A stretch of DNA of 63,433 nucleotides, the filler included, from Psammoneis japonica (taxonomy: Eukaryota): assembly GCA_008632985.1 (NCBI GenBank). It is 3 parts of 3 records of this genome, joined end to end, with 100 filler letters (N's around TTAATTAATTAA, not from the genome) between each part and the next. Parts side by side here need not be neighbours in the genome. Positions count along the whole stretch, not along the records: positions 1 to 25,868 come from QPGO01000425.1; 2 more parts are not named here. The stretch is one strand, 5' to 3'. Positions 1 to 63,433 of this stretch are shown in pieces. A model generated the notes under the pieces. The model made no database searches. It had not been told where the DNA came from and was given only the letters and a program-made list of their open reading frames with translations. Numbering within the stretch: the first letter of the stretch is position 1; every line of letters starts with the position of its first letter. Both the position numbers and the translations under genes were made by a program.

Positions 1-262
1 GTGCAATTTGGCTGTATTCTCGTATGGCGCTTGAAGGACTTGCAAAAAGTGCCGTTTCTTGCTCTCGGGCAGCCACCGATTGTTGAGGCCTTCCAAAAAG
101 TTTCTCCTTGCATCAAACTCTTGCTGTGACTTAGTGTCGTTTCGAAGTTGTTTGACATTAACTTTCTCAAAGTAGTTGAGCCTGGCTTCAAATTCTTGTT
201 GCGACTCGTTGGGCGCCGCTTCTCCGTAATAAGGTACCGTAGGTAGGTCAGAGGTGCACAAA
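1..262 (-). CDS. Fragment of an unknown coding sequence, cut off at its 5' side by the repeat starting at 263
   Basis: Manual translation gives a stop-free frame running off the window edge (LCTSDLPTVPYYGEAAPNESQQEFEARLNYFEK...). TA and Tyr content are normal. No recognisable domain. Confidence 0.35.
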
Positions 263-1426
263 TCGTCTGTTGTCGCCCGATGTGGGGTGTGCGCAGTCAA
301 TGAGATTTCCTGTGGCAACTGCACAAGCAGTAGACCGCATTGAGCATGGTCTGTGAAAACATTTCTTTGACATGCAGCTGTCCAAGCAACAAAACACAAA
401 CAGCAAAGAAGATGAGCTCATGACAAGTGCACCACGCCATTTTGCTTTGCCAAAATGATGGATGCGACCACCAAGCCAAAACTCGTGTTTGAGCAACTGG
501 CAGCTGTGACAATGCAGGACCCCTTTCACACGTTGTCACTTGAGACATGTTTGACACCGGAGGGCACAATTGCCAGGGAACATTCATGCTGAGAGATGCC
601 ATTGCTGAACCACCTGATGGCAAACACAAAGAAAAAAGATGAAGGTGTGAGTGTGAGCAGGGAATTTTCTCTGTCGCCCACAGCCCACAGTGCTGCTGAT
701 CTTTGCTCACCATCACAAATGAAGTGCATGTCACAAATGGGAAAGGAAGCATTGGGTTGAGGTGCCACACTGCTCCACTTTGGACACACAGATGTCTGAG
801 GTGCTGTCAATGCATTGCTTTTCTCTTCTTCTTCTGTCTGGCTGGGAGGAGCTGCTGGATGGCCGGCCTTGTCGTCTGTTGTCGCCCAATGTGGGGTGTG
901 CTCAGTCAATGAGATTTCCTGTGGCAACTGCACAAGCAGCAGACCGCATTGAGCATGGTCTGTGAAAACATTTCTTTGACATGCAGCTGTCCAAGCAACA
1001 AACCACAAACAGCAAAGAAGATGAGCTCATGACAAGTGCACCACGCCATCTTGCTTTGCCAAAATGATGGATGCGACCACCAAGCCAAAACTCGTGTTTG
1101 AGCAACTGGCAGCTGTGACAATGCAGGACCCCTTTCACACGTTGTCACTTGAGACATGTTTGACACCGGAGGGCACAATTGCCAGGGAACATTCATGCTG
1201 AGAGATGCCATTGCTGAACCACCTGATGGCAAACACAAAGAAAAAAGATGAAGGTGTGAGTGTGAGCAGGGAATTTTCTCTGTTGCCCACAGCCCACAGT
1301 GCTGCTGATCTTTGCTCACCATCACAAATGAAGTGCATGTCACAAATGGGAAAGGAAGCATTGGGTTGAGGTGCCACACTGCTCCACTTTGGACACACAG
1401 ATGTCTGAGGTGCTGTCAATGCATTG
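263..1426 (+). repeat. Tandem duplication with a 609-bp period (263-817 vs 872-1426)
   Basis: Near-identical sequence. ORFs 297..770 and 906..1379 differ by one residue. Confidence 0.95.
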
Positions 1427-3258
1427 TGCTGTTGTGTGACGTTTTGGCGATCGAACCGCTTTCTGCTGCTCCAGCACAGAAATTCTCACAAGTGCAGCAC
1501 ATCATGACAGGCAGAAGCACCAGTGTGATCCATGGGTTGTCATTTGTGCATGCACCAAGTGTGCAAACTTGTGTGCAGACAACAACAGACAATTTGTGCA
1601 CCTCTGTTGACAGTGGCAGAGATGCCACGATGCAGATTGCGCGCTGCGCGCCCCTTTGACCCCAGTGACCAGACTGCTGTTTGACCCTCAAGCAGGCTGT
1701 CACTTCACATGGAGCATGGGAATGAGCCCATGGAGTTGTGGCAACAAAGAGAAAAAAAGTCTGATTGTGCAAGCAGGCCAGCATGCCAGACTCTTGCTTG
1801 GCAAGGAGCCAGCCGGCGAGCACCTGGGTTGGCAGTGGACCTGAGACAGACTTGCCAGCAACTCACTTGCCTCAAGATGTCCAAATCTTTCAGGTGCATC
1901 ACTCTGTGCTGGTGCTGCAGGACCTGCCAGATCTCACAGTGACCCCACTAAAAGCAGGCACCCAGCAAATTTTGCTGCAGCAGGCTTGAACACCCCTGTC
2001 ATGGAGGCACGTTCCTGGGACAACAGTTGCTTCAATGATGCATGAGATTTCAGCTGGAGCCAGATGCCTCAGGGCTGCTGCAGTGCAAACCTCCAGATGT
2101 GTTGATGAGGTGCTGCCAAGCAGCACACCACAAGCAAGACTTGCCACCAGTGGCACACAACACAGCTCCTTGCTGCCCAATGATTTGCTCAAAGGCACAA
2201 ATGATCCCTGCATGATGGGGTGCATTGCCAAAGAGAGGCGCCAGCTGTGCAACAAGCACTCAGTGTCCAGATGCATCAGACAAGTCAGGATTTTGCTGCA
2301 AAACAAGCATTGCCAGCACCCAAGCACTGCTCTTGTCTCAGCGGCAAATGATGTTGCCATCTCCCTGTTTGCTGTTTGCCAGCCAAGCAAACGTTGCCTG
2401 CCAGCACCAGGCTTGTGTGCTGCAGGCAACTTTGGTTGGAGCTGGCACAGTGCCCGCCACTCTTGCCACTTGCACATGAGCAGTTCTGTGCTTGATTTGT
2501 TGTTTGGGAGCTGGAGAATGTTGAGCCAGGAGACCCTCAGCTCCAGCACTCCTGGGTTTGACAAACCCAGTTGACCACATGGAAATGAGGATTGGCTCCA
2601 TCAACAAGAAAACAGATGGCCCCACCAGCACCAGTGCCCAACTTGACAACAGCACTCATCAATGATGCTCTTCATGAACAGAAGAATGGCCAGGCCCACA
2701 TCTTTCCACTCTGCTGCTTTCAGATGTGCTGCACGTCCAAGTGCAGCAACACCACACTTTGCAGGTCTCAGGGTTGATGACAATGAGCACTGAGACCAGC
2801 CTCAGCTTGCAACCCAGAGGCACCATGCCATCACCAAATCCCAGCCCCTGCCAGGAGGAAGAGTCCAAAAGCCAGATGGAGAGCATCCAAGGTCCTGCAG
2901 CCTCATCAGAAAAAGAACTGCTGTGTCAAATCTGTGAGGGTGTGAAGACCACCAGCTGTGTCCAAAAGAAAAGGACACAGAGATTGCTGTGCAGCTGGTG
3001 CAAAGCCAACTGGAAACACAGTGGGAGACCAGCATGGACAGATGGGCTGCTCTGCTGAGATGCCAACACCCCTTTTCCATGTGTCCTGCCAAAGCATCAT
3101 CCTTTGTGCCAGCACCAGCCCAAAAGTGCTTCTGCACAGTCCTGCCACACCATCATGAGCCACCACACAGACCAACTGGCAGAGATCATTGGAGGCAACA
3201 TTGACCAGCTTGACCACACAGATTTAACTGCACTTCTCTGCCATCATCTCACCAGGTC
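263..3258 (+). mobile_element. Highly degenerate DIRS/Ngaro-like (tyrosine-recombinase) retroelement fragment covering the RNase H to YR region
   Basis: Remnant motifs in broken frames: EPMELWQQREKKSD..ACQTLAW (RNase H-like), MGCIAKERRQLCNKHSVS..IRQV (YR N-terminal-like), HEQKNG, and LSLQPRGTM (resembles HSLRxGGAM). Nearly free of TA and CG. A second copy lies at 17716-20157. Confidence 0.5.
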
Positions 3259-3627
3259 ATCCAACGGCCTTGAGCTGGTCAGTTGCGGGATTTGAGAATG
3301 GCCATCTTTTGCCAGCTCCTGTCGGAGTTCGAGCAGCAGCTGTTGAAAAGTCAAGTTTTTGTTGTTGCGTTTGTACAAAACATTGAGAAGAGCACTTGTG
3401 CAAGCTCCACCCGCACGCCCTGCTGCATCAGGAAGTTTGCCCGTCACGTTTGATGCGTCCGCGCTTGTTTGTTCGGCATGACAGCCAGAAATCATTCGCA
3501 CTTCTGCTGGAATCAATTCTGCTGCTTGACGATCAAAGCCAGACAGTGGTGATGATGATGATTGTAAAGAAGGAGCAACATTGTTGCTGCTGCTTTCTCG
3601 GTTGCGGCGGCGGTTCAAGAGACGCAT
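3259..3627 (-). pseudogene. Metacaspase p10 domain at the N-terminus (type III arrangement), truncated by the repeat at 3258
   Basis: IPAEVRMISGCHAEQTSAD..LPDAAGRAGGACTSALL..SQIPQLTSSRPLD. No p20 domain follows. Confidence 0.8.
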
Positions 3628-4249
3628 CGCGTTTGTTTCATTGTTGCCATGGCAAATTTTTCTGCGAAAGATTTTTCAGCGAGATCTTGGAACAACGGCT
3701 GCCGTCATTTCTCCCTCCACTGTGTGATCAATTGGTTCCTCCTCTTTTAGGTGGAACTCTCTAGATCGAAGTCTGAAACCGAAAGATTTTGGATTGCCGC
3801 CCTCGCTGCCATCAGAAAACAGAGCCATGACGATTGCCTGCACCAATCATTTTGCTGCATTTTGCGCCGGGCGTTCGAATTAATTGTGACACATGACGGT
3901 TATTTCGGTGCGCACTTTTGCGCGACCCACGCGACATGACTAACATGCGTTAGTGCGTGGTGCTGGTTGTTTTGCTTCTGACCGTTCTGTCTTCTGTGAG
4001 GTTTCATGAGGCTGTCTGTGCATGTTGATGTTGTCCAGTTGTGCATGTTGATGTTGTCCAAGGCAAGCTGCGTTGGATTAAGTGAATGTGGAAATGTACG
4101 AAATTTACGCATTGTTGCAGTTTCTTTGCCAAACAGTCAGTCCTCATTTGTGGCCACACTCCATCCGCGGCGGCTCAAGTGAAAGTCCATGTGTGTGCAT
4201 TTTGCGCATTGATGTGGTTGTCTTTGCTGAACAGTTGTTTGTAATTTGC

Positions 4250-4720
4250 TCAATTCCATTCTTTCTGGCCATGCTTCTTCTGAAGGGACTTTGCTTGCTC
4301 CTTCTCCTGCTCCGCCATCTCCTCCTTGGTGAAAAATCTCCCCGACCACTGTGGAATCGCCGCTGCATGTGCTGCCTTTAGCTCCTCCATGGTTGAATCA
4401 TCCTTGGGCGCGACTGTTGTTTCCACATGATGACTGTCCGCTGTCGTGTTGTCTTGCAAAAGTGCAGAAGTGACATCAAAATTTCCCGAAGTGGGGTCAA
4501 ACGCCGCTCTTGCTTCTTCCAAGGTAATCTCCTCTTCGTCTTCCTTGTTCATCAATGACTGAAGAAGTTCCGCACGTGTCTGCACCTTTTTCTTGTCCTC
4601 ACCAGTTTTCTTTGGCTCGTCTGCCTTCTTTGTTTGTTGCTGCAAATCCATGTTTTCTCTGTTGCTGCGTTTTCTGTGACGGTTGCGTTTGCGTTTCTTG
4701 GTTTGTTGGTTAAAATCCAT
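4250..4720 (-). CDS. Hypothetical charged protein, probably part of the Helitron-like element
   Basis: 156-aa ORF rich in K/E, with no Tyr, in TA-depleted sequence directly downstream of the Rep-helicase. Confidence 0.35.
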   Translation of the reverse strand: MDFNQQTKKRKRNRHRKRSNRENMDLQQQTKKADEPKKTGEDKKKVQTRAELLQSLMNKEDEEEITLEEARAAFDPTSGNFDVTSALLQDNTTADSHHVETTVAPKDDSTMEELKAAHAAAIPQWSGRFFTKEEMAEQEKEQAKSLQKKHGQKEWN

Positions 4721-4866
4721 TCGACGTTGTGTGACGCATGTGTAGATTTCTGCGCAATGTGCTGATCTAATCGAAACATTTCATTTTACGAAATTTCCGC
4801 ATTTTTACGGTTGGGGTCGCTGGGTGGTTGTGCAGTGGTTGAGCATCCCAATCTAATGTTTGCGCG

Positions 4867-7800
4867 CTACATTGACATTTCTGCGCACTGTTGCTGAGAA
4901 AAACACGTGGCGCTTCTCTCCTTCATGAGTCTTGTCAAGGCTTCGCAGCCTTCTGGGACCTTGCATTTTCGCAGGTCCTTGCCCAGTGGCTTTCGCATGA
5001 ACAGCCCTTCTCTGGTCTTTGCTCTGGAGAGCACAACATGCACCCAATTCTGAGTGTAGCTCCAAGAGTGTACAAACAACTGCGGGACTCCACTCCCTTG
5101 CAGTTTGTGCCCTGCAGTGGCATTGTTGATGACAAACGGCAGCTGGGTTGCCTTCAGTTGGAAAGTGTGCCTTTGTTTGTCGCCTTCTTCTAAAATTAGG
5201 CTGGGCTTGGCGATGCAAGCCCTGAAAGCACTTGTTTTTGGCTCAACTAAAAACTTCGCGGGGTCGATGCTTTTGTTGCAGTGTTCCAGTGCAACGTGGT
5301 CTACCTGACTGGCAAGTGCAGCAGGAGTGCTGATGTTGTTGTCTAAAGTCACTGGTCTTGGTTCCTGTCCTGGTTTGAGAACGACCTTGTCAACAGTGGC
5401 TTGCGTTCCGTTTGCTTGACCGTTTGCTGCATTTTCGTTGAAAGGTGTCATGACTCTGCATCTTCTGTAAATTCGCAAGACTGGATCCATTCTTCCTGAT
5501 TGCATGATGACGTGTCCTTCACCACAGTTGTTCCAGAAGCTGTTGCAAACCGGAAATGGTTGGTGGAGTCTCGTGCCATTCTGCACCTGCAAGTCGTCAC
5601 TGAAAATCAACATTGAGTCAAGGACGTCTCCATCTCTTCCATGCAGTGTTTCTGCTCTTTTTTTGAACAGGCCAGTGTCAATTGCATCTCTGTCCTTATT
5701 TGCGCATGCAGCACAGCAGAGGTCACTGGGCAGATCATCTTTGTTCTGAACCACTCATTCGTTGATGTGCTCTGTGTCGTCAACTGCAATCTCACCAGTG
5801 CGGAATCTCTCAAGCAGTTTTCCCCATGATGGATCGTCTTTAAACCTGTGTACACCACGAAGTTCTGTGTGGCAGTTGATCCACTCGTGAAACTCGGGAC
5901 ATGCATCTTTGCATGGTGGCTTCACTCCTTTTCCGACTGGTTCTAGTTGCCTGAGGTCACCTGCGAAAACAATGTTCATGCCACCGTGCGGCTTGCTCAA
6001 TTCGCTCTTCAACACTGTCAAATTCTCATGGAGTTTTTCTAGTTCTCTCTTGCTTGCAAAAGAAATCTCGTCTGCCACCAAAAGTCTCGTGTCTGACCAT
6101 GCTTCAATTTGCTCTTCGGCCATTTGCTTTCTTCTCATGAGGTGTGCAACTCGGTGGATTGTGTCCCCTTTGAGAACAGTTGCAGCCACTCCGGTCAGTG
6201 CAGTCACTCTGATTGTGCTTGTTGTGAACGGCTGCTCAACAAGCAAGCAATGCTCTCTTCCGCATTCCACGACGAGGTCCATTGTGGTTGATTTGCCACT
6301 TCCACCTGCACCATGTAAAAAACACACAAGTTGCAACGTTCTGCGTCTTTGCACTTCCACGAGTTTCTTCAATCGGCGAAGGTTTGTTGCGAATTCGTGT
6401 CTGCTGTTTCTCCTGTTGAGTCCATTGCGTGACATCTCGTCTTGAAGAGCGTCTTGACAGCAAGTGAGCACAAAGGTTCCTGCTAGAATTTCAAAGGCAC
6501 GCTGCTGTTGCCCATCCAGTCTTGCTTTCCCAGCCCAGTCTATGACACTTGCTGCAGATCCGTTTGCTTGACGCACATCGACGTGTTCTTCCAAACCTGT
6601 CATGTCCTCAAACGACCTTCTTGTTCTTTGCGTTCTAGTCAGTGTCACTCGAACAACATCGTCTCTTGACAGTGGTCTGCTGTGGATGTGTTGTTGCACA
6701 CCTTCATTCTGGTCTTCCTCGTCGGTGTCATCGCTGCCCTCTAGATTCTCAAAAAGTTGTCGTTCATCAACCTGGTTTTCCTCGTTTGGTGGGTCAGTGT
6801 GCATGTCTGCCAAGCATTTGCAGCCACCCATGTGTGAACCTTTCTGTCTTGCACGTTTGCCGCTCAAATGCGCAGGAACAACTGCTTGGTTGCTCAACCC
6901 AATGTCATCGTCTTCTGGCTTCTCTGCCATTTCTTCCAAGAGTGCATCCAGCAGTTGACCCTGAACGGCGCCTGAAAGACCTTCTTCCTCGTCACTTTCG
7001 CAACAGTCAAACGCAACGTCAGCAGGTCTAAATTGCTCCGTCTTTCTTTGCAGATCGTCAGATGTGCTTTTGAGACGAAGGCAGTTGGACTTGGCCTCCT
7101 GTGGGTTCTGCAAGAAGTTCAAGTTTTCCTCTGCAATGACACCGGCCACTGCGGAGAGTTGGAATTCACGCAGGTGTGTGTGGGTTGTTGGTTTGAGTTC
7201 CGTCATTGTTCTGTGAGGCGCAAACAAGGCCAATGCCAACTTGCAGTGCAATTCTTTGTCCAGTGTTGTTGGTTGCTGTGGATCTACAAGGCAACCACCA
7301 AACTTGGCTGCATCAGGAAAATCACACTGAAGTGCTTTTGACAATCGCGGCTGCTGTTGCTGTCTGACACCTTGAAGAAACTTGTTCTTCGTTGAATTGT
7401 AAGACGGGTGCCTGTGCGCTCTGTTGTCGAACATCATCATGCCGTGTTCGTTTTTCCTTGTGTTGCGAAGAACTTCGCATTCACTGAAAAACGCAAACGG
7501 GCTGAGATTCTCCAGTGCTGTTGGACGACACAGGCAGTGCAAGGCCTGGCATTGGAAGAACGGTGCATCGCCAAAATGGGCTGCAGTTGCAGACACTTCG
7601 TCTCTTTCTAGTGTGCTGACAATGTCTTTCAAGGGGCACCATGCGGTCAAATGAGATTCGATGAAACGGCTTCCGTTCCTTGTCATGCAAGATGCAAGTG
7701 GTGGTCCAATGACGTTCGTCTTGTTGTGCAAGCAAGCACCCCATGTGAGACGTCTGATTGCTTCCGATGCATCAGATGTGTGTTTCCGTAATTCCGTCGC

Positions 7801-10518
7801 TGTCCTGTTTGCAGTTCAAAGCACTTCGTCGTACGATGCAGTGTCATCTTTCTGGGTGTCTTTTAGGATGTGCCCAATTGTGTGTTGAGCAGACGGTCCA
7901 GGCATCAATGAAGCAATGTTTGTGTTGCATGTCAGTTTTGATCTGCTCATTGCAGGGCACGACACGTTTTGAAAAGCATTGCACTTTCTCCTCTTTGGAA
8001 CAACTTCCTTCATGCACCGACACGCAAAAGTTCCATCCCAGCTGAACCACTTTATCTGAGTGTCATCTGCGTTCCTTGCCAAATTGTTTGGACACGAAGC
8101 AGCTGGTTGCCTGTGACGGCAGTCACCTGGTTTGAGCTCCTCTCGTTTCCTTTTCCTTGACTGCATGTCCAGTTCCTCGTGTGGGGTTTTTTTGTGCATT
8201 TTACGTAACTCTGCGCATTTGGGAAAACACGACTTCGTAACGTGCATGTGATGGTTGTAAGCTGTGTCCGGCACATGTGCCTCCATTGTCCCTTGCGGAC
8301 CACTTCGCTGGTGTTGTGCACACATTGCTTTTAGTCGCTTTGCATGGCCATCTGGATGGCAAGTCAGGCCAGGTGCACGGTGCCGTGACTGTAAAAAGCT
8401 TTCTACAAACTCGACGTTTGTCCAGTGCTTGGTGCAGTGACGACAACAAGCAAACATTCCATTCTTCGACTGCTGGCCGTCTTCATGCCTCAGGTTTCTT
8501 AGCTGTTGGTCGTCTGCCACTTTTGGAGAGGTGCGACACATTTTTGGCACTGCACAGTCATGATCGAATGCTTCGCGCAACGCGCTGGTGCTGAAGTCCT
8601 CGCCACAGATTAATTCCATGCTGCAGATCTTCTGAACTGTGTTGGCAAGGTGCTCAGCACCTTGGCGTCGGATCTGTCTTGTTGGCGAATGCAGTTTCTC
8701 TCTTGCATTGTTGATCGATGCGAACCAGATCTGCATGTGTCCGTGTGCTGTTGGACGTCCCTGCTCCTCAACTGCAGCTAAAAATGCGGCTGGCCTGCCA
8801 ATGTAGAAGTTAAAGTTTTCTCTTGGTTGGTCAGCACTCAGATCCCAACCCATTGCCTCTTCTGTTGCAATGTCAAACAAGCACTCGAGTGCAAAGGCTG
8901 TTAGACCGGGAAACTTTGGACGCAGTTCATTACGTTGCTCAGCCCTGCTAGCAAGAATTTCGTCCGTCAGTTGTGTCACGTCTTCGTTTGGGTCCAGGAT
9001 GACACCCGAGCACAGTTGTGCAAGAAACGAACTTGCATCGTCCGGACTGACGGTTAAGAAAATGCCACCCTGACCAAAATGATGCTGACAAGTTTTGGCG
9101 TTTCTCCTCATTTTCTTTGCTGCTTCGTTGCTGTGTGGCAGAGACGCAGATGCAACGTTGAGTGCGCGCAAAAAGTGGTGCCCGAGTCCACAATCTCTTC
9201 TCTCGCCCAAGTTGCGATCATGAACAGTTCCATCCACATCGTCCACTGTTGGTTCGTTTGCAAACTGTGCAGCCTGATTCTTGTCCCTGACTTTCCACCC
9301 TGCGCTCTGTGGCATCCTTTGCTTCATTGTCAAGTTGCAGCATGTTAACACGAAGAGCTGCTCATGGAAGTGAGGCTGGGAAATCCGTGCCAAGTGGTCG
9401 GCACAGTGTGCAAGGTTGGTGCCATCTGCAAGACTTCCGTCTTTCTTCATTCTCGTCTCATTGATTCCTCCTCTGCCAAAAGGAAACTGCAGCAGACACG
9501 CGTCAATGAAGTTGTTGCCTTTGAAATCACTCGCAGATTCTTTGGACAACTGTGCTTGTGCCTCTAAATCAAATCCGTTGGCAGTGGCTTCGTGCACAAG
9601 ATCTTTGAAGCAGCCCAGGTTGCGCTGACCACCGGTCGCAGGAGACATGGTTCCATCAGGAAAGCAAACATGAAATGACTCTGAGGTCTCAACATTCGCA
9701 TTTTCTCCTTCTTCTTCGCCGGTGCCATCGACAAGTGCGGGACTCCGCAGATTGCGCCTGACTTCGTCTAGATTTGTCTGTTGGCACACCCACTCTTGGT
9801 CATGGTGCAACAGCCATTCCATCGCCCTTGGCATGTGGTGCGTCCCAATTCTGTTCTTTGAACGTGCAAGTTGTCTTTGCTCTGGAGTCATCTTTCCAGT
9901 CATCAGTGCAATCACATTCTGATGTAAATTCAGCACGTCGAAGTGCACAACAGTTCTTATGATGCTTTGCATCTTGACTTTGCAGTGTGTCATGCTTCCC
10001 TCAAGCTTCTTCTGTTTGCCGCCAAGGTGGCTGAAGCAGCACCCGCATGTTTTCACTGGTGTGAGCATTGCCAATTCTGCTTCAGTCAGAGACAACAGTT
10101 CGTGCGGCGGGGCACTGAAACAGCAGTTGTTCGCCATCGCGCACATTGGCACAACGGCTCTTCCCAGGCTTCTTCGGCATTCGCTGCAGCAAGTGAATCC
10201 ATCGACGCATCGTCTGTCTTCCTGCACCACGCATTGGGCGTGGGGAGAAAGCAGCAGGTCTTTGATCCAATCAGCATCTTCATGCTCTGCAGTGCAGCAG
10301 GACTTGAGACGATCAGATGCGCTGTTCCAGTCTGAAGGGGTGAGCAAGTTTCTTGCTGATTCCAATGTTTCGAGTGGCAAGTGGCAAACTTCTCTGGGTT
10401 TCAGCAGAACGTCACAGACCAAACATGCGTGTGGTCTAAATTCTCCGTCTCTGTGTAGATGAAGCATCTCAAACTTTCTGTTGATTGCATTGCAAACACG
10501 GGAGTTGGCCTCGTCCAT
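4867..10518 (-). pseudogene. Helitron-type Rep (HUH)-Pif1 helicase, about 1880 codons in one frame with two in-frame TGA stops (7816-7818, 5755-5757)
   Basis: Rep motifs GIFLTVSPDD, VEEQGRPTAHGH (HUH) and QHTIGHILK (Y-x3-Y motif mutated). Helicase motifs GAGGSGKS, ALTGVAA..GDTIH, DEISF, FAGDLRQLEPV, HKLQG and HVVLSRA. The three ORF-track pieces are contiguous and in frame. Confidence 0.92.
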
Positions 10519-10610
10519 TTTAATTTAAGCTGATGCTTTGACTCAACAAATTTCAAGAAGCCACTCAGCAAAAACAGTTGTTTTTTCAGTGCGATCACCG
10601 TGAAGCTGCG

Positions 10611-11280
10611 ATCGGTGCCATCCAATCACCGCAGCAATGTGTGTTTTCTTGCCACCTGCAGCACTGCGACTGGTGTCGTCCAGCCACCGCAGTGGCTCTG
10701 TCCAGTTGATCAACGAACCGCGTCGGTGCTGCCCGTTCACCGCAGCGCTGTGTCGTCTTCTCACAACCTGTGCAATCAGGTCGCTGCGAGTGCTGCGACT
10801 GGTGCTGTCCAGTCACCGCAGCCGAGTCAATCAGTTGCTTGACGAACTGCGTCGGTGCCACCCGATCACCGCAGTGTTGTGTCGTGTTCTCACAACCTGT
10901 GCGATCAGGTCTCTGTGAGAGCTGCGACTGGTGTCATTCAGTCACCGCAGCTGAGCTTGTGCGTCATCTCACAACCTGCGTCATGAGGTGCAGCGCTGTG
11001 TTGTTCACTCACAACCTGTGCAATCAGGTTGCTGTGAGAGCTGCGACTGGTGTCGTGCAGTCACCGCAGCCAAGTGAATCAGTTGCTTGACGAACTGCGT
11101 CGGTGCCATCCGATCACCGCAGCGTTGTGTCGTGTTCTCACAACCTGTGCAATCAGGTCTGTGTGAGAGCTGCGACTGGTGTCGTCCAGTCACCGCAGCT
11201 GAGCTTGTGCGTCATCTCACAACCTGCGTCACCAGGTCACTGTGAGAACTGAGAACTGCGATCGGTGTGGCCCAATCACC
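10611..11280. repeat. Imperfect modular tandem repeats (about 60-130 bp units) upstream of the Rep-helicase
   Basis: Recurring blocks GCTGCGACTGGTGTCGTCCAGTCACCGCAG and CTCACAACCTGTGCAATCAGGT, about 5 copies each. Confidence 0.85.
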
Positions 11281-12090
11281 GTAGTTGGATGCTTTTCGTT
11301 TCCCTTTGCGCAAAGGTTCTGTCACAAAAAAGTGAGACGAAAGTGTGCCTCTTTCACCTTGACGGAAGAGTGACGTGTGTGTTCCTCCCACGTCCTTCTT
11401 CGCACCAGACGTGCGATGTCCTGCTTGGTTTCGTCAACGTTGAACATCCCATGGGATGAGATTTGGATCTTGTTCAAGTTGTTTTGACCATCTGCTCTGA
11501 ACATTCCATGGGGTGAGATTCGGATCTTGTTCAAGTTGTTTCGGCAATCTTGGTGGTGGGCGCAGCTTTACGCAAATTCCGCAGAATCATGCTTTGACGA
11601 GTGGCGGGGCAGTTGCGTTGGTCGTGTGGCAATGACAATGCGATTGACATCATTCGTGTTTCCAAAGTGCGCGCGAATCCTCCAAATGGGTGATGGGCCC
11701 ACCTTGGCTAACTGCCGGTACAGCATGCAGTGACAGCGATGGCGTCGACCGTTTGGCGACTAGATTTTGTGTGCGATGGCCGCGCGGCAGCAACGGCTGA
11801 AATGCACACGAAGCATGGACGGAATTGCACGTGATTTTACACATTTTCAGCAAACTTAGCACGACTTTGCGTGCTCCGATCCTTGCATCTGTTTTGTTCA
11901 AATTGAATCCACACACCACTTGCAAGTGCTGACACCTGGAAGGTTGCCTTGTTGCAGTTCGACGTGTTTGAATCTGGTTGCTGACGTTGCCAGTTCTCCT
12001 TGGCATGATGCACGCAGCTCTGCTGGGTCTTTCTTGGCACTTCTGAACGATCGCACTTTTTGTTCCCATAATTTCTCTCCAACTGATTCG

Positions 12091-12963
12091 ATGGCACGCA
12101 AAAGAAACACAACGACCTCCCCGGCTGTGAAAGCCAAAGTCGCCGAAACCAAACAGAAGAAGGCAAAGACGAAGTTTTCTGATGCTCTGTTGAAGAAACT
12201 AAGTCCGCCCTGCAAGACCAACGGCTTGACCGACGACGACCTTAAACCGGAAGACCACCTTGCCAAGCACGGGTTCAAGCTTTCCAAATCCGCCGGTTCT
12301 GACGATGGCAGCCATTCCGATGAGGACGCCCTCCTGCGCTGCGCCACCATCACTGTCGGCTGCAAGAAAGGCATCGTTTTTCGTCTCCAAGCCAAGAATC
12401 CCCTTTCAACCAATGTTTGGTTGGAGAAGGTTCTGTTTGACAACCTTCGCAGCAGGACACCGTGGGCGGTTCAAGTCGGATTCCACCCTTGCGCTGGCAG
12501 GTGGGTTCACGAGGGCGAGTTGCAGACGAACGCCAAGAACTGCACCGTGCGTCTCTTCTTCATCTTCCTCGAAGAAGTCCCAACCGATGCTAAAGTGCGC
12601 GGCCTCGGGAAGTGCATTGCGAAGCAGCTGAACGATGACCCTGAGAACAACACCGAGGTCTTCGTTGAAGACGACTTCTTCTGGATGAAGGATGCTGTTT
12701 GGTCCAAAGTGATCGGCAACGAGGCGGCACTTGCCGAGCTTCAGAAGGAAGGTGGTCAGTTTCACATCGGTTGGTGTGCCCAAAACAAGAACTCACTTCA
12801 CAGTTGCTTCTACGAGGGGTCGTTGCCTGTGGAACTCTGTCGTCTCATTGGAGCTCCGGCAGAAGAAGCTGGAGAAGAGGCCGACGATGATGTCGAGCTC
12901 AACTGCGAAGTTGACCTGAACGTTGATGACGACTTGGTGCTTCAGGACAGCGACGAAGACTGA
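12091..12963 (+). CDS. Hypothetical protein with a basic N-terminus and acidic C-terminus
   Basis: 290-aa ORF from ATG 12091 with protein-like composition and a single Tyr. No family recognised. Confidence 0.6.
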   Translation: MARKRNTTTSPAVKAKVAETKQKKAKTKFSDALLKKLSPPCKTNGLTDDDLKPEDHLAKHGFKLSKSAGSDDGSHSDEDALLRCATITVGCKKGIVFRLQAKNPLSTNVWLEKVLFDNLRSRTPWAVQVGFHPCAGRWVHEGELQTNAKNCTVRLFFIFLEEVPTDAKVRGLGKCIAKQLNDDPENNTEVFVEDDFFWMKDAVWSKVIGNEAALAELQKEGGQFHIGWCAQNKNSLHSCFYEGSLPVELCRLIGAPAEEAGEEADDDVELNCEVDLNVDDDLVLQDSDED

Positions 12964-13054
12964 GTTTTTTTTTTTTTTTTTGCCGGTGTGGTGTAAATTT
13001 GCAAATGTTTGGCAAACTGAGTGTTGACTGCAACTCAGCTTTTCCTCTGTCTCT

Positions 13055-14005
13055 TCAAATGTGTGCCATCTCCGACAATGACTTTACGTCACCGCGAAGC
13101 AATGGCGAATTGAGCGGAGTGGCTAGTGTGTGACGTCCAGTGCAGTGACAGTAAAAAAACAGTTCAGTTGAGTTCTCAAGCAAAATTGGCCATTTCGCGA
13201 CGGGCAAATGCTTCCGTTCCAAGTGTGTCGGAGTGGGACGTCGCATGTGCTGGCTGGTTGACTGAGAAGTCTCCTCTTTCTTGGTGTGCTTGTGGAAGAC
13301 GAGATGTTTCACGTCTCCGCTGTGCCACAAAAAGTCGCCATCATGGCAATCCGCCGTGAAGGACTTGTGCATCCACTCTCCCGCGTGCGACGCGAACAGC
13401 GGATCTAGCACCACCACCACGGTCCCAGCACGACACAACTTCGAAAGCATTGCCTCTGCCTTCTGCTGTGTGTTCTTGTTGTCGACCACACGGGAGTTGC
13501 AGTTGTTGAAGAACACCTTGAGTCCTTTCTTTTTCCACAAAGGAGCCAGCCTTTCGTCCAAGAATGACTTGTTGATCAACTCTAACCCGCCGTTCGAGCG
13601 AAGGCCAGCACGATGAGCCCAACGTACAGCCTCTTGGTGACGATCGTGGTCGGCCTCGATGCTCACCACGGTGCAACGGCGACGAAGTAACTTGAGCCTG
13701 ATGCTGGGTCCGGCAACTCCCCCGCCCATGTCGACAGATGTGTCGCAGGTGTGATTCACGCCAAGAAGGCGTTTGTTCAAAAACACTTCGCTGCTCAAAG
13801 CAAAGCCAACTTCGCCGCCGTGCGAAGTTCCGCTTCCGTCTCCGGAGACACGCCTGCTCTGGAACGCGGAGTCCGGAGCCGTTTGAAGACAAAACTCCCT
13901 GACACTTCTGTGATGATGGTTCATCGCACCCAACCTTGTGGCAACATCAACCTTGCTTGCAGCGGGTTCGACCAGACGTTGCGTTTCCAAACCAAACTGT
14001 GGCAT
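13055..14005 (-). pseudogene. DOT1-like class I SAM-dependent methyltransferase (mutated)
   Basis: Ordered motifs GTSHGGEV (YGE-like), VDMGGGVA (DxGxGxG), VSIEADHDRH, SFLD, VFFNNC (FxNN) and GTVVVVLDPL match the DOT1 motif order. Confidence 0.65.
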
Positions 14006-14371
14006 GCACAGAATGCGTAAAATTACCGTCGCGCCCTCTACGCGCGCGAAATTTTCAAACGCGGCGTGCTGCCTCTACCTGCGCATGGAGCGACGTGTGA
14101 AGTCATTTTAAACAGACATGTGGACGCGTTGAAATAACAAGATGCCTTCAGGCGGTAAAATTTGTTTTGAATCTCGGCCTGCTTCTCATCATTGCCGCAC
14201 TTGCATGTCCATGTGATTCAAACGCACGAGCTGGCATGGCACATGACGCACTTCTACGCGAGAACTCGCACTGAGATTGCCGTGGGATGATCCTCCCTCC
14301 GCAGAGACAAAAACAACGCGACAACACTTCCGTCATCACATTTTGAAACACATTTCAAATTGAGACACACC

Positions 14372-15826
14372 ATGTCGCAACTGCCTCGTGCCTCGCTGCG
14401 TCGTCCCACCAACGACAAGCACTTGTCGCGATCGAGTTACAGCCGGTCTCGACAGTGTGGGGGTTTGGGACGTGCAGCTCACAGCCCGACAACAAGCAAA
14501 CACTTCTCGCGATTAGGTTTCGACCCCACTCCCCTGGAGTCCGCCGGTCCCTGTCAACAGAGTTTTGCTTTGGGTGCTCTTGAGGCAACGGAAAGCAGAC
14601 ACATCTCTCGATTGGGTTTTGACCCCACTCCCCTGGAGTCCGCCTGTCCCTGTCGACAGAGTTCTGCTTTGGGCACTGTTGAGACGACAGTGACATTGTC
14701 AAGCAGCGGAACATTTGCCGGCAAGTTCGCACACACATTCTCTGCGAACACCGCATCGTCAATGCGCACCAGGACACACGAGAACGTGTTGAGGGCTCAA
14801 CCGCCACTTCGCAAGGCCCACCGCAGCTGCAGGCGAATCCGCAGCCGTGCCAGCAGGAAAACATCCAAGATTGCTCGCCTCGTTCCACTCACACCGTGCG
14901 CTGCTAAGAGTCTCTCCGTACACCACGTAGCTGACCGCACTCCAGTTTATAACGGCGACCACACTCAGCCTGCACCACCTTGTCTTGCTGACATTGACTT
15001 TGCCGAATTGGCTCCTCTGGTCGTCTGTGACCCTGTGCTCGATCTGAAGCCTTTCTTTGGCTTGGACGGTTGCCGCTGCGACAACACCTGCACCCTGCTG
15101 CCACATTCTGCTGTGGTGTTCAGCTCCCCCAACCCAGCAGAACTAGTTGCTCAGTGCCGAGCGCTCGAAGCACTAGAATGCTGCACTGCCCAGTCCACCG
15201 TGCACGGCAAACAACGCGTTACCTTCATGGAGACGGACAGGAGCAAGCATTCCACGATTGGCCTGGCTGCCACGAGGGACGCTCGAATTTCTTGCAAGCA
15301 GCCTGGCATGGCCGACCAACACACTCACCACCTCACCAGACTTCTTTCACGCATGGAGCACCTTGTCAATGAGTGCGTGGACCATGCCATCCTTGAGGGC
15401 ATCACTCGTGTCAAAAAGTTTCACAACTGGAAATCCCTGGTGCGGTCAGATGGCATTTTCTCCTCTCTGGTGGCTGGGCGCAATGTCTTCCTCAATGCCC
15501 ATCGGGGCCAGGACTTCTTCCTGTCAGCAGTCACCGTGGTGGGAGTCCCTCCGTCCGGCAGCTGCACCATGAATGACGGGATTGTGGCTCAGTTCTGCTT
15601 CCCTGCCGAAGGCATCTCCGTTGCACTCCGGCTTGGTGATGTCATCATTTTTAACCCCACCAAGTGCCGCTGCATCTCCAGCAGGACAAACTCAAACGAC
15701 GAGTTCTTCTGCGTGTCTCTCCACCTGAAGAGTGCTGCAGTGGGCAAGAACAACAATTCAATCCCCCTTTCTCTAGAGGAAGAGACCATTCTCAGGCGAC
15801 CACGACAGCACAAAATAACTTGCTAA
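14372..15826 (+). pseudogene. TET/JBP-like 2-oxoglutarate Fe(II) dioxygenase (C-terminal domain, mutated)
   Basis: NVFLNAHRGQDF (HxD, with D->G), FCFPAEGISVALRLGDVIIFN (FPxxGxxVxLRPGD), KCRCISSR (distal His ->R) and CVSLHLK. The N-terminal part contains a ~100-bp tandem repeat (14506-14672). Confidence 0.65.
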
Positions 15827-16027
15827 ATTTGCGTAAATTTGCTGACTTTCTGCACTCAGGCGACTGTGCAGGCACCCACCAATTCACTGGATTTGCGCAA
15901 ATTTACCGACTTTCTGTTCTTCCTTGTTCTCATTTTTCGAACCACAACTGGGGCTACGCCTTTCCAACTAATGCTGCAGTTTCGCTGAAAAACACCAACA
16001 CACTGTGCCACTAATTTACAGAGCACA

Positions 16028-17488
16028 CTACACGGCAAACGTTTTGCCAGACGCAGAGCTTCTCCCCCCCGACTTGGGGAGTAGACGCGATTTCTTCTTC
16101 CGATTCATGGCACCCGACGTCGCCTTCCTCTTCTTCTTCTTCTTCTCTGATTCATCCAAGTTGCATCTGCAGAGAAATTCCTCCCCGGGCATGATTTGCT
16201 TTGTGACTGCCAAGCACCTGTCGTTGTAGAACTCGCAGTTGTTGTCCGCGTGTTGGCTTGCCTTGATCTTCTTCTTGTCCTTGAACGACTCGGTGGCATC
16301 GTTCACGCAGTGCATTCCGAGGTAGAGTGAATGGGAATTCTTGTTCCCTGGACCGCTAAAATCAAGCGGTTTTGGCTCCACTGTGACGTGGTGGCCCTCG
16401 CTGTCACGGATGGTGGAGCAGTGCACGCTGTGGTCTTCTCCAAACTTGCTGTCGTGGTCATGCCACGAGCAGCTCCTCGTCGCACTGGGCACCCTGGGGC
16501 CCACGTAGATTCCAACCGCACTGCCTTTCTGGAACTGGCGCAAAGCAAAAAAACCAATGCCTGCGCCCCTCCGTTGCAACACGCGCAGCTTGCCCACCTC
16601 CACCTCCTTGGGGCCTGCGGAGCGAACGGACTTTTCGAGGCAAAACAACGCAGGTTGAAGTGACAAGGCGCCTCATCCAAATGTGCACACTTCTGTGCTT
16701 GCTCTCTTCACGAGATGGACCAGTGCGAGCGACCACCCCGCTTCGAAAGCCTCGACGGCGGTCTTGAACACTTTGTTGCTCTTTGGCGTCGAGTCTGGGA
16801 TGCCCCTCTCGCCGACTTCCGTGCGGTGCCTCCACACCCACTTGCAGTGTTCGCCGTGAGCATTCACGACGGCTTCAGGGTCGCTCCTGATGCACCCCAG
16901 TTCTCCCAGCGCGGGGAACCAGAGGTCGGGATTGTTCGGCGCATCCTTCATCAGGCACATGGACTCCTGGAATTTATCGGATTTTTTGTGCCGCAACACC
17001 CAGTCCCACAAGTCGAATGACGGATCGTTGGGGTCCGGAAATTGCTTTCCTTCTTCTTCCTCTTCCGCCGTTGCTTTCGCGACCACTTTGGCTGCGGGCT
17101 TGGCTGCCTCCTCGCTTTTGCCGCTGCAAAAAGGCAGGACCTCCGGTTTCACAAAGGTGGCCTGATCACCCACCAACTCGATCTTGCAACCGGCCTTGAG
17201 GAGCTGCTCGGCGGTGAAACCCAGCTGCTGTGCTTCATTCCAACCACAAATTTGAAAGGTTGGCTCCGGCGGCATGGCTTTCTCCCTCTTTTCAGTTTGG
17301 GACTGCGCCAGCTTCTCCGACATCCTTGCGCGTTCGGACTCAATGGACACACCCTCGGCACTTCCCTTGGTGCCAAGTGCAGTCATGGCAGCTGCCGCCG
17401 TGCCTTCGGCGCCCGTGAGTTCTGCCATGACTTCCGGAGCTGCTGCATCCTCTGCTTTGCCAGACGCAACGATGTTGTCCTCCGCCAT
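16028..17488 (-). pseudogene. SET-domain protein with a long N-terminal extension and one in-frame TGA at 16673-16675
   Basis: GAGIGFFALRQFQKGSAVGIYVG, MHCVND..NNC and QIMPGEEFLCRCN (GEELxxxY with Y->C). ORFs 16673..17515 and 16028..16666 are in the same frame. Confidence 0.8.
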
Positions 17489-17715
17489 TCTAGCGCCGTG
17501 ATGACAGAGCTGCACTCACTGCTGTGTGGTGTGCTGCTTTGTTCCAGCCGTTGGCGATCCACATCCTTCTGCGCATGCAAACGCACGACACTTCGCACCA
17601 AATTCCACGCAGCGCGTCTGCACCTGTCTGCGTCCGTCTTTACTGCTGTGCGCACTGCGGTGCTGCAGCGCACCCTTTCAAACCTTCATCAATGTTCATT
17701 TTTTCCTTCCTTTTC

Positions 17716-20157
17716 CTTTTCTCTTCTTCTTCTGTCTGGCTGGGAGGAGCTGCTGGATGGCCGGCCTTGTCGTCTGTTGTCGCCCAATGTGGGGTGTGCT
17801 CAGTCAATGAGATTTCCTGTGGCAACTGCACAAGCAGCAGACCGCATTGAGCATGGTCTGTGAAAACATTTCTTTGACATGCAGCTGTCCAAGCAACAAA
17901 CCACAAACAGCAAAGAAGATGAGCTCATGACAAGTGCACCACGCCATCTTGCTTTGCCAAAATGATGGATGCGACCACCAAGCCAAAACTCGTGTTTGAG
18001 CAACTGGCAGCTGTGACAATGCAGGACCCCTTTCACACGTTGTCACTTGAGACATGTTTGACACTGGAGGGCACAATTGCCAGGGAACATTCATGCTGAG
18101 AGATGCCATTGCTGAACCACCTGATGGCAAACACAAAGAAAAAAGATGAAGGTGTGAGTGTGAGCAGGGAATTTTCTCTGTCGCCCACAGCCCACAGTGC
18201 TGCTGATCTTTGCTCACCATCACAAATGAAGTGCATGTCACAAATGGGAAAGGAAGCATTGGGTTGAGGTGCCACACTGCTCCACTTTGGACACACAGAT
18301 GTCTGAGGTGCTGTCAATGCATTGTGCTGTTGTGTGACGTTTTGGCGATCGAACCGCTTTCTGCTGCTCCAGCACAGAAATTCTCACAAGTGCAGCACAT
18401 CATGACAGGCAGAAGCACCAGTGTGATCCATGGGTTGTCATTTGTGCATGCACTGAGTGTGCAAACTTGTGTGCAGACAACAACAGACAATTTGTGCACC
18501 TCTGTTGACAGTGGCAGAGATGCCACGATGCAGATTGCGCGCTGCCCGCCCCTTTGACCCCAGTGACCAGACTGCTGTTTGACCCTCAAGCAGGCTGTCA
18601 CTTCACATGGAGCATGGGAATGAGCCCATGGAGTTGTGGCAACAAAGAGAAAAAAAGTCTGATTGTGCAAGCAGGCCAGCATGCCAGACTCTTGCTTGGC
18701 AAGGAGCCAGCCGGCGGGCACCTGGGTTGGCAGTGGACCTGAGACAGACTTGCCAGCAACTCACTTGCCTCAAGATGTCCAAATCTTTCAGGTGCATCAC
18801 TCTGTGCTGGTGCTGCAGGACCTGCCAGATCTCACAGTGACCCCACTAAAAGCAGGCACCCAGCAAATTTTGCTGCAGCAGGCTTGAACACCCCTGTCAT
18901 GGAGGCATGTTCCTGGGACAACAGTTGCTTCAATGATGCATGAGATTTCAGCTGGAGCCAGATGCCTCAGGGCTGCTGCAGTGCAAACCTCCAGATGTGT
19001 TGATGAGGTGCTGCCAAGCAGCACACCACAAGCAAGACTTGCCACCAGTGGCACACAACACAGCTCCTTGCTGCCCAATGATTTGCTCAAAGGCACAAAT
19101 GATCCCTGCATGATGGGGTGCATTGCCAAAGAGAGGCACCAGCTGTGCAACAAGCACTCAGTGCCCAGATGCATCAGACAAGTCAGGATTTTGCTGCAAA
19201 ACAAGCATTGCCAGCACCCAAGCACTGCTCTTGTCTCAGTGGCAAATGATGTTGCCATCTCCCTGTTTGCTGTTTGCCAGCCAAGCAAACGTTGCCTGCC
19301 AGCACCAGGCTTGTGTGCTGCAGGCAACTTTGGTTGGAGCTGGCACAGTGCCCGCCACTCTTGCCACTTGCACATGAGCAGTTCTGTGCTTGATTTGTTG
19401 TTTGGGAGCTGGAGAATGTTGAGCCAGGAGACCCTCAGCTCCAGCACTCCTGGGTTTGACAAACCCAGTTGACCACATGGAAATGAGGATTGGCTCCATC
19501 AACAAGAAAACAGATGGCCCCACCAGCACCAGTGCCCAACTTGACAACAGCACTCATCAATGATGCTCTTCATGAACAGAAGAATGGCCAGGCCCACATC
19601 TTTCCACTCTGCTGCTTTCAGATGTGCTGCACGTCCAAGTGCAGCAACACCACACTTTGCAGGTCTCAGGGTTGATGACAATGAGCACTGAGACCAGCCT
19701 CAGCTTGCAACCCAGAGGCACCATGCCATCACCAAATCCCAGCCCCTGCCAGGAGGCAGAGTCCAAAAGCCAGATGGAGAGCATCCAAGGTCCTGCAGCC
19801 TCACCAGAAAAAGAACTGCTGTGTCAAATCTGTGAGGGTGTGAAGACCACCAGCTGTGTCCAAAAGAAAAGGGCACAGAGATTGCTGTGCAGCTGGTGCA
19901 AAGCCAACTGGAAACACAGTGGGAGACCAGCATGGACAGATGGGCTGCTCTGCTGAGATGCCAACACCCCTTTTTCCATGTGTCCTGCCAAAGCATCATC
20001 CTTTGTGCCAGCACCAGCCCAAAAGTGCTTCTGCACAGTCCTGCCACACCATCATGAGCCACCACACAGACCAACTGGCAGAGATCGTTGGAGGCAACAT
20101 TGACCAGCTTGACCACACAGATTCAACTGCACTTCTCTGCCATCATCTCACCAGGTC
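17716..20157 (+). repeat. Second copy of 818-3258 (DIRS-like fragment), about 99% identical
   Basis: Colinear direct repeat at offset 16898. Differences are mostly transitions. Confidence 0.95.
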
Positions 20158-21099
20158 TGCAGCAATTTCACAAACTGCCACCACCTTTGGTGTGCCACAC
20201 ACTTCCTGACATCAGCTGCCTGCTCATGGCCCCCATGTGTGTTTCTGGGCATGCTCTTGCACTGATGTTGCCCTTTTCAGATGGCATTTTGTTGGGTCCC
20301 CCAACACCCTTTTGGCCACTTCTGTCATTGGTGTGCCCCCTTGTTTCAGCATCATGTGCAACAATTTTCAGTGGAAAATGCCTGGCATTGACGCCTTGTG
20401 GTTCACATGCTTGTTGTCTCGTTCAGCAATTTTTTTTTCTGATTTGGTGCATTTTGCATTTTCTGCACAGGATCTGGTGCAAATTCTGCACGCTTCAGAA
20501 ATGTCCACCAATGATCATGACATCTTCAATGCAATTGTCCTCCATCCACACCTGTCAGCCCACAACATTTTCTTTTTCTCCTGCCAGCTGCTCAAGTCCT
20601 TCACCTCATGTGGTGAAAGCAGCCTGGTGTGGTGCTTGCGAGTGTTTGTTTGGACAAACCATTGGCGCCACTTGATGGCTGCCCATTTGCTGCCTGGATT
20701 GGCATTTCTGAACAAGATTCAGTGTCAGTTCCACGTGAGAATGACATTTCTTCCAATGTCCTTCTCATCATGTCATCAAGGCTCTCCCTGTTTCATGCCT
20801 GCAAGTCCTGAACACCCCCTCTTTTCCCCACTGACCTGCCAGCCTTGCTGCTCTGAGCAGCAAATGGTTTGATTTTCTTTCGGTGCATGCAAATGTGAAA
20901 CTCAGTTGGTCTTTGTTGACAACAAGACTCATCCTTGGAAGGAAGGTTTTCCTTTCAGAGTTTGCACTGACTTTGTGTCCTGTTTTTGTCATGATTGTTC
21001 TTTGCTCCTGTGGTGGTTTGGGGGCTTTGCATCCTCTAAAAGAAAGTGACAATCTCATTTCTGTGCAGTTTCATCTCACCCAGTTGTCTCTGTTGGGCA

Positions 21100-22610
21100 G
21101 CTCCATCTGGAAGTGCCGCAATCTGCTGATCACACAAACTTCTGCCGCACCCCTTGCAGGGTGCACTGGAAGTGTGTGGGTCAGCTGGCACCGGCATTGC
21201 TGGGCAAAGGTGCAGCAGCACTTTAAGTTGGGTTTGAGTTTTTTTGGTGTGCCACCCAGCATGCACCTTGCATGCAAGACAGGTGGCCATGGTGCCCCTG
21301 TCATGATCAAGACTGCCATGGTCCCTTGCATGCAAAAAGATGCCACCACAGTGCGTGGCTCTCACAAATTGGCTTGGGAGTGCCCAGAGTTCCTGCAAGG
21401 TTAAGATGCCCAACACAGCTCAAAAGCTGCTCTGGATTGCCCCACCTTGTGAAAAGGTCTCAAACCTTTGAGTCAGCTCAACTGGCATCATGCCCCAGCA
21501 TGGTCAACTCCCAAGAGCCACAGTGGGCTGCTCTCATCACAGTCTCAACAAGAGGGCACTCTCTCCCTCTCTGTCTGTGTCTTGCTCCTCTGGAGGCCAC
21601 ACAATTTGGTTGGGCTGAGCACTCTGGCAACTTGTCATTTGTGCTGGCCTGTGTGCTTCAGACCAGTGTGCTTGGTCAAAATTGACATTGCTGATGGCCT
21701 CTGATGTTGCACATGTGGCTCTGCATCCCAAGGTGGCACACCACAAACCCAAGCACACTCAAACCTCAAGGTTTCACAAAACCAACTGCTGCTGGGCTTC
21801 TTTGCCAGCTCAGTCTGATGCCTCCAGCACTTCCGCTGTCACACCAGATGTCCAAAGTGAGTGTGCGCCTGCTGCCCAAACACCATGCAACCCCCCCCCC
21901 CCCCCCAATGCAACCCCCCCCAACCTTGCAACCACCAGGCACAAATGGCAGCAGTGACCACTGTCTGCACTGAAAACTTTGCACAGAAGTGCCGCACCTG
22001 GGACACAGCACCATGAGGGCAGCCCAGTCATGTTTGCTGAGCTCTCCTTCACATGATGCATGGCATCCTCCAATCAGTTGACATTCCTCAGATCTCAGTC
22101 ACCAAACAGATCCAATCTCCCTCAAGATGACATTGAAAAGAGATGTGTGCTCGTCAACGTGCAAGAGTGTCCCAGACTTGACCAAGTCATCATCAACCAT
22201 TGTGCCTTGCCAAACTCCTGCCAACCATGCCACCTGCTCAAAGGAACCCATCTTTTGACAAGCAGCACAGCCCCCTGGGTGAGCGGTGGTCAGCGGCATT
22301 GGGGCCATTCCTGGTGCCCCCCAAGGGCTCCTCAGCCACTTTCAGGGAGCACTGCACTGCCAGAAAAAAGCCACCTTTGACTGTGCACAAAGAACTCTGC
22401 CACACCTTGGCAAACTGACACCCTTGCCACCCACCCTCTCAGGCTTCCATGATGCTGCCAGAAAAGGAGCAGGTGGTGTCTGGCTCCCAGATCCCACCAT
22501 CACTTGCCATGACCTGCCACTCCAAACCCTCCATCACAACAAACCAGCACAAGTGACTCCAGATGAGCCTGTCCCCACCCTGTGGAGGCACAAATTCCCA
22601 CCATCAAATG
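21100..22610 (+). mobile_element. Degenerate DIRS/Ngaro-like RT-RNase H fragment
   Basis: GAPVMIKT..KDATTVRGSHKLAWECPEFL, VKIDIADG (RT), and GFHDAARKGAGGVWLP..PTLWRHKFP (RNase H). Confidence 0.65.
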
Positions 22611-25600
22611 AGTTTGTTGTCAGCCATTGGATGCCCACTTGTGCCACTCTCCTGCTTCTCCACTCCTCAAGCTCAAGCTCCAACCCAACCAAGTGGCACT
22701 TCTTTGTCGCTGCTGCAACAGCAACAACTGGTCAGTGAGAAGAACCCACATGCTTTGGAGCCAGCCTCTTTGCTGTCCAGCTTTTGATTTGTGAGTGGTC
22801 TGAAGCTCAAGCTCCACAAACAGAACTCCAACATCAACTGCCTGTGTGCCAGAGTTGCTTGCACTGTTTGAAGCAGCAGCAGCCACAGATTGTTGCAAAA
22901 AATGCACAGAAACACAATGATGTGTGACAGGAGAGGATGCACAAGTGTGGTCTTGCACATGGCACAGGAAGCCTGGTTGGATGAGTGACACTGGCAGCAT
23001 CAAAAACATTGATTGAGGTGTGGTGCATTTGTCATGTTTGCATGCAACAACTTGGAAATGATGTCCTTTGACAATTGTGGCATCATTGGTTGCAACATGC
23101 ACATTGCTGAAATGTTGTGACAGCACACCATGCACAAAGTTCATCAAAGCAGATTTGTGCCTGCAGTGCAATGCAGGAGACTGCAAGCTGTGCCATTTTG
23201 CCAAAACAGAGTGGCACCCAAGAATTTGCAAATGCCCACTGCCATCTTTGAGATTGCTGCACGCACCATCATCTTCCATTTTGGTGGTCTCATTGTTGGA
23301 AATCTTGTCATCAAAAAGCCACTGAGCCCGTCCACCACCATCATGGCACCTCACTTTCTTCTTGGCAGTCGTGGCATCTGGAGGGGGCTAGCCAAGATTT
23401 TTCAGCTGCTTTGCCCTGCTCAAGAAGTGGCTTCTCTGTTGCCAAAAGCTCTGTTCAGAGGAGCAGGCAGCCTCATGCCTGCTTGGCAGGTTCTTTGTTG
23501 TCATGAACAAATGCTCTGAGCTTCCAACCAGCCTTGTTGCAAGCAAAGGAGCAAAAACCACTTCTCTCACAGGGCAGGGGGGGGGGGGGAGGTGAAGTCT
23601 CCTTGTGTGCCAAGAAGTTGCAAGATGGTTGCTGAGCAGCTACAAAGATTGCTGTTCTTGGCAACTGTGAGAGCTGGTTCTTTGCCAGCACGTGTTGTCT
23701 TGAAATGAAAAATCATGTGAAGTGTGCAATTGCTTTGCACACTCTCATGAATGTCTTCATCCATGAACAAGGAGCCTTTGCTCAGCACCAAGTGCAACCT
23801 TGGGGGGCAGTCAAGTGCACAATCCTCGTGACGTGGGCCACCCACAGTTGACTTGCAGTTGTGTCAACATGCATTTGCACAAGCTTGTGGAGTGTGCACT
23901 TCTGGGTTGTGTGACTCCACAACAAAGATGTTGCTGGCATCTGCCAGCTGTCAACATGGGGCACAGGATCCAACCAGATTTGTGCAAAAGGATGCTGCCA
24001 ATGATGAAAGAAGACAACTTTGCTCTGGCTTTGAACAGCACAAGGTTGATGACTCCAACAATTGCAGCTGCAAACCACAAGCAGCGTGCTGAACCACCAT
24101 GAAGCAGTGGTCTAGTTTGCACAGCACACTGCACTCCTTGGGCACTTTGGAGTGCTTGGAAGTTGTGGCATGATCAAGACATTGCAGGTTTTGGAGGGGA
24201 TGCTCCATTGTGCCTTTTGTGTGGGGGCAGCAGCTGTCATGATGGCCATCTCCTTGCACTGTCACCCCAAACAACAGCCATCATGTTCTTTCTCTCTCTC
24301 TCCCCCCCCCCCCCCCCCCCCGCACACATTGCTGCTTCTTCTGAGTTGCGCCAGCTGTTCTCCATGTGGATGATGGCAATCCAAACATCAGCTGGGACAA
24401 ATTGCCTCTTTTTTTGTCATTCCTCCAAGACTGATGTCAAAACTTCTCAGCAACTTCTTTGCTGCTTCTGACTCCAATGGTCAACTTGACAGTCAACAAC
24501 ACACAGTGGCATTGCCCACACAGCTGAGTTTCTCTGGACATTTGTTGGCCATTTCTTGGGCTTTCATTTTGGACAAGATGCGCCCTTAAAGACAGCTTTC
24601 TGATCCTGAAATGGCTCTGAAGCCCTTGTGCCTTTCAGGTCAAATTTTGTGAAGCTGACATTTGAAGACATGATTTTTCTGTGTCTCCCTCTGGGTCTGG
24701 ACTGGGCTTGTCCACTCTTCAGCCACAGTGGCTGTGATTGGCGCTGCAACAAGCACCCAGTCAATCCTGTCTTGACTCAAATCATTGCTTGCGTTTTGCT
24801 GTTGCAAAAACCACCTCTGGCAAACTGTTGCAAGCTGAGTCAAAAATGGGAGTGCACAACTTGAACAATGCACCGTGCTGGTTGCAGTGCCAGCTTTGTC
24901 AGGCAGTTGCGCCAATGACAGAGAAACCAAACAGCATCGGAGGGGACACTCTGTTGTGTCTACGTTTGGGGGAGCGGTGCCGCCATGGTGTCGCATCTCT
25001 TTGCATTTTCTTTCCCGATGTCAGCATGTTTTCTACGTTAAATTCTACGCGATTCAGCAATTTTCCAAGTCAGTTCTTTCAGCACAAATTCCATGTACAA
25101 TTCTGCGCGTTTGGCCAGAATTTTGAGTCAAGGACCGTGTCAGGTTCATCCTCTTGTTCTTCTCACCAATGTGCTTCCTTTGAGTTTTCTTTCCAACACA
25201 CTGCAATTCATGATGGATGTTCTGCGGCATTCCAAAGTGGGTCGCCACAAGTCTTCCAGCTGGTTGGCATTTCCAAGTCTCGATGTTGCTCCTCTTGCTC
25301 TTCGACATTGCAGCTTCAGCACACAATTTCTGTGCAATTCTACGCATGACGGAAATTTCATCTGACAATTCCGATCATCATTTCCTTTCCTTCGTTGGGG
25401 TCTGTGTTGGACTTTCTTGGGTGTTTTTCATCCCAGGAATTTCTCTCACATTCGCTTCAAGCATGTTGTCTTCGGAGACAGACACGTGTTTAGTTTTCTG
25501 CAGTGTTTGTTTTGGTGTCTCCCAAGTGGTGTGGCTGGGCTTGTCCATTCTTCGAGGCACAGCAACTGTGGTTGCCGTGTGACAAGCATCCGGTCAGTCA

Positions 25601-25868
25601 CCATTCTGACTTAAAACAAACAGCCTCTTTCTGATGATGTGTTGGCGGCATTGCCTTTGGACAATGTGTCAATGGCATTGTCTTTCTGACAATGTTTGAC
25701 AACGGAGGTTCTTCAATTGTCCCTGCCGCCCTTTGTGGGTGCTGGGGAACGTGGGTCTGCCATGGTCGGTGTTGGTGTGGGCGGCAGTGAGGCAGCGGCA
25801 AGGTGGATTTCTAGTTTTGGTTGCAGTGCCAGCTTTGCACCCCAGCATTTTGAGTGAACAGCTTTGCA
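22610..25868. other. Unclassified, heavily mutated repeat-like sequence
   Basis: Almost no TA and, to about 24900, almost no CG. Only short Cys/His-rich ORFs and no recognisable domain. Confidence 0.4.
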
Positions 25869-25968
25869 NNNNNNNNNNNNNNNNNNNNNNNNNNNNNNNN
25901 NNNNNNNNNNNNTTAATTAATTAANNNNNNNNNNNNNNNNNNNNNNNNNNNNNNNNNNNNNNNNNNNN
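25869..25968. other. Artificial contig linker (N44-TTAATTAATTAA-N44)
   Basis: A six-frame stop 12-mer embedded in Ns. An identical structure occurs at 51216-51315. Confidence 0.95.
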
Positions 25969-28041
25969 CTAGCTGTTTTGGCAAGGACCAAGACCTCTTT
26001 ATCAGGAATATTCTCTCGTCGCCTTGTATGGTGGATGGAGCATATCTATCCATCTCGCTGGAGTCTCCTTTAGTATCCTTTGTGGACGATCAAGAACTAC
26101 GACTGGCAAGCAAAAACGTCAACGATACATGTTGCCTCGTAGAAATTGTGCTCTCAAAAGGGAGTGTGCAGCTCAGCGATGAACGTCAACTGGAGGGATT
26201 TCCTTGGCATTCAGAAATTTGCTCATCTCGTCAGTCGTTGCTTGTTGGCTTCTCTCGGGGTGACCGAAGGGAAAATTCTCACCCGCAACCAAGCGAAAAT
26301 GCTTAAAAGAGCTGCACGCCATCTTCTTTGCAAGGAAACAGACGATTCGTATGGAATTATGGCTGCAGTGAAGAGGTACCGATGCTTGAAAGACGAAAGA
26401 ATAGACGACTCTCTATTGATGGGAATAGCTGATATTTTGTGGTGGATGGACTTTCCTATCCAGAACAAAGGATCTGAGAGCGATCGTGGCTTACGTCTTC
26501 ATGATCTTGCTTTGATACGCAGGATTGCATCTCCCCTTATATTACGCCTGCATCGGCAGGGGAGGACTATATCAGGCCTGTCATTAAGCGTCTTGATTTC
26601 TCTGTGCTCGAGGTTTTACAAAATGTTAAGTTTCTGCGGGGTGCCGTCATCGATTCGGTATTCTACAGGTTGCTTCAGATTAGCTTGTCAAGCAAGGATG
26701 ATGGGCTTGTCAATTTCGAGATCACCCTCTGGTCACTACTTGAGAGAGCCGGCATACTCATCGGACGGGATCGATTACTTGACCGTGTTCGGCTCCTCTT
26801 ATTACTGTCACCCAACCGAGATATTACAAGAGCACGAGTGCTGAAATGTTTATCCAACTCTATTGTCCCTTGCGATGTCGATGATGAAGAGATCTTATCG
26901 CTGCAGCAAAATTCCAAGCGGTGCATGGCACTTATGCGGGTCTGGACACTTAATACCGCATTTGATTGGAACATGGAGGATGGCACATCTTCACTCCCGA
27001 TTTCAAAAGCTGCTCTCTCATTTCTGCCGCTACCGAGAGCCGTCCGTCGAATGGAGGCAAGGTCGTGCCCGACAAATGAAAGAGCTGAGCATTTGTTAAT
27101 CCGAAGGCACCGACGGGAGATGATTACAGATTGGGAGAAGAGAAAGCGGCTCGCTCAGGATGATTTCCCTGTTGCTTCGGCGCTAGCTGTCAAACCAAGC
27201 TGTGGGTAGGTCTGTTTTTTTTTTTTGATCTGTCGATTCGTGAATTGATTCTTCTTACCCTCACTATATTTTTCCCCCATTGTAGAACTGGATCGCTAAT
27301 CATCACATCGGAAGCCATGTCAGTTTCAACCTTTTTGAAAAAAGCAGAATTGATGGAGAAGGCAAACGCTGGAATAAAGCGTCGCTTTATTCCAGGTTTC
27401 TCGCGCCCTAAGTTGCGAAGGCTTAATCTTTCATATGCATCGCACGGCGATCTTCAAAGGCTCTTCTTTGACAGCGATGGTAGTCTGAGTGATGAAATCC
27501 GAGAGGATATAGAGCTCTCAGAGAAAGTGATCCAAGATACATAACTTTCTTTAACAAGCGCTGCAATGTGGCGCGGAAGGATGCACGATGGCAAGTGCAG
27601 ATTCGAAGGCACGGGGACACAGGAGGGCGAATAGCAACGAGGTCCTGCGTAGAATCAATTTTTTACAACGAAAAAGTCATCGACTCACAGAATGAACGAC
27701 TCGTTGATGTTGGGATCTTAATGGGTGGAACAGAGGATCAATCTCTTCACCATGATTTGGCTCGACAAACTACCAGCTGGATGTCCAACGGCCTTCCGTG
27801 GAGTCAACAGCTGACGAACTGACCAGTGCAGTGCCTGGCTGGGAGGTCAACCGTCCGGAATATAACGAAGCAATGACAACTTCAATTGCTCCAGCCAGCA
27901 TAGTAATTGAACTATCTCCTGTGGGTGAAGTTTTGCTCGGCGTTCAGAAGGATCTGGTGCAACGAGTACGGTAAGTGTAGCTGGGCAAATGCATGGTTGC
28001 TGCGCGGACTTGATTCTTATGGTGTCATCTCTCCTTTCGTG

Positions 28042-28090
<49 letters not shown>

Positions 28091-28519
28091 AGTTCCAGCG
28101 GGGAAGGGAAAAAATGCAAAATCTACGACGGTGATGGCACCATCTTTACGATTGTCCGTGAAAACGAATTCTTGGTCGTCATCAAAGCAATCAACGGGTG
28201 CATGTTCACCGGAGACTTCCAGCATGCTGGAGTAAGGAATTTTCCCGAGAGCAGCCCTGAGGCAGACCTTCTGGATCGATTAAACTATCAAATAGATGAA
28301 ATCGTTGAGAGGTTTCCTTCTGATGAAGAGAGAGACACAAGAAATGAAGCATTGTTGGACATGATGTGCGAATTCAACGACTTAAACAAAGTGTGTCGGC
28401 TTCATTGCTCCACTGAGATGACTACAGGCAACTTGTGTATTCCGCAGAATATGATTGGCTTTCACGACTGCCTGGCTAACGAACCGGATCCTCGATGCTT
28501 TCAAGAAGACGAACTTTGA
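25969..28519 (+). CDS. Multi-exon host gene (5' end uncertain, apparent frameshifts) with a C-terminal 2OG-Fe(II) dioxygenase-like domain
   Basis: GGTEDQSLHHD (HxD), FTGDFQHAG (distal His) and CRLH. GT-AG introns at about 27206-27285 and 27971-28092. Normal TA content. Confidence 0.5.
28045..28090 (+). repeat. (CT)n microsatellite in an intron polypyrimidine tract
   Basis: Directly visible. Confidence 0.95.
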
Positions 28520-29597
28520 GTTGCTCGATATAGTCGTATGACACACGGAAAACGTGTAGCTGGATCCGGAAGTGGCACGAACAATCCACATACAAACGAT
28601 TGACAGTTAAGCGAACCGACGTACGCAGTATTCGCAAAATGGGAAATAATCAAATTACTCTTAGCAGAACTGTCATCAGCGCTTTGGGCATTCCCAGATC
28701 CGTCGTCTTTGACGGAAGAAATCGTCAATTCTCCGAATACGATTTTGGAGTCGGACGACAAAGCACCGTTCTGCCAAGTAAACCCACTTTGTCCGTTTTT
28801 GGAACAAAGCTGGTGGCGAAGAACGAACCGTTTGCTCCCTGCTCGACTTTGGCGTCCTCGATTCCATCTCTTCCCTTTCTACACGTAAAGCAACGCGTTT
28901 TGTTTTCCTTCTATTTTTCTTAGCATGAGTCACACGCCAATAGCTCTTTCCGCCAGCAAGAATAATGTTATTCCATGTCTTCGCGCTGTCCGCTGTCTCG
29001 TGCTCTGGCTTACTAAGTGCGGCATTCGGGCTCCAGGGCTGTCCTTACGCGGGTCGTTTAAGAACTTGAGGTGTCAGCGACTTGCAAAACACACGATTCG
29101 TCCTTGCTATGGGAGGAGGAATCGTCGCTTTGCGGTAAATCCTCCTTCGGTTCTTCTTGGTCCATGGATCGTTTTGGAGAATGCAAGAGGCGGTTTATGT
29201 GACTCTACGACGTCATTGTCACTGGCGGCGGCATCATGTGTATCCGATGACTTCTGGGGACGGGATGAGCTTCACTTCAGGCAGATGTGTTTCCCTGGTT
29301 AAAATTTCGGACGACATTGAAAGGAAGCTTCCACTCGATTCTACACTGCCGACGCTCTGTCGACTTTTCCAAGTGGCCGACTGGGTGCACTCGATTTCTC
29401 CTTTCTCGTCTTTGTCCATGTCGTCGAAGCCCGTGCGAGCAAACGAGTTCGAAGGCGACACGGGACCACCTCTTATTGTCTTGGCATCAACATGAATGTC
29501 GACACCTAGGCGCTCGATTGCCTTTTCGTTGTTTCTTTCCTGTTTGCTTATCTGCGAAATGTAAGTAACTGGCTTTGTTGCTGTTGATTCTGCCGCT

Positions 29598-29779
29598 CGA
29601 GTAAATCTGGGTGGAGCGGTCAGTCCCTGGTCCGGGGCTGACGCGCACGATCTGGTGGTTTGTTCTTTCCCACAATCTTATACGATCTAATCGACACAGG
29701 GTTCTCTTTGGTTTGTCACTACTACTCTTAGGCTTAAGGTACTGTCATTACCCCACGCGGCTACATCGGTATTTATTCG
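29598..29779 (+). repeat. 5' LTR
   Basis: Matches 36231-36412 at 178/182. Followed by CTTTATCAGAGCC, which resembles the tRNA-iMet PBS TGGTATCAGAGCC. Confidence 0.95.
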
Positions 29780-30227
29780 CTTTATCAGAGCCATTGATGA
29801 AAAGCTGAACGAAACGGACAAGGAAACAACTCGTTGCAAACGGTTGATTGTTGTGATTGTGTGCATGGAACGAGCAGCTGTAGAAAATGTACTGATTCGT
29901 ACGCGTAGCGTCGAAAGGGGGTTGTCGCGTGCAGCGTGTGCTCTGTATCGCGTATGACGACCAAAGGAAACAGCTTGCAACGGAAAACACTCGCAAAATG
30001 GTCACCATCTCCACATTGTCAACGGGTGTGGAACGACTGCGGCATTGGGCAGCATGCCCGAGCGTGTGCTCACGATGGAAACGACACGGGATTGATCACC
30101 CCGAAGTCGGTTGGCTACGTGAACCCGTTGTCACGGCACCGGTCGGTGTTGCCTCCTGTGCCATGCGCACTCACACCAAATTGCGACCCATTGCATGGGT
30201 CATTGCCTCCATTTCTCTTGTCGTGGG

Positions 30228-31751
30228 ATGGCAGCGGCACCAGCAGTGGCACTTGCGGCTTTGGCCGTGGCGGCTGACGTAGACGCGGCATTGCAAGTTT
30301 GTGGTGTTGTTGACCAACACGCTGGGGCGAGGCTTGTTTTCCATGAAGGGCCCACCACTCTTGAAAATGTTGCTGTTGTGGAAACGGACCATGATGTTGA
30401 GGATCTAGCCCAAAGGGCGGCTCGTCGCACAGCAGCCGATGGACGCGTGACGCCAGGGACGACACAGATTAAGAACTTGCAGGCATTGGTTTGGTGGTTG
30501 AGAGATTTAACGAAACGGAGCCAGCCACTGGTCGCGGCAAATTTTAACATTGCAGCCATGGCGGCGGCTGGGGACGGCAGGCGCATTGAAAAGGTGTTTG
30601 CGGAATCCACTGCGATGGTTGACAGCCTCACCAAATTCAAAGTGGAAGATTTTGACGTGTGTGAAGACGCTTTCTTGAACTTGTTGGCGCAGAAGCTTGG
30701 TGCACTTAAGGAGCCGTTGAAATGTGTCGCGAGGAGGATGCCTGCACCGGCGGAGTTCGCGGACAATCAGGAGGAGCGCATGTGTCAGTTGCCGCTCGCC
30801 GGAGACACGTTTGATGTGGACAATCGTCACGTGTGTCGCATGTTAAAAGAGTGTTTGATTGATGCGGCTGGTTGGGCTTGGATTGAACCACACGACGCAA
30901 CAGAGAATGGACGCGAAGCATTCTGGGCCTGGGTTGACCATTGCAATGGCGAAGGCGAATTGAGCAAGCGAGTTCATTTGGCCAAGGCCAACATCGAAAC
31001 GTCATTCTACAAAAAGGAAGGTGCACTTACGTTTGAGAAATTCACGGAGAAACTCACCAGTGCCTTTGCTGCTTTGGACAAGGTTCCGGATGAAAGCATG
31101 TCTGCTCAGCAGAAGGTTGAAATGTTGCAGAAGGGCATCAAATCCGAGGATGCCCGTCTTGTGGCGGCTACGGCCGTTGTTGGCAACCAGTGCCCTCGTG
31201 ACTTCGCGGGGGCGTGTGCTTGTTTCTCATCCGAAGTCTCTCGTTTGCATGCAGGTGCTCAGTTGGAAGCCCGGCATCACACGAAGCGCAAGATTTCTCA
31301 GATCAGCCGAGGTGGCAGTGGTGGCCGAGGTTTCCATCGCGGCGGTCGTGGGCGTGGCGGTAGATTTGGCCGCGGTGGAGGACGCGGAGGACATCAAGGA
31401 AGGGGCGGTGATCGCACAACTGTGATTGACGGAGTCGATGTGTCGGATCCTACGAGGACATTTGCCGTCCAGGAATGGGACAGATTGCGCTTTAACGGAG
31501 GTCTCAATTGTGTTTTTCAAGCTCGTGAAAGGATGCACGGATGCGGTGGTCGAGGAAACCCTGCAGGAAGAGGCGGACGCGACGGAGGCAACAGGCAAGC
31601 AGCCGAAGCTCAGGTTCAAGACCGTCAAGGTCAAGGGCAGCAAGGTGAAGCGCAAGGTGAAAACGGTGGCCGCGGTTGCGGAGCTGACCGTGATCGTGGT
31701 GGCAGGAATGGGCGCGCTTTCGGTCGAGGGGCCTGTCAAGGTCATGTTTGA
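30228..31751 (+). pseudogene. Copia gag-like ORF with an RGG-rich C-terminus
   Basis: AGWAWIEPHDATENGREAFWAWVDHCNGEGE, the RGG tract, and its position after the LTR. Only one Tyr. Confidence 0.85.
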
Positions 31752-31879
31752 CTGATCGGGGTGGTTTCAACTGCGGGAGCGTTGGCGCATTTGGTGCACA
31801 CATCATTTGCATTCATGTTGCTCATCATGTTGTTAAACAAACCCCACCCAACATTTCATTTGCAAGAGAAGGTAACGAA

Positions 31880-34800
31880 AAGGCGCGTTGCTGTGACTTC
31901 GAAACGTGTGATGAGGTCAACGACTGCCACCGCGATGACGAACTTAACGACACCCGGCTTCATGGCGAGGAACGAATGTGACACTCATGCGGACACTTGT
32001 TGTGCTGGCGCTAACTGGAAACTTGTGGAATTGACGAACGAAGTCTGTGAAGTGCACCCGTTTCTAGATTCAGATTCCTGTGGCGCGTTGTTGCACAGCA
32101 TGGACGGATCCGGAAACAACTCGCGAGCACTTGCTGGTTGGAGACCAAATGCTGTGGTTTGGAACTGACATGCAGCATTCATTGTTGAACCCCAATCAGT
32201 TGCGAGCACACCATGTACCCGCACACGACAACCCTTGCGACACTCGAAATGGGTTTGGAGTCGAAGCTGATGAAGCTTTCACACCTTTCAATTCCACGGG
32301 GACAATTGTGTCTTTCAAGTCTCGTGTTCCGACGGATTGGGAGGAGAAGAACTTGCCAGTGATGCTGCTGACAGGAGACGCATGGAGTCCAACGGAAGTC
32401 GACATGGGTTTACCACAGCGCACAAGGGAGCAATCTGAGATGCGCACTGTCCGTTCGATGACATCTGGCATGAGACAGGAACAGATTTCAGAAATGAAGA
32501 GCGACAGGGCCAAGTCTCAAGCAGTCCAATGGGGCGAGGTTGAAGCTGAACTCACTCGATTGTCTCCAGTCTGTCATCTTCAATCCTTTTGTGACAGGCT
32601 CATCAGTTCAGTCAACGCAGCTTGCGCGNNNNNNNNNNNNNNNNNNNNNNNNNNNNNNNNNNNNNNNNNNNNNNNNNNNNNNNNNNNNNNNNNNNNNNNN
32701 NNNNNNNNNNNNNNNNNNNNNNNNNNNNNNNNNNNNNNNNNNNNNNNNNNNNNNNNNNNNNNNNNNNNNNNNNNNNNNNNNNNNNNGACGGCGACCCAAC
32801 CAATGTCAAGGAGAGTTAGGGTGGATCACTTGGACCTGCATCGGAAAAGATTAAAAGGGACATGGTTTGTGGACACGTTAACATCCAAGGTGAAGTCTTT
32901 GCTCGGTGACACTTGTGCCAATGTTTGTGCTCAGGGCAAGTTCGTAAAGGTTGTGCCAATGACCGCAAGGTCGGAGGCAGGTTTGTCTCTCGTTGACTTT
33001 ACAGACGATGTGGGAGTGCCGGAGTGTCTCATGTCGGATGGTGCTGGAGAGTTCACAGGACGAAGTGCCGAGTTTGTGAAACACGCACGTCGAATGAGGA
33101 TCCAACTCAGGACAACGGAACAAGGTCGTAAGAATCAGAATCACGCAGCAGAAAGAGAGATCGGGTTCTTGGCTAAGCGCTGGCGCCTGCGGATGACGAG
33201 GAAGAAGGCACCGAAATGATTGTGGGATTTTGGTCTAGTTTGTGAATCGGAACTTGCATCTCGCATGGCAAGAGGCCGCGACAAATGGACTGGGTGTGAA
33301 GAGGTAACTGGTCAGACACCCGAAATGGGCGAGTGTTTGGACTTCGGTTTCCATGATCTGGTCTGGTGGTGGGATGGACACGACAAGCCGAATGTAACAG
33401 ATGACCCGAGGAGGCTTGGACGATGGCTTGGCATGTCTCACAAGGTCGGATCAGACATGTGTTGTTGGATCATCACGGAATCCGGGAAGACAGTTTCGAA
33501 GACTTCGGTCGAGCATGCAACGCAGGCCGACATGGTGCAGCCGGACATTCGTGTGAAAGTCGACAAGTTTAACGAACAACTGGAGGCACGGTTAGATGAC
33601 ACCAATTTCGTTTTACAAGGCGACGAAGCGGTGCCAGCATTTGCATTGGATGATTTGGCGATCGACGGCAACCCCGGCGTGGAATGTGAAGGCGGTGTGA
33701 CACCAACCGATGAGGAGTGCAGGGACATGTTGTTGCCAGGAGAACGACCCGAGGACGACGACGAACAGGCAATTGATCAACATCTCGGAATGGAACTTAT
33801 GTTTGATGTTGGGACTAAAGCTGAACGGCGAGGAGTCGCAGTCAAGCGGGCACGAGGTCAGGATGGGCGACCGATTGGAACCCGGCATCAGAATCCATTG
33901 TTTGACACCCGCGAACATGAGATTGAATGCACAGACGGTGCCAGAGATGAGCATGCTGCCAATGTGATCGCGGAGAACATGTTTGCTCAAGTTGACAGCG
34001 AAGGCAACCAGCACTCTATTTTGCAGGAGATGCAGGATCACGAAAAGACCGGCGAAGCTGTGCCGATCCAGGAAGGAACAGTTCAGACAGCTGACGGGAA
34101 CGAACATAAGAAGACAACTACGAAAGGATGGAACCCATTGGTCGCATGGAAGGACGACAGCTCGTCGTGGGTGAAACTCAAGGATCTGAAGGAGTCCAAC
34201 CCGATTGAACTTGCTGAGCATGCTGCAGCGAACAGGTCAACCGAAGAACCGGCGTTTGCTTGGTGGGTCACGCATGTTTTACGCAAGCGGAGTCGCATCA
34301 TCTCAAAGGTTAAGAAAAAATGTTGGTGCACTGCCCACAAGTTCGGCGTGCGTTTGCCCAAGTCTACGGAAGATGCTTTGAAGATTGACCAGGAAACGGG
34401 GACAGACCATTGGGCTCGCGCAATTGACAAGGAGATGAACAAGGTCAAGATAGCGTGGCGCGAACATGAAGCTGAAACCCCTCAAGTCGTCCGGGAAGGC
34501 AAGAGTGCAACTTTGCGTGGTTGTCAGGAGATCAGGTGCCATTTGGCATTCGACGTAAAGATGGATTTCACTGGGAAGGCCAGATTTGTTGCAGGAGGTC
34601 ATGCTGCGGAAACACCATCATCGATCACATGCTCAAGTGTTGTTTCGAGGGACAGCGCACGGTTGGGATTCCTGCTGGCAGCATTGAATGGAGTGGACAT
34701 TGCGGCTGTCGACCTGGAGAACGCGCACTTGAATGCCCCGTGTGCGGAGAAGATCTGGTTCGAAGGTGGCAGGGAATGTGGAGAGCACCAAGGCAAGGTT

Positions 34801-36066
34801 CTAGTTGTGACTCGAGCGCTGTGCGGTTTGAAGAGCTCTGGATGCTCTTGGAGGTCCGCATTGGCATCGGTTTTGCGGAACATGGGTTTTGAATCAACGA
34901 AGGCGGATCCCGACGTTTGTGTTCATGCGGCAACTCGCGACGATGGGCACGAGCATCATGAAATGCTTTTGGTTTGTGTTGACGACATTCCAATCATTTC
35001 TCATCAAGGAAAATCTGTTGTCGAGAGCATGGGTGAATCATTTGCTGTCAAACCTGGGAGTGAAGGAGAGCCATCGTTGTGCCTTGGAGCTGACGTCGAG
35101 AAGGTTCAGACCGAAGATGGGCGCACCATTTGGGCAAGCTCACCGAAGTCGCATGTCAAGTCGGCAATCAAGACGGTGGAAGGGCCGTTGGAAGAGGACG
35201 GTGATGGAGCAGTCTTGAAGAACAATGTGAGGGACCCACTGCCTTCTAAGTGCAAGCCGGAATTAGACATGGCGGACGAGTTGGGACCCGATTTGGCAGA
35301 CAGGCATTTGCAGTTGATTGGCATTTGTCGTTGGGCGATCGAGTTGGGCCGTGTCGACATCTTGCATGAAGTTTCCATTCTCTCTCAGTGTCAAGCCAAC
35401 CCAAGGAAAGGGCACCTTGAAGCGTTGCACCACGTGTTCGCGCATGTGAAGAAGCACTTGAATGTCGGTCGCATTGGTTTTGACCCGAAGATGCCTGTGA
35501 TTGACGAATCTGTTTTCAATTCTGCTGCGGGCTGGACGGAGTTTTGCGGGGACGTTGAGGAGGAGTTGCCGCCACAGATGCCCAAGCCCCGTGGCAACCC
35601 AGCAAATGTGTTTGCATTTGTTGACGCTAACCATGCAGGAAACGTTGTCACTCGCAGATCGCATGGCGGGATTTTGACACTCGTGAACAATGCTCCGATC
35701 ATTTGGTTTGGCAAGCGGCAGAACACAGCGGAGTCGGCGACGTTTGGTGGCGAACTGGTTGCGATGCACGCTTGCAAGGAGTTGATTGTTGCTTTGCGTT
35801 ACAAACTTCGTGTGTTTGGAGCACCGATTGAAGGCCCTGCCAATGCATTTTGCGACAACCGCGGCGTGGTGAAGAACGTCAGTGTTCCGGAATCTGTGTT
35901 GCACAAGAAGCACAATGCCATCAACTGTCATTTGGTTCGTGAAGCGGTTGCGGCTGGCATTGTTCGCGTCGGGAAGGAGGACACGGACACGAATTTGGCG
36001 GATTTGTTTACGAAGGTGACGACGGGAGAGCGGCGTTGGAAACTTTGCTCTTGCATCTTTTGGCAG
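31880..36066 (+). pseudogene. Copia pol (protease, integrase, RT, RNase H) with a frameshift near 32070 and a TGA at 33217
   Basis: ECDTHADTCCAG (PR), SDGAGEF..NHAAEREIG (IN), KARFVAGGH, ALCGLKSSG, LVCVDDI (YVDD), VDANHAG..RRSH, FCDN and NLADLFTK (RH). The probable original stop TAG now reads CAG at 36064. Confidence 0.93.
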
Positions 36067-36230
36067 AGCCCCGACACCAAGGCCAGACACCTGCGGCTCG
36101 CGCCCACGTGTTTTCGGCCTCCCAAGCCAGCATTGCTGGTGGTCTGAATTTGGGTTTTGTGTTTACCTCTCTATGAGAGGATGTTCTAGGTTTAGACGAA
36201 TCGGCGTTGTCACTGCCGTTTCGCGGGGAC

Positions 36231-36412
36231 CGAGTAAATCTGGGTGGAGCGGTCAGTCCCTGGTCCGGGGCTGACGCGCACGAGCTGGTGGTTTGTTCTT
36301 TCCCACAATCTTATACGATCTAATCGATATAGGGTTCTCTTTGGTTTGTCACTACTACTCTTAGGCTTAAGGTACTATCATTACCCCACGCGGCTACATC
36401 GGTATTTATTCG
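36231..36412 (+). repeat. 3' LTR, preceded by the PPT-like GCGGGGAC
   Basis: Direct repeat of 29598-29779. Confidence 0.95.
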
Positions 36413-36765
36413 CAGTACGCTTCGACACATAGATAGAGCAGCAGACAGCAGCCTCGTTTTTTTGTGACAGCTGACAGCCTAAAATCCTGGGAATACCTTG
36501 GTTTGCAATCATCACAACGTTGTGAGAGGTTCGTTGTTTCAGCACACAACAGCCCACCAGTTTTTTTTTCTTCGACAAATCGCTTGTGCATATAATATGA
36601 AGAGCCTACACGGTACCGGATAGGAGTTTTCTGAAGCTGGATGATACAACCGACTGCCCTGTTGTCGCCGTTGATAAGATACCAGCTTCACGGTCGTCGA
36701 CGACTGAGTCTCACTTGGGAGCTTGTATTTCAAGTTTGTAGAAAGTCTAGAGTACCATAGCAACA

Positions 36766-37864
36766 ATGGAGGGGCGTACGTATCCTCGATTGTGGCACGA
36801 ACCGGAGGATGAGCGGGTGTCCGAGCAAACAACTACAAAACGAATCATCCTAGACGAATGCCTTTCCGACATGACGAACCGATTTACGTTGAATCAACCT
36901 CGACCTAAATCTTTGTTCTTCATCTTGAGAAATTCACTGGTTGTTGGGCAAGAGTTTATCTTAGCGTGTCTCTTATTAGAATGGCATCGGATTGAACTCA
37001 AGCTCGAAGACGAAACTCACATGTCAAAGACGGACATTTCAAAGGAAGAACGGAAACAGATGGTGTCACTGGTAATGGTATTGCTTGCATTACTGACTAC
37101 CATATGTTTTGGCAATCTCGGACGCGGTTCCAAAAGGATTCAGAAGCAACGAAAAAGAGACAAACTGAGGATCCGAATGACGGATGCACTCTTACTAGCA
37201 GGTATCTTGAGGCTTCTATCGGCCGTTCTTCGCACGTTGACAGCATCTTATTCCTCAGATACAGTCCACCCTTGCTGTTGGTGGGATGGGTGTTCACTTG
37301 TTCACGTGTGATTACTCATACGCTAATGGTCGAGTCAGCTATCCAGCGAAAAGGCCGTCGAGTCGCAGACCCGTCTTTCAGGGTGGAACTCTCTCGCTGA
37401 ACGCAGCGCTGTTTTCCACCATATTACTTGCATCACGACTGTCTTCCAACTCAATGGTCTATATTTTTATTTCCTCTTCAATCACATTGTTGCTTTCTAC
37501 CCAGAAACACGGCATACAATTGCTGCCCAGCCGCATTCGTTCCTTGGTAAGTAGCTACTAATCCCGCAATGCGTGGGTGTGTATAACGGTGCATCTCACA
37601 GGTTGATGCCAATTCTCTCCAGCAGCCTCCTTTCTCATCACGGCATTTCTCTCACTTGCATCACTAGCGCTGCTTGCTAGTGTCGCAGAACAGGTGGCAT
37701 TCGTTGCAACAATCGTTTTCATCTGCATTGTTGCTCCAGTTTGGAAGTATTGGTTGCAGTCATCCAAAAGGATTATCGCAGGGCCTTGGGACATTGCCCA
37801 CGTGTCAATCCAGAACCAAGAGTTGCAGGCCGAGATGCATGACTCTGACAAAAAGAAGCAATAG
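36766..37864 (+). CDS. PIGC: Phosphatidylinositol N-acetylglucosaminyltransferase subunit C (GPI2/PIG-C), with apparent frameshifts
   Basis: LSAVLRTLTASYSSDTV, HLFTCDYSY, LSLNAALFSTILLASRL and C-terminal KRIIAGPWD, spread over different frames. Confidence 0.85.
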
Positions 37865-37912
37865 CAAAAATTCCTCCGATTGTAATTCCTATCGTGTAGC
37901 AAAATCGAATCT

Positions 37913-38512
37913 TCAGCACAGATCAAATCTAGCCAGTTCTTTCCACGATGGAACTCCTTCCAAAGAAGCGGGGTAAGTTGACCAGAGAGCAACTTGTGCC
38001 GCTTCAAAATCGGGGGGTGCGGCTACCTGTTCCAAAGGTGGTGCGTTTGCCTTTCCATGGAAAAATGAATAGTGCGGTTCGTATAACGGTGGCCTGAAAC
38101 TGAATTCCTCTTTCAATTCAAGAGTTTCTCGTACTTTCTGTATCAATCGCATGAACGCATCGGATTTCTCCATGACGCAAATGCATGCTTGATTCCATAC
38201 GAGAGAGTCGTCGTCCTCGTACAAACTTAATACCTCCTTTCGAAAGCGACATGGTACAGGTCCAGTATCAGAGAGTGCTGACTTTAATTTACAGCGCCAT
38301 TCATCGAGTTGTTCGGGAGATTCACAGGGAACACCTCCAACCACAGTGACGTGCGGCTCAAACGGATGACTTTTTTCGTTGGACTTTGCGTACTTGACAA
38401 TCTGCTGAGACAACGAGTGGCGGAGATGAGGTGGAGGTAACAGCCAGAGTGAAACCTTCATGTAGAGTTCAGTTTCTTCGTTAGAATCTGTAGCCGCCTT
38501 TGGGATCGTCAT
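37913..38512 (-). CDS. 2H-family cyclic phosphodiesterase (CPDase-like)
   Basis: Intact 199-aa ORF with SLWLLPP, FEPHVTV and EPHYSF (two HxT/S motifs). Confidence 0.85.
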   Translation of the reverse strand: MTIPKAATDSNEETELYMKVSLWLLPPPHLRHSLSQQIVKYAKSNEKSHPFEPHVTVVGGVPCESPEQLDEWRCKLKSALSDTGPVPCRFRKEVLSLYEDDDSLVWNQACICVMEKSDAFMRLIQKVRETLELKEEFSFRPPLYEPHYSFFHGKANAPPLEQVAAPPDFEAAQVALWSTYPASLEGVPSWKELARFDLC

Positions 38513-38901
38513 GGAGGATTGTTTCGATTGTTTACAATGTGCGGCTTTGTTTCATGGTCTCTTGCTCGTCGCACTGATTCGTGGCTCGTGTTGGTGGTCG
38601 TGCCTGCCGCGTGGGTCGTGGTTCGCGCGATATTGCGCGAAACTCGAGGGCAAATTTTACTTCATATCTCTTTGTATGATGCATAAATTTTAAAATATAT
38701 ATATGTTTTTGATGAAACTGAATGTGATAGACTATCGAAAACTTAATAGTGATATAAAACAACGTACTGATGATTTGCGTAGTTTTCTACATCCGAATCT
38801 GTCAGTACGCACATCGGATGTTGGTATTGTGCCAGCAGGATTCGAGTTTAGCGGAAAAGTAGTGAGGCAACACACGCACATGAACATCACAAGCAACGCA
38901 A

Positions 38902-41538
38902 ATGGCGCTCCGAGCTTTTCGTTCCAACCCGTCCCTCGGCGGCTTTGGTGGGGAGAGTCAACATCACATCTCTATTGACAATCCTGATAATAATGACGCA
39001 TCGGTGATTGAGAAAGACTGCGACGCCTTTGCGCAGATTGTGAAAGAGCTCGTCGACAATGCTGTTGACGCCACCGCCGCCGCTTGTCAAGACAATGGCG
39101 AACCCAAAAGAGTACGCGTCGTTATTCGAGAGCTTCAAGATGACATTCGAGAAGATTCACACTCTGGATCCACCGAGCAAGTTCTGCGGGTTACCCGTGA
39201 TCGATAATGGGTGCGGAATCAAAAACATCGAGGAGTGTGTCGATGCGTTTCACTCGAGCAAAGTACAACACCCACCCGACGACTCTCATCCTGCGAAGAA
39301 TGACAGCCAAAGACAGACTGCTGGTCGATATGGTATCGGTCTCACTCTATGCCTTCTCCATGCGCAGCGGCTTGTTCCGAACTCGTATTCTTCAATCACC
39401 TCAGCGACATCTACCGCGTCCCAGTACACGAGAGCAAGCTATGTTGTCGACGTAGAAAAAGACACCATTCAGTGCGACAAGATAGAACTCATACCAAAAA
39501 AGTCTCCGGAGGAGAGCGGTACTGCTGTCAGTGTCCTCGTGCCGGTAGGTCGAGCAAGCAACAAAAAATACAGTTTCTCCATGAAAATGATATCTTACAA
39601 TCGCTTCTTTTTTCTTTCGTGAAACAATACACTACCAGGGAGGAAAGACGGCTCTGCACGCTTGGCCGCGACTGGCGGAATATTTTGCTCGGTTTCAACT
39701 CAGTCTGGGTCTCAATTGCAGCTTGGAAGTGCTCGCACCTTCTTTGTCGGCTGTCCCTCTCTACATTCGCCCATCGACGGAGAGGACCGAGGATACGGTG
39801 CTACATGAACGACTCAGCGATGCTGACAAATCAGTCGATGAAACCCGTGATTGCTCTTCTCACAAGAGTCAAGAAGAACATGATTTCTGGACAGACCTTA
39901 CAACATTGCACGAAGACGAAGGAACTAGCCAGAAGTATCGTCACGAATCATCCGCCAAGCAAGGCGGTGACAAAGATGACGGCGGTATGGCATCGACACT
40001 GGAGGATTCGGAAGAAAGCAATCATCGTAGCAAGTCAGCTAAAAGTAAGGATGACGCCATTCTCGCACGTCGTCGAGAGCTTCGTTCAGCGGCCTCATCA
40101 TACCTGTCGTCGGAGGTTTTGCTCAAAAATGTTGCCCATGCGATGCAACCTATTCGATCGAGCAGCGGATGCAAAGATACAACTGAAAGACCAATGCTTG
40201 AGATAGACATGATTGTCTTTCAGTCTGATGACAGGGGAGACATTGATTCTGTAAATGACGAAGATTCGGTGGCTTTGGATCCCGACAAGAACTCAGACAT
40301 TGCGACTAGAAGCGCTAATCTCATGCTTGTTCGGATGGTGAATCGAGTGCCACTACTTGATGGCGCCGAAGCTTCGGCTTGCGGGCTTGTCCGAGGTTTG
40401 TGCTGGAAACAATCCATTTGGAATTCGTTTGGCTTGCATATTGCTCCTACGGATGAGAATAACGAGACCAGCAGACAAAGCGCTCCGACATCAAGGATGT
40501 CAGAGAACAACAAAGTGCCTTCGGCACCTCCTTTGTTGAAGCAACTATTCGTACCAACGTACGCTGTGAGAGATAGCGATCAGGTAGCTCCATTCTTTGA
40601 ACGAAGTACGCATGCGCAACTTGAAGAAAGTGATATCGACGATGCCTGTAGTCTAGATGACGACGAGCAAAACACCGACGTGGAGGACGAAGGCCCTGGC
40701 CAGAAACGAAAACGAGGCAGAGCTCAAGTGCTACTACCCGTGAATGTACGCATAGGGAACATTCTGGTGATTGCGCAGATACATGCAAAACCCTCGTCAC
40801 TGCCACTGCCAACACTTTCAAAGGTAAGGAAAAAAGGGAGTCTTGGTCGTGTTTTGCAACGTCGTCACCATACAATGTCGCCTCAACAATTTTGATTGCG
40901 ATTTGACTTGCGCCACCAAGGGGCGACTTCCAATGAATGACAAATCCATTAGCGACGCCCTTGAACTCGGACTTCTTTCCTGCCTGAGAAGCCTGCAGAC
41001 GACGAACCCGACATTACTCCTTACGACACTGCAGCTAAAGGAGACGGAACGCGACGCCCGATACATACCAGCGGTCGCAGTAGCAATCGCATCGATCGCA
41101 AGCAAATCGAAAAACGACTCTCTTCGGAGCTCAATAGCGGAATCAGTTCAAAACTGGGGAAATCTCGACGCAAGGGAGGAAGACAACGAAACGACTTCCA
41201 TCTCAGAGTATGAATCATCCCGTGCACCAGCGATGCCAATTTCCAAGCTATTCCGCGTAGCCACGATGGGGCGGATTGTCGAAGAACAGCTTCGTCACAT
41301 ATGCCGAGTCGGCAAACGTAAGAAGAAGCAAGGTGGTGAAAACAAGAGGAAGAGTAGCGAGACTGAAGGAAATAGCAACAGCAAAGAGTATGCTGAACTC
41401 GATGACTTTATTGGTGCTGATGGGTCTTCTATCAGCGATTCGATCAGTGAAAGTAGCTGTGATGAGAGTAACTCGCAACCCCGTGGGAGAGTCTTGGAAG
41501 AGTGGGAAGACCCGTTTGACGACAACGACTCGTGGTAG
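38902..41538 (+). CDS. TOP6B: DNA topoisomerase VI subunit B-like GHKL ATPase, multi-exon with an apparent frameshift
   Basis: QIVKELVDNAVDA, DNGCGI, TAGRYGIGL, SGTAVSV and VRMVNRVPLL..ACGL. Introns near 39545-39638 and 40824-40920. Confidence 0.8.
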
Positions 41539-41693
41539 TCACAAGAGAAGCCTAAATCACGGCAGAGTAGCTTCGGTATCTTCGCAGTAGGGAAAGGACG
41601 CCAATCGTAGTTTACAGACGTAAACAAGAGTCGGAAGAATGGCAGGGCATAACTTGAGAAGTAAATGCTAGTAGAACTGAGTCAACGAGTCAT

Positions 41694-41860
41694 TCATGAC
41701 AAAATACCGCGCTCAATGCCCCAAGCGTTGCCCTTGGGGCACTTTTGCTTCACAACAGCCGCATCAATGGCCTCACGTTCCGCTGCTGTGAGTTCGATGG
41801 AGTGTGTCTGACATTTCTCAACGATATGGTCCTTGTTGCGAACACCAATAGTGATGGAGG
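41694..41860 (-). pseudogene. Possible C-terminal fragment of an aldo/keto reductase
   Basis: IGVRNKDHIVE..IELTAAEREAIDA..PKGNAWGIERG. No upstream domain is seen. Confidence 0.35.
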
Positions 41861-42335
41861 AACACATTTTTGGCCAGTCACAAGATGTCATTGCACAAGA
41901 CGATACTCGAGCACACATTAGAAACAAGTGATGATAACAAGCGCTGCTTGCTTGTTATGTAGTGAGATGAAGACTCTGATTGTGGCAACTCAGGGCCCTA
42001 ACTTCTTTTATAGTAACTACGTCAACGCACAAGTATGTATTCGCAAACATTGTCGCGGCACACCAAGTTGACACCACATTCATTGTCGCTGCAGCAACAT
42101 GCAATCTTCTAATTTTAATCACTATCGTTCTAAACTTCAAGCTTCGATCTAGTTTCCCCCGTTTCGTTGGTCGTTTTGTAGGGAATTCAGGAGGAGTTGG
42201 CGAAGCAAAGTATCAATGTATTATATGTAGATGCGCAAGAGCGAATAACTTACGCAGCCGATGCAGTTACACTGGAGGCTGTTTCCGAAGCCATCGCCCG
42301 CTTGATCTCACTCTCAAGAGCTTTAAAGTCCTTGT

Positions 42336-45054
42336 TTAGATGTAGCTTCTTCTCAGCCTCTGCAACAATATGAATCGCGGTGAAACTGAATCCGGCGTAA
42401 GCGAGATGGAGTCGATTCCTTGTTCCACAAGAAACGCGGCAAACTCAGGCTTGTCACTAGGAGCTTGTCCGCAAAGACCAACAGGTATGCCATTACGGTG
42501 CGAACCAGCAATCGCTTCTTGAATGGCTGACTTTACCGCCGGGTTTTCCTCATCAAAGAGGCTCGCTAGTTCACCACTGTCGCGGTCTACGCCGAGAACG
42601 AGCTGGGTCAAGTCGTTGGATCCAATGGAAAAGCCATCAAAGAGAGCAGCAAAGTCATCAATGGCTAGGACGTTGGCAGGAATCTCACACATGCACCAAA
42701 CTTTAAGACCGTTTTGTCCTTGTTTCAATCCCTTCTTGGCGAGAATGTCAATCACGTTCTTCGCTTCTGCCGTTGTACGACAAAAGGGAACCATAAGTTC
42801 CACATTATCAGGCCCATTTCATTGCGAACATAAGATAGAGCCTCGCATTCAAGCTCAAAGGCATCTTTAAACTTGGGGTGGAGATATCGCGCAGCTCCAC
42901 GAAGTCCCAGCATTGGATTTTCCTCATCCGGTTCAAAGTATTCACCACCCACGAGACGACAGTACTCGTTTGATTTGAAGTCGCCGAGACGGACAATGAC
43001 CGGGCGAGGATAAAAGGCGGCAGCAATGCTTCCAATACCTTCAGAAAGCTTTCGAACGAAGAAGTGCCTGGGCTGGGGTCGTTCTTGGCTTTTTCCTGAA
43101 TTACCACAAGAGCCTCCTCGTTCACTCGATCGGGAAAGAGTACCGCATTCGGATGAATGCCAATGTGGTTCGCAACCACAAATTCTTGGCGCACTAGTCC
43201 AACTCCAGCGACCGGTAGATGAGCATGTGCAAGAGCGGAATCGGGGTCTCCCAGGATGAGCTTTACCTTGGTCTTGGGCTTTGGAAGATCCTCAATGCTA
43301 AACTCGTGTGCTGAATATCAGCAACTCCTTGATGGATGCGTCCCTTGCTGCCGTTGGAACAGTCTACCGTGTATAATTTGCCAGTTTCGAGTTTCTCTGT
43401 GGCATCTTTTGTGCCAACAATGCACGGCACGCCCAATTCTCGACTTACAATTGCAGCATGACAAGTGCGGCCGCCGCGATTTGTAACGACGGCTGATGCC
43501 ATGCGAATGGCAGGTACCCAGTCTGGGTCGGTAATGTCAGCCACGAGTATTTCTCCCTTTCTCATTTGAGAAATATCGGCAAGATCATGAATCACTCGTA
43601 CTTTTCCGCTGGCTGCACTAGAACCAATGGCTGTGCCATCGAGAACTGCTTGGCCTTGATGTCGAACCACTGTCTGGGTGAGCGCTTCCTGATGCTGACG
43701 AGACTTTACAGTTTCTGGTCTGGCTTGCACAATATAAAGCTTCCCCGTGATTCCATCCTTTGCCCACTCAATGTCCATTGTGTGGGGTGTCCATGAAGCT
43801 TACTGTAGTGATTTTCAATGTCCACGCACCACTTTGCAAGGGTCTTGGCATCTTCATCGGTAAAACAGGCTTTACCTTGGTCGGCTAGAGAGGTCTCTAT
43901 GGTTTTCGTCCGTTCATGAGGAGAGTCGTAGGAATAAATAATGGACGTCTGCTTACGTCCAATACGGCGATTGATAATGGGGTCCTTTGCTTTTCCAATC
44001 ATTGGCTTGAACAATTGGATTTCATCGGGATCCACCTTTCCGCCAACGACGGACTCTCCTAGGCCATACGAGCCGGTAATGACAACAACGTTGCGAAATC
44101 CCGTATCAGGATCGAGTGTAAAGGCAACACCCGAACTTGCGACATCACTCCGCACCATTAACTGAACGGCTACCGCACCCTTGATCTTCATGTGGTCAAA
44201 TTGGTTGTGTACACGGTAGGTAATGGCGCGATCGGTGAATACCGAGGCCAGGCACTCCAGGACGGCATCCGCCACGGCTTTTCCTCCAACCACGTTCAAA
44301 AACGAGGCTTGCTGCCCAGCAAAGGATGCTGTCGGCAAGTCTTCGGCGGTTGCCGAGCTTCTTACGGCAACGGAAACTTCCGTGTCGTCGGAGCACATGC
44401 TTTTGTATGCCGCTTCAATGTCTTGGATAATGTCTTTCTGCATGGGTGCCACAATTGCATCATACTGTCAGTGTAAGCTAAAAAGAGTCATGCAGTTGCA
44501 AGAAGAGTAGGATTTTGTTTTCTTACCGGTAGACCTTCCTCCATAATCATGCGACGCGCTTTGCTGCCACGAGCAGCAAGGTCGTCAATGTCAGAGACTA
44601 ATGCAAATAGGAATAAAAAGACTGAGTGAGGCCACTCTAATTTCTCTCGATAGAACATTCAAAAAGCACCAGAGAGCCCACATGTTCATCACATACCATC
44701 AAGATCATTCAAGAGAAGATTTAGTCGTTCTCGCAGTTTGTTTTGATCGAGAACCGCATCGTAAGCGCTGGATGTCACGGCAAATCCCCCAGGAACTTGC
44801 ACCCCAAGTGGCATCAATTCTTGAAGGAGCTCACCAAGAGAAGACGTCTTTCCACCGACCCTCGGCAAATCACAGAGACGGAGTTGATCAAGTGGAATAC
44901 AAAACTCGTCGTTTAAGGCATTCTCGTTTTTATTGTTCACGAGAAAAGCGCTTGTCCGCGCGAGTGTCGACATGGTCCGTGTGCGTCTCACGGCAATGGG
45001 ACTAAAGGCGGACGCACAAGAGGCAAGAGTTACGAGTAGAATTGCAGTCTTCAT
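42336..45054 (-). CDS. ppsA: Plastid-targeted phosphoenolpyruvate synthase (pyruvate,water dikinase), with introns and at least 4 apparent frameshifts
   Basis: Presequence [19 protein letters not shown], then [84 protein letters not shown] and LCGQAPSD. Confidence 0.92.
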
Positions 45055-45329
45055 GGTTTCCGTTCATCTGTCATTTTCATTGCATATCTTTTTTGAGAAC
45101 CTCGTTCAAAGCCGCTTCTCATAACAATCAAAAAGATTCATTTCGAAACGAACAGACATGCAAGACATCATCATCCATCATCAGTCGTGACAGCAGGTGG
45201 CGTGTCGATTTTGTGAGGCGCGATTGGTCCGATTTTGCCATTTCGGAACCCCCTAATAACACATGACGTCATATTCTAACGGCGCGACTTCGCAGTGACG
45301 TCAGAAATGTCGGATTTGTGTTTCGCTCG

Positions 45330-47075
45330 GACCAAGGCTTGCGCAACGGTGAGACTGAGCTGGGGTGGTGGCGTGATGGGTGAGGCCAAAATGGGTGGAT
45401 GTGGCACTGTTCCAGGTGGCTCTGGCAGCAGGGAAGAGACCCATGGGAAAGTGGGGCATGGACACACTCGCACAGGCAGGTGCTGGAAAGAGGACTCTGA
45501 CTGCTGATGTCCAGCCAGGGCAGAAATGGGGTGGGGTGTTCTTGGTTGGATCCAAAGCAGAGGCAGTGAGAGCAAAGCAGCCAGGTGTGCCAAATTGGTC
45601 AATGGCAGTTGACAAAGGGCACACAAGGCAGATGCCAATGTGTGCTGTGTTTTCATGTGATGCTGACAATTGGTTCAAGAAAATGGCCAGCCGCGACCAA
45701 GTTTCAGAAGCTTTGCTTCATCATGAAAAGACGCTTTTGTGGACCCATCAACATGACATGCAATGGTTGGTGTTGGAATTCTGACAATGCATTGACCCTG
45801 TTGAAAATGTTTTCAGTGACATTGTGATGTCAACATGTGGCATGGAAGACTGAGCAAGGTCAGCAGCATTGTGGCGTGACAGTTGACGTGGCTGGAGCCC
45901 AAGAAGGACTTGCCCTGAATGTGTTTCTTTGGATGCACGAAATGCAAATGACATGTTGGCCCTGTTGGAAGTTGCTTTGACAGTGTTGTGACAAACACAA
46001 CCAGTGTGGATGACTCAGCAGAGCTTAAATTGGTGGCATGACAGTGAAGTCAGCCTCAGCCCAAGGAGAGCTTGTTGTGAAAATGTTGCTCTGTGGATGC
46101 AGGAACTGTGGCTGGTTGCTTTGTCATTCTTTTCTCCATGCTGCAGCAGTTTGGAGAGCTCTTTTTGGCAGCAACCAATTTGGGCAAGGACCCAGAGATC
46201 TTGGCCCTGTGCATTTGAAAGACTCTGCCGCTGCTCCCAGAAGAAGAAGCGCAGAGGGCATTCCGAGAATCCTGCAGAGCTGGTCTGGACTCTCACCCTG
46301 CAAACAAATCAAAGCAGCTGCACATTTTCATCACCAGCTTTCCCAATTGTGGCATGACTTCTCTGCTTTGTGCCTTTGAGGACCAAAAGGAAACTGAGAT
46401 CAGGGGTGGGGAAAACTGCATCATTTTGCCAACCCCAATCTAGCTGACATGGATGCAAGGGCCAAACTGGACGATGCACTCACTGCATCACCCAACACTG
46501 AAGACTCATCCCTTGAGAGCATCATCAAATGTCCAAGTGGTGCAAGATGACACCATGCGATTGACCGTCTGAGTTTCCACTCCCCAGACGTGTGCATTGT
46601 GATTGGCACTTGGCATCCTGTCAAGCACCTCCAGTGCTTCCACAACTGTTGTGTTGCGGAAGCTTGCCCCAAATGTGAGAAAGATGAGCATGTCCCTTTG
46701 GTGGAAGACCTTGTTGGATCCATGGATTGGAAGGGTGCATCAACCAACAGTGCCAGGCTTGAGCCATTTTTTATGCAGCTGGGAAAGGCAGACATGTCTC
46801 CACATGAGATGCAGTCAGGAGCTGTCGAGCCAGAAAAACGTAGCTGTAACAAAATCAACAGCCAAGATGTTCTTGCACTCCCTTGAACAGCTTGAAGACA
46901 GTGACGAGAAGTGCAGTGCCGTAGAGACTTCCGACAGGACATGCACAACTTCCTTCAGTTGGAGGAGCAACTTGAGCCCTTTCAAAATTAACACAAAAAC
47001 CACTTTGTGGGCGTCAAAGCATTTTCAGAAACCATCGATATCTGCAATGAAGACTTTGACCACATTCGAGGGCCA
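45330..47075. mobile_element. Unclassified degenerate repeat island
   Basis: Abrupt loss of TA and CG between two normal genes. Only short Cys/His/Trp-rich ORFs. Confidence 0.45.
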
Positions 47076-47466
47076 ATAGTTTATCAGGGAAAGACGACAC
47101 AAGAACGGACAACAAGTCGGTTTCTCTCCAATCCTGACGTGTTGCAGGAAACAGAGAGCATTTTCTGCGTTTGCTCGACCCTTGCATTCGTGGAGAATCT
47201 GAACTTTCCTTCAACGCCGCAGCGCCCGAACCTTCGTTGGATTAACAGAGCCGTGCATTACGCATTTTGCGGATGAAGATATCATAGTCTATACAATAGG
47301 AGTAGACGCACCGCACATGACCTATTATAAGGTAACATTTAAAGCAAATGCAGTTTGGCCGAATGAAGGACACAGTACTGTCGCAAAGTATTCAAGCGCT
47401 TGAATGGTATACAATAGAAAAACGTTCTCCAGGACAACGTCCATGGAACTACCTTTCTAATCCTCT

Positions 47467-49587
47467 TCACTGGACGTAAAGCTCCGGAAGCTTGAAAAAG
47501 AGCTTGAACGGTTGGTTGGAGGAGGGGGTTGAGTGATAACTCGTTTCTTTTGGAAAGTACTTTTTCACCAAGGTTTCAAATTCATGCAATGATATGGTGC
47601 CACTCCCGTCTTCATCAAGCTCACGTAACAACTCCCCAATGTCTTCCAGCGTAAAGCCCAAGGAAAAGGCTTCGAGCGTCTCCTTAAACTCTGATGTGGT
47701 GATCTCTCCACTGCCATCGGCATCAAATATCTCAAACAACACCTCTGCCTTCTCTTTTGGGGTTGGCATGGTTTTATCCTGGACGACACATTGCTCATAA
47801 AAGATAATGAATTCATCTTTGCTCACAAATCCGTCCCCGTCTATGTCAAGCTCTTGGACAATCTTTTTGGACATTTCCACGGTGATGGGAATGCCAAGTT
47901 TGTTGAGCAAACCTGCGAACTCTTTGGGCTCCAAAACCCCGTCACTGTTTTTATCGAGAGCATTAAACGTCCGTTCCACCTCCCTGGATGTCAGGGTCGA
48001 CAAACTTCTCGTGGAATCACCAATGGGTTTATCCTTGTAAGTGCTTGTAGCATCTTGGCGTTCCTTAATAGCGGATTCCACAGAGCAAAGAACCTTGCGC
48101 AAGACCAGAAACGCCCGAATCATAGCCTCCACCTTTTGATCGCGAATGACGTTGGCCACGGCGTCGTGTTTCCGAAGGTAGCCAATCGATGAGACTTGTG
48201 TTATACTAGACACCAAGCTCTTTGCAATACGTGTCCAGAGTAGAAACGGAGCAGCAGCCAAGACTGCATACAAGACTGATGGCACAACCGGCTCGTGTGA
48301 AAACATGTATGGGAAATATACAAGCACCAGCATGGCCCAATAGATTCCCGTAAAGACGAGATTGATCTGAAGAATAATCAAGTATGCTTCGGGTCCATGC
48401 TCTTGAAACCAAAAGAGCATTTGTTGTCTGTTCCGTTTCTTGGAGTGCTCCCTGTCCATTGGTATTCTACACCATGCCGGTAGCTGCGCTTCGGATACCA
48501 GTAGGTGCGTATCTTCAAGGGCGTTGGAGTGCGTATCGGAGATTTTCCATCCCATTGCTTGCTTGATCGTACAAAGGTGATGATGAAAGAAGCAACAAAA
48601 CAGAAAAGCAAACCACTCAACTGCTACCCACGCCCAAGACAGGGCCGCTTTATTGTGCTGAACAAGGGTGCCAAATCCATAAAACAAAACCGAAAAGGCT
48701 ACAAAGGACAGCCACGTGGGCAAGTGAACTTCGACAATGTGGCCCAAGGTCTTTTCGAGACATCTCGAGAGGTACATGGAAAAGTTAAATGAAGACTCGA
48801 GGCGCTGGTCTTTGTCTTTGGGAAGAAAAGGGGGGTCGAGCTGACGTTCCAACACAAATTCTTTGCGAAGCCCATAATACAACAAGAGCTGATCTTTTCC
48901 GCCTACCTCTGGGAAGAAAAACTTGTATACACCAGACCTAAATGTCTTTGGCTTTGCAGCTTCTTCCTTTGCAATCCTTTCTGCTAGACTTGGCTCATGA
49001 CAAAGCTGGCAAATCGCTTGCCACTCTTTTTCAATGAGCTTTGCTTGCTTGATCAATACCGCCACGGAAAACATATAAATCACCATGATCAAGAACAAAC
49101 TAAAGTGAATAATCTCGAAACTTTCCTGCAACTCTTGTTGGTCCCCAAAAATAAAGTTGGATAGTTGTGAAAAGACTCCCGTTTGGACCACACAAAAGGT
49201 GCACAAGCTGAGAAATCCTAAAACTGTCATTTCTCCAAAAAGCGCATCCACCACCTTTTCAAAGCGCTTGCTTGCCGCATGTTCGAGTTGGTGTCTTATG
49301 AGCTCGAATCCAATAGAACAGCCAATCAAGACAAGGACAATCACGATACCCACAGTTGCATCTAAATTATCATTTTCTTCTTCTCCTTCTTCTGTTTCAT
49401 TGTATTGAAGGCCTTCGTCGTGTGTTGATTCTGTGCCATTAAGATACGGAAGACTCGACAAAGCTTGGTCGGAATCACTCCACGTTGAGTCGATTGTTTT
49501 TGGAGCAAAAAGAAAATGAGGAACAAAATGTCCCGCCACCACACCAAACAGGAAAATCACCCATGTGGGAACGGAAAGCACTGTCAT
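47467..49587 (-). CDS. MLO-like multi-pass membrane protein with four C-terminal EF-hands
   Basis: Intact 706 aa. FGEMTVLGFLSL (resembles MLO ELMLLGFISL), FNFSMYL and LFWF..GP. EF loops DKNSDGVLEPKE, DIDGDGFVSKDE, DADGSGEITTSE and DEDGSGTISLHE. Confidence 0.8.
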   Translation of the reverse strand: MTVLSVPTWVIFLFGVVAGHFVPHFLFAPKTIDSTWSDSDQALSSLPYLNGTESTHDEGLQYNETEEGEEENDNLDATVGIVIVLVLIGCSIGFELIRHQLEHAASKRFEKVVDALFGEMTVLGFLSLCTFCVVQTGVFSQLSNFIFGDQQELQESFEIIHFSLFLIMVIYMFSVAVLIKQAKLIEKEWQAICQLCHEPSLAERIAKEEAAKPKTFRSGVYKFFFPEVGGKDQLLLYYGLRKEFVLERQLDPPFLPKDKDQRLESSFNFSMYLSRCLEKTLGHIVEVHLPTWLSFVAFSVLFYGFGTLVQHNKAALSWAWVAVEWFAFLFCCFFHHHLCTIKQAMGWKISDTHSNALEDTHLLVSEAQLPAWCRIPMDREHSKKRNRQQMLFWFQEHGPEAYLIILQINLVFTGIYWAMLVLVYFPYMFSHEPVVPSVLYAVLAAAPFLLWTRIAKSLVSSITQVSSIGYLRKHDAVANVIRDQKVEAMIRAFLVLRKVLCSVESAIKERQDATSTYKDKPIGDSTRSLSTLTSREVERTFNALDKNSDGVLEPKEFAGLLNKLGIPITVEMSKKIVQELDIDGDGFVSKDEFIIFYEQCVVQDKTMPTPKEKAEVLFEIFDADGSGEITTSEFKETLEAFSLGFTLEDIGELLRELDEDGSGTISLHEFETLVKKYFPKETSYHSTPSSNQPFKLFFKLPELYVQ

Positions 49588-50040
49588 TGCCTTTGATACT
49601 CATCAAACGCGGCAAATGCGATTCGCTAGAGAGGCCACTGGAGATATACTGTAGGTAGCAACGAGACGGGGAGAAGGTTCAACGGTCTCAACGAATAATC
49701 AGAGCATTGCAAAAGAGCGGAACGATGAGCGGAAGTTGTGGCGGTGGCGGCGGGGGATGGCAAGAATCTGAACACGTCATCACTGCCATTGCTTCCATGA
49801 CGTGGGTTTCTTCAATGGGCACTTATTAGTTTTACTGTATTCAGTATTTTAATATCTCATTTGTCTTCTTTTTTTATCGAGCTCTTGGAGCGAGCTCGAG
49901 ATCCAGGATCTTTCTTTCGCACAAACGAAGAGACGGCTGAGCATATCCGCAAAAATTGCATCCTTGCTGATTGTGATGTCGTTCCAAGCAGCGTGATACT
50001 CATTTCTGTAGCTGCAATCTGCTCGTTTGGAAACAGTGTC

Positions 50041-51215
50041 ATGCCTCTCGGGATCTCCTTGAGTGAGTTTCTCTTCGTTTTGCTGCATTGGCAGCGATGG
50101 TGTTTAGGAAATGTTCCAGTACCGTTTTCTCACGTTACTTTCATGTTTTCGTCTCTCTCTTTCACTCCATAGACTCGAACATTTTTCAAGCAGGCTCCAT
50201 ACTGGAGGGAAGTGTCTACTTTGACATTAACAAGGAAGTGTCGGCGAAAGAATGCGTTGCTCTGCTGGAAGGATACGAAATCGCAAAGGTGGAATACGAA
50301 GACGTACACCAATCATCTGGCGACACGCAACAGCAAGATCGTCACACGCGTATGGCAGAAGCGACACGACGATTGATTCAAATGAATATACCGCTTGACA
50401 ATGACATGATTGTAAACAATAGGATCCAGGCAGGAAGGTACCAGATGAAGTTTCAAGTGAATTTGCCAGAGGGGTTACCATCGTCCATGGAGGCTACTGG
50501 GCGTTCGTTTTCTGACCAATGTAGTATTGCCTATGAAATACGTGCGCAGCTAAAAGGGTCTGGATGGATAAGCGACTACAAAGCCAAGCAACCAGTGACA
50601 ATTGTGGCGAAGCCCCTGCAAAAGGAAACGCTGCCTTTTCGCGGAGAGCCCGTTGAGAAACAAGTCCGCTCGTGTTGTTGCTGGAATCGAGGCCAGATTC
50701 TCTTTGGAGCACGCGTCCAAGATACCATGTTGGACAAGGGAGAGAGTGTGAAAGTTTGTGTGTCTTGCAAGAATCACACCAACACTGCAGTGACTGCCAT
50801 CCAAGCAACCCTCCAAGAAACACTCGAATGGTCTGCGCAGAGCCACCGCGAATTTAAAGTTCGTACACTAGCGACGGTCGACTTTCCCCAGTTTTCTTGG
50901 GAAACCGCATCCACTACAAGCAGCATGGAGGAACTTCAAGAAATTCAAAAGGAGCTGGAGAATGGCACGCACTCTGGTACGGTCGTAATGCCGACGGTAA
51001 GACCAATGTCTTCTCTGCGGGTCCTTGCTTACCTGGAGCTCGCCCTTATCGTTTTCGCGTTTTGCATTTCAAACCATGTTTGACAGGACGCTTATGACAC
51101 ATTTGCAGGAAAACTCATTTCGTGTCAACACACAATCAAGATTGTGGTCAAGACAGGTTGTTGCATTGACAATCCCGAGATTGAAATCCCCGTGAAAGCC
51201 GGACCCGTTCAAAAC
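50041..51215 (+). CDS. Arrestin-domain (alpha-arrestin-like) protein, truncated by the contig end
   Basis: AGSILEGSVYF, LEGYE, GRYQMKFQVNLPEGLPSS, CSIAYEIRAQL and CCWNRGQI. Intron at about 50997-51086. The start is approximate. Confidence 0.75.
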
Positions 51216-51315
51216 NNNNNNNNNNNNNNNNNNNNNNNNNNNNNNNNNNNNNNNNNNNNTTAATTAATTAANNNNNNNNNNNNNNNNNNNNNNNNNNNNN
51301 NNNNNNNNNNNNNNN
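51216..51315. other. Artificial contig linker (N-TTAATTAATTAA-N)
   Basis: Same structure as 25869-25968. Confidence 0.95.
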
Positions 51316-52436
51316 TGTTATTTCCTTGAAATACATGTTTGTTTTCCTTGAAATGGCTTGTTTGTTTTCCTTGAAACGACATGTTTGTTTTCCTTGAAAA
51401 CACACATTTGTTTTCCTTGAAACGACAGATGCGTTCCAGGTCTAGGTGGGACCTCGCACTGCTGAACTGTGACATTGACAGTTTTTTGAATCGCGTCGTA
51501 TGTCGTGCACGCACATTTCTACGTGATTGTGGCGAAATTTTGTGTGATTTTACAGCGCAATTGTCAGGCCATGCATTGACCAACTTTTGACATTTTTTTC
51601 TTCTGCGCCATTCTCGAGTGTCTTGAGAATGGCGCAGGGCAGGCGTGTTGTCCAAAACTTCGAGCACCTGCATGGACAGATGTGCCACAAACTTGGCCGT
51701 TTTTTTCATGTTGAAGACAAACATGTCCATCAACCAGAGTGCGAACTGCAGAGCTCGCAGAATTCCACGGGGCAAATGTCACAAAAAGCCCCACCTGGGG
51801 CTGGAACCCGTTGACATGTTTGTTTTCCTTGAAACCACATGTTTGTTTGCATGTTTGTTTTCCTTGAAACCACACATTTGTCTCACTTGAAAACAATGGG
51901 TTCCAGTCCTGGATGGGACTCCATGTGACATTGGGCCCACAGAATTCTGCGTGCGAGCTCCGCAGTGTGAGAATTTGACCAATGGGTGTGTTTGTCTTCA
52001 ACATCAAATGAGCTGCCAAGTTTGTGGTGCAATTGTTCCTCTTGCCACTCGACGTTTTTGCAGGTGCGCCTGCCCTGTGCGACTCTCAAGACATTGTAGA
52101 ATCGCGCTGCAACAAAAAATGTCAAAAGTTGTTGGACAGATCGCTCAATGAATGCACCGTAAAATGACAAAAAATGTCAAAAAAATCACGCAGAAATCTG
52201 CGTGCGCAACATGCGACGTGATTAAAAAAACTGTCGATGTCACAGTTCAGCAGTGCGAGGTCCCACCTGGACCTGGAGCACGTCTGTCATCGTCTCAAGT
52301 GGTGAGCTGCAGTGTCTCGAGTGCTCAACATCCAGTCTTGAGTGGCAGGCGCCATCTTGAGTGGGGCCCCTGGCAAATTTTGTCTCTGTTGGCTCTGTGC
52401 TGTCTCGAGTGGCAAACATCCAATGTCCAATCTGAC

Positions 52437-53120
52437 GTTTTCCTTGAAAACACATGTTTGTTTTCCTTGAAACGACATGTTTGTTGTCCTTGAAAAGACA
52501 TTTTTTTTTCCCCTTGAAACAACATGTTTGTTTTCCTTGAAACGACATGTTTGTTTTCCTTGAAAAGACATGTTTGTTTTCCTTGAAACAACATGTTTGT
52601 TTTCCTTGAAACAACATGTTTGTTTGCATTGAAAAGGCATGTTTGTTTTCCCTGAAAAGACATGTTTGTTTTCCTTGAAACGACACGATTGTTTTTCTTG
52701 AAATGACACATTTGTTTTCCTTGAAAAGACATGTTTGTTTTCCTTGAAAAGACATGTTTGTTTTCCTTGAAACCACATGTTTGTTTTCTTTGAAATGACA
52801 AGTTTGTTTTCCTTGAAAAGACATGTTTGTTTTCCTTGAAATGACACGTTTGTTTTCCTTGAAAAGACATGTTTGTTTTCCTTGAAACGAAATGTTTGTT
52901 TTCCTTGAAAATGCACGCTTGTTTTCCTTGAAACGACACTTGTTTTCCCAGAAAAGACATGGTTGTTTTCATTGAAACCACATGTTTGTTTTCCTTGAAA
53001 TGCCACATTTGTTTTCCTTGAAAAGACATTTTTTTCCCTTGAAGCGACGTGTTTGTTTTCCTTGAAACGACATGTTTGTTTTCCTTGAAAAGACATGTTT
53101 GTTTTCAAGACATGTTTGTT
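52437..53120 (+). repeat. 23-bp satellite array, consensus ACATGTTTGTTTTCCTTGAAA(NN)
   Basis: Directly visible. Translations repeat every 23 aa (3 x 23 bp). Shorter patches occur at 51316-51425 and 51813-51890. Confidence 0.95.
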
Positions 53121-53864
53121 TGACCTTGACATTGAAGTCTTCTCTGCAGACAAGCCCAAGTCCCGCTCTGGCACTCAACTCACCTTGCGCGTGCAAAAGC
53201 ACCCTGATTTTCAAGTCAGGGAAAACAACAGAGTGCGCGCTGTTGGGGTCAAACTGGCGAGGGGTGTCGTGGACAGTCAGCTCACTTGCTCACAGTTGGC
53301 TGGGGCACAGCAGGGTGTCAGTCATTCTTTCCCTGAAAAACACAGCCTCGTGGGCTGGCAGTGGGCGTGGCTGTCCATTGGCTGGATCAACCCACATGGC
53401 AGCAGCCACGCAAATGGGGAGATTCCTCATTGGCGCGCGCTCTTCGGAGCAAGGATGCACTGCAGCAGCGTGGTTGCTGACAACAATTTGTTCAATGTTG
53501 CGGAGAAAAATGGAGTGGCTGGCTGTCTCAACATGACCCAAATGACAGCTGCACTGTCGAACAGCAGTGCTCCTCTCATTGTTGCTGGCCTGTTCCAGCT
53601 CCAGGTGCTCTGCTTTTCATCACTCGAGAGGCCGATTTTCTGTGCAGTTTGGCGCATTGACTCCTTCAATTTTGATCATTTCGAAAATCGAAAGGTGAGT
53701 GTACACCCGAAAATGCATGTGAAGTGCACACTCACCCTTTGATTTGGCAAAAAACGGATTTGGAAAAAGTCAATTGCGCCAAATGCACAAATTTCCAAAT
53801 GATGGGAATCGAACCCGCGCGGAGCACCTGGAGCTGGAACAGGCCTGCTGTGAAAAGATCAAGA

Positions 53865-55064
53865 TGTCGTCTCCAGCACCACCGGCAAAGAAGAGAAAGA
53901 AAAATGAGACTGTTGAGCCAATGAGCCTGAGACTTCAGGCAGTGTTGAAGAGAATGGGCACGCAGGCAGCGCACGGTGCGCTGAACCAGAAGTGGAGAAG
54001 GTGGCTGGAAATGATCTCTTTCACAGGTGAAGTTTCTCAGTCCATCAGAATTGGCAAGCAATGGGAGCGTCTCAATGTTTGTCAAGAAACAGATTGCTGG
54101 TGGCAACATGGACACTTCAAATTGGTCAGGAACTTGGGAGAAATGGGCAAAAGAGGCGGCAAAAAGGCAAGTTGACAATCTCAGAAACACGGTGTGTTCG
54201 GCTGTTGGGGCGGAGGCAATGGCCCGCAAGTTGGGTGACCAATGTGTGTGACTCGAGAGTTGCGCGCATCTCGCAAGAAGATGACGGTGATGCTTTGTCT
54301 GTGCAGGCGTTGTTGCCAAGGAAGAGGGAAAGGAAAAAGAAAAGAAACTCAAGGCGGCAGTCAAGAGGAAAAAGCAAGGCAGGAAAAAGTCAAGCCGTGA
54401 CAAGAACGAAAAGAAAGACATCCCGATTGTGCCAACATGGGATCCGCTTGGCCCAGACACTGTCGCTGGCAGCAAACGAAGGAACAAGCAGGCGCGCAAG
54501 TGGTTCTGTGATCACACCCCTGTTTGCAAAAATTGACAAACCAAGGATTGTGCGGCAATGCAATCATGGATTGGCACATGGCAACAAGGTGGAGGCAGAA
54601 ATGGCGATGTGGGCACAGTGAAAAATGGTGCACATGATTCTCAACAAGTTGTCGCGACATTGGCACAGCAAACTTGCAACCAGAGGTTGGCCTGTCATTG
54701 TGCGACAACATTTTTTTGCAACATTTTGACAAATTGTCATCATGCAAATCCACACATTTTAACGTTTCGTGCACTCTGATGCGTGTGTTGTGCACAGCAT
54801 CATTGCACAGCATTTGTCCAACTCTCCCTCTCATCGCAGGATGGGTTGTCGCCATGTGGTGCATCTGCACAGCGGACTTGCGAATTTGACCATGCACTCC
54901 CTCTGTCAGGCAGGATGGGTTGGTGCCATGTGGCGCATCCGGCCAAGGGAGGAGTGGGTTCGAAGCCCAGCCGCCCACCCCGGATGGGGTTGGAAAGGGG
55001 CAGGCCGAGAAAGAAAAGGAGGCTTGGATTTGAGGCCGATTCGAGCCAGCGACCTCAGGAAGCG
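53865..55064 (+). repeat. Complex repeat with an inverted copy at 62231-63433; contains a decayed ORF of unknown type
   Basis: ORF 54061..54621(+) mirrors 62676..63218(-). A ~410-bp sub-unit is tandem at 54781 and 55193 and recurs at about 59685. Confidence 0.9.
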
Positions 55065-55646
55065 CAAAGACTCACAACCACTCAGAATGCTGCACACTGC
55101 CCTGGCGAGTGCAGGAGGTTCTCAACAACCCAACAGGCAAAGAAGTTGCCACTCGGCTGGCTGTTGAGTCCCTTCTCCGCGCACACATTTGGGCGTGTGT
55201 TGTGCGCAGCATCGTCACACAGCATTTGTCCAACTCTCCCTCTCGTCGCAGGATGGGTTGTCACCATGTGGCGCATCCGCACGGAGGACTCACGAATTTG
55301 GCCATGCACTCCCCATGTTGGGCAGGATGGGCCAGCGCCATGTGGCGCATCCGGCCAAGAGAGGAGTGGGCTCGAAGCCCAGCCGCCCACCCTGGATGGG
55401 GTTGAAAAGGGGCGGGCTGAGAAAGAAAAGGAGGCTTGGATTTGAGGCCGATTCAAGCCAGCGACCTCAGGAAGTGCAAAGACTCACAACCACTCAGAAC
55501 ACTGCACACTGTCCTGGCGAGTGCAGGAGGTTCTCAACAACCCAGCAAAGAAGTTGCCACTCGGCCAGCTGTTGAGCCCCTTCTCTGCACACACATTCAG
55601 GCATGTGTTGTGCACAGCATTGTCACACAGCACTTGTCCAACTGAA

Positions 55647-58376
55647 CATGTCCTTTCAAGGAAAACAAACATGTTTTCCTTGAAAAGACATGTTTGTTTT
55701 CTCTAAAAAGACATGTTTGTTTTCCTTGAAATGACACGTTTGTTTTCCTTGAAACAACATGTTTGCTTTCCTTGAAATGACACATTTGTTTTCCTTGAAA
55801 CGACATGTTTGTTTTTCTTCAAATGACATGTTTGTTTTCCTTGAAACCACATGTTCGTTTTCCTTGAAACGACACGTTTGTTTTCCTTGAAAAGACATGT
55901 TTGTTTTCCTTGAAATGACATGTTTGTTTTTCTTTAAAAGACATGTTTGTTTTCCTTGAAACCACATGTTCGTTTTCCTTGAAATGACACTGTTTGTTTT
56001 CCTTGAAAAGACATGTTTGTTTTCTCTGAAACCACATGTTTGTTTTCCCTGAAACGACACATTTGTTTTCCTTGAAAAGACATGTTTGTTTTCCTTGAAA
56101 AAACATGTTTGTTTGCCTTGAAAAGACATGTTTGTTTTCCTTGAAACGACATGTTTGTTTTCCCTGAAACAACATGTTTGGTTTCTTTGAAACCACATGT
56201 TTGTTTTTCTTGAAAACGCATGTTTCATTTCCTTGAAATGACATGTTTGTTTTCCTTGAAACGACATGTTTGTTTTCCTTGAAAAGACATGTTTGTTTTC
56301 CTTGAAAAGACACGTTTGTTTTCCTTGAAAAGACATGTTTGTTTTCACGTTTGTTTTCCTTGAAAAGACACGTTTGTTTTCCTTGAAAAGACATGTTTGT
56401 TTTCCGTGAAACGACATGTTTGTTTTCCTTGAAACGACATGTTTGTTTTCCCTGAAACGACATGTTTGGTTTCTTTGAAACTACATGTTTGTTTTTCTTG
56501 AAAACACATGTTTGTTTTTCTTGAAACGACATGTTTTTTTTCGTTGAAAAGACATGTTTGTTTTCCTTAGAAACACACATTTGTTTTCCTTGAAAAGACA
56601 TGTTTGTTTTCCTTGAGACGACATGTTTGTTTTCTTTGAAAAGACATGTTTGTTTTCCTTGAAATGACTTGTTTGTTTTCCCTGAAACGACATGTTTGTT
56701 TTCCTTGAAACCACATGTTTGTTTTCCTTGAAAACACATGTTTGTTTTCCTTGAAATGACATGTTTGTTTTCCTTGAAAAGACATGTTTGTTTTCCTTGA
56801 AACCACATGTTTGTTTTCCTTGAAAACACATGTTTGTTTTCCTTGAAAAGACATGTTTGTTTTCTTTGAAACAACATGTTTGTTTTTCTTGAAAAAACAT
56901 GTTTGTTTTCCGTGAAACGAAATGTTTGTTTTCCTTGAAACGACATGCTTGTTTTCCTTGAAATGACATGTTTGCTTTCCTTGAAAAGACACCTTTGTTT
57001 TCTTTGAAAACACATGTTTGTTTTCCTTGAAACGACATGTTTGTTTTCCTTGAAATGACATGTTTGCTTTCTTTGAAAAGACACCTTTGTTTTCCTTGAA
57101 AACACATGTTTGTTTTCCTTGAAACCACGTGTTTGTTTTCCTTGAAATGACATGTTTGTTTTCCCTGAAACGACATGTTTGTTTTCCTTGAAACCACATG
57201 TTTGTTTTCCTTGAAAACACATGTTTGTTTTCCATGAAACGACATGTTTGTTTTCCTTGAAACAACACGTTTGTTTTCCTTGAAAACACATGCTTGTTTT
57301 CCTTAAAACGACATGTTTGTTTTCCTTGAAAAAACATGTTTGTTTTCCTTGAAACAACACATTTGTTTTCCATGAAACGACATGTTTGTTTTCCTTGAAA
57401 CCACGTGTTTGTTTTCCTTGAAAACACGTGTTTGTTTTCCTTGAAACGACATGTTTGTTTTCCTTGAAATGACATGTTTGTTTTCCTTGAAAAGACACAT
57501 TTGTTTTCTTTGAAACGAAACGTTTGTTTTCCTTGAAACGGCATGTTTGTTTTCCTTGAAAAGACATGTTTGTTTTCAAGACATGTTTGTTTTCCTTGAA
57601 ACAACATGTTTGTTTTCCTTGAAAAGACATGTTTGTTTTCCATGAAACGACATGTTTGTTTTCCTTGAAACCACGTGTTTGTTTTCCTTGAAAACACATG
57701 TTTGTTTTCCTTGAAACGACATGTTTGTTTTCCTTGAAATGACGTGTTTGTTTTCATTGAAAAGACATGTTTGTTTTCCTTGAAAAGACACACTTGTTTT
57801 CTTTGAAACGAAATGTTTGTTTTCCTTGAAACGGCATGTTTGTTTTCCTTGAAAAGACATGTTTGTTTTCAAGACATGTTTGTTTTCCTTGAAACAACAT
57901 GTTTGTTTTCCTTGAAAAGACATGTTTGTTTTCCTTGAAATGACATGTTTGTTTTCTTTGAAAAGAAATGTTTGTTTTCTTTGAAAAGACATGTTTGTTT
58001 TCCTTGAAACCACATGTTTGTTTTCCTTGAAACCACATGTTTGTTTTCCTTGAAACAACACGTTTGTTTTCCTTGAAGAGATGTGTTTGTTTTCTTTGAA
58101 ATGACATGTTTGTTTTTCTTGAAAATGCACATTTGTTTTCCTTGAAAAGACATGATTGTTTTCCCTGAAACCACATGTTTGTTTTCCCTGAAATGACACA
58201 TTTGTTTTCCTTGAAAAGACACGTTTGTTTTCTTTGAAAAACCATGTTTGTTTTCCTTGAAAAGACATGTTTTTTTCTTGAAAAGACATGTTTGTTTTCC
58301 CTGAAACAACATGTTTGTTTTCCTTGAAACCACGTGTTTGTTTTCTTTGAAAACACATGTTTGTTTTCCTTGAAAC
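55647..58376 (+). repeat. Main 23-bp satellite array (over 110 units)
   Basis: Directly visible. Confidence 0.97.
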
Positions 58377-59580
58377 TGACCAAACACTGCCATGACAGCT
58401 GAGAATTGGGTGCAAGACAAGACAGAGATCGTTGGACAGCATCAACAGGTTCTAGAATTGTGGGATGTTGTGCTGCTGGGGCCGCTGATTTAGCAACAGT
58501 GAACCAATCGCCAATGGCGCACAAACTGCCTGTGTTCGTGACAGCACATCAGCACTCATTCAGCCCCCTTGAACTGACGCTGGCTCCGCTTGGGTCAGAT
58601 TGACAGACAAATGCAACCTGATGCTGCCCCACTCCAGGGCAGCAGCCACATTTTGGGGGTGGGAAGTGCCGCACCTGCGCGGCAAACCCGTTTGGTTTGT
58701 CCCCTTTTGGGGCTCACCACAGGACGTGACTTGTGATTTCCCGGAGCTTCGGTCCAGGCAACAACTTGGTCAGTGCATCTGCCAGATTCGTGCGCCCGTC
58801 TTCCCAAGCAATGCGTGCTGTTCCAGCGGCTTGTGCCTCGCGAGTCCTGTGACAGGCGGCTGCATTGTGCTTCTTCTTCAAAGTGGACTCCGGTTTAGTT
58901 GAGTTCTTGAAGACAGCTTCATTGTCGCAGAAAACATCAGTGGCCCCATCCATGGGGATTCTGAGCATCCAAAGCTTGCAGCGCAAGGCTTCGATTTGCT
59001 CCACTGCAGTCTTCACAGCCACGAACTCCAACCCAAAAGCAGAGGACTCTGTGGCATTCTGCCGCTTGGAGCAATGCAAGATGGGTGCTCATTGGACAAA
59101 TGTCAGGATCCCAGTGTGGGACCTGCGCGTCACATGGCATCCGGCGTGATCAGCGTCGACAAAGCAAGCAGTGGTCACGCTGTTCCCGCGTGCCTCTGGC
59201 ACATTTGGCTGCATTGGCTCAGCCATGCCAGGGTGACATTCTTCCCAATCACACTTGGCAAAGCGACTCTCATCAAAGACGGGCTCAGTGTCGTCGAACA
59301 CTGGCGCAGACTCAGAGCGAGCCTTCAAGCATGCAAAGATGTGGAGCACCTCGCCCAGGTGTCCAACTCATGGTGCCGCCAAGCAGGAGGACATGAGGGG
59401 TGGACGTCCAGATTGTTCCGTTCATGTGGCCGGTCTCCCCCAATGTCATTGTGAGAGACACTGGCCTGATCAGCCAAGCAGCGATGCAGCCGGACTTTGA
59501 CGGTCCTTGGCACACACTGACGCATGCGCGCTCTTCCTCATTTTGCACCATGGCATCAGCAGAAAGTTCCCATCCAAGGG
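58377..59580 (-). mobile_element. 3' fragment of a second Copia family (end of RT, RNase H, PPT, 186-bp LTR) embedded in the satellite
   Basis: CFVDADHAG..RRSHTG, SKRQN, FCDNEAV, KKKHN and NLADALTK. PPT CAAGGGGGC, then LTR TGAATG...TGGTCA at 58562->58377. Confidence 0.9.
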
Positions 59581-60029
59581 ATGTTTGTTTTCCTTGAAAT
59601 GACATGTTTGTTTTCATTGAAACCATGTGCTTGTTTTCCTTGAAATGCAAATCCACACATTTTTGACATTTCGTGCACTCTGATGCGTGTGTTGTGCACA
59701 GCATCATCACACAGCATTTGTCCAACTCTCCCTCTCATCGCAGGATGGGTTGTCTCCATGTGGCGCATCTGCACAGCGGACTTGCAAATTTGACCATGCA
59801 CTCCCTCTGTCAGGCAGGATGGATTGGTGCCATGTGGCGCATCCGGCCAAGGGAGGAGTGGGTTTGAAGCCCAGCCGCCCACCCCGGATGGGGTTGGAAA
59901 GGGGCAGGACGAGAAAGAAAAGGAGGCTTCGATTTTAGGCCAATTCAAGCCAGCAACCTCAGGAAGCACAGCACACATTCAGGCATGTGTTGTGCACAGC
60001 ATCGTCGCACAGCATTTGTCCAGCTGAAC

Positions 60030-62165
60030 ATGTCTTTTCAAGGAAAACAAACATGTTTTCCTTGAAAAGACATGTTTGTTTTCCTTGAAAAGACATGTTT
60101 GTTTTCCTTGAAACCACATGCTTGTTTTCCTTGAAACCACATGTTTGTTTTCCTTGAAAAGACATGTTTGTTTTCCTTGAAAAGACACGTTTGTTTTCCT
60201 TGAAACCACATGTTTGTTTTCCTTGAAACGACATGTTTGTTTTCCTTGAAACGACATGTTTGTTCTCCTTGAAAAGACATGTTTGTTTTCAAGACATGCC
60301 TGTTTTCCTTGAAATGACATGTTTGTTTTCATTGAAAAGACACGCCTGTTTTCCCTGAAAAGACATGTTTGTTTTCCTTGAAACAACACGTTTGTTTTCT
60401 TTGAAACAACATGTTTGTTTTCCTTGAAACCACTTGTTTGTTTTCCTTGAAACGACATGCTTGTTTTCCATGAAACGACATGTTTGTTTTCATTGAAACG
60501 ACATGTTTGTTTTCCTTGAAACGACACGCAAACATGTTTTTTCAAAGAAAACAAACATGTCTTTTCAAGGAAAACAAATGTGTCATTTCAGGGAAAACAA
60601 ACATGTGGTTTCAGGGAAAACAACCATGTCTTTTCAAGGAAAACAAACGTGCATTTTCAAGAAAAACAAACGTGTCATTTCAAAGAAAACAAACATGTCT
60701 CTTCAAGGAAAACAAATGTGTCGTTTCAAGGAAAACAAACATGTGGTTTCAAGGAAAACAAACATGTCTTTTCAAAGAAAACAAACATTTCTTTTCAAAG
60801 AAAACAAACATGTCATTTCAAGGAAAACAAACATGTCTTTTCAAGGAAAAACAAACATGTCTTTTCAAGGAAAACAAACATGTCGTTTCAAGGAAAACAA
60901 ATGTGTCTTTTCAAGGAAAACAAACATGTCTTTTCAAGGAAAACAAACACGCCGTTTCAAGGAAAACAAACGTTTCGTTTCAAAGAAAACAAATGTGTCT
61001 TTTCAAGGAAAACAAACATGTCTTTTCAATGAAAACAAACACGTCATTTCAAGGATGACAAACATGTCGTTTCAAGGAAAACAAACATGTGTTTTCAAGG
61101 AAAACAAACACGTGGTTTCAAGGAAAACAAACATGTTGTTTCATGGAAAACAAACGTGTTGTTTCAAGGAAAACAAAACATGTCATTTTAAGGAAAACAA
61201 GCATGTGTTTTCAAGGAAAACAAACGTGTTGTTTCAATTAAAACAAACATGTTGTTTCATGGAAAACAAACATGTCATTTCAAGGAAAAAAAACATGTCT
61301 TTTCAAGAAAAACAAACACGTGGTTTCAAGGAAAACAAACGTGTGTTTTTAAGGAAAACAAAGGTGTCTTTTCAAGGAAAGCAAACATGTCATTTCAAGG
61401 AAAACAAACATGTTGTTTCAAGGAAAACAAACATGTGTTTTCAAGAAAAACAAACATGTGATTTCAAGGAAAACAAACATGTCGTTTCACGGAAAACAAG
61501 CATGTCTTTTCAATGAAAACGAGCGTGTCTTTTCAAGAAAAACAAACGTGTCCTTTCAAGGAAAACAAATGTGTCGTTTCAGGGAAAACAAACATGTGGT
61601 TTCACAGAAAACAAACATGTTTTTTCAAGAAAAACAAACATGTCTTTTCAAGAAAAACAAACATGTTGTTTCAAAGAAAACAAACATGTCTTTTCAAGGA
61701 AAACAATCATGTGGTTTCAAGGAAAACAAACATGTGGTTTCAAGGAAAACAAACATGTCTTTTCAAGGAAAACAAACATGTCGTTTCAAGGAAAACAAAC
61801 ATGTGTTTTCAAGAAAAACAAACACGTCGTTTCACGGAAAACAAACATGTCTTTTCAAGAAAAACAAACATGTCTTTTCAAGGAAAACAAACATGTCTTT
61901 TCAAGGAAAACAAACGTGTCATTTCAGGGAAAACAAACATGTGGTTTCAAGGAAAACAAACATGTCTTTTCAAAGAAAACAAACATGTCTTTTCAAGAAA
62001 AACAAACACGTTGTTTCAAAGAAAACAAACATGTCTTTTCAAGGAAAACAAACGTGTCATTTCAAGGAAAACAAACATGTGGTTTCAAGGAAAACAAACA
62101 TGTGGTTTCAAGGAAAACAAGCGTGTCTTTTCAAGGAAAACAAACATGTCTTTTCAAGGAAAACT
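60030..62165. repeat. 23-bp satellite array with an orientation switch at about 60527
   Basis: Units read ...TTTTCCTTGAAA up to about 60525, then TTTCAAGGAAAA... afterwards. Confidence 0.95.
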
Positions 62166-63433
62166 GTCATGTTCAGTTGGACAAATGCTGTGCAACGATG
62201 CTGTTCACAACACATGCCTGAATGTGTGCTGCACTTCCTGAGGTTGCTGGCTTGAATTGGCCTCAAATCGAAGCCTCCTTTTCTTTCTTGGCCTGCCCCT
62301 TTCCAACCCCATCCGGGGTGGGCGGCTGGGCTTCGAACCCACTCCTCCCTTGGCCGGATGCGCCACATGGCACCAACCCATCCTGCCTGACAGAGGGAGT
62401 GCATGGTCAAATTTGCAAGTCCGCTGTGCAGATGTGCCACATGGCGGCAACCCATCCTGCGATGAGAGGGAGAGTTGGACAAATGCTGTGTGATGATGCT
62501 GTGCACAACACACGCATCAGAGTGCAAAAAATGTTAAAAATGTGTGGATTTGCATGATGACAATTTGTCAAAATGTTGCAAAAAATTGTTGTTGCACAAT
62601 GACAGGCCAACCTCTGGTTGCAAGTTTGCTGCGCCAATGTCACGACAACTTGTTGAGAATCATGTGCGCCATTTTTCACTGTGTCCACATCGCCGTTTCT
62701 GCCTCCACCTTGTTGCCATGTGCCAATCCATGGTTGCATTGCCGCACAATCCTTGGTTTGTCAATTTTTGCAAACAGGGGTGTGATCACAGAACCACTTG
62801 CACGCCTGCTTGTTCCTTCGTTTGCTGCCGGCGACAGTGTCTGGGCCAAGCAGATCCCATGTCGGCACAATCGGGATGTCTTTCTTTTCATTCTTGTCCC
62901 GGCTTGACTTTTTCCTGCCTTGCTTTTTCCTCTTGACTGCCGCCTTGAGTTTCTTTTCTTTTTCCTTTCCCTCTTCCTTGGTGACAACGCCTGCACAGAC
63001 AAAGCATCACCGTCATCTTCTTGTGAGATGCGCGCAACTCTTGAGTCACACACATTGGTCACCCAACTCATGGGCCATTGCCTCCGCCCCAACAGCCGAG
63101 CACACCGTGTTTCTGAGATTGTCAACTTGCCTTTTTGCCGCCTTTTTTGCCCATTCCTCTCAAGTTCCTGACCAATTTGAAGTGTCCATGTTGCCACCAG
63201 CAATCTGTTTCTTGACAAACATTGAGACGCTCCCGTTGCTTGCCAATTCTGACGGACTGAGAAACTTCACCTGTGGAAAGAGATCATTTCCAGCCACCTT
63301 CTCCACTTCTGGTTTCAGCGCACCATGCACTGCCTGCGTGCCCGTTCTCTTCAACACTGCCTGAAGTCTCGGGCTCATTGGCTCAACAGTCTCATTTTTT
63401 CTTCTCTTCTTTGCAGCGGTGCTGGAGACGACA

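Follow-up and report, generated by a model that had tools for sequence, protein, structure and literature searches.

A TpA-specific transition process has probably stripped TpA from the repeats of a diatom

The closest described process is found in the chlorarachniophyte Bigelowiella natans. According to the part of the preprint available, of the 231 mutations that mutation-accumulation lines of this alga carried in hypermutable regions, 230 were A>G or T>C changes, and each of those lay at TpA (Mettrop et al., bioRxiv 10.64898/2026.01.13.699255). The same text reports that integrated viral DNA is hypermutated from TpA to TpG or CpA, that the de novo rate is about 1000-fold over background and active in only some lines, and that the genome carries TpA-depleted clusters enriched in CpA and TpG, with TE domains enriched among TpA-poor coding sequences; it proposes ADAT2 as a candidate deaminase.

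Other processes share some features with the one described below. In ascomycete fungi, RIP degrades mobile and repeated DNA by dinucleotide-specific transitions near saturation, leaves adjacent genes intact and gives copy-specific outcomes. It works through RID and DIM-2 and needs both a sexual cycle and duplicated sequence of a certain minimum length. In animals, APOBEC3 (on minus-strand cDNA) and ADAR (on double-stranded RNA) inactivate mobile elements through context-specific transitions. Finally, TadA/ADAT2 convert A to I, which is read as G, in a natural substrate with U directly 5' of the target A, and there are engineered or variant enzymes that accept DNA.

The DNA analysed here (the window, 63,433 nt) comes from the diatom Psammoneis japonica and consists of three contigs, 1-25868, 25969-51215 and 51316-63433, joined by N...TTAATTAATTAA...N spacers. 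Its features are as follows (O/E, observed/expected ratio).

263..3258, no strand assigned: element A, copy 1 (composition and repeat structure), containing a tandem duplication of 555 bp (263-817 and 872-1426)
3259..17712, minus strand: high-copy Helitron unit, ~14.4 kb (Pfam Helitron_like_N, DUF6570, PIF1)
3247-3675, minus strand: metacaspase fragment inside the Helitron unit
10497-4876, minus strand: Helitron Rep-helicase, read-through in three ORF pieces (Pfam; tblastn)
17713..25868, no strand assigned: element A, copy 2, the longer copy (repeat structure and composition)
25969..29570, no strand assigned: host-like control block left of Copia, TA O/E 0.53
29598..29782, plus strand: Copia 5' LTR, 13 TA in 185 bp, then PBS-like TTTATCAGAGCC
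29960..36165, plus strand: Copia interior, TA-depleted (Pfam RVT_2; tblastn; fine TA map)
30195-31751, plus strand: Copia upstream ORF, 518 aa
31842-36063, plus strand: Copia gag-pol, RT motif YVDD now CVDD
36231..36413, plus strand: Copia 3' LTR, 16 TA in 183 bp
36414..45000, no strand assigned: host control block, TA O/E 0.56, with a GPI2-like ORF and a CPDase-like ORF
~42336-44467, minus strand: exons of a PEP synthase / pyruvate,water dikinase gene, in the same host block
45300..46900, no strand assigned: unannotated 1.6-kb island, poor in TA and CG, lying in host DNA directly upstream of the PEP synthase gene
47101..51215, no strand assigned: host control block, TA O/E 0.49
47467-49587, minus strand: EF-hand protein, in block 47101..51215
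50088-51083, plus strand: arrestin-like ORF, in block 47101..51215
51316..63433, no strand assigned: contig 3, TA-poor throughout, TA O/E 0.01-0.05
52437-53106, 55672-58375, 60054-60526 and 60529-62164 (the last inverted): 23-bp satellite arrays of contig 3
58717-59397, minus strand: second Copia pol fragment, contig 3 (tblastn)

A tblastn search with the protein P0127 shows that the Helitron Rep-helicase covers its aa 11-1903 at 41.7% identity. The second pol fragment on contig 3 agrees with an earlier reading of this DNA from sequence only, which had announced two Copia families. The 'DIRS-like' element of that reading found no counterpart, a Pfam search returning zero families in element A, the island and the non-satellite part of contig 3. 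The ORFs of the host-like block 25969..29570 matched no Pfam family, and no terminal repeats of note were seen in the island.

Over the whole window, TA has an O/E of 0.22, CG of 0.72, and CA and TG of 1.48 and 1.46. The repeats are nearly TA-free and the adjacent host genes keep TA, as the sequence-only reading had claimed: TA makes up 229 of 45,368 dinucleotides (0.50%) in TE and satellite blocks versus 599 of 16,301 (3.67%) in host blocks (odds ratio 7.5, Fisher p 1.9e-169, pooled blocks). TA O/E is 0.02-0.03 in element A (0.02 in 263-3258 and 0.03 in 17713-25868), 0.14 in the island segment 45001-47100, 0.15 in the Helitron ORF block 4867-10518 (exactly 50 TA, for an earlier hand tally of about 50 in the Rep-helicase), 0.16-0.20 in the remainder of the Helitron unit, 0.24 across Copia, LTRs counted in, and 0.01-0.05 all along contig 3, including stretches at 33% GC, against 0.49-0.56 in the three host blocks. 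On a fine TA map, the boundaries between TA-poor and host DNA are sharp to ~100 bp, island edges included. In each of the repeat blocks CA and TG O/E rise to a similar extent (1.8-2.1 in element A copy 1), and the GC content of repeat blocks is 50-55% versus 46-48% in host DNA, the exceptions being the satellite arrays (33%) and three smaller blocks (48-49%). The TA loss is local: TE interiors and satellite are affected and the flanking host DNA is at baseline.

Decay of 5mC at CpG also has TG and CA as its products. CG O/E is 0.19 in copy 1 and 0.17 in copy 2 of element A, 0.41 in the island, 0.68-0.90 in the Helitron unit and ~1.0 in the Copia interior; element A and the island (CG O/E 0.17-0.41 together) thus show CpG loss combined with TpG/CpA gain, and the Copia interior does not. 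CpG decay was rejected as the cause of the TA loss because it cannot remove TA and because the Copia interior is TA-poor at a CG O/E of 1.0. Since TA was lost there while CG stayed at expectation, the two processes are separable, and the loss of TA is independent of CpG decay.

The direction of the change was read from proteins and from DNA. Tyr counts are low, as reported before: 6 in 1,853 aa over the three Helitron ORF pieces, 1 in the 975 aa of Copia pol and 1 in its 518-aa upstream ORF. Among the 23 columns of Copia pol where at least 70% of 60 homologues carry Tyr, 11 now have Cys, 10 His and 1 Phe, and only 1 is kept; the corresponding figures for the 15 conserved Tyr columns of the Helitron are 6 Cys, 4 His, 1 Phe and 4 kept. 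In a leave-one-out control, 59 of the 60 Copia homologues keep at least 86% of the conserved Tyr. All seven motifs quoted by the sequence-only reading lie in Copia pol, opposite the homologue consensus that it had predicted: YVDD>CVDD, ALYGLKS>ALCGLKS, ITYSSVV>ITCSSVV, NAYLNA>NAHLNA, RDSVRL>RDSARL, QNTVES>QNTAES and DDIL>DDIP. The conversion has ruined the element proteins, the RT motif YVDD being now CVDD.

Codon-path tests restricted to conserved columns give a polarised spectrum, and it holds a TA-specific excess. For Copia (106 replacements), A>G after T scores 19.2 and T>C before A 19.0, other transition contexts scoring at most 4.0 each; A>G falls after T in 19.2 of 25.2 cases and after A in 2.0, and T>C falls before A in 19 of 21. 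For the Helitron (65 replacements), A>G after T scores 14.5 (of 15.5, with 1.0 after A), T>C before A 9.0 (9 of 10) and CpG>CpA 7.0. The unmutated relative L001, used as negative control, has 2.0 TA-type changes among 30 single-step ones and keeps 19 of 20 conserved Tyr. At the DNA level, L001 and L002, two unmutated metagenomic relatives, served as outgroups for the Copia interior. Of 104 TA sites in L001, the window has CA at 26, TG at 24 and TA at 4, and seven other tabulated dinucleotides of L001 are kept in 32-45% of cases; of 41 TA sites in L002, it has TG at 13, CA at 10 and TA at 2. The window therefore retains TA at 4–5% of outgroup TA sites and has TG or CA at 48–56%. As judged from these alignments, the change runs from TA to TG or CA, is specific to TA and gives the two outcomes in about equal numbers.

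These data bear on the view that no mutator is involved and that the elements are TA-poor by inheritance or selection, e.g. to escape a nuclease that reads TA or RNases that cleave UA. An element devoid of TA could not be hit by a TA-directed attack, and TA-free DNA does get copied, as the two 99.3% identical copies of element A attest. However, the YVDD>CVDD change and the loss of conserved Tyr (21 of 23 and 10 of 15 columns now Cys or His) are incompatible with selection on a working element; the homologues have 2.6-4.6% Tyr, except one partly mutated at 1.7%, and a DNA TA O/E of 0.62-0.89; non-coding satellite and unannotated DNA are just as depleted; and other copies in the reads keep TA at sites where the window has CA or TG. 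Such an origin is very improbable.

Comparison between copies indicates where and when the changes arose. The read data are Logan contigs from one sample, possibly the assembly's own source, set against a 63-kb window of three contigs. The Helitron unit is ~100-fold repeated, with a summed word depth of 1,671-5,286 in the reads versus ~31 for each copy of element A. Differences between its copies at the read level comprise 220 transitions and 13 transversions. The 40 sites listed among the 234 that differ correspond to 33 events: 8 with CA or TG in the window against TA elsewhere, 10 involving CG (the share that recalls CpG decay), 7 adjacent swaps between TG and CA, and 8 other changes. Helitron copies thus show differing outcomes at one and the same site. 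In Copia, the two LTRs differ at 4 positions, 3 of which are TA in the 3' LTR against CA, CA and TG in the 5' LTR. These TA-type LTR differences, the TG/CA swaps among Helitron copies and the fact that Helitron and satellite are affected at all show that some events at least took place in chromosomal DNA, after integration or copying. The strand-symmetric, directional and TpA-specific action, partly on DNA after integration, put forward in the sequence-only reading is thus borne out by Tyr columns, codon paths, outgroups and LTR differences together.

The same results weigh on ADAR-like A-to-I editing of double-stranded TE RNA fixed when the RNA is reverse transcribed and re-integrated. The 5' T preference would be like that of ADAR and of fungal mRNA editing for U/T, a point made in the B. 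natans preprint text (bioRxiv 10.64898/2026.01.13.699255), and a mutated Copia interior between unmutated LTRs could mirror the overlap of sense and antisense transcripts. APOBEC3 and ADAR hit replication intermediates with a one-strand bias, whereas here the two outcomes are balanced, the targets include a DNA transposon and a satellite, and some events are post-integration. ADAR edits after A too and prefers a 3' G, but A>G after A is rare here and a 3' purine marks the best-surviving sites. On the sense strand A>G equals T>C (11 Cys to 10 His), Helitron and satellite are as affected as Copia, and the TA-type LTR differences must be post-integration; these results disfavour ADAR-type editing fixed by retrotransposition, which is very improbable.

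A sequencing or assembly artefact is more improbable again. Modified bases can give systematic miscalls on some platforms, and the sequence is present in one sample only; however, the depletion touches repeats only, with sharp borders to normal host DNA within the same contigs, copies differ in outcome at one site and the protein changes obey codon logic. Independent Logan contigs of the runs offer support: in 4 listed pieces they cover 20309-23299 and show 0 differences.

Over 2.4 kb, the two copies of element A (815-3258 and 17713-20157) are 99.3% identical and agree in their TG or CA outcome at all former sites; of the 17 differences between them, a single one is TA-type. As both share the TA-free state, the depletion predates copying. 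The sequence-only reading had named TA-poor sequence in intact, active family members as counter-evidence; that TA-free DNA has been copied in this pair touches on this point. In Copia and the Helitron, the codon-path tests also count ~19-21 transversions each, plus 10-29 multi-step changes, so the copies are also old. From this window alone, a slow long-acting bias and a burst fit alike and cannot be separated.

Taken as a whole, a TpA-specific transition process, turning the A:T pair of 5'-TA-3' into G:C, has probably struck the repeats of this diatom to near saturation, with a chemistry of deaminase type. The process could be viewed as follows. TE interiors would be marked by a targeting signal, for which small RNA, silent chromatin or sequence homology between copies are candidates. 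A member of the nucleic-acid deaminase superfamily would then deaminate adenine to hypoxanthine in DNA, a single chemical event by which the A of TpA is lost on either strand; as TA is its own reverse complement, the reference strand would show TG about as often as CA. The near-saturated run has left DNA with almost no further target sites. TadA/ADAT2 and the base editors derived from TadA offer a mechanistic analogy only, no such gene lying within the window; a Pfam search of the window ORFs found no deaminase domain.

The same targeting and outcome might instead come from error-prone synthesis, in which a Pol-eta-like polymerase misinserts G across from T while silent chromatin is replicated or patch-repaired; the pattern would then be a by-product of heterochromatin repair rather than a dedicated defence. 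The changes are A:T>G:C, strand-symmetric and limited to silent-looking repeat blocks, and CpG decay in some of those blocks suggests methylated, repaired chromatin. Pol eta is prone to T:dGTP mispairs at WA motifs, and WA includes AA. This candidate, also named by the sequence-only reading, fits poorly, as A>G after A is rare (2.0 versus 19.2 after T in Copia, 1.0 versus 14.5 in the Helitron); moreover, the Copia interior lost TA without CpG loss and occasional repair patches would hardly reach at least 95% of sites. Error-prone synthesis is therefore unlikely. It is also decidedly unlikely that the T of TpA is the base attacked, a modified or oxidised thymine (5-hydroxymethyluracil-type or base-J-type) on repeats mispairing with G or being repaired to C, and the other strand giving TA>TG. 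TA being palindromic, T>C would explain every sequence-level result no less than A>G, and 5hmU in dinoflagellates shows a preference for TpA and TpC. However, the window bears no sign of modification, 5hmU pairs normally with A and we know of no report of thymine hypermodification in diatoms.

The process seen here shares with that of B. natans the TpA target, both products, local action on non-host DNA with the rest of the genome normal, and the footprint of TpA loss with CpA and TpG gain. By analogy, we infer that the two may be the same kind of process, here in a diatom (Stramenopiles) and there in a chlorarachniophyte (Rhizaria). As far as the preprint text available goes, the rate was measured directly in B. 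natans whereas the diatom process is known from its fossil footprint alone; the targets are viral inserts there and Helitron, Copia, satellite and unannotated repeats here; and TA O/E is 0-0.2 here versus 0.45 in the B. natans NCLDV insert. A flank hierarchy and the sparing of LTRs are seen here, and the words 'context', 'flanking' and 'trinucleotide' are absent from the preprint text. Relative to that text, the near-saturated depletion, the involvement of a DNA transposon and a satellite, the R-TA-Y over Y-TA-R hierarchy and the spared Copia LTRs are additions. A literature search for such hypermutation in diatoms found no report, in agreement with the sequence-only reading, which knew of none; its novelty is limited by the same signature having been measured in B. 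natans, in the preprint text available. The diatom adds a further lineage to a recently described type of process rather than a new type, the sole earlier report dating from 2026 and concerning an unrelated alga.

The process looks like a repeat-degrading one with a direction opposite to that of fungal RIP. RIP makes CpA>TpA, with a gain of TA and AT, whereas here TpA>CpA/TpG entails a loss of TA and a gain of GC; the RIP signature (C>T at CpA, TpA gain and AT enrichment) is thus reversed, and most repeat blocks exceed host DNA in GC. The 'reverse-RIP' reading given earlier stands as regards a directional, repeat-confined process, with genome defence and induction by repetition as putative additions, but not as a rule for all repeats, the Copia LTRs being spared. 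RIP would not spare short LTRs within a long repeat. As for dependence on duplication, the high-copy Helitron is depleted, element A at low depth (~31x) is depleted too, and the LTRs within a depleted element are spared. Element A is the most depleted element, yet has a read depth of only ~31x per copy (52-54x where the two window copies overlap, at ≥90% identity), and the ~100-fold repeated Helitron unit is less depleted.

If the diatom footprint reflects the B. natans process, a TpA-directed mutator of mobile DNA would not be one alga's curiosity, but would occur in two lineages of the SAR supergroup, one of them the diatoms, which are ecologically dominant and include genetically tractable model species. 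An enzyme acting on adenine or thymine in nuclear DNA, its target mark and its role in defence would become directly testable. More speculatively, one might imagine an ancient guided DNA-editing defence common to diatoms and chlorarachniophytes and widespread across SAR phytoplankton, in which a small-RNA- or homology-directed adenine deaminase would act at R-TA-Y inside mobile elements and satellites until saturation, sparing short unique ends (LTRs) and leaving a TA-free end state immune to attack, a mirror image of RIP; we regard this broader view as doubtful. In hypermutated repeats, the loss of TAA and TAG stops opens long spurious ORFs on either strand, TE proteins drop under domain-detection thresholds and repeat families drift apart by TG/CA swaps, so that gene prediction, TE annotation and TE dating are misled.

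Some minor observations concern the sites themselves. R-TA-Y is lost first and Y-TA-R last, sites with a 3' purine surviving best. The flanks do not predict which strand is hit (19 concordant and 20 discordant cases); Tyr codons preceded by a pyrimidine became 7 Cys and 2 His, and those preceded by a purine 10 Cys and 12 His. In Copia, TA density is 7-9 per 100 bp in the LTRs and the adjoining ~180 bp and 65 bp, against ~0.8 in the interior, where ~50 TA are left in 6.2 kb; this sparing is at odds with a simple rule for all repeats. In the satellite, transversions that create TA number 0.6 per possible change, other transversions 7.0, and one position pair reads TG in 182 units, CG in 25, CA in 15 and TA in 0.

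The scarcity of TA in the repeats relative to the host DNA, which the sequence-only reading had described as TE and satellite DNA losing TA to TG and CA, is borne out by every figure checked. Over the whole window, the observed/expected ratio (O/E) is 0.22 for TA, 1.48 for CA and 1.46 for TG, and the TA signal is a mosaic of blocks, the main parts of the sequence being the following:

1–25868, 25969–51215, 51316–63433: three independent contigs, with artificial spacers (N...TTAATTAATTAA...N) between them
32629–32786: internal gap, within the 25969–51215 contig
263–3258 and 17713–25868: element A, a TA-poor repeat for which no Pfam family was found
3259–17712 (−): Helitron unit, with the Pfam domains Helitron_like_N, DUF6570 and PIF1
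29598–36413: Copia element, with the Pfam domain RVT_2
31842–36063: Copia gag-pol
58717–59397 (−): second Copia pol fragment
45300–46900: TA-poor island inside host DNA

Dinucleotide composition of the blocks (block; TA O/E; CG O/E)
Element A (263–3258, 17713–25868); 0.02–0.03; 0.17–0.19
Helitron unit (3259–17712); 0.15–0.20; 0.68–0.90
Copia including LTRs; 0.24; 1.00
Island (45001–47100); 0.14; 0.41
Contig 3; 0.01–0.05; 0.53–0.70
Three host blocks; 0.49–0.56; about 0.9–1.0

When pooled, the repeats contain 229 TA among 45,368 dinucleotides versus 599 among 16,301 in the host DNA (odds ratio 7.5, p 1.9e-169), and the borders between both are sharp at a resolution of 100 bp. The tally of about 50 TA made by hand for the Helitron proved to be exactly 50 in the 5,652-bp ORF block, and the tyrosine counts were likewise recovered (6 in 1,853 aa of Helitron ORFs, 1 in 975 aa of Copia pol and 1 in the 518-aa upstream ORF). 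All seven motifs quoted as substituted lie opposite the predicted consensus residue across 60 homologues, including the reverse transcriptase active site (YVDD to CVDD). Both dinucleotides, TA and CG, have been lost from element A and from the island. The loss of TA is nevertheless independent of the decay of methylated CpG, since the Copia interior is TA-poor at a CG O/E of 1.0; both processes supply one common pool of CA and TG. As TAA and TAG stop codons have disappeared from the TA-free DNA (263–25868 and 51316–63433), it carries long overlapping ORFs on both strands (for example 55819–57699 and 60503–61516), in which gene callers would predict an excess of genes. Translations of the 23-bp satellite match the Pfam families LbR_Ice_bind and TSP_Ig-like; these matches are surely spurious.

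The direction of the change can be read from the proteins. Tyrosine makes up 2.6–4.6% of the homologues, with the exception of P0035, a partly mutated environmental homologue of Copia (1.7%). Among 23 Copia pol columns where at least 70% of the homologues have a tyrosine, only one tyrosine is kept, 11 being replaced by Cys, 10 by His and one by Phe, whereas 59 of the 60 homologues keep at least 86% in leave-one-out controls. The 15 conserved columns of the Helitron show 4 kept, 6 Cys, 4 His and 1 Phe. Each replacement at conserved columns was then traced to a one-nucleotide step. The 106 Copia replacements comprise 29 multi-step changes and 19.3 transversions; A>G after T accounts for 19.2 and T>C before A for 19.0, all other transition contexts reaching at most 4.0. 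In the Helitron (65 replacements), the corresponding values are 14.5 and 9.0, with 7.0 for CpG>CpA. The same procedure applied to L001, an unmutated metagenomic relative, gave only 2.0 TA-type changes among 30 single-step changes, and 19 of its 20 conserved tyrosines are kept.

The comparison of DNA relied on L001 and a second metagenomic relative, L002, both having normal TA contents (O/E 0.62 and 0.89). Opposite the 104 TA sites of L001, the window has CA at 26, TG at 24 and TA at only 4, seven other tabulated dinucleotides being retained at 32–45%. The 41 TA sites of L002, taken from a codon alignment of tblastn segments, correspond to 13 TG, 10 CA and 2 TA. The change is thus TA>TG and TA>CA; it is TA-specific and gives both products in about equal amounts. 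Because TA is self-complementary, one type of event on either strand accounts for both products. Three homologues from ENA metagenome assemblies look partly mutated by the same process, judging from their conserved tyrosines: P0035 (Copia; 15 of 24 kept, 5 Cys, 2 His), P0174 (Helitron; 7 of 13 kept, 3 Cys, 1 His) and P0158 (Helitron; 6 of 12 kept, 1 Cys, 2 His).

Three results indicate that at least part of the TA process took place in chromosomal DNA. Firstly, the two LTRs of an LTR retrotransposon are identical at integration. Those of Copia (29598–29782 and 36231–36413) now show four differences, three of which are a TA in the 3' LTR facing CA, CA and TG in the 5' LTR; these TA changes therefore occurred after integration. 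Secondly, copies were compared over 3300–23299 using Logan contigs from two runs of the one sample carrying the sequence, which may be the source of the assembly itself. The summed word depth is 1,671–5,286 over 3300–17973, as against about 31 over 21309–23299 and 52–54 where the two element A copies of the window overlap, so that the 14.4-kb Helitron unit is repeated about 100-fold. Its copies differ by 220 transitions and 13 transversions. Among the differences listed (40 of 234 sites, 33 events), 8 have CA or TG in the window and TA elsewhere, 10 involve CG, 7 are adjacent swaps between TG and CA and 8 are others. Such swaps would be the expected trace of independent hits on opposite strands of an ancestral TA or CG. 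Thirdly, the Helitron, a DNA transposon, and the 23-bp satellite are as depleted in TA as the retroelement. The satellite arrays (5,492 bp at 33% GC) contain 8 TA; among their 231 units, transversions creating TA amount to 0.6 per possible change versus 7.0 for other transversions, and one pair of positions reads TG in 182 units, CG in 25, CA in 15 and TA in none.

The element A pair counts against a purely post-copy picture. Its copies 815–3258 and 17713–20157 are 99.3% identical, and their 17 differences are mostly between CG and TG or CA, only one being between TA and CA. Both are TA-free with identical outcomes, which implies that this stretch was copied after mutation. These two 2.4-kb direct copies flank the 14.4-kb Helitron unit, an arrangement that may have arisen by recombination, by an insertion accompanied by duplication, or from a join made during assembly. 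The left copy carries a 555-bp tandem duplication (263–817 and 872–1426). The sub-region 19975–21308 has a summed word depth of about 630–665x, compared with about 31–54x on both sides, and the contigs show many short "skip" joints there, suggestive of a short repeat inside it, either tandem or dispersed.

Within Copia, the LTRs have largely escaped. They retain 13 and 16 TA in about 185 bp each, and the adjoining sequences 7 in 177 bp and 3 in 65 bp; the 6.2-kb interior has about 50. At most 3 of about 32 TA have disappeared from the LTRs since integration; the interior has lost at least 95%. Two explanations are considered, namely a targeting of the interior that is at least 10 times stronger, or mutation of the interior in ancestral elements with similarly spared LTRs; both point to a targeting signal that is limited to the interior. 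This signal might be homology or small RNA common to other members of the family, which have conserved coding regions but not conserved LTRs.

The survival of TA, expressed as its density in the repeats relative to the host DNA, depends on the flanking bases.

Survival of TA by tetranucleotide class (class; survival)
ATAT; 0 (0 versus 46 in host)
ATAC/GTAT; 0.007
ATAG/CTAT; 0.016
ATAA/TTAT; 0.064
GTAC; 0.109
CTAC/GTAG; 0.156
GTAA/TTAC; 0.205
CTAG; 0.358
CTAA/TTAG; 0.422
TTAA; 0.434

ATAN classes represent 111 of the 268 TA (41%) in the unmutated relatives and 4 of the 50 remaining in the Copia interior. Eight of the 10 classes are reproduced within 1.4-fold by an additive half-site model in which T, C and purine on the 3' side have relative rates of about 5 : 2.5 : 1; ATAC and ATAG are 4–5-fold rarer than it predicts. 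A strand-specific flank model, in which the A is mutated preferentially if followed by T, next by C and next by a purine, was not supported: 60 outgroup-polarised sites gave 19 concordant and 20 discordant cases, in a test confounded by several CATG products whose flank may have undergone CpG>TpG secondarily. Tyrosine codons show a non-significant trend (7 Cys to 2 His after a pyrimidine, 10 to 12 after a purine). As the flanks fail to predict the strand, the preference is stated at the level of the duplex, where it favours R-TA-Y over Y-TA-R, and not as a strand-level motif. In Copia pol (34717–35000 and other His codons), 6 of the 14 Tyr to His products lie in the pentamer GCATG, whose T may stem from a later CpG>TpG (CAC|G to CAT|G); two decay processes would then overlap on the same sites and confound flank analyses.

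Several known processes can be compared with this signature. Fungal RIP goes in the opposite direction. ADAR-type editing does not fit, given that both strands and DNA elements are mutated, that post-integration events occur and that survival is best at sites followed by a purine. The WA-type polymerase signature also fits poorly, A>G after A being rare. The literature yielded one description of TpA>TpG/CpA mutation, in Bigelowiella natans (Mettrop et al., bioRxiv 10.64898/2026.01.13.699255). According to the main text of this preprint, 231 of the 302 nuclear mutations in mutation-accumulation lines hit an integrated NCLDV and a virophage, 230 of these 231 being A>G or T>C, all on TpA, at about 1000 times the background rate and in some lines only. 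The genome harbors 124 clusters depleted in TpA and enriched in CpA and TpG, as well as 324 TpA-poor CDS in which RT and DDE domains are over-represented, and an ADAT2-like DNA adenine deaminase was proposed. A term search of that main text found neither diatoms nor flanking context. Relative to this account, the diatom would be a new lineage for such a process, its footprint being much deeper and its targets different, and the flank hierarchy and the LTR sparing go beyond it.

Taken as a whole, on 63 kb of sequence, reads of a single sample and individual copies rather than per-family consensus, the mutational reading of the TA loss is strongly supported, and the DNA of the repeats has very probably undergone a TpA-directed A:T>G:C process. 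The joint claim of such a process, of the B. natans kind and proceeding by adenine deamination, is likely; the deaminase step, taken alone, is tentative. The process may be a defence and may be repeat-induced.

No close relative of this diatom, which is distinct from Bigelowiella natans, was found in the protein collection compared. The PEP synthase exon (43706–44467, −) shares 72% identity with Nitzschia inconspicua, 69% with a Thalassiosira species and 76–77% with its best unnamed matches. The EF-hand protein has Seminavis robusta as top named match (32%) and a weak stramenopile-type lead in Protein Atlas, Oomycota being commonest. The named homologues of Copia are from Fragilaria crotonensis. 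A metagenome scan for relatives returned two loci; the Copia pol query matched a pattern in 9 stretches of genome contigs, none of which encoded a relative, and none of the runs listed as carrying the window sequence was RNA. The Helitron aligns by readthrough with a full-length homologue across aa 11–1903. The DIRS-like element proposed earlier was not confirmed, no supporting Pfam family being found in the unannotated depleted blocks, for whose 93 stop-to-stop ORFs the sole matches were a metacaspase fragment and, weakly, a SET domain (16031–16672, −). A search for terminal repeats of the 45.3–46.9 kb island gave just short chance-level matches. Located within the TA-poor, high-copy Helitron unit, the metacaspase fragment (Peptidase_C14; 3247–3675, −; E-value 1e-8) is probably a captured piece of a host gene, mutated together with the unit. 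Between the 5' LTR/PBS of Copia and position 31842, where the match to full-length gag-pol homologues starts, lies the 518-aa ORF (30195–31751, +), which has no Pfam family, is TA-depleted like the remaining interior and encodes 1 Tyr, 16 Cys and 16 His.

Follow-up and report, generated by a model that had tools for sequence, protein, structure and literature searches.

The question raised by this locus was whether a rolling-circle transposon of a diatom carried its own enzymes for modifying chromatin and DNA. Transposons encoding enzymes that rewrite their own silencing marks give a direct view of the arms race between genomes and transposons, and the cases on record so far, in the available text of the sources cited below, are TET genes of fungi and of one green alga. 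The window, i.e., the whole stretch of DNA analyzed, was 63,433 nt long and originated from Psammoneis japonica (GCA_008632985.1), with positions 1-25,868 derived from QPGO01000425.1. A sequence-only reading had placed three adjacent ORFs (ORF1 to ORF3) near a Helitron Rep-helicase, and had assigned them to a DOT1-type methyltransferase, a TET/JBP-type dioxygenase, and a SET lysine methyltransferase.

The Rep-helicase gene (4870..10524, minus strand) was a single frame of 1885 codons with in-frame TGA codons at 5755-5757 and 7816-7818. Pfam searches identified Helitron_like_N (E 2.1e-7) and DUF6570 (E 3.7e-8) in 7816-10518 (minus strand), and PIF1 (E 1.9e-15) in 5755-7731 (minus strand), which confirmed the predicted Helitron neighbor. 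A Rep (HUH/Y1) domain and a PIF1-type helicase were joined in one frame, the criterion for a Helitron. The HUH-type HGH motif was retained at the conserved HxH column, and in tblastn against an intact 1885-aa Rep/Hel from a metagenome locus (L012) the Rep part matched at E 4e-76 and the Hel part at E 6e-66. Tyrosine accounted for 0.32% of the residues, compared with 2.7-3.1% in homologs. Internal tandem repeats were found upstream of Rep (10606..11237, no strand assigned; self-BLAST offsets of 129 and 248 bp, 75-92% identity).

The Rep/Hel gene and every accessory ORF were contained in one high-copy unit of approximately 14.5 kb, designated X (3259..17712, minus strand as set by the sense of Rep/Hel), which was bounded by two copies of a direct repeat, R, and by a jump in contig depth. 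When contig pieces were placed on the stretch (n = 3969), the summed contig depth, which is not equivalent to copy number, was 2230-5312 in each bin from 3256 to 17863. The corresponding values were 51-117 in the left flank (600-3255), and the three right-flank bins (17864-19855) gave 82, 1.4, and 0; the depth of X was 20-100 times that of the flank. The proposal that the ORFs belong to a multicopy element was therefore borne out. The two R copies (815..3258 and 17713..20157, both plus strand), the second of which flanks X on the right, were 99.3% identical over 2445 bp in self-BLAST; copy 1 was itself low in copy (depth 51-117) and depleted in both TpA and CpG (CpG obs/exp 0.35-0.39). One contig terminated at 3258, the left edge of X, and the joint from 4865 to 16842 within one contig represented an internally deleted copy of X.

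Canonical Helitron termini (5'-TC, CTRR-3', and hairpin) were not found in the heavily mutated DNA at 3259 or 17712. Apart from chance matches of 10 bp, the two ends showed no terminal repeats, inverted or direct, nor was any subterminal hairpin there convincing. The boundaries of X are those given by depth and the flanking repeat R only, and since its ends lack Helitron termini and inverted repeats, X may be a partial element or a composite. As a composite, it would consist of a Helitron at approximately 3.3-11.8 kb and one or more unrelated elements carrying ORF1-3, with copy numbers that are similar by coincidence; the depth of the ORF3 region (15.9-17.9 kb), about half of that over Rep/Hel (4.6-8.6 kb), would fit such a structure. 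The contig connecting 4865 to 16842 argues against it, as does the failure to find a second transposase in X when every frame of 70 aa or longer lying beyond the main ORFs was searched with Pfam.

A further point against a composite was the dinucleotide composition, which for both CpG and TpA was uniform across 4-18 kb and unlike that of either flank. The TpA obs/exp ratio was 0.10-0.25 over 4-18 kb, compared with 0.5-0.64 in genic DNA, and the direction of change was a loss of TpA to CpA/TpG. In line with this, tyrosine made up 0-0.4% of the residues in all but one of eight repeat ORFs, compared with 2.4-2.8% in host genes; the exception was the SET part of ORF3 (1.4%). The repeat mutation signature that had been noticed as common to the ORFs was thus recovered in both measures. 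Because TAA and TAG are lost through this mutation process and no stop codon can arise from it, the repeat ORFs stay open, and long open frames in repeats of P. japonica are not evidence of function. The window copy of X is dead, and its ORFs are pseudogenes. These data also bear on the possibility that ORF1-3 are single-copy host chromatin genes merely adjoining a Helitron insertion. Their open frames are of ordinary gene length, as that explanation would have it, but the summed depth over ORF1-3, 20-100 times that of the flank, contradicts a single copy. Moreover, ORF1-3 show the repeat-specific loss of TpA and tyrosine, which host genes in the window do not, and they have lost catalytic residues (ORF2) or acquired an in-frame stop (ORF3). 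We consider this explanation extremely improbable.

ORF2 (14360..15826, plus strand, 488 aa) contained a low-complexity N-terminal half, in which self-BLAST detected a tandem duplication of 99 bp (14494-14683), and a catalytic domain at 14957-15823. Sequence profiles gave little for this ORF: Pfam Tet_JBP (PF12851) did not match the window copy and matched only 3 of 64 members of its family (best E 0.003), a PDB sequence search with the ORF2 profile returned nothing relevant (best E 0.87), and the word-index homolog search yielded one match. The AF2 model, in contrast, had a pLDDT of 90.5, and in Foldseek and VIA-align comparisons TET2, NgTET1, CMD1, and CcTet ranked at the top, the model being nearer to solved TET/JBP folds than to other 2OG oxygenases. 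The best Foldseek match was CMD1, at an identity of approximately 10-12%. The predicted structure shows that ORF2 has a TET/JBP fold, and the proposed TET/JBP-type dioxygenase was thus upheld at the level of fold, without a Pfam match. With 619 representatives, the ORF2 family is a large TET/JBP-fold family that is overlooked by standard Pfam annotation. Within this family the iron triad HxD...H was nearly invariant (H182 in 100%, D184 in 98%, and H238 in 100% of 63 relatives). In the window copy, position 184 is G and position 238 is R; with D184 and H238 replaced, this TET/JBP-fold 2OG-Fe(II) dioxygenase pseudogene is a dead relic and not a working enzyme.

Relatives of ORF2 were searched for in metagenomes using a 13-row dioxygenase alignment. 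Among 80 metagenome loci with dioxygenase relatives, eight also encoded a Rep/Hel related to that of the window (tblastn), and seven of these eight carried Pfam Helitron domains. In 38 loci the flank was 3 kb or longer; six of these were Helitron-linked, six were linked to Plavaka-like transposases, and 26 to neither. The Helitron-linked dioxygenases examined (L001, L004, L007, L012, and L051) retained HxD and the distal His and had normal tyrosine and TpA content; at L012, the intact 1885-aa Rep/Hel was accompanied by a 405-aa dioxygenase with HxD...H. In several independent lineages, ORF2 relatives adjoin Helitron Rep/Hel genes related to that of the window, and this locus together with the intact relatives (for example L012) places the partnership of Helitron and TET genes among diatom-like eukaryotes of marine and fresh waters. 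A quick tree placed the window dioxygenase as sister to that of the Helitron-linked L001 (SH-aLRT 88). While the association of other relatives with Plavaka-like transposases, together with the absence of Helitron termini, would suit a composite X, the Helitron linkage of this nearest relative speaks against it, and on balance we judge a composite origin to be improbable.

The other genes of X were not encountered in these loci. No tblastn match to ORF1, ORF3, or the unassigned open frame of 367 codons that lies between Rep/Hel and ORF1 (11860..12960, plus strand; Tyr 0.3%) was obtained in the 80 related loci, and a domain scan of 193 of the 229 locus ORFs returned no methyltransferase domain, whether SET, DOT1, or another. 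The unassigned frame also had no match in Pfam, PHROGs, or NCBIfam. Accordingly, the synteny comparison showed a dioxygenase that recurs beside Rep/Hel, but the set of three enzymes is known only from one element family.

ORF1 (13055..14005, minus strand, 316 aa) was a decayed SAM-methyltransferase-like gene, possibly DOT1-like. A word-index search identified a single homolog, P0151, encoded on a 10.7-kb contig, with 53% identity (E 9e-73). The alignment begins at the start Met and spans nearly all of the 244 aa; being aligned almost end to end, ORF1 is a whole gene rather than a fragment. All nine tyrosine residues of P0151 were substituted in ORF1. Sixteen of the 30 ESM Atlas neighbors of P0151 were DOT1 clusters (score 0.96), and the ORF1 profile showed a weak motif I match to a class-I O-methyltransferase in the PDB (E 0.039). 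The motifs VDxGGGxG and FFNN(Y)N may resemble DOT1 motifs. The claim that ORF1 is of the DOT1 type was not supported by HMM searches: neither ORF1 nor P0151 matched any Pfam family even at E ≤10, including DOT1 (PF08123), and PHROGs and NCBIfam scans of ORF1 and of homologs were empty. A tblastn search of phages with P0151 gave one match that was not meaningful (E 0.7), and a scan of viral contigs with the ORF1 alignment gave 360 pattern stretches with no relative among them. The AF2 model of P0151, built on a two-row alignment, was unusable (pLDDT 34). The DOT1-like assignment, suggested by the Atlas neighbors and the weak motif I match, is only a lead.

ORF3 (16028..17515, minus strand) was one frame interrupted by an in-frame TGA at 16673-16675; all three ORFs were located where the sequence-only reading had put them, but this one was not intact. 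The C-terminal part (16028-16666) corresponded to a degenerate SET domain, and the N-terminal 280 aa have no assignment. Residues 36-166 aligned to positions 1-102 of the 105 positions of Pfam SET (PF00856), at E 0.0063; as SET had been named in advance, the per-family chance is approximately E/24736. The proposed SET identity thus gained a weak match that spans the full profile, with a score (17.4 bits) below the Pfam gathering cut-off of 22.4. The SET part also had a weak NCBIfam match (E 0.031) to a family that we assume to consist of SET-domain proteins, and by eye the segment GEEFLCRC presumably occupies the place of a Tyr-bearing SET motif. No homologs of the SET part were detected with the word index, no PDB sequence matched, and the PHROGs scan was empty.

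At the left end of X, in a high-depth bin, a C-terminal fragment of a metacaspase gene was identified (3247..3675, minus strand; Pfam Peptidase_C14, E 1e-8). It covered only positions 150-231 of the 233 profile positions, and is probably a captured gene piece. Helitrons capture fragments of host genes, and this piece indicates that X did so; ORF1 and ORF3 could likewise be passive captures.

If so, the dioxygenase would be the only true accessory gene, whereas ORF1 and ORF3 would be copies of host genes, or pieces of them, that had no role in the element at any stage, and there would be no toolkit. The recurrence of the dioxygenase alone beside Helitrons elsewhere is in keeping with this explanation, as are the presence of a clear captured fragment in X and the scarcity of homologs, with one detected for ORF1 and none for ORF3. 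On the other hand, the match of ORF1 to P0151 from the start Met onward indicates a whole gene, and the SET match of ORF3 covers the whole profile. Two chromatin-type methyltransferases beside a TET gene in one element are unlikely by chance, and SET genes in transposons have a precedent in the literature, according to the available text of one paper (PMC12730594). Passive capture of both genes is therefore a serious but rather unlikely alternative.

We consider it fairly probable that the interval 13055-17488 makes up the accessory-gene half of one inactivated copy of a high-copy Helitron-family element of approximately 14.5 kb (3259-17712) in a diatom-like genome, whose active ancestors used the dioxygenase for anti-silencing and gained the methyltransferases as lineage-specific additions. 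In element orientation, the gene order would be ORF3 (SET-like), ORF2 (TET/JBP-fold, antisense), ORF1, the 11860..12960 frame, the Rep-helicase, and the metacaspase fragment. A TET/JBP-type dioxygenase was once among the genes of the element, as probably were two methyltransferases. By oxidizing 5-methylcytosine, or some related modified base, in the element's DNA, the dioxygenase of active ancestors may have allowed escape from silencing by methylation, a role that has been proposed for fungal transposons with TET genes. The two methyltransferase-like genes may have been added in this lineage to act on chromatin. This anti-silencing function is an inference only. The idea of a rolling-circle element with its own chromatin- and DNA-modifying enzymes was thus strengthened by the fold of ORF2, the shared high-copy unit, and the recurrent Helitron neighbor, and weakened by the lack of conservation of the trio and the weak DOT1 evidence. 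That histone methyltransferases joined the kit is an idea that the locus raises in testable form.

The combination had been taken as not described, which was too strong a claim in view of published Helitron-borne TET genes (PMC12730594; bioRxiv 10.64898/2026.10.09.758095) and of transposon SET genes cited in the former. In fungi, Helitron1 and Helitron2 carry TET/JBP genes, for which an anti-silencing role has been proposed (Kojima, 2025; PMC12730594). As in X, Rep/Hel and a TET/JBP-type dioxygenase gene reside in one element, and the dioxygenase family is common to several DNA-transposon lineages including Plavaka. The hosts described in the available text of that paper are fungi, with no mention of diatoms, whereas the host of X is a diatom-like stramenopile. 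X also differs from the fungal elements described there in that its dioxygenase family is barely detected by Pfam Tet_JBP, in its additional SET-like and possibly DOT1-like genes, and in that the copy found is a pseudogene altered by hypermutation. In Chlamydomonas reinhardtii, TET homologs are carried by a Helitron, and CMD1 by a cut-and-paste transposon, according to the available part of a preprint (bioRxiv 10.64898/2026.10.09.758095). This system resembles X in being algal, with TET genes as cargo, and in including CMD1, which Foldseek ranked first for the ORF2 model; it differs in its green algal host, in the low identity of CMD1 to that model, and in that no methyltransferase cargo appears in that part of the preprint. 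For SET, the nearest parallel was found in stramenopile DNA transposons, namely HarbingerS and MuDR of Phytophthora, whose genes include one for a SET histone methyltransferase (Repbase Reports, cited in PMC12730594). They belong to other superfamilies, however, the available text names no partner of the TET or DOT1 type for them, and the SET call in X is weak. In the literature searched, no report joined TET/JBP, stramenopiles (diatoms included), and transposons, and none among the matches listed for DOT1, SET domain, transposon, and Helitron was relevant as judged from titles and abstracts. The locus extends to diatoms a partnership of transposon and TET gene known from fungi and a green alga.

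A stronger reading, which we offer tentatively and with low confidence, is that a diatom Helitron lineage assembled a counter-silencing kit of a TET/JBP oxidase, a DOT1-like enzyme, and a SET enzyme, and that the host replied with repeat-directed TpA to CpA/TpG hypermutation, which erased tyrosine codons and catalytic residues while the frames were left open. Literature searches on TpA and transposable elements in diatoms and on RIP-like dinucleotide mutation did not return a description of this signature, as judged from titles and abstracts, and as far as these searches reach, such hypermutation was previously undescribed. Fungal RIP, in which CpA is converted to TpA and stop codons are created (PMC12730594, available text), is likewise a repeat-restricted, dinucleotide-directed transition hypermutation that wrecks transposon genes. 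The change seen in X runs in the mirror direction, from TpA to CpA/TpG, and is unable to create stops.

The three open reading frames of the sequence-only reading were found in the places it had given: ORF1 (13055-14005, (-), 316 aa), ORF2 (14360-15826, (+), 488 aa), and ORF3 (16028-17515, (-)), although ORF3 is a single frame cut by an in-frame TGA (16673-16675) and hence not intact. A Rep-helicase of Helitron type sits 2.5 kb to their left, in agreement with the earlier claim, and was identified by Pfam matches to Helitron_like_N and DUF6570 (7816-10518, (-); E 2.1e-7 and 3.7e-8) and to PIF1 (5755-7731, (-); E 1.9e-15). Together with 4870-5754, these parts form one 1885-codon frame (Rep/Hel) with two in-frame TGA stops, equal in length to the intact Rep/Hel of metagenome locus L012.

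These frames lie within a unit of about 14.5 kb (hereinafter X; 3259-17712), whose proposed multicopy nature was supported by mapping contigs of one DNA run to 600-20500. The depth summed over contigs, which is not a copy number, was 2230-5312 in each bin from 3256 to 17863, versus 51-117 over 600-3255 and 82, 1.4, and 0 in three bins of 17864-19855, corresponding to a 20- to 100-fold contrast between X and its flanks. A total of 3969 contig pieces were mapped, with identity classes ranging from >99% to <90%. One contig stopped precisely at 3258, and a contig joint connected 4865 to 16842, as expected of an internally deleted copy. The CpG/TpA composition was even over 4-18 kb, unlike that of either flank, and X fills exactly the gap between two direct repeats (815-3258 and 17713-20157; 2445 bp, 99.3% identical). 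This arrangement may stem from insertion into a tandem array, from a long duplication made on insertion, or from an assembly effect. Neither end of X showed canonical Helitron termini. The direct repeat, which abuts the edges of X exactly, is a low-copy repeat poor in both CpG and TpA, and within the left flank 263-817 is repeated at 872-1426. The CpG obs/exp ratio was 0.09-0.39 in the flanking repeats (1-4000, 18000-26000) and 0.64-0.97 inside X (4000-18000); such high values are not peculiar to X, since the Copia region at 30-36 kb showed 0.94-1.02. At the left edge of X (3247-3675, (-)), a Peptidase_C14 match (E 1e-8) covers the C-terminal third of a metacaspase, probably a piece of a gene picked up by the element.

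The repeat mutation signature said to be shared by the ORFs was evident as loss of TpA and of Tyr. In every repeat-rich part of the window (1-26000, 30000-36200, and 52000-63433), TpA obs/exp fell within 0.01-0.25, versus 0.5-0.64 in genic parts, the host genes at 36.7-51 kb being normal, and CpA and TpG rose to 1.4-2.15 where TpA was depleted. X contained 8.9 TA per kb, compared with 32.9 in genic DNA, its density of TAA plus TAG was halved, and repeat ORFs, those of Helitron and Copia among them, had lost nearly all Tyr codons. From base composition, this looks like TpA-to-CpA/TpG hypermutation, the direction of which would be opposite to that of RIP. T-to-C and A-to-G transitions create no stop codon and destroy TAA and TAG, and long frames therefore remain open in both directions (21 kb contained 62 ORFs of at least 100 aa), so that an open frame in the window cannot be taken as evidence for selection or activity. 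Judged by title and abstract, none of the papers listed by the literature searches described such a TpA signature for diatoms. A 975-codon open frame with 0.1% Tyr (33220-36144, (+); Pfam RVT_2, Copia-type reverse transcriptase, E 4.8e-11) is another hypermutated retroelement. Large satellite arrays at 51316-53100, 55672-58380, and 60027-62173, present on both strands with copies offset by 23-bp multiples, showed TpA obs/exp near 0.01. The region 36700-51100 carries ordinary host genes of normal composition, with Pfam matches to GPI2, a cyclic phosphodiesterase-like protein, an EF-hand protein, an arrestin-domain protein, and pyruvate phosphate dikinase, the last split over several frames, probably by introns.

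The window's copy of the element is dead. It has three in-frame TGA stops. The dioxygenase departs from its family at 10 of 45 well-conserved columns (start-Met column left out), including D184G and H238R at two of the three presumed iron ligands (columns conserved at 98% and 100% among 63 relatives), as well as Y98H, Y212Q, Y256H, R50H, and R83H. ORF1 keeps none of the nine Tyr residues of its homolog P0151, having H at four of these positions, C at two, L at two, and F at one. Tyr accounts for 0.32% of Rep/Hel versus 2.7-3.1% in three intact homologs, and the seven columns with Tyr in all three have H (3), F (2), or C (2). Most of the conserved F, W, C, H, and R residues were retained.

ORF2 was borne out as a TET/JBP-type dioxygenase at the level of predicted fold, whereas the profile check failed: ORF2 had no Pfam match, and Tet_JBP matched only 3 of 64 family members (best E 0.003). 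When the C-terminal 289 aa were run with HMMER against all 1.84 billion representatives, 619 relatives were obtained at E<=1e-3 (356 at E<=1e-10), and the 64-row alignment gave the consensus NVxLNxHxDxDF ... FNPxxxHCxSSR ... SLYLKTAVVGGNDNS. The family profile had no relevant match among PDB sequences. Since the AlphaFold2 model is confident (pLDDT 90.5, pTM 0.87) and CMD1 or CcTet took each of the 10 best Foldseek places in PDB, with TET2 and NgTET1 next, the predicted assignment to the TET/JBP fold is sound. The window holds eukaryotic DNA; the protein-atlas neighbors of ORF2 were mostly Bacillariophyta.

For ORF3, the proposed SET domain gained partial support: its C-terminal part matched Pfam SET over nearly the full profile (positions 1-102 of 105, E 0.0063), but at 17.4 bits, below the cut-off of 22.4. 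Because the SET family had been named in advance, the chance of such a match is far below the database-wide E-value. A second weak match was obtained in NCBIfam (E 0.031), to a family that we take to be SET-domain proteins; the homolog search with the SET part returned none, and the PDB sequence search no match. A single homolog of ORF1 was detected, P0151 (244 aa; 53% identity, E 9e-73), and their alignment begins at the start Met of P0151. Atlas neighbors of P0151 were DOT1 clusters (score 0.96, 16 of 30 matches), in line with the DOT1 claim, but neither protein matched Pfam, PHROGs, or NCBIfam. Their two-row profile weakly matched the motif-I region of an O-methyltransferase (E 0.039), and the predicted fold of P0151 reached just pLDDT 34. 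ORF1 is likely a class-I SAM methyltransferase, with DOT1 membership no more than a lead.

In metagenomes, 212 relatives of ORF2 were detected with a 13-row alignment, and 80 loci were retained from these. A Rep/Hel related to that of the window adjoins the dioxygenase in eight (L001, L004, L007, L011, L012, L018, L050, L051), with Helitron domains by Pfam in seven, and their arrangements vary (divergent, tandem, convergent), indicating several lineages. Where the flank was at least 3 kb long (38 loci), the dioxygenase was linked to a Helitron in 6 cases, to a Plavaka-like transposase in 6, and to neither in 26. The Helitron-linked dioxygenases checked kept HxD and the distal His, and their Tyr and TpA levels were normal. 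A quick tree placed the dioxygenase of the window, on a long branch, as sister to the Helitron-linked L001 (SH-aLRT 88). None of the 80 loci contained a match to ORF1, ORF3, or an unassigned ORF (11860-12960), nor was a SET, DOT1, or other methyltransferase domain detected in the 193 scanned of their 229 ORFs of at least 180 aa. Thus, of the gene set expected beside Rep-helicases elsewhere, the recurrent passenger is the dioxygenase only, and the three-enzyme toolkit was not recovered. ORF1 and ORF3 are most simply internal to X, since Rep/Hel and ORF2 enclose ORF1 and the deletion joint enters ORF3; they may be lineage-specific captures. The original observation holds in part, and its interpretation is supported in part. 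On balance, we favor reading X as the hypermutated relic of a large, high-copy TET-carrying Helitron with SET-like and possibly DOT1-like cargo.

The Helitron-TET partnership is itself already known, so that this part of the claimed novelty did not hold. The accessible text of PMC12730594 describes fungal TET/JBP genes on DNA transposons including Helitron1, Helitron2, and Plavaka with an anti-silencing rationale, cites HarbingerS and MuDR elements of Phytophthora that carry SET genes, and leaves diatoms unmentioned; that of a 2026 preprint (bioRxiv 10.64898/2026.10.09.758095) reports eight Chlamydomonas TET homologs as part of a Helitron. By analogy, a TET-carrying Helitron may have an anti-silencing role. 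Literature searches returned nothing on TET/JBP genes and transposons in stramenopiles or diatoms, or on DOT1 genes in Helitrons. New here are the diatom-type host, a dioxygenase family that escapes Pfam, and, possibly, methyltransferases as additional cargo.

One lineage of TET-carrying Helitrons (L007, L011, L012, and L018) has an F-box ORF (358-394 aa; Pfam F-box, E 9e-5 to 2.5e-4) immediately downstream of the dioxygenase and in the opposite orientation, which may be a further accessory gene. Five other dioxygenase loci (L039, L043, L046, L048, L049) form a group with a conserved series of huge Pfam-negative ORFs (1300-1433 aa upstream, 1407 aa downstream), which may represent an unrecognized mobile element.

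Follow-up and report, generated by a model that had tools for sequence, protein, structure and literature searches.

The closest described system comes from Bigelowiella natans, whose integrated NCLDV and virophage DNA undergoes TpA hypermutation (Mettrop et al., bioRxiv 10.64898/2026.01.13.699255). According to the available parts of that account, A>G and T>C changes arise there only at TpA, on both strands and regionally, at about 1000-fold over background in foreign and silent DNA, and transposase and reverse transcriptase domains are enriched in TpA-poor coding sequences. The spectrum was measured directly, in clonal mitotic mutation-accumulation lines of which only some had the process switched on; deamination is those authors' hypothesis, with ADAT2 as the proposed enzyme. 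Fungal RIP, known from ascomycetes, is likewise transition-only and dinucleotide-specific, kills repeats and leaks past their edges, but it is triggered by homology, depends on RID (DNMT4), acts before meiosis, strikes both copies and makes TA from CA or TG by C:G>T:A change; diatom DNMT4 has been related to RID (PMC9998398, in the part available to us). Engineered TadA adenine base editors also convert A>G on DNA and favour YA or YAY (10.1101/2025.05.14.653640, again in the available part), but they are laboratory enzymes acting on guide-made single-stranded DNA. A literature search, with most subscription papers outside its reach, found no diatom report of TA-erasing mutation.

Here we describe such erasure around a retrotransposon of Psammoneis japonica (GCA_008632985.1). 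The element lies within QPGO01000429.1 (25,969-51,215), and all positions are those of the window, the whole 63,433-nucleotide stretch of DNA that was analysed. Two other loci of the genome serve for comparison: C57, which carries a colinear element, and C1, an empty site in the assembly. The parts of the locus are as follows.

28300-29597, plus strand: left flank, about 100% identical to C1:1150294-1151591 (minus strand)
29594-29597, plus strand: left target bases CGCT of the insertion at the C1 site, without a repeat to the right of the window 3' LTR
29598-29779, plus strand: 5' LTR of 182 bp with CG...CG termini, part of the C1-site insertion, 13 of 15 TA slots kept
29780-29792, plus strand: primer-binding-site-like motif, recognised from its sequence, which we take to resemble a tRNA-iMet site lacking its TGG
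30123-31751, plus strand: gag-like open frame, stop to stop, with 1 Tyr in 509 codons
31752-32628, plus strand: 5' part of pol, frame-shifted
32629-32786, no strand: N run of 158 nt, equal to the colinear C57 length
32788-36147, plus strand: 3' part of pol, RVT_2 at E=4.8e-11, one in-frame stop at 33217, with a presumed integrase-RT-RNase H order
36102-36283, plus strand: stretch matching C57 exactly, from the last interior difference to the first C57-private LTR base, a candidate switch point between insertions
36231-36412, plus strand: 3' LTR, identical to that of the C57 insertion, with 15 of 15 TA slots kept, one TA gained at 36328 and a G at 36284 that is private
36413-36416, plus strand: target bases on the right, CAGT, as duplicated at the C57 insertion
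36413-51215, plus strand: right flank, second haplotype of the C57 locus, with 70 substitutions, including 22 transversions, over 14.8 kb

With its RVT_2 reverse transcriptase, its LTRs and the target duplication found in its family, the element is a Ty1/copia retrotransposon. We take CoDi-type to be the name of the diatom Ty1/copia elements that it resembles; it has 2011 homologues at E<=1e-50, those named being from Fragilaria crotonensis at 57-59% identity. Family 1, to which it belongs, differs in having CG...CG termini and a 4-bp duplication rather than the canonical TG...CA and 5 bp, both of which occur in a second Copia family of this genome. The gag-like frame gave no Pfam match, and the 5' half, with one gap, is 17 bp shorter than C57. 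TA observed/expected is 1.2-1.4 for the LTRs and 0.52-0.57 for the flanks but 0.17-0.18 for the interior. The near-total loss of Tyr codons reported in an earlier note was borne out, with 2 Tyr in 1,815 codons across the three coding stretches. In the 3' part of pol, Tyr is conserved (70% or more of 40 homologues) at 26 columns, and the element has His at 12 of these and Cys at another 12, while conserved His was kept at 15/15 and conserved Cys at 6/7 positions. In Copia protein P0044, from a further organism, His or Cys replaces 13 of the 16 conserved Tyr.

That note had also proposed that TA is converted to TG or CA far above the background rate. Direction and excess both proved correct, on the strength of other copies rather than of the window LTR pair; the lack of any TA excess among LTR pairs of the genome, which the note had named as refuting it, was not seen. 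When the LTR-pair comparison was repeated in other elements, 185 of 258 differing columns were TA/TG/CA (23 valid pairs, two Copia families), and in a nine-copy alignment 79% of interior TA was converted (467/2232 kept), independently between copies and on both strands. The same alignment gave CpG loss at 284/6881, other A>G at 116/20357, other G>A at 31/17871 and transversions at 31/45109. As cumulative ratios, TA conversion thus exceeds transversions 1138-fold (bootstrap over copies 760-2120) and non-CpG G>A 451-fold, an excess of the order described in Bigelowiella; it exceeds CpG decay 19-fold (16-23). C199, which lacks a duplication, and C73, whose 3' LTR is deleted, were left out of the family-1 pair sum and the alignment; L088, L089, L093 and L096 (no duplication) and the incomplete L108-L113 were left out of the young-family pair sum, although the former four enter the pooled young-family tallies, and 20 of 60 young-LTR candidates were unscored.

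The strands are equally affected, with 982 TG and 904 CA products in family 1; pooled TA slots of the young family hold TG 576, CA 436, CG 4 and other bases 28. Copies agree in their choice of CA or TG at only 0.52-0.65 of sites, and eight true LTR pairs contain 25 TG-versus-CA sites within pairs. A>G in the young family depends on the 3' base (C 0.36, T 0.35, G 0.19, A 0.16), and family 1 has the identical order by class; the motif is TAY. The loss extends to a Helitron-like DNA transposon family (645/2155 TA cells kept in 30 copies), whose cargo gave only a sub-cut-off SET match in a Pfam scan, and to a 23-bp satellite. Judged from these copies, an A:T to G:C mutation acting almost only at TpA, in place and after insertion, is very nearly certain.

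The conversion is regional. Conversion in young copies spans 0 to about 95%, and in partly converted ones it is maximal behind the 5' LTR and declines in the 3' direction, a gradient that was partly selected for, since an RT score picked 14 of the 19 full-length young copies. In 500-bp bins, CpG loss rises from 0.5 to 3.1% and other A>G from 0.33 to 1.16% with increasing TA conversion, while other G>A stays flat at 0.40-0.53%. One LTR of a true pair was spared at C154, C9, L087, L091, L098 and L104: C154 keeps 14 TA in one LTR versus 1 in the other, and C9 keeps 13 versus 3. In the young family, 67 conversions fell in 5' LTRs versus 18 in 3' LTRs. LTR ends adjoining gene-like DNA keep 13-15 of 15 TA and ends inside eroded DNA keep 1-3; exceptions are the true 3' LTR at C1, converted beside an empty-allele flank with TA o/e of 0.52, and the 5' LTRs of L091, L097 and L098, affected beside flanks of 0.42-0.61. 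We think it probable that a chromosomal domain, and not a sequence, is the target.

Like the Bigelowiella process, the one seen here is a TpA-confined A:T>G:C change on both strands, and unconverted and partly converted young copies are compatible with a process that is on in some lines only. It differs in that it was read from a comparison of copies in a diatom-like genome and that its targets are Copia and Helitron-like elements, 70-95% converted. The TAY preference, the CpG co-decay, the spared edges and the gradients within copies are absent from the Bigelowiella account, as far as the available main-text parts go. In contrast to RIP, the process destroys TA; the dominant change is the reverse of C:G>T:A, C>T being confined to CpG, where it reaches about 4%. 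In addition, one LTR of an insertion can be converted and the other spared, there are no strand runs, and unconverted multi-copy elements exist.

Our model is as follows. The window element is a Ty1/copia retrotransposon with ends from two insertions, mis-assembled or recombined, and each inserted copy is mutated in place from A:T to G:C, almost exclusively at TpA, on both strands and site by site, over many cell divisions; we hold each of these two steps to be almost beyond doubt. The affected domain would usually begin behind the 5' LTR, spread along the copy and often spare the last 300-400 bp beside gene-like DNA, which we consider well supported if less firm. It coincides with CpG decay, a correlation that suggests silent chromatin marked by 5mC. 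Most likely, with a probability of roughly 0.5 for this step, adenine in silenced chromatin would be deaminated to hypoxanthine by a TadA/ADAT-fold enzyme, and replication would then fix G; the putative enzyme would require a 5' T and prefer a 3' pyrimidine. The outcome would be the destruction of Tyr codons and the death of the element.

The 5'-T and 3'-pyrimidine context and the restriction to transitions fit a deaminase, although the 5'-T dependence of TadA editors is much weaker than that found here. Deaminases on single-stranded DNA usually leave strand-coordinated runs, and runs tests in 19 copies found none (z from -1.8 to 1.5 in 18, 2.5 in one). A deaminase gene at C26, with HAE, PCIMC-type and N motifs, is presumably ADAT2-like; its presence shows nothing, because ADAT2 is a universal tRNA enzyme (10.64898/2026.01.13.699255, available parts). 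Two family searches of the genome for a dedicated TadA-like gene gave, as lower bounds, only ordinary-looking deaminase genes.

Sequence cannot tell whether A or T bears the lesion, and a TET/JBP-type dioxygenase may instead oxidise T at RTA in silenced DNA to 5hmU or 5fU, which would mispair with G and yield T>C. We regard this as unlikely, even though a TET/JBP-like ORF lies in the window itself (14291-15826; Atlas score 0.96, Tet_JBP on 16% of cluster members), its best 10 family matches all share family or clan, and the genome holds at least 31 near-full-length copies of it, 23 of 30 with an NAHRDQDF (HxD-type) motif. However, TA erosion has affected every one of the 30 copies examined (o/e 0.15-0.31), and 5hmU opposite A is only weakly mutagenic. 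A Pfam Tet_JBP search of the genome was blank, as were its controls, so it carries no weight. In its favour, transposons of a dinoflagellate are marked by 5hmU that a TET/JBP homologue makes (PMC11572971, part available).

Error-prone repair synthesis of the Pol eta/iota type, placing G opposite T and triggered by the repair of deaminated 5mC in methylated domains, appears more doubtful still. It would account for the co-variation of TA conversion with CpG decay and for the order of 5' bases at off-target A>G (A 0.86%, C 0.45%, G 0.26%), which we take to resemble the WA motif. However, Pol eta has a far flatter TA:AA ratio and makes many transversions, whereas here TA is affected about 90 times more than AA, transversions amount to 0.07-0.2%, and TA conversion is far commoner, by the 19-fold ratio above, than the CpG events supposed to trigger it. 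We think it improbable that 6mA at TpA in repeats decays to hypoxanthine, as 5mC does to T; such decay predicts the symmetric, run-free, slowly accumulating transitions observed, but descriptions of eukaryotic 6mA mostly place it at ApT within genes.

The window LTR pair itself, which the earlier note had taken as identical at insertion and used as a clock, cannot serve as one. Nine of the eleven paired family-1 members have a perfect 4-bp target duplication, the exceptions being the window element and C199. In the window, CGCT left of the 5' LTR and CAGT right of the 3' LTR do not match, and the C57 element carries CAGT at both ends. Positions 36020-51215 are 99.2% identical to C57, whereas 28300-29597 matches C1, where one contig from read run X1 links the flank with a second CGCT and with the end of an LTR that has its last three TA slots all converted, and one contig from read run X2 spans the empty allele. 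The window LTRs thus stem from two different insertions, and their identity at insertion is not confirmed. The note had named halves of different insertions, joined at the gap, as refuting its reading; this holds for the ends, but the join need not sit at the N run. The N run as a scaffold mis-join is unsupported, as its length is colinear with C57 to the base (158/158); those of three other copies (214, 367 and 214) are likewise colinear and all stop at one shared position of the element. The stretch 36102-36283 may hold the switch, which either mis-assembly or real recombination may have caused. We also dropped the use of the window 3' half and C57 as allelic copies for timing, since no private allele of the interior is common to both and their agreement (52/87) is of the level found between paralogues, unlike that of the truly allelic pair C306/C39a (30/34); they differ at 152 sites in 3444 bp, against the 70 substitutions of the 14.8-kb flank.

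As the note had stated, the two LTRs differ at exactly four sites: 29651 T/36284 G, 29695 C/36328 T, 29697 C/36330 T and 29744 G/36377 A. Of its three TA sites two are TA losses, which leaves two ordinary changes. Among 19 family LTRs, T at 36328 is found in 2 alone (the window one and its C57 twin), while 15 have C, 2 have A and none has the TG product, so that site is a C>T gain of TA; no family LTR but these two carries G at 36284. Two of four differences would fall in TA slots by chance with P=0.13, so the pair alone shows little. That the LTRs come from one young insertion and that their four differences give a rate is very improbable, although the two share 97.8% identity and the element runs colinear with C57: the target bases, the two flanks and the true 3' junction in the X1 contig speak against it. 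With ends from different insertions the pair cannot date the element, and valid pairs measure no speed either, because TA retention depends on neighbouring DNA and the two LTRs do not mutate at a uniform rate. In this assembly the target duplication is missing from 2 of the 11 paired elements of one family and from 4 of the 19 of another; LTR pairs need a target-duplication check before use.

Least credible of all is an origin in the RNA/cDNA phase (RT error or RNA editing) or from an eroded master copy, which the retrotransposon nature of the element and the few single-product LTR sites (15/15 TG at 29744/36377) might suggest, but which is already largely refuted by true LTR pairs that differ within one insertion, and is opposed by the equality of strands, the independent choice of products in each copy and the TA loss of the Helitron-like family and the satellite.

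If our reading of adenine deamination holds, a second SAR lineage would possess a targeted A:T>G:C mutator; in this lineage it acts on entire transposon families, and a rate ratio, the TAY motif and copies caught at all stages go with it. Insertion ages based on LTRs, RIP indices and annotation that depends on Tyr break down in such genomes. The partly converted copies offer mapped sites at which deoxyinosine, 5hmU or 6mA could be sought, so that the question of a natural DNA adenine deaminase becomes directly testable. Tentatively, and at somewhat less than even odds, we propose that SAR algae may defend their genomes with a natural host-encoded DNA adenine editor, the mirror image of RIP, which a diatom, a chlorarachniophyte and one or more other organisms (including that of P0044) would share; the editor would be recruited to newly silenced mobile DNA, nucleate immediately behind the retroelement promoter and spread along the copy and a few hundred bases of flank, erasing TpA until the element is dead.

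An RVT_2 domain (E=4.8e-11) assigns the element at window 29598..36412 to Ty1/copia, and the named homologues of its reverse transcriptase (RT) come from Fragilaria crotonensis, the ground for calling the genome diatom-like. It lies in contig C428 of the assembly (G000; 91.4 Mb, 597 contigs), of which the fetched slice is identical to window 25969-51215. The TA observed/expected ratio (o/e) is 0.17-0.18 in the interior and 0.52-0.57 in the flanks, while the LTRs show no depletion; the coding stretches hold 2 Tyr in 1,815 codons, and Tyr makes up 0.1% of the window frame against a median of 3.5% in homologues. The LTRs of this family (family 1) end in CG...CG (window 29598-29601 and 36409-36412), the target duplication is 4 bp long, and a PBS-like motif without TGG lies at 29780-29792, all three being unusual for Copia. 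As the window joins three contigs, neighbours across the following spacers are not physical neighbours:

25869-25968 and 51216-51315, contig spacers, N44-TTAATTAATTAA-N44

The earlier note took the two LTRs for the pair of one young insertion and used them as a clock for TA conversion. The four differences (29651/36284, 29695/36328, 29697/36330 and 29744/36377) are exactly as it listed them, the process is real and its direction, TA to TG or CA, is correct, but the clock is invalid since the LTRs belong to two insertions. A search of the assembly gave 24 LTR matches (11 paired elements and two single LTRs), and 9 of the 11 pairs have a perfect 4-bp target duplication, the exceptions being the C199 element and the window element, with CGCT on its left and CAGT on its right. 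The window 3' LTR is identical to that of the element in contig C57, which has CAGT on both sides, and the 15 kb beyond it are 99.2% identical to C57. The left flank is ~100% identical to contig C1, where the site is empty. A contig from read run X1 passes over this site from the flank, through a copy of CGCT, to 29 letters that correspond to LTR positions 154-182 and have three of three TA slots converted (TG, CA, CA), whereas one contig from run X2 crosses the empty allele; the C1 site is therefore heterozygous, X1 and X2 being runs of one sample, probably that of the assembly, and the junction being seen in a single contig. The true partner of the window 5' LTR is another, eroded LTR. These data are consistent with a mis-assembly as well as with a real recombinant, which short-read contigs do not separate. 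Chimeric elements are common in this assembly: in a second, younger Copia family, which unlike family 1 has canonical ends (347-bp LTR, TG...CA, 5-bp duplication), the target duplication is absent in 4 of 19 full-length copies, and copy L089 takes its 5' junction from L106 and its 3' junction from L087.

The N run of the window element (32629-32786) equals the colinear C57 length to the base, as is also the case in three further copies (C7, C392 and C39), and the four runs end within 1 bp of the same element position. Of 87 converted sites in the window 3' interior, 52 are in agreement with C57, a level like that of paralogues (0.48-0.64), and no private allele is common to the two; the allelic pair C306/C39a agrees at 11/11 LTR and 19/23 interior sites. 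From these alignments, a switch between insertions within 36102-36283 would fit better than one at the gap.

Only two of the three TA losses read from the window pair stand. In a set of 19 family LTRs, the G at 36284 and the T at 36328 are both restricted to the C57 3' LTR and its window twin. A TA slot is expected to give TG about half the time; position 36328 has C in 15 LTRs, A in 2 and the TG product in none, and is thus a TA gain. Slot 29697 varies between TA, CA and TG among copies, a real loss. Slot 29744, with TA in 4 and TG in 15 LTRs and both in the true pair of C154, is likely a loss, inheritance being the alternative. The four differences of the window pair are therefore two losses and two changes of ordinary kind (P=0.13).

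The TA excess is nevertheless borne out by true pairs, where 185 of 258 differing columns in the two families are TA-class. The eight family-1 pairs differ at 106 columns (TA/CA 18, TA/TG 16, TG/CA 50, CG-type 16, other transitions 3, transversions 3) and the fifteen young-family pairs at 152 (TA/TG 39, TA/CA 46, TG/CA 16, CpG 24, other transitions 26, transversion 1). A solo LTR of the young family lies at C1:62476.

Direction is given by the protein. The alignment has 26 columns in which 70% or more of 40 homologues carry Tyr; there the window has His 12 times, Cys 12, Phe once and Tyr once, and conserved His, Cys and Trp columns are mostly retained. Across nine copies, conserved-Tyr codons start with TG 113, CA 90 and TA 20 times, and 279 interior TA-class sites hold TA 545, TG 982, CA 904 and CG 19 times; a second conversion at a converted site is rare. 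Any two copies agree in product at 52-65%, and no strand-coordinated runs occur among these sites, from which we infer that each copy was converted separately at its own site, on both strands. An RT or RNA-phase origin is ruled out by the equal picture in 30 copies of a Helitron-like family (TA 645, TG 815, CA 677; CpG loss 6.2%, transversions 0.17%).

In the core interior, TA survives in 467 of 2232 cells, a hazard of 0.78 per base (bootstrap 0.73-0.83), alongside CpG loss of 4.1%, other A>G 0.57%, other G>A 0.17% and transversions 0.069%; 18 of 315 sites are possible gains. The cumulative TA hazard exceeds that of CpG 19-fold (16-23), other A>G 137-fold, other G>A 451-fold (246-989) and transversions 1138-fold (762-2121), ratios that are probably too low, as saturated sites go uncounted while errors of RT or sequencing raise the background. 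At 4.77e-10 per site per generation, the Phaeodactylum rate in the accessible text of PMC6604790, a background of ~0.24% would correspond very roughly to ~5 million divisions, and the TA base rate to at least about 1.6e-7 per division. This estimate is of like order to the ~6e-7 measured in Bigelowiella, whose viral inserts have an equal mutation spectrum according to the accessible part of that report (Mettrop et al., bioRxiv 10.64898/2026.01.13.699255).

Conversion depends on position. Where family-1 ends adjoin gene-like DNA, TA retention is 85-100% within the LTR and 60-100% as far as 300 bp (400 bp at 5' ends), beyond which it falls to the interior level, whereas LTRs beside eroded DNA retain 2-24% (Spearman 0.69, n=18 including one duplicate LTR). 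The window LTRs appear young because both sit in spared edges. Exceptions to this dependence on the flank are the C1 3' LTR and copies L091, L097 and L098. Beside the C1 junction, an alternative allele (L040:1191-1357) has 4 of 8 TA converted within 340 bp and 9 differences in 170 bp, including 4 TA conversions and 2 CpG decays, a hint that erosion may spread outward from the insertion into unique DNA. The young family ranges from ~0 conversion (L086, L094, L095) to ~95% (L107). In seven partly converted copies whose target duplication is valid, conversion is highest at 0.5-2.5 kb and declines toward the 3' end; three copies are converted throughout and none has the reverse gradient. Of the 19, 14 were taken for their RT score, a criterion biased toward intact 3' halves, but the slope recurs in 2 of the 5 selected by LTR. 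CpG loss and other A>G increase with TA conversion, and other G>A stays flat. Further Copia (L100, L056, L058) have near-normal TA at the RT (o/e 0.81-0.84); L056 is 89.7% identical to L082, with o/e of 0.84 against 0.10.

Elsewhere, window 18001-24000 (TA o/e 0.01-0.03, CG o/e ~0.1; Copia CG o/e 1.0) is a later end state than the Copia. Window 51316-63433 holds 23-bp satellite arrays in both orientations (TA o/e 0.01-0.03), and 45000-47000 is a small TA-poor island (o/e 0.11-0.14) in the gene-rich flank, where the two haplotypes differ at TA-class sites. A Helitron-like element occupies window 4200-17500 (contig C427), with Helitron_like_N, DUF6570 and PIF1 on the minus strand, and an ORF at 13055-14074 (minus), without a Pfam hit, that may resemble a DOT1-type methyltransferase. 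A 2.4-kb direct repeat, 99.3% identical, flanks it (815-3258 and 17713-20157; further coordinates 263-817) in DNA eroded of TA as well as CG; it either arose from a duplication that followed the erosion or represents an assembly duplicate. The chromatin-type cargo of the Helitron-like element further comprises:

14291-15826, plus strand, TET/JBP-like ORF, Helitron-like cargo
16028-16672, minus strand, SET-like ORF (Pfam E=0.006, below cut-off)

The mutated A requires a 5' T and favours a pyrimidine on its 3' side (A>G by 3' base: C 0.36, T 0.35, G 0.19 and A 0.16). Judged by their motifs, two genes of the assembly are presumably ADAT2-like and TadA-like, the latter with a hydrophobic leader; no unusual gene was seen among the deaminase genes found there. 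Motif and transition purity fit a TadA/ADAT-fold deaminase, to which we give about an even chance (0.5); the absence of strand runs is evidence against a processive enzyme working on single-stranded DNA. Engineered TadA editors prefer YA or YAY, as far as the accessible text goes (10.1101/2025.05.14.653640). Thymine oxidation by TET/JBP is an unlikely source of the TA loss: at least 31 Helitron-like copies carry the ORF, but in all 30 examined the carriers are themselves eroded. Error-prone repair ranks below it, and decay of 6mA is the least probable of these three.

RIP has the opposite chemistry, and tests of membership in it were negative. No diatom report of TA-erasing hypermutation was found in the literature searched; this analysis adds family-wide rates, a sequence motif and a graded series of young-family copies, and it refutes the window pair. 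Among 119 homologous proteins, 6 have at least three His/Cys at conserved Tyr columns, including the database Copia proteins P0086 (9/23), P0119 (6/23) and P0031 (6/23), which carry the signature beyond the family of the window element. For P0044 (13/16), the one of the six compared with the assembly, the best match there is only 61% identical, so the signature is present in at least one other organism.
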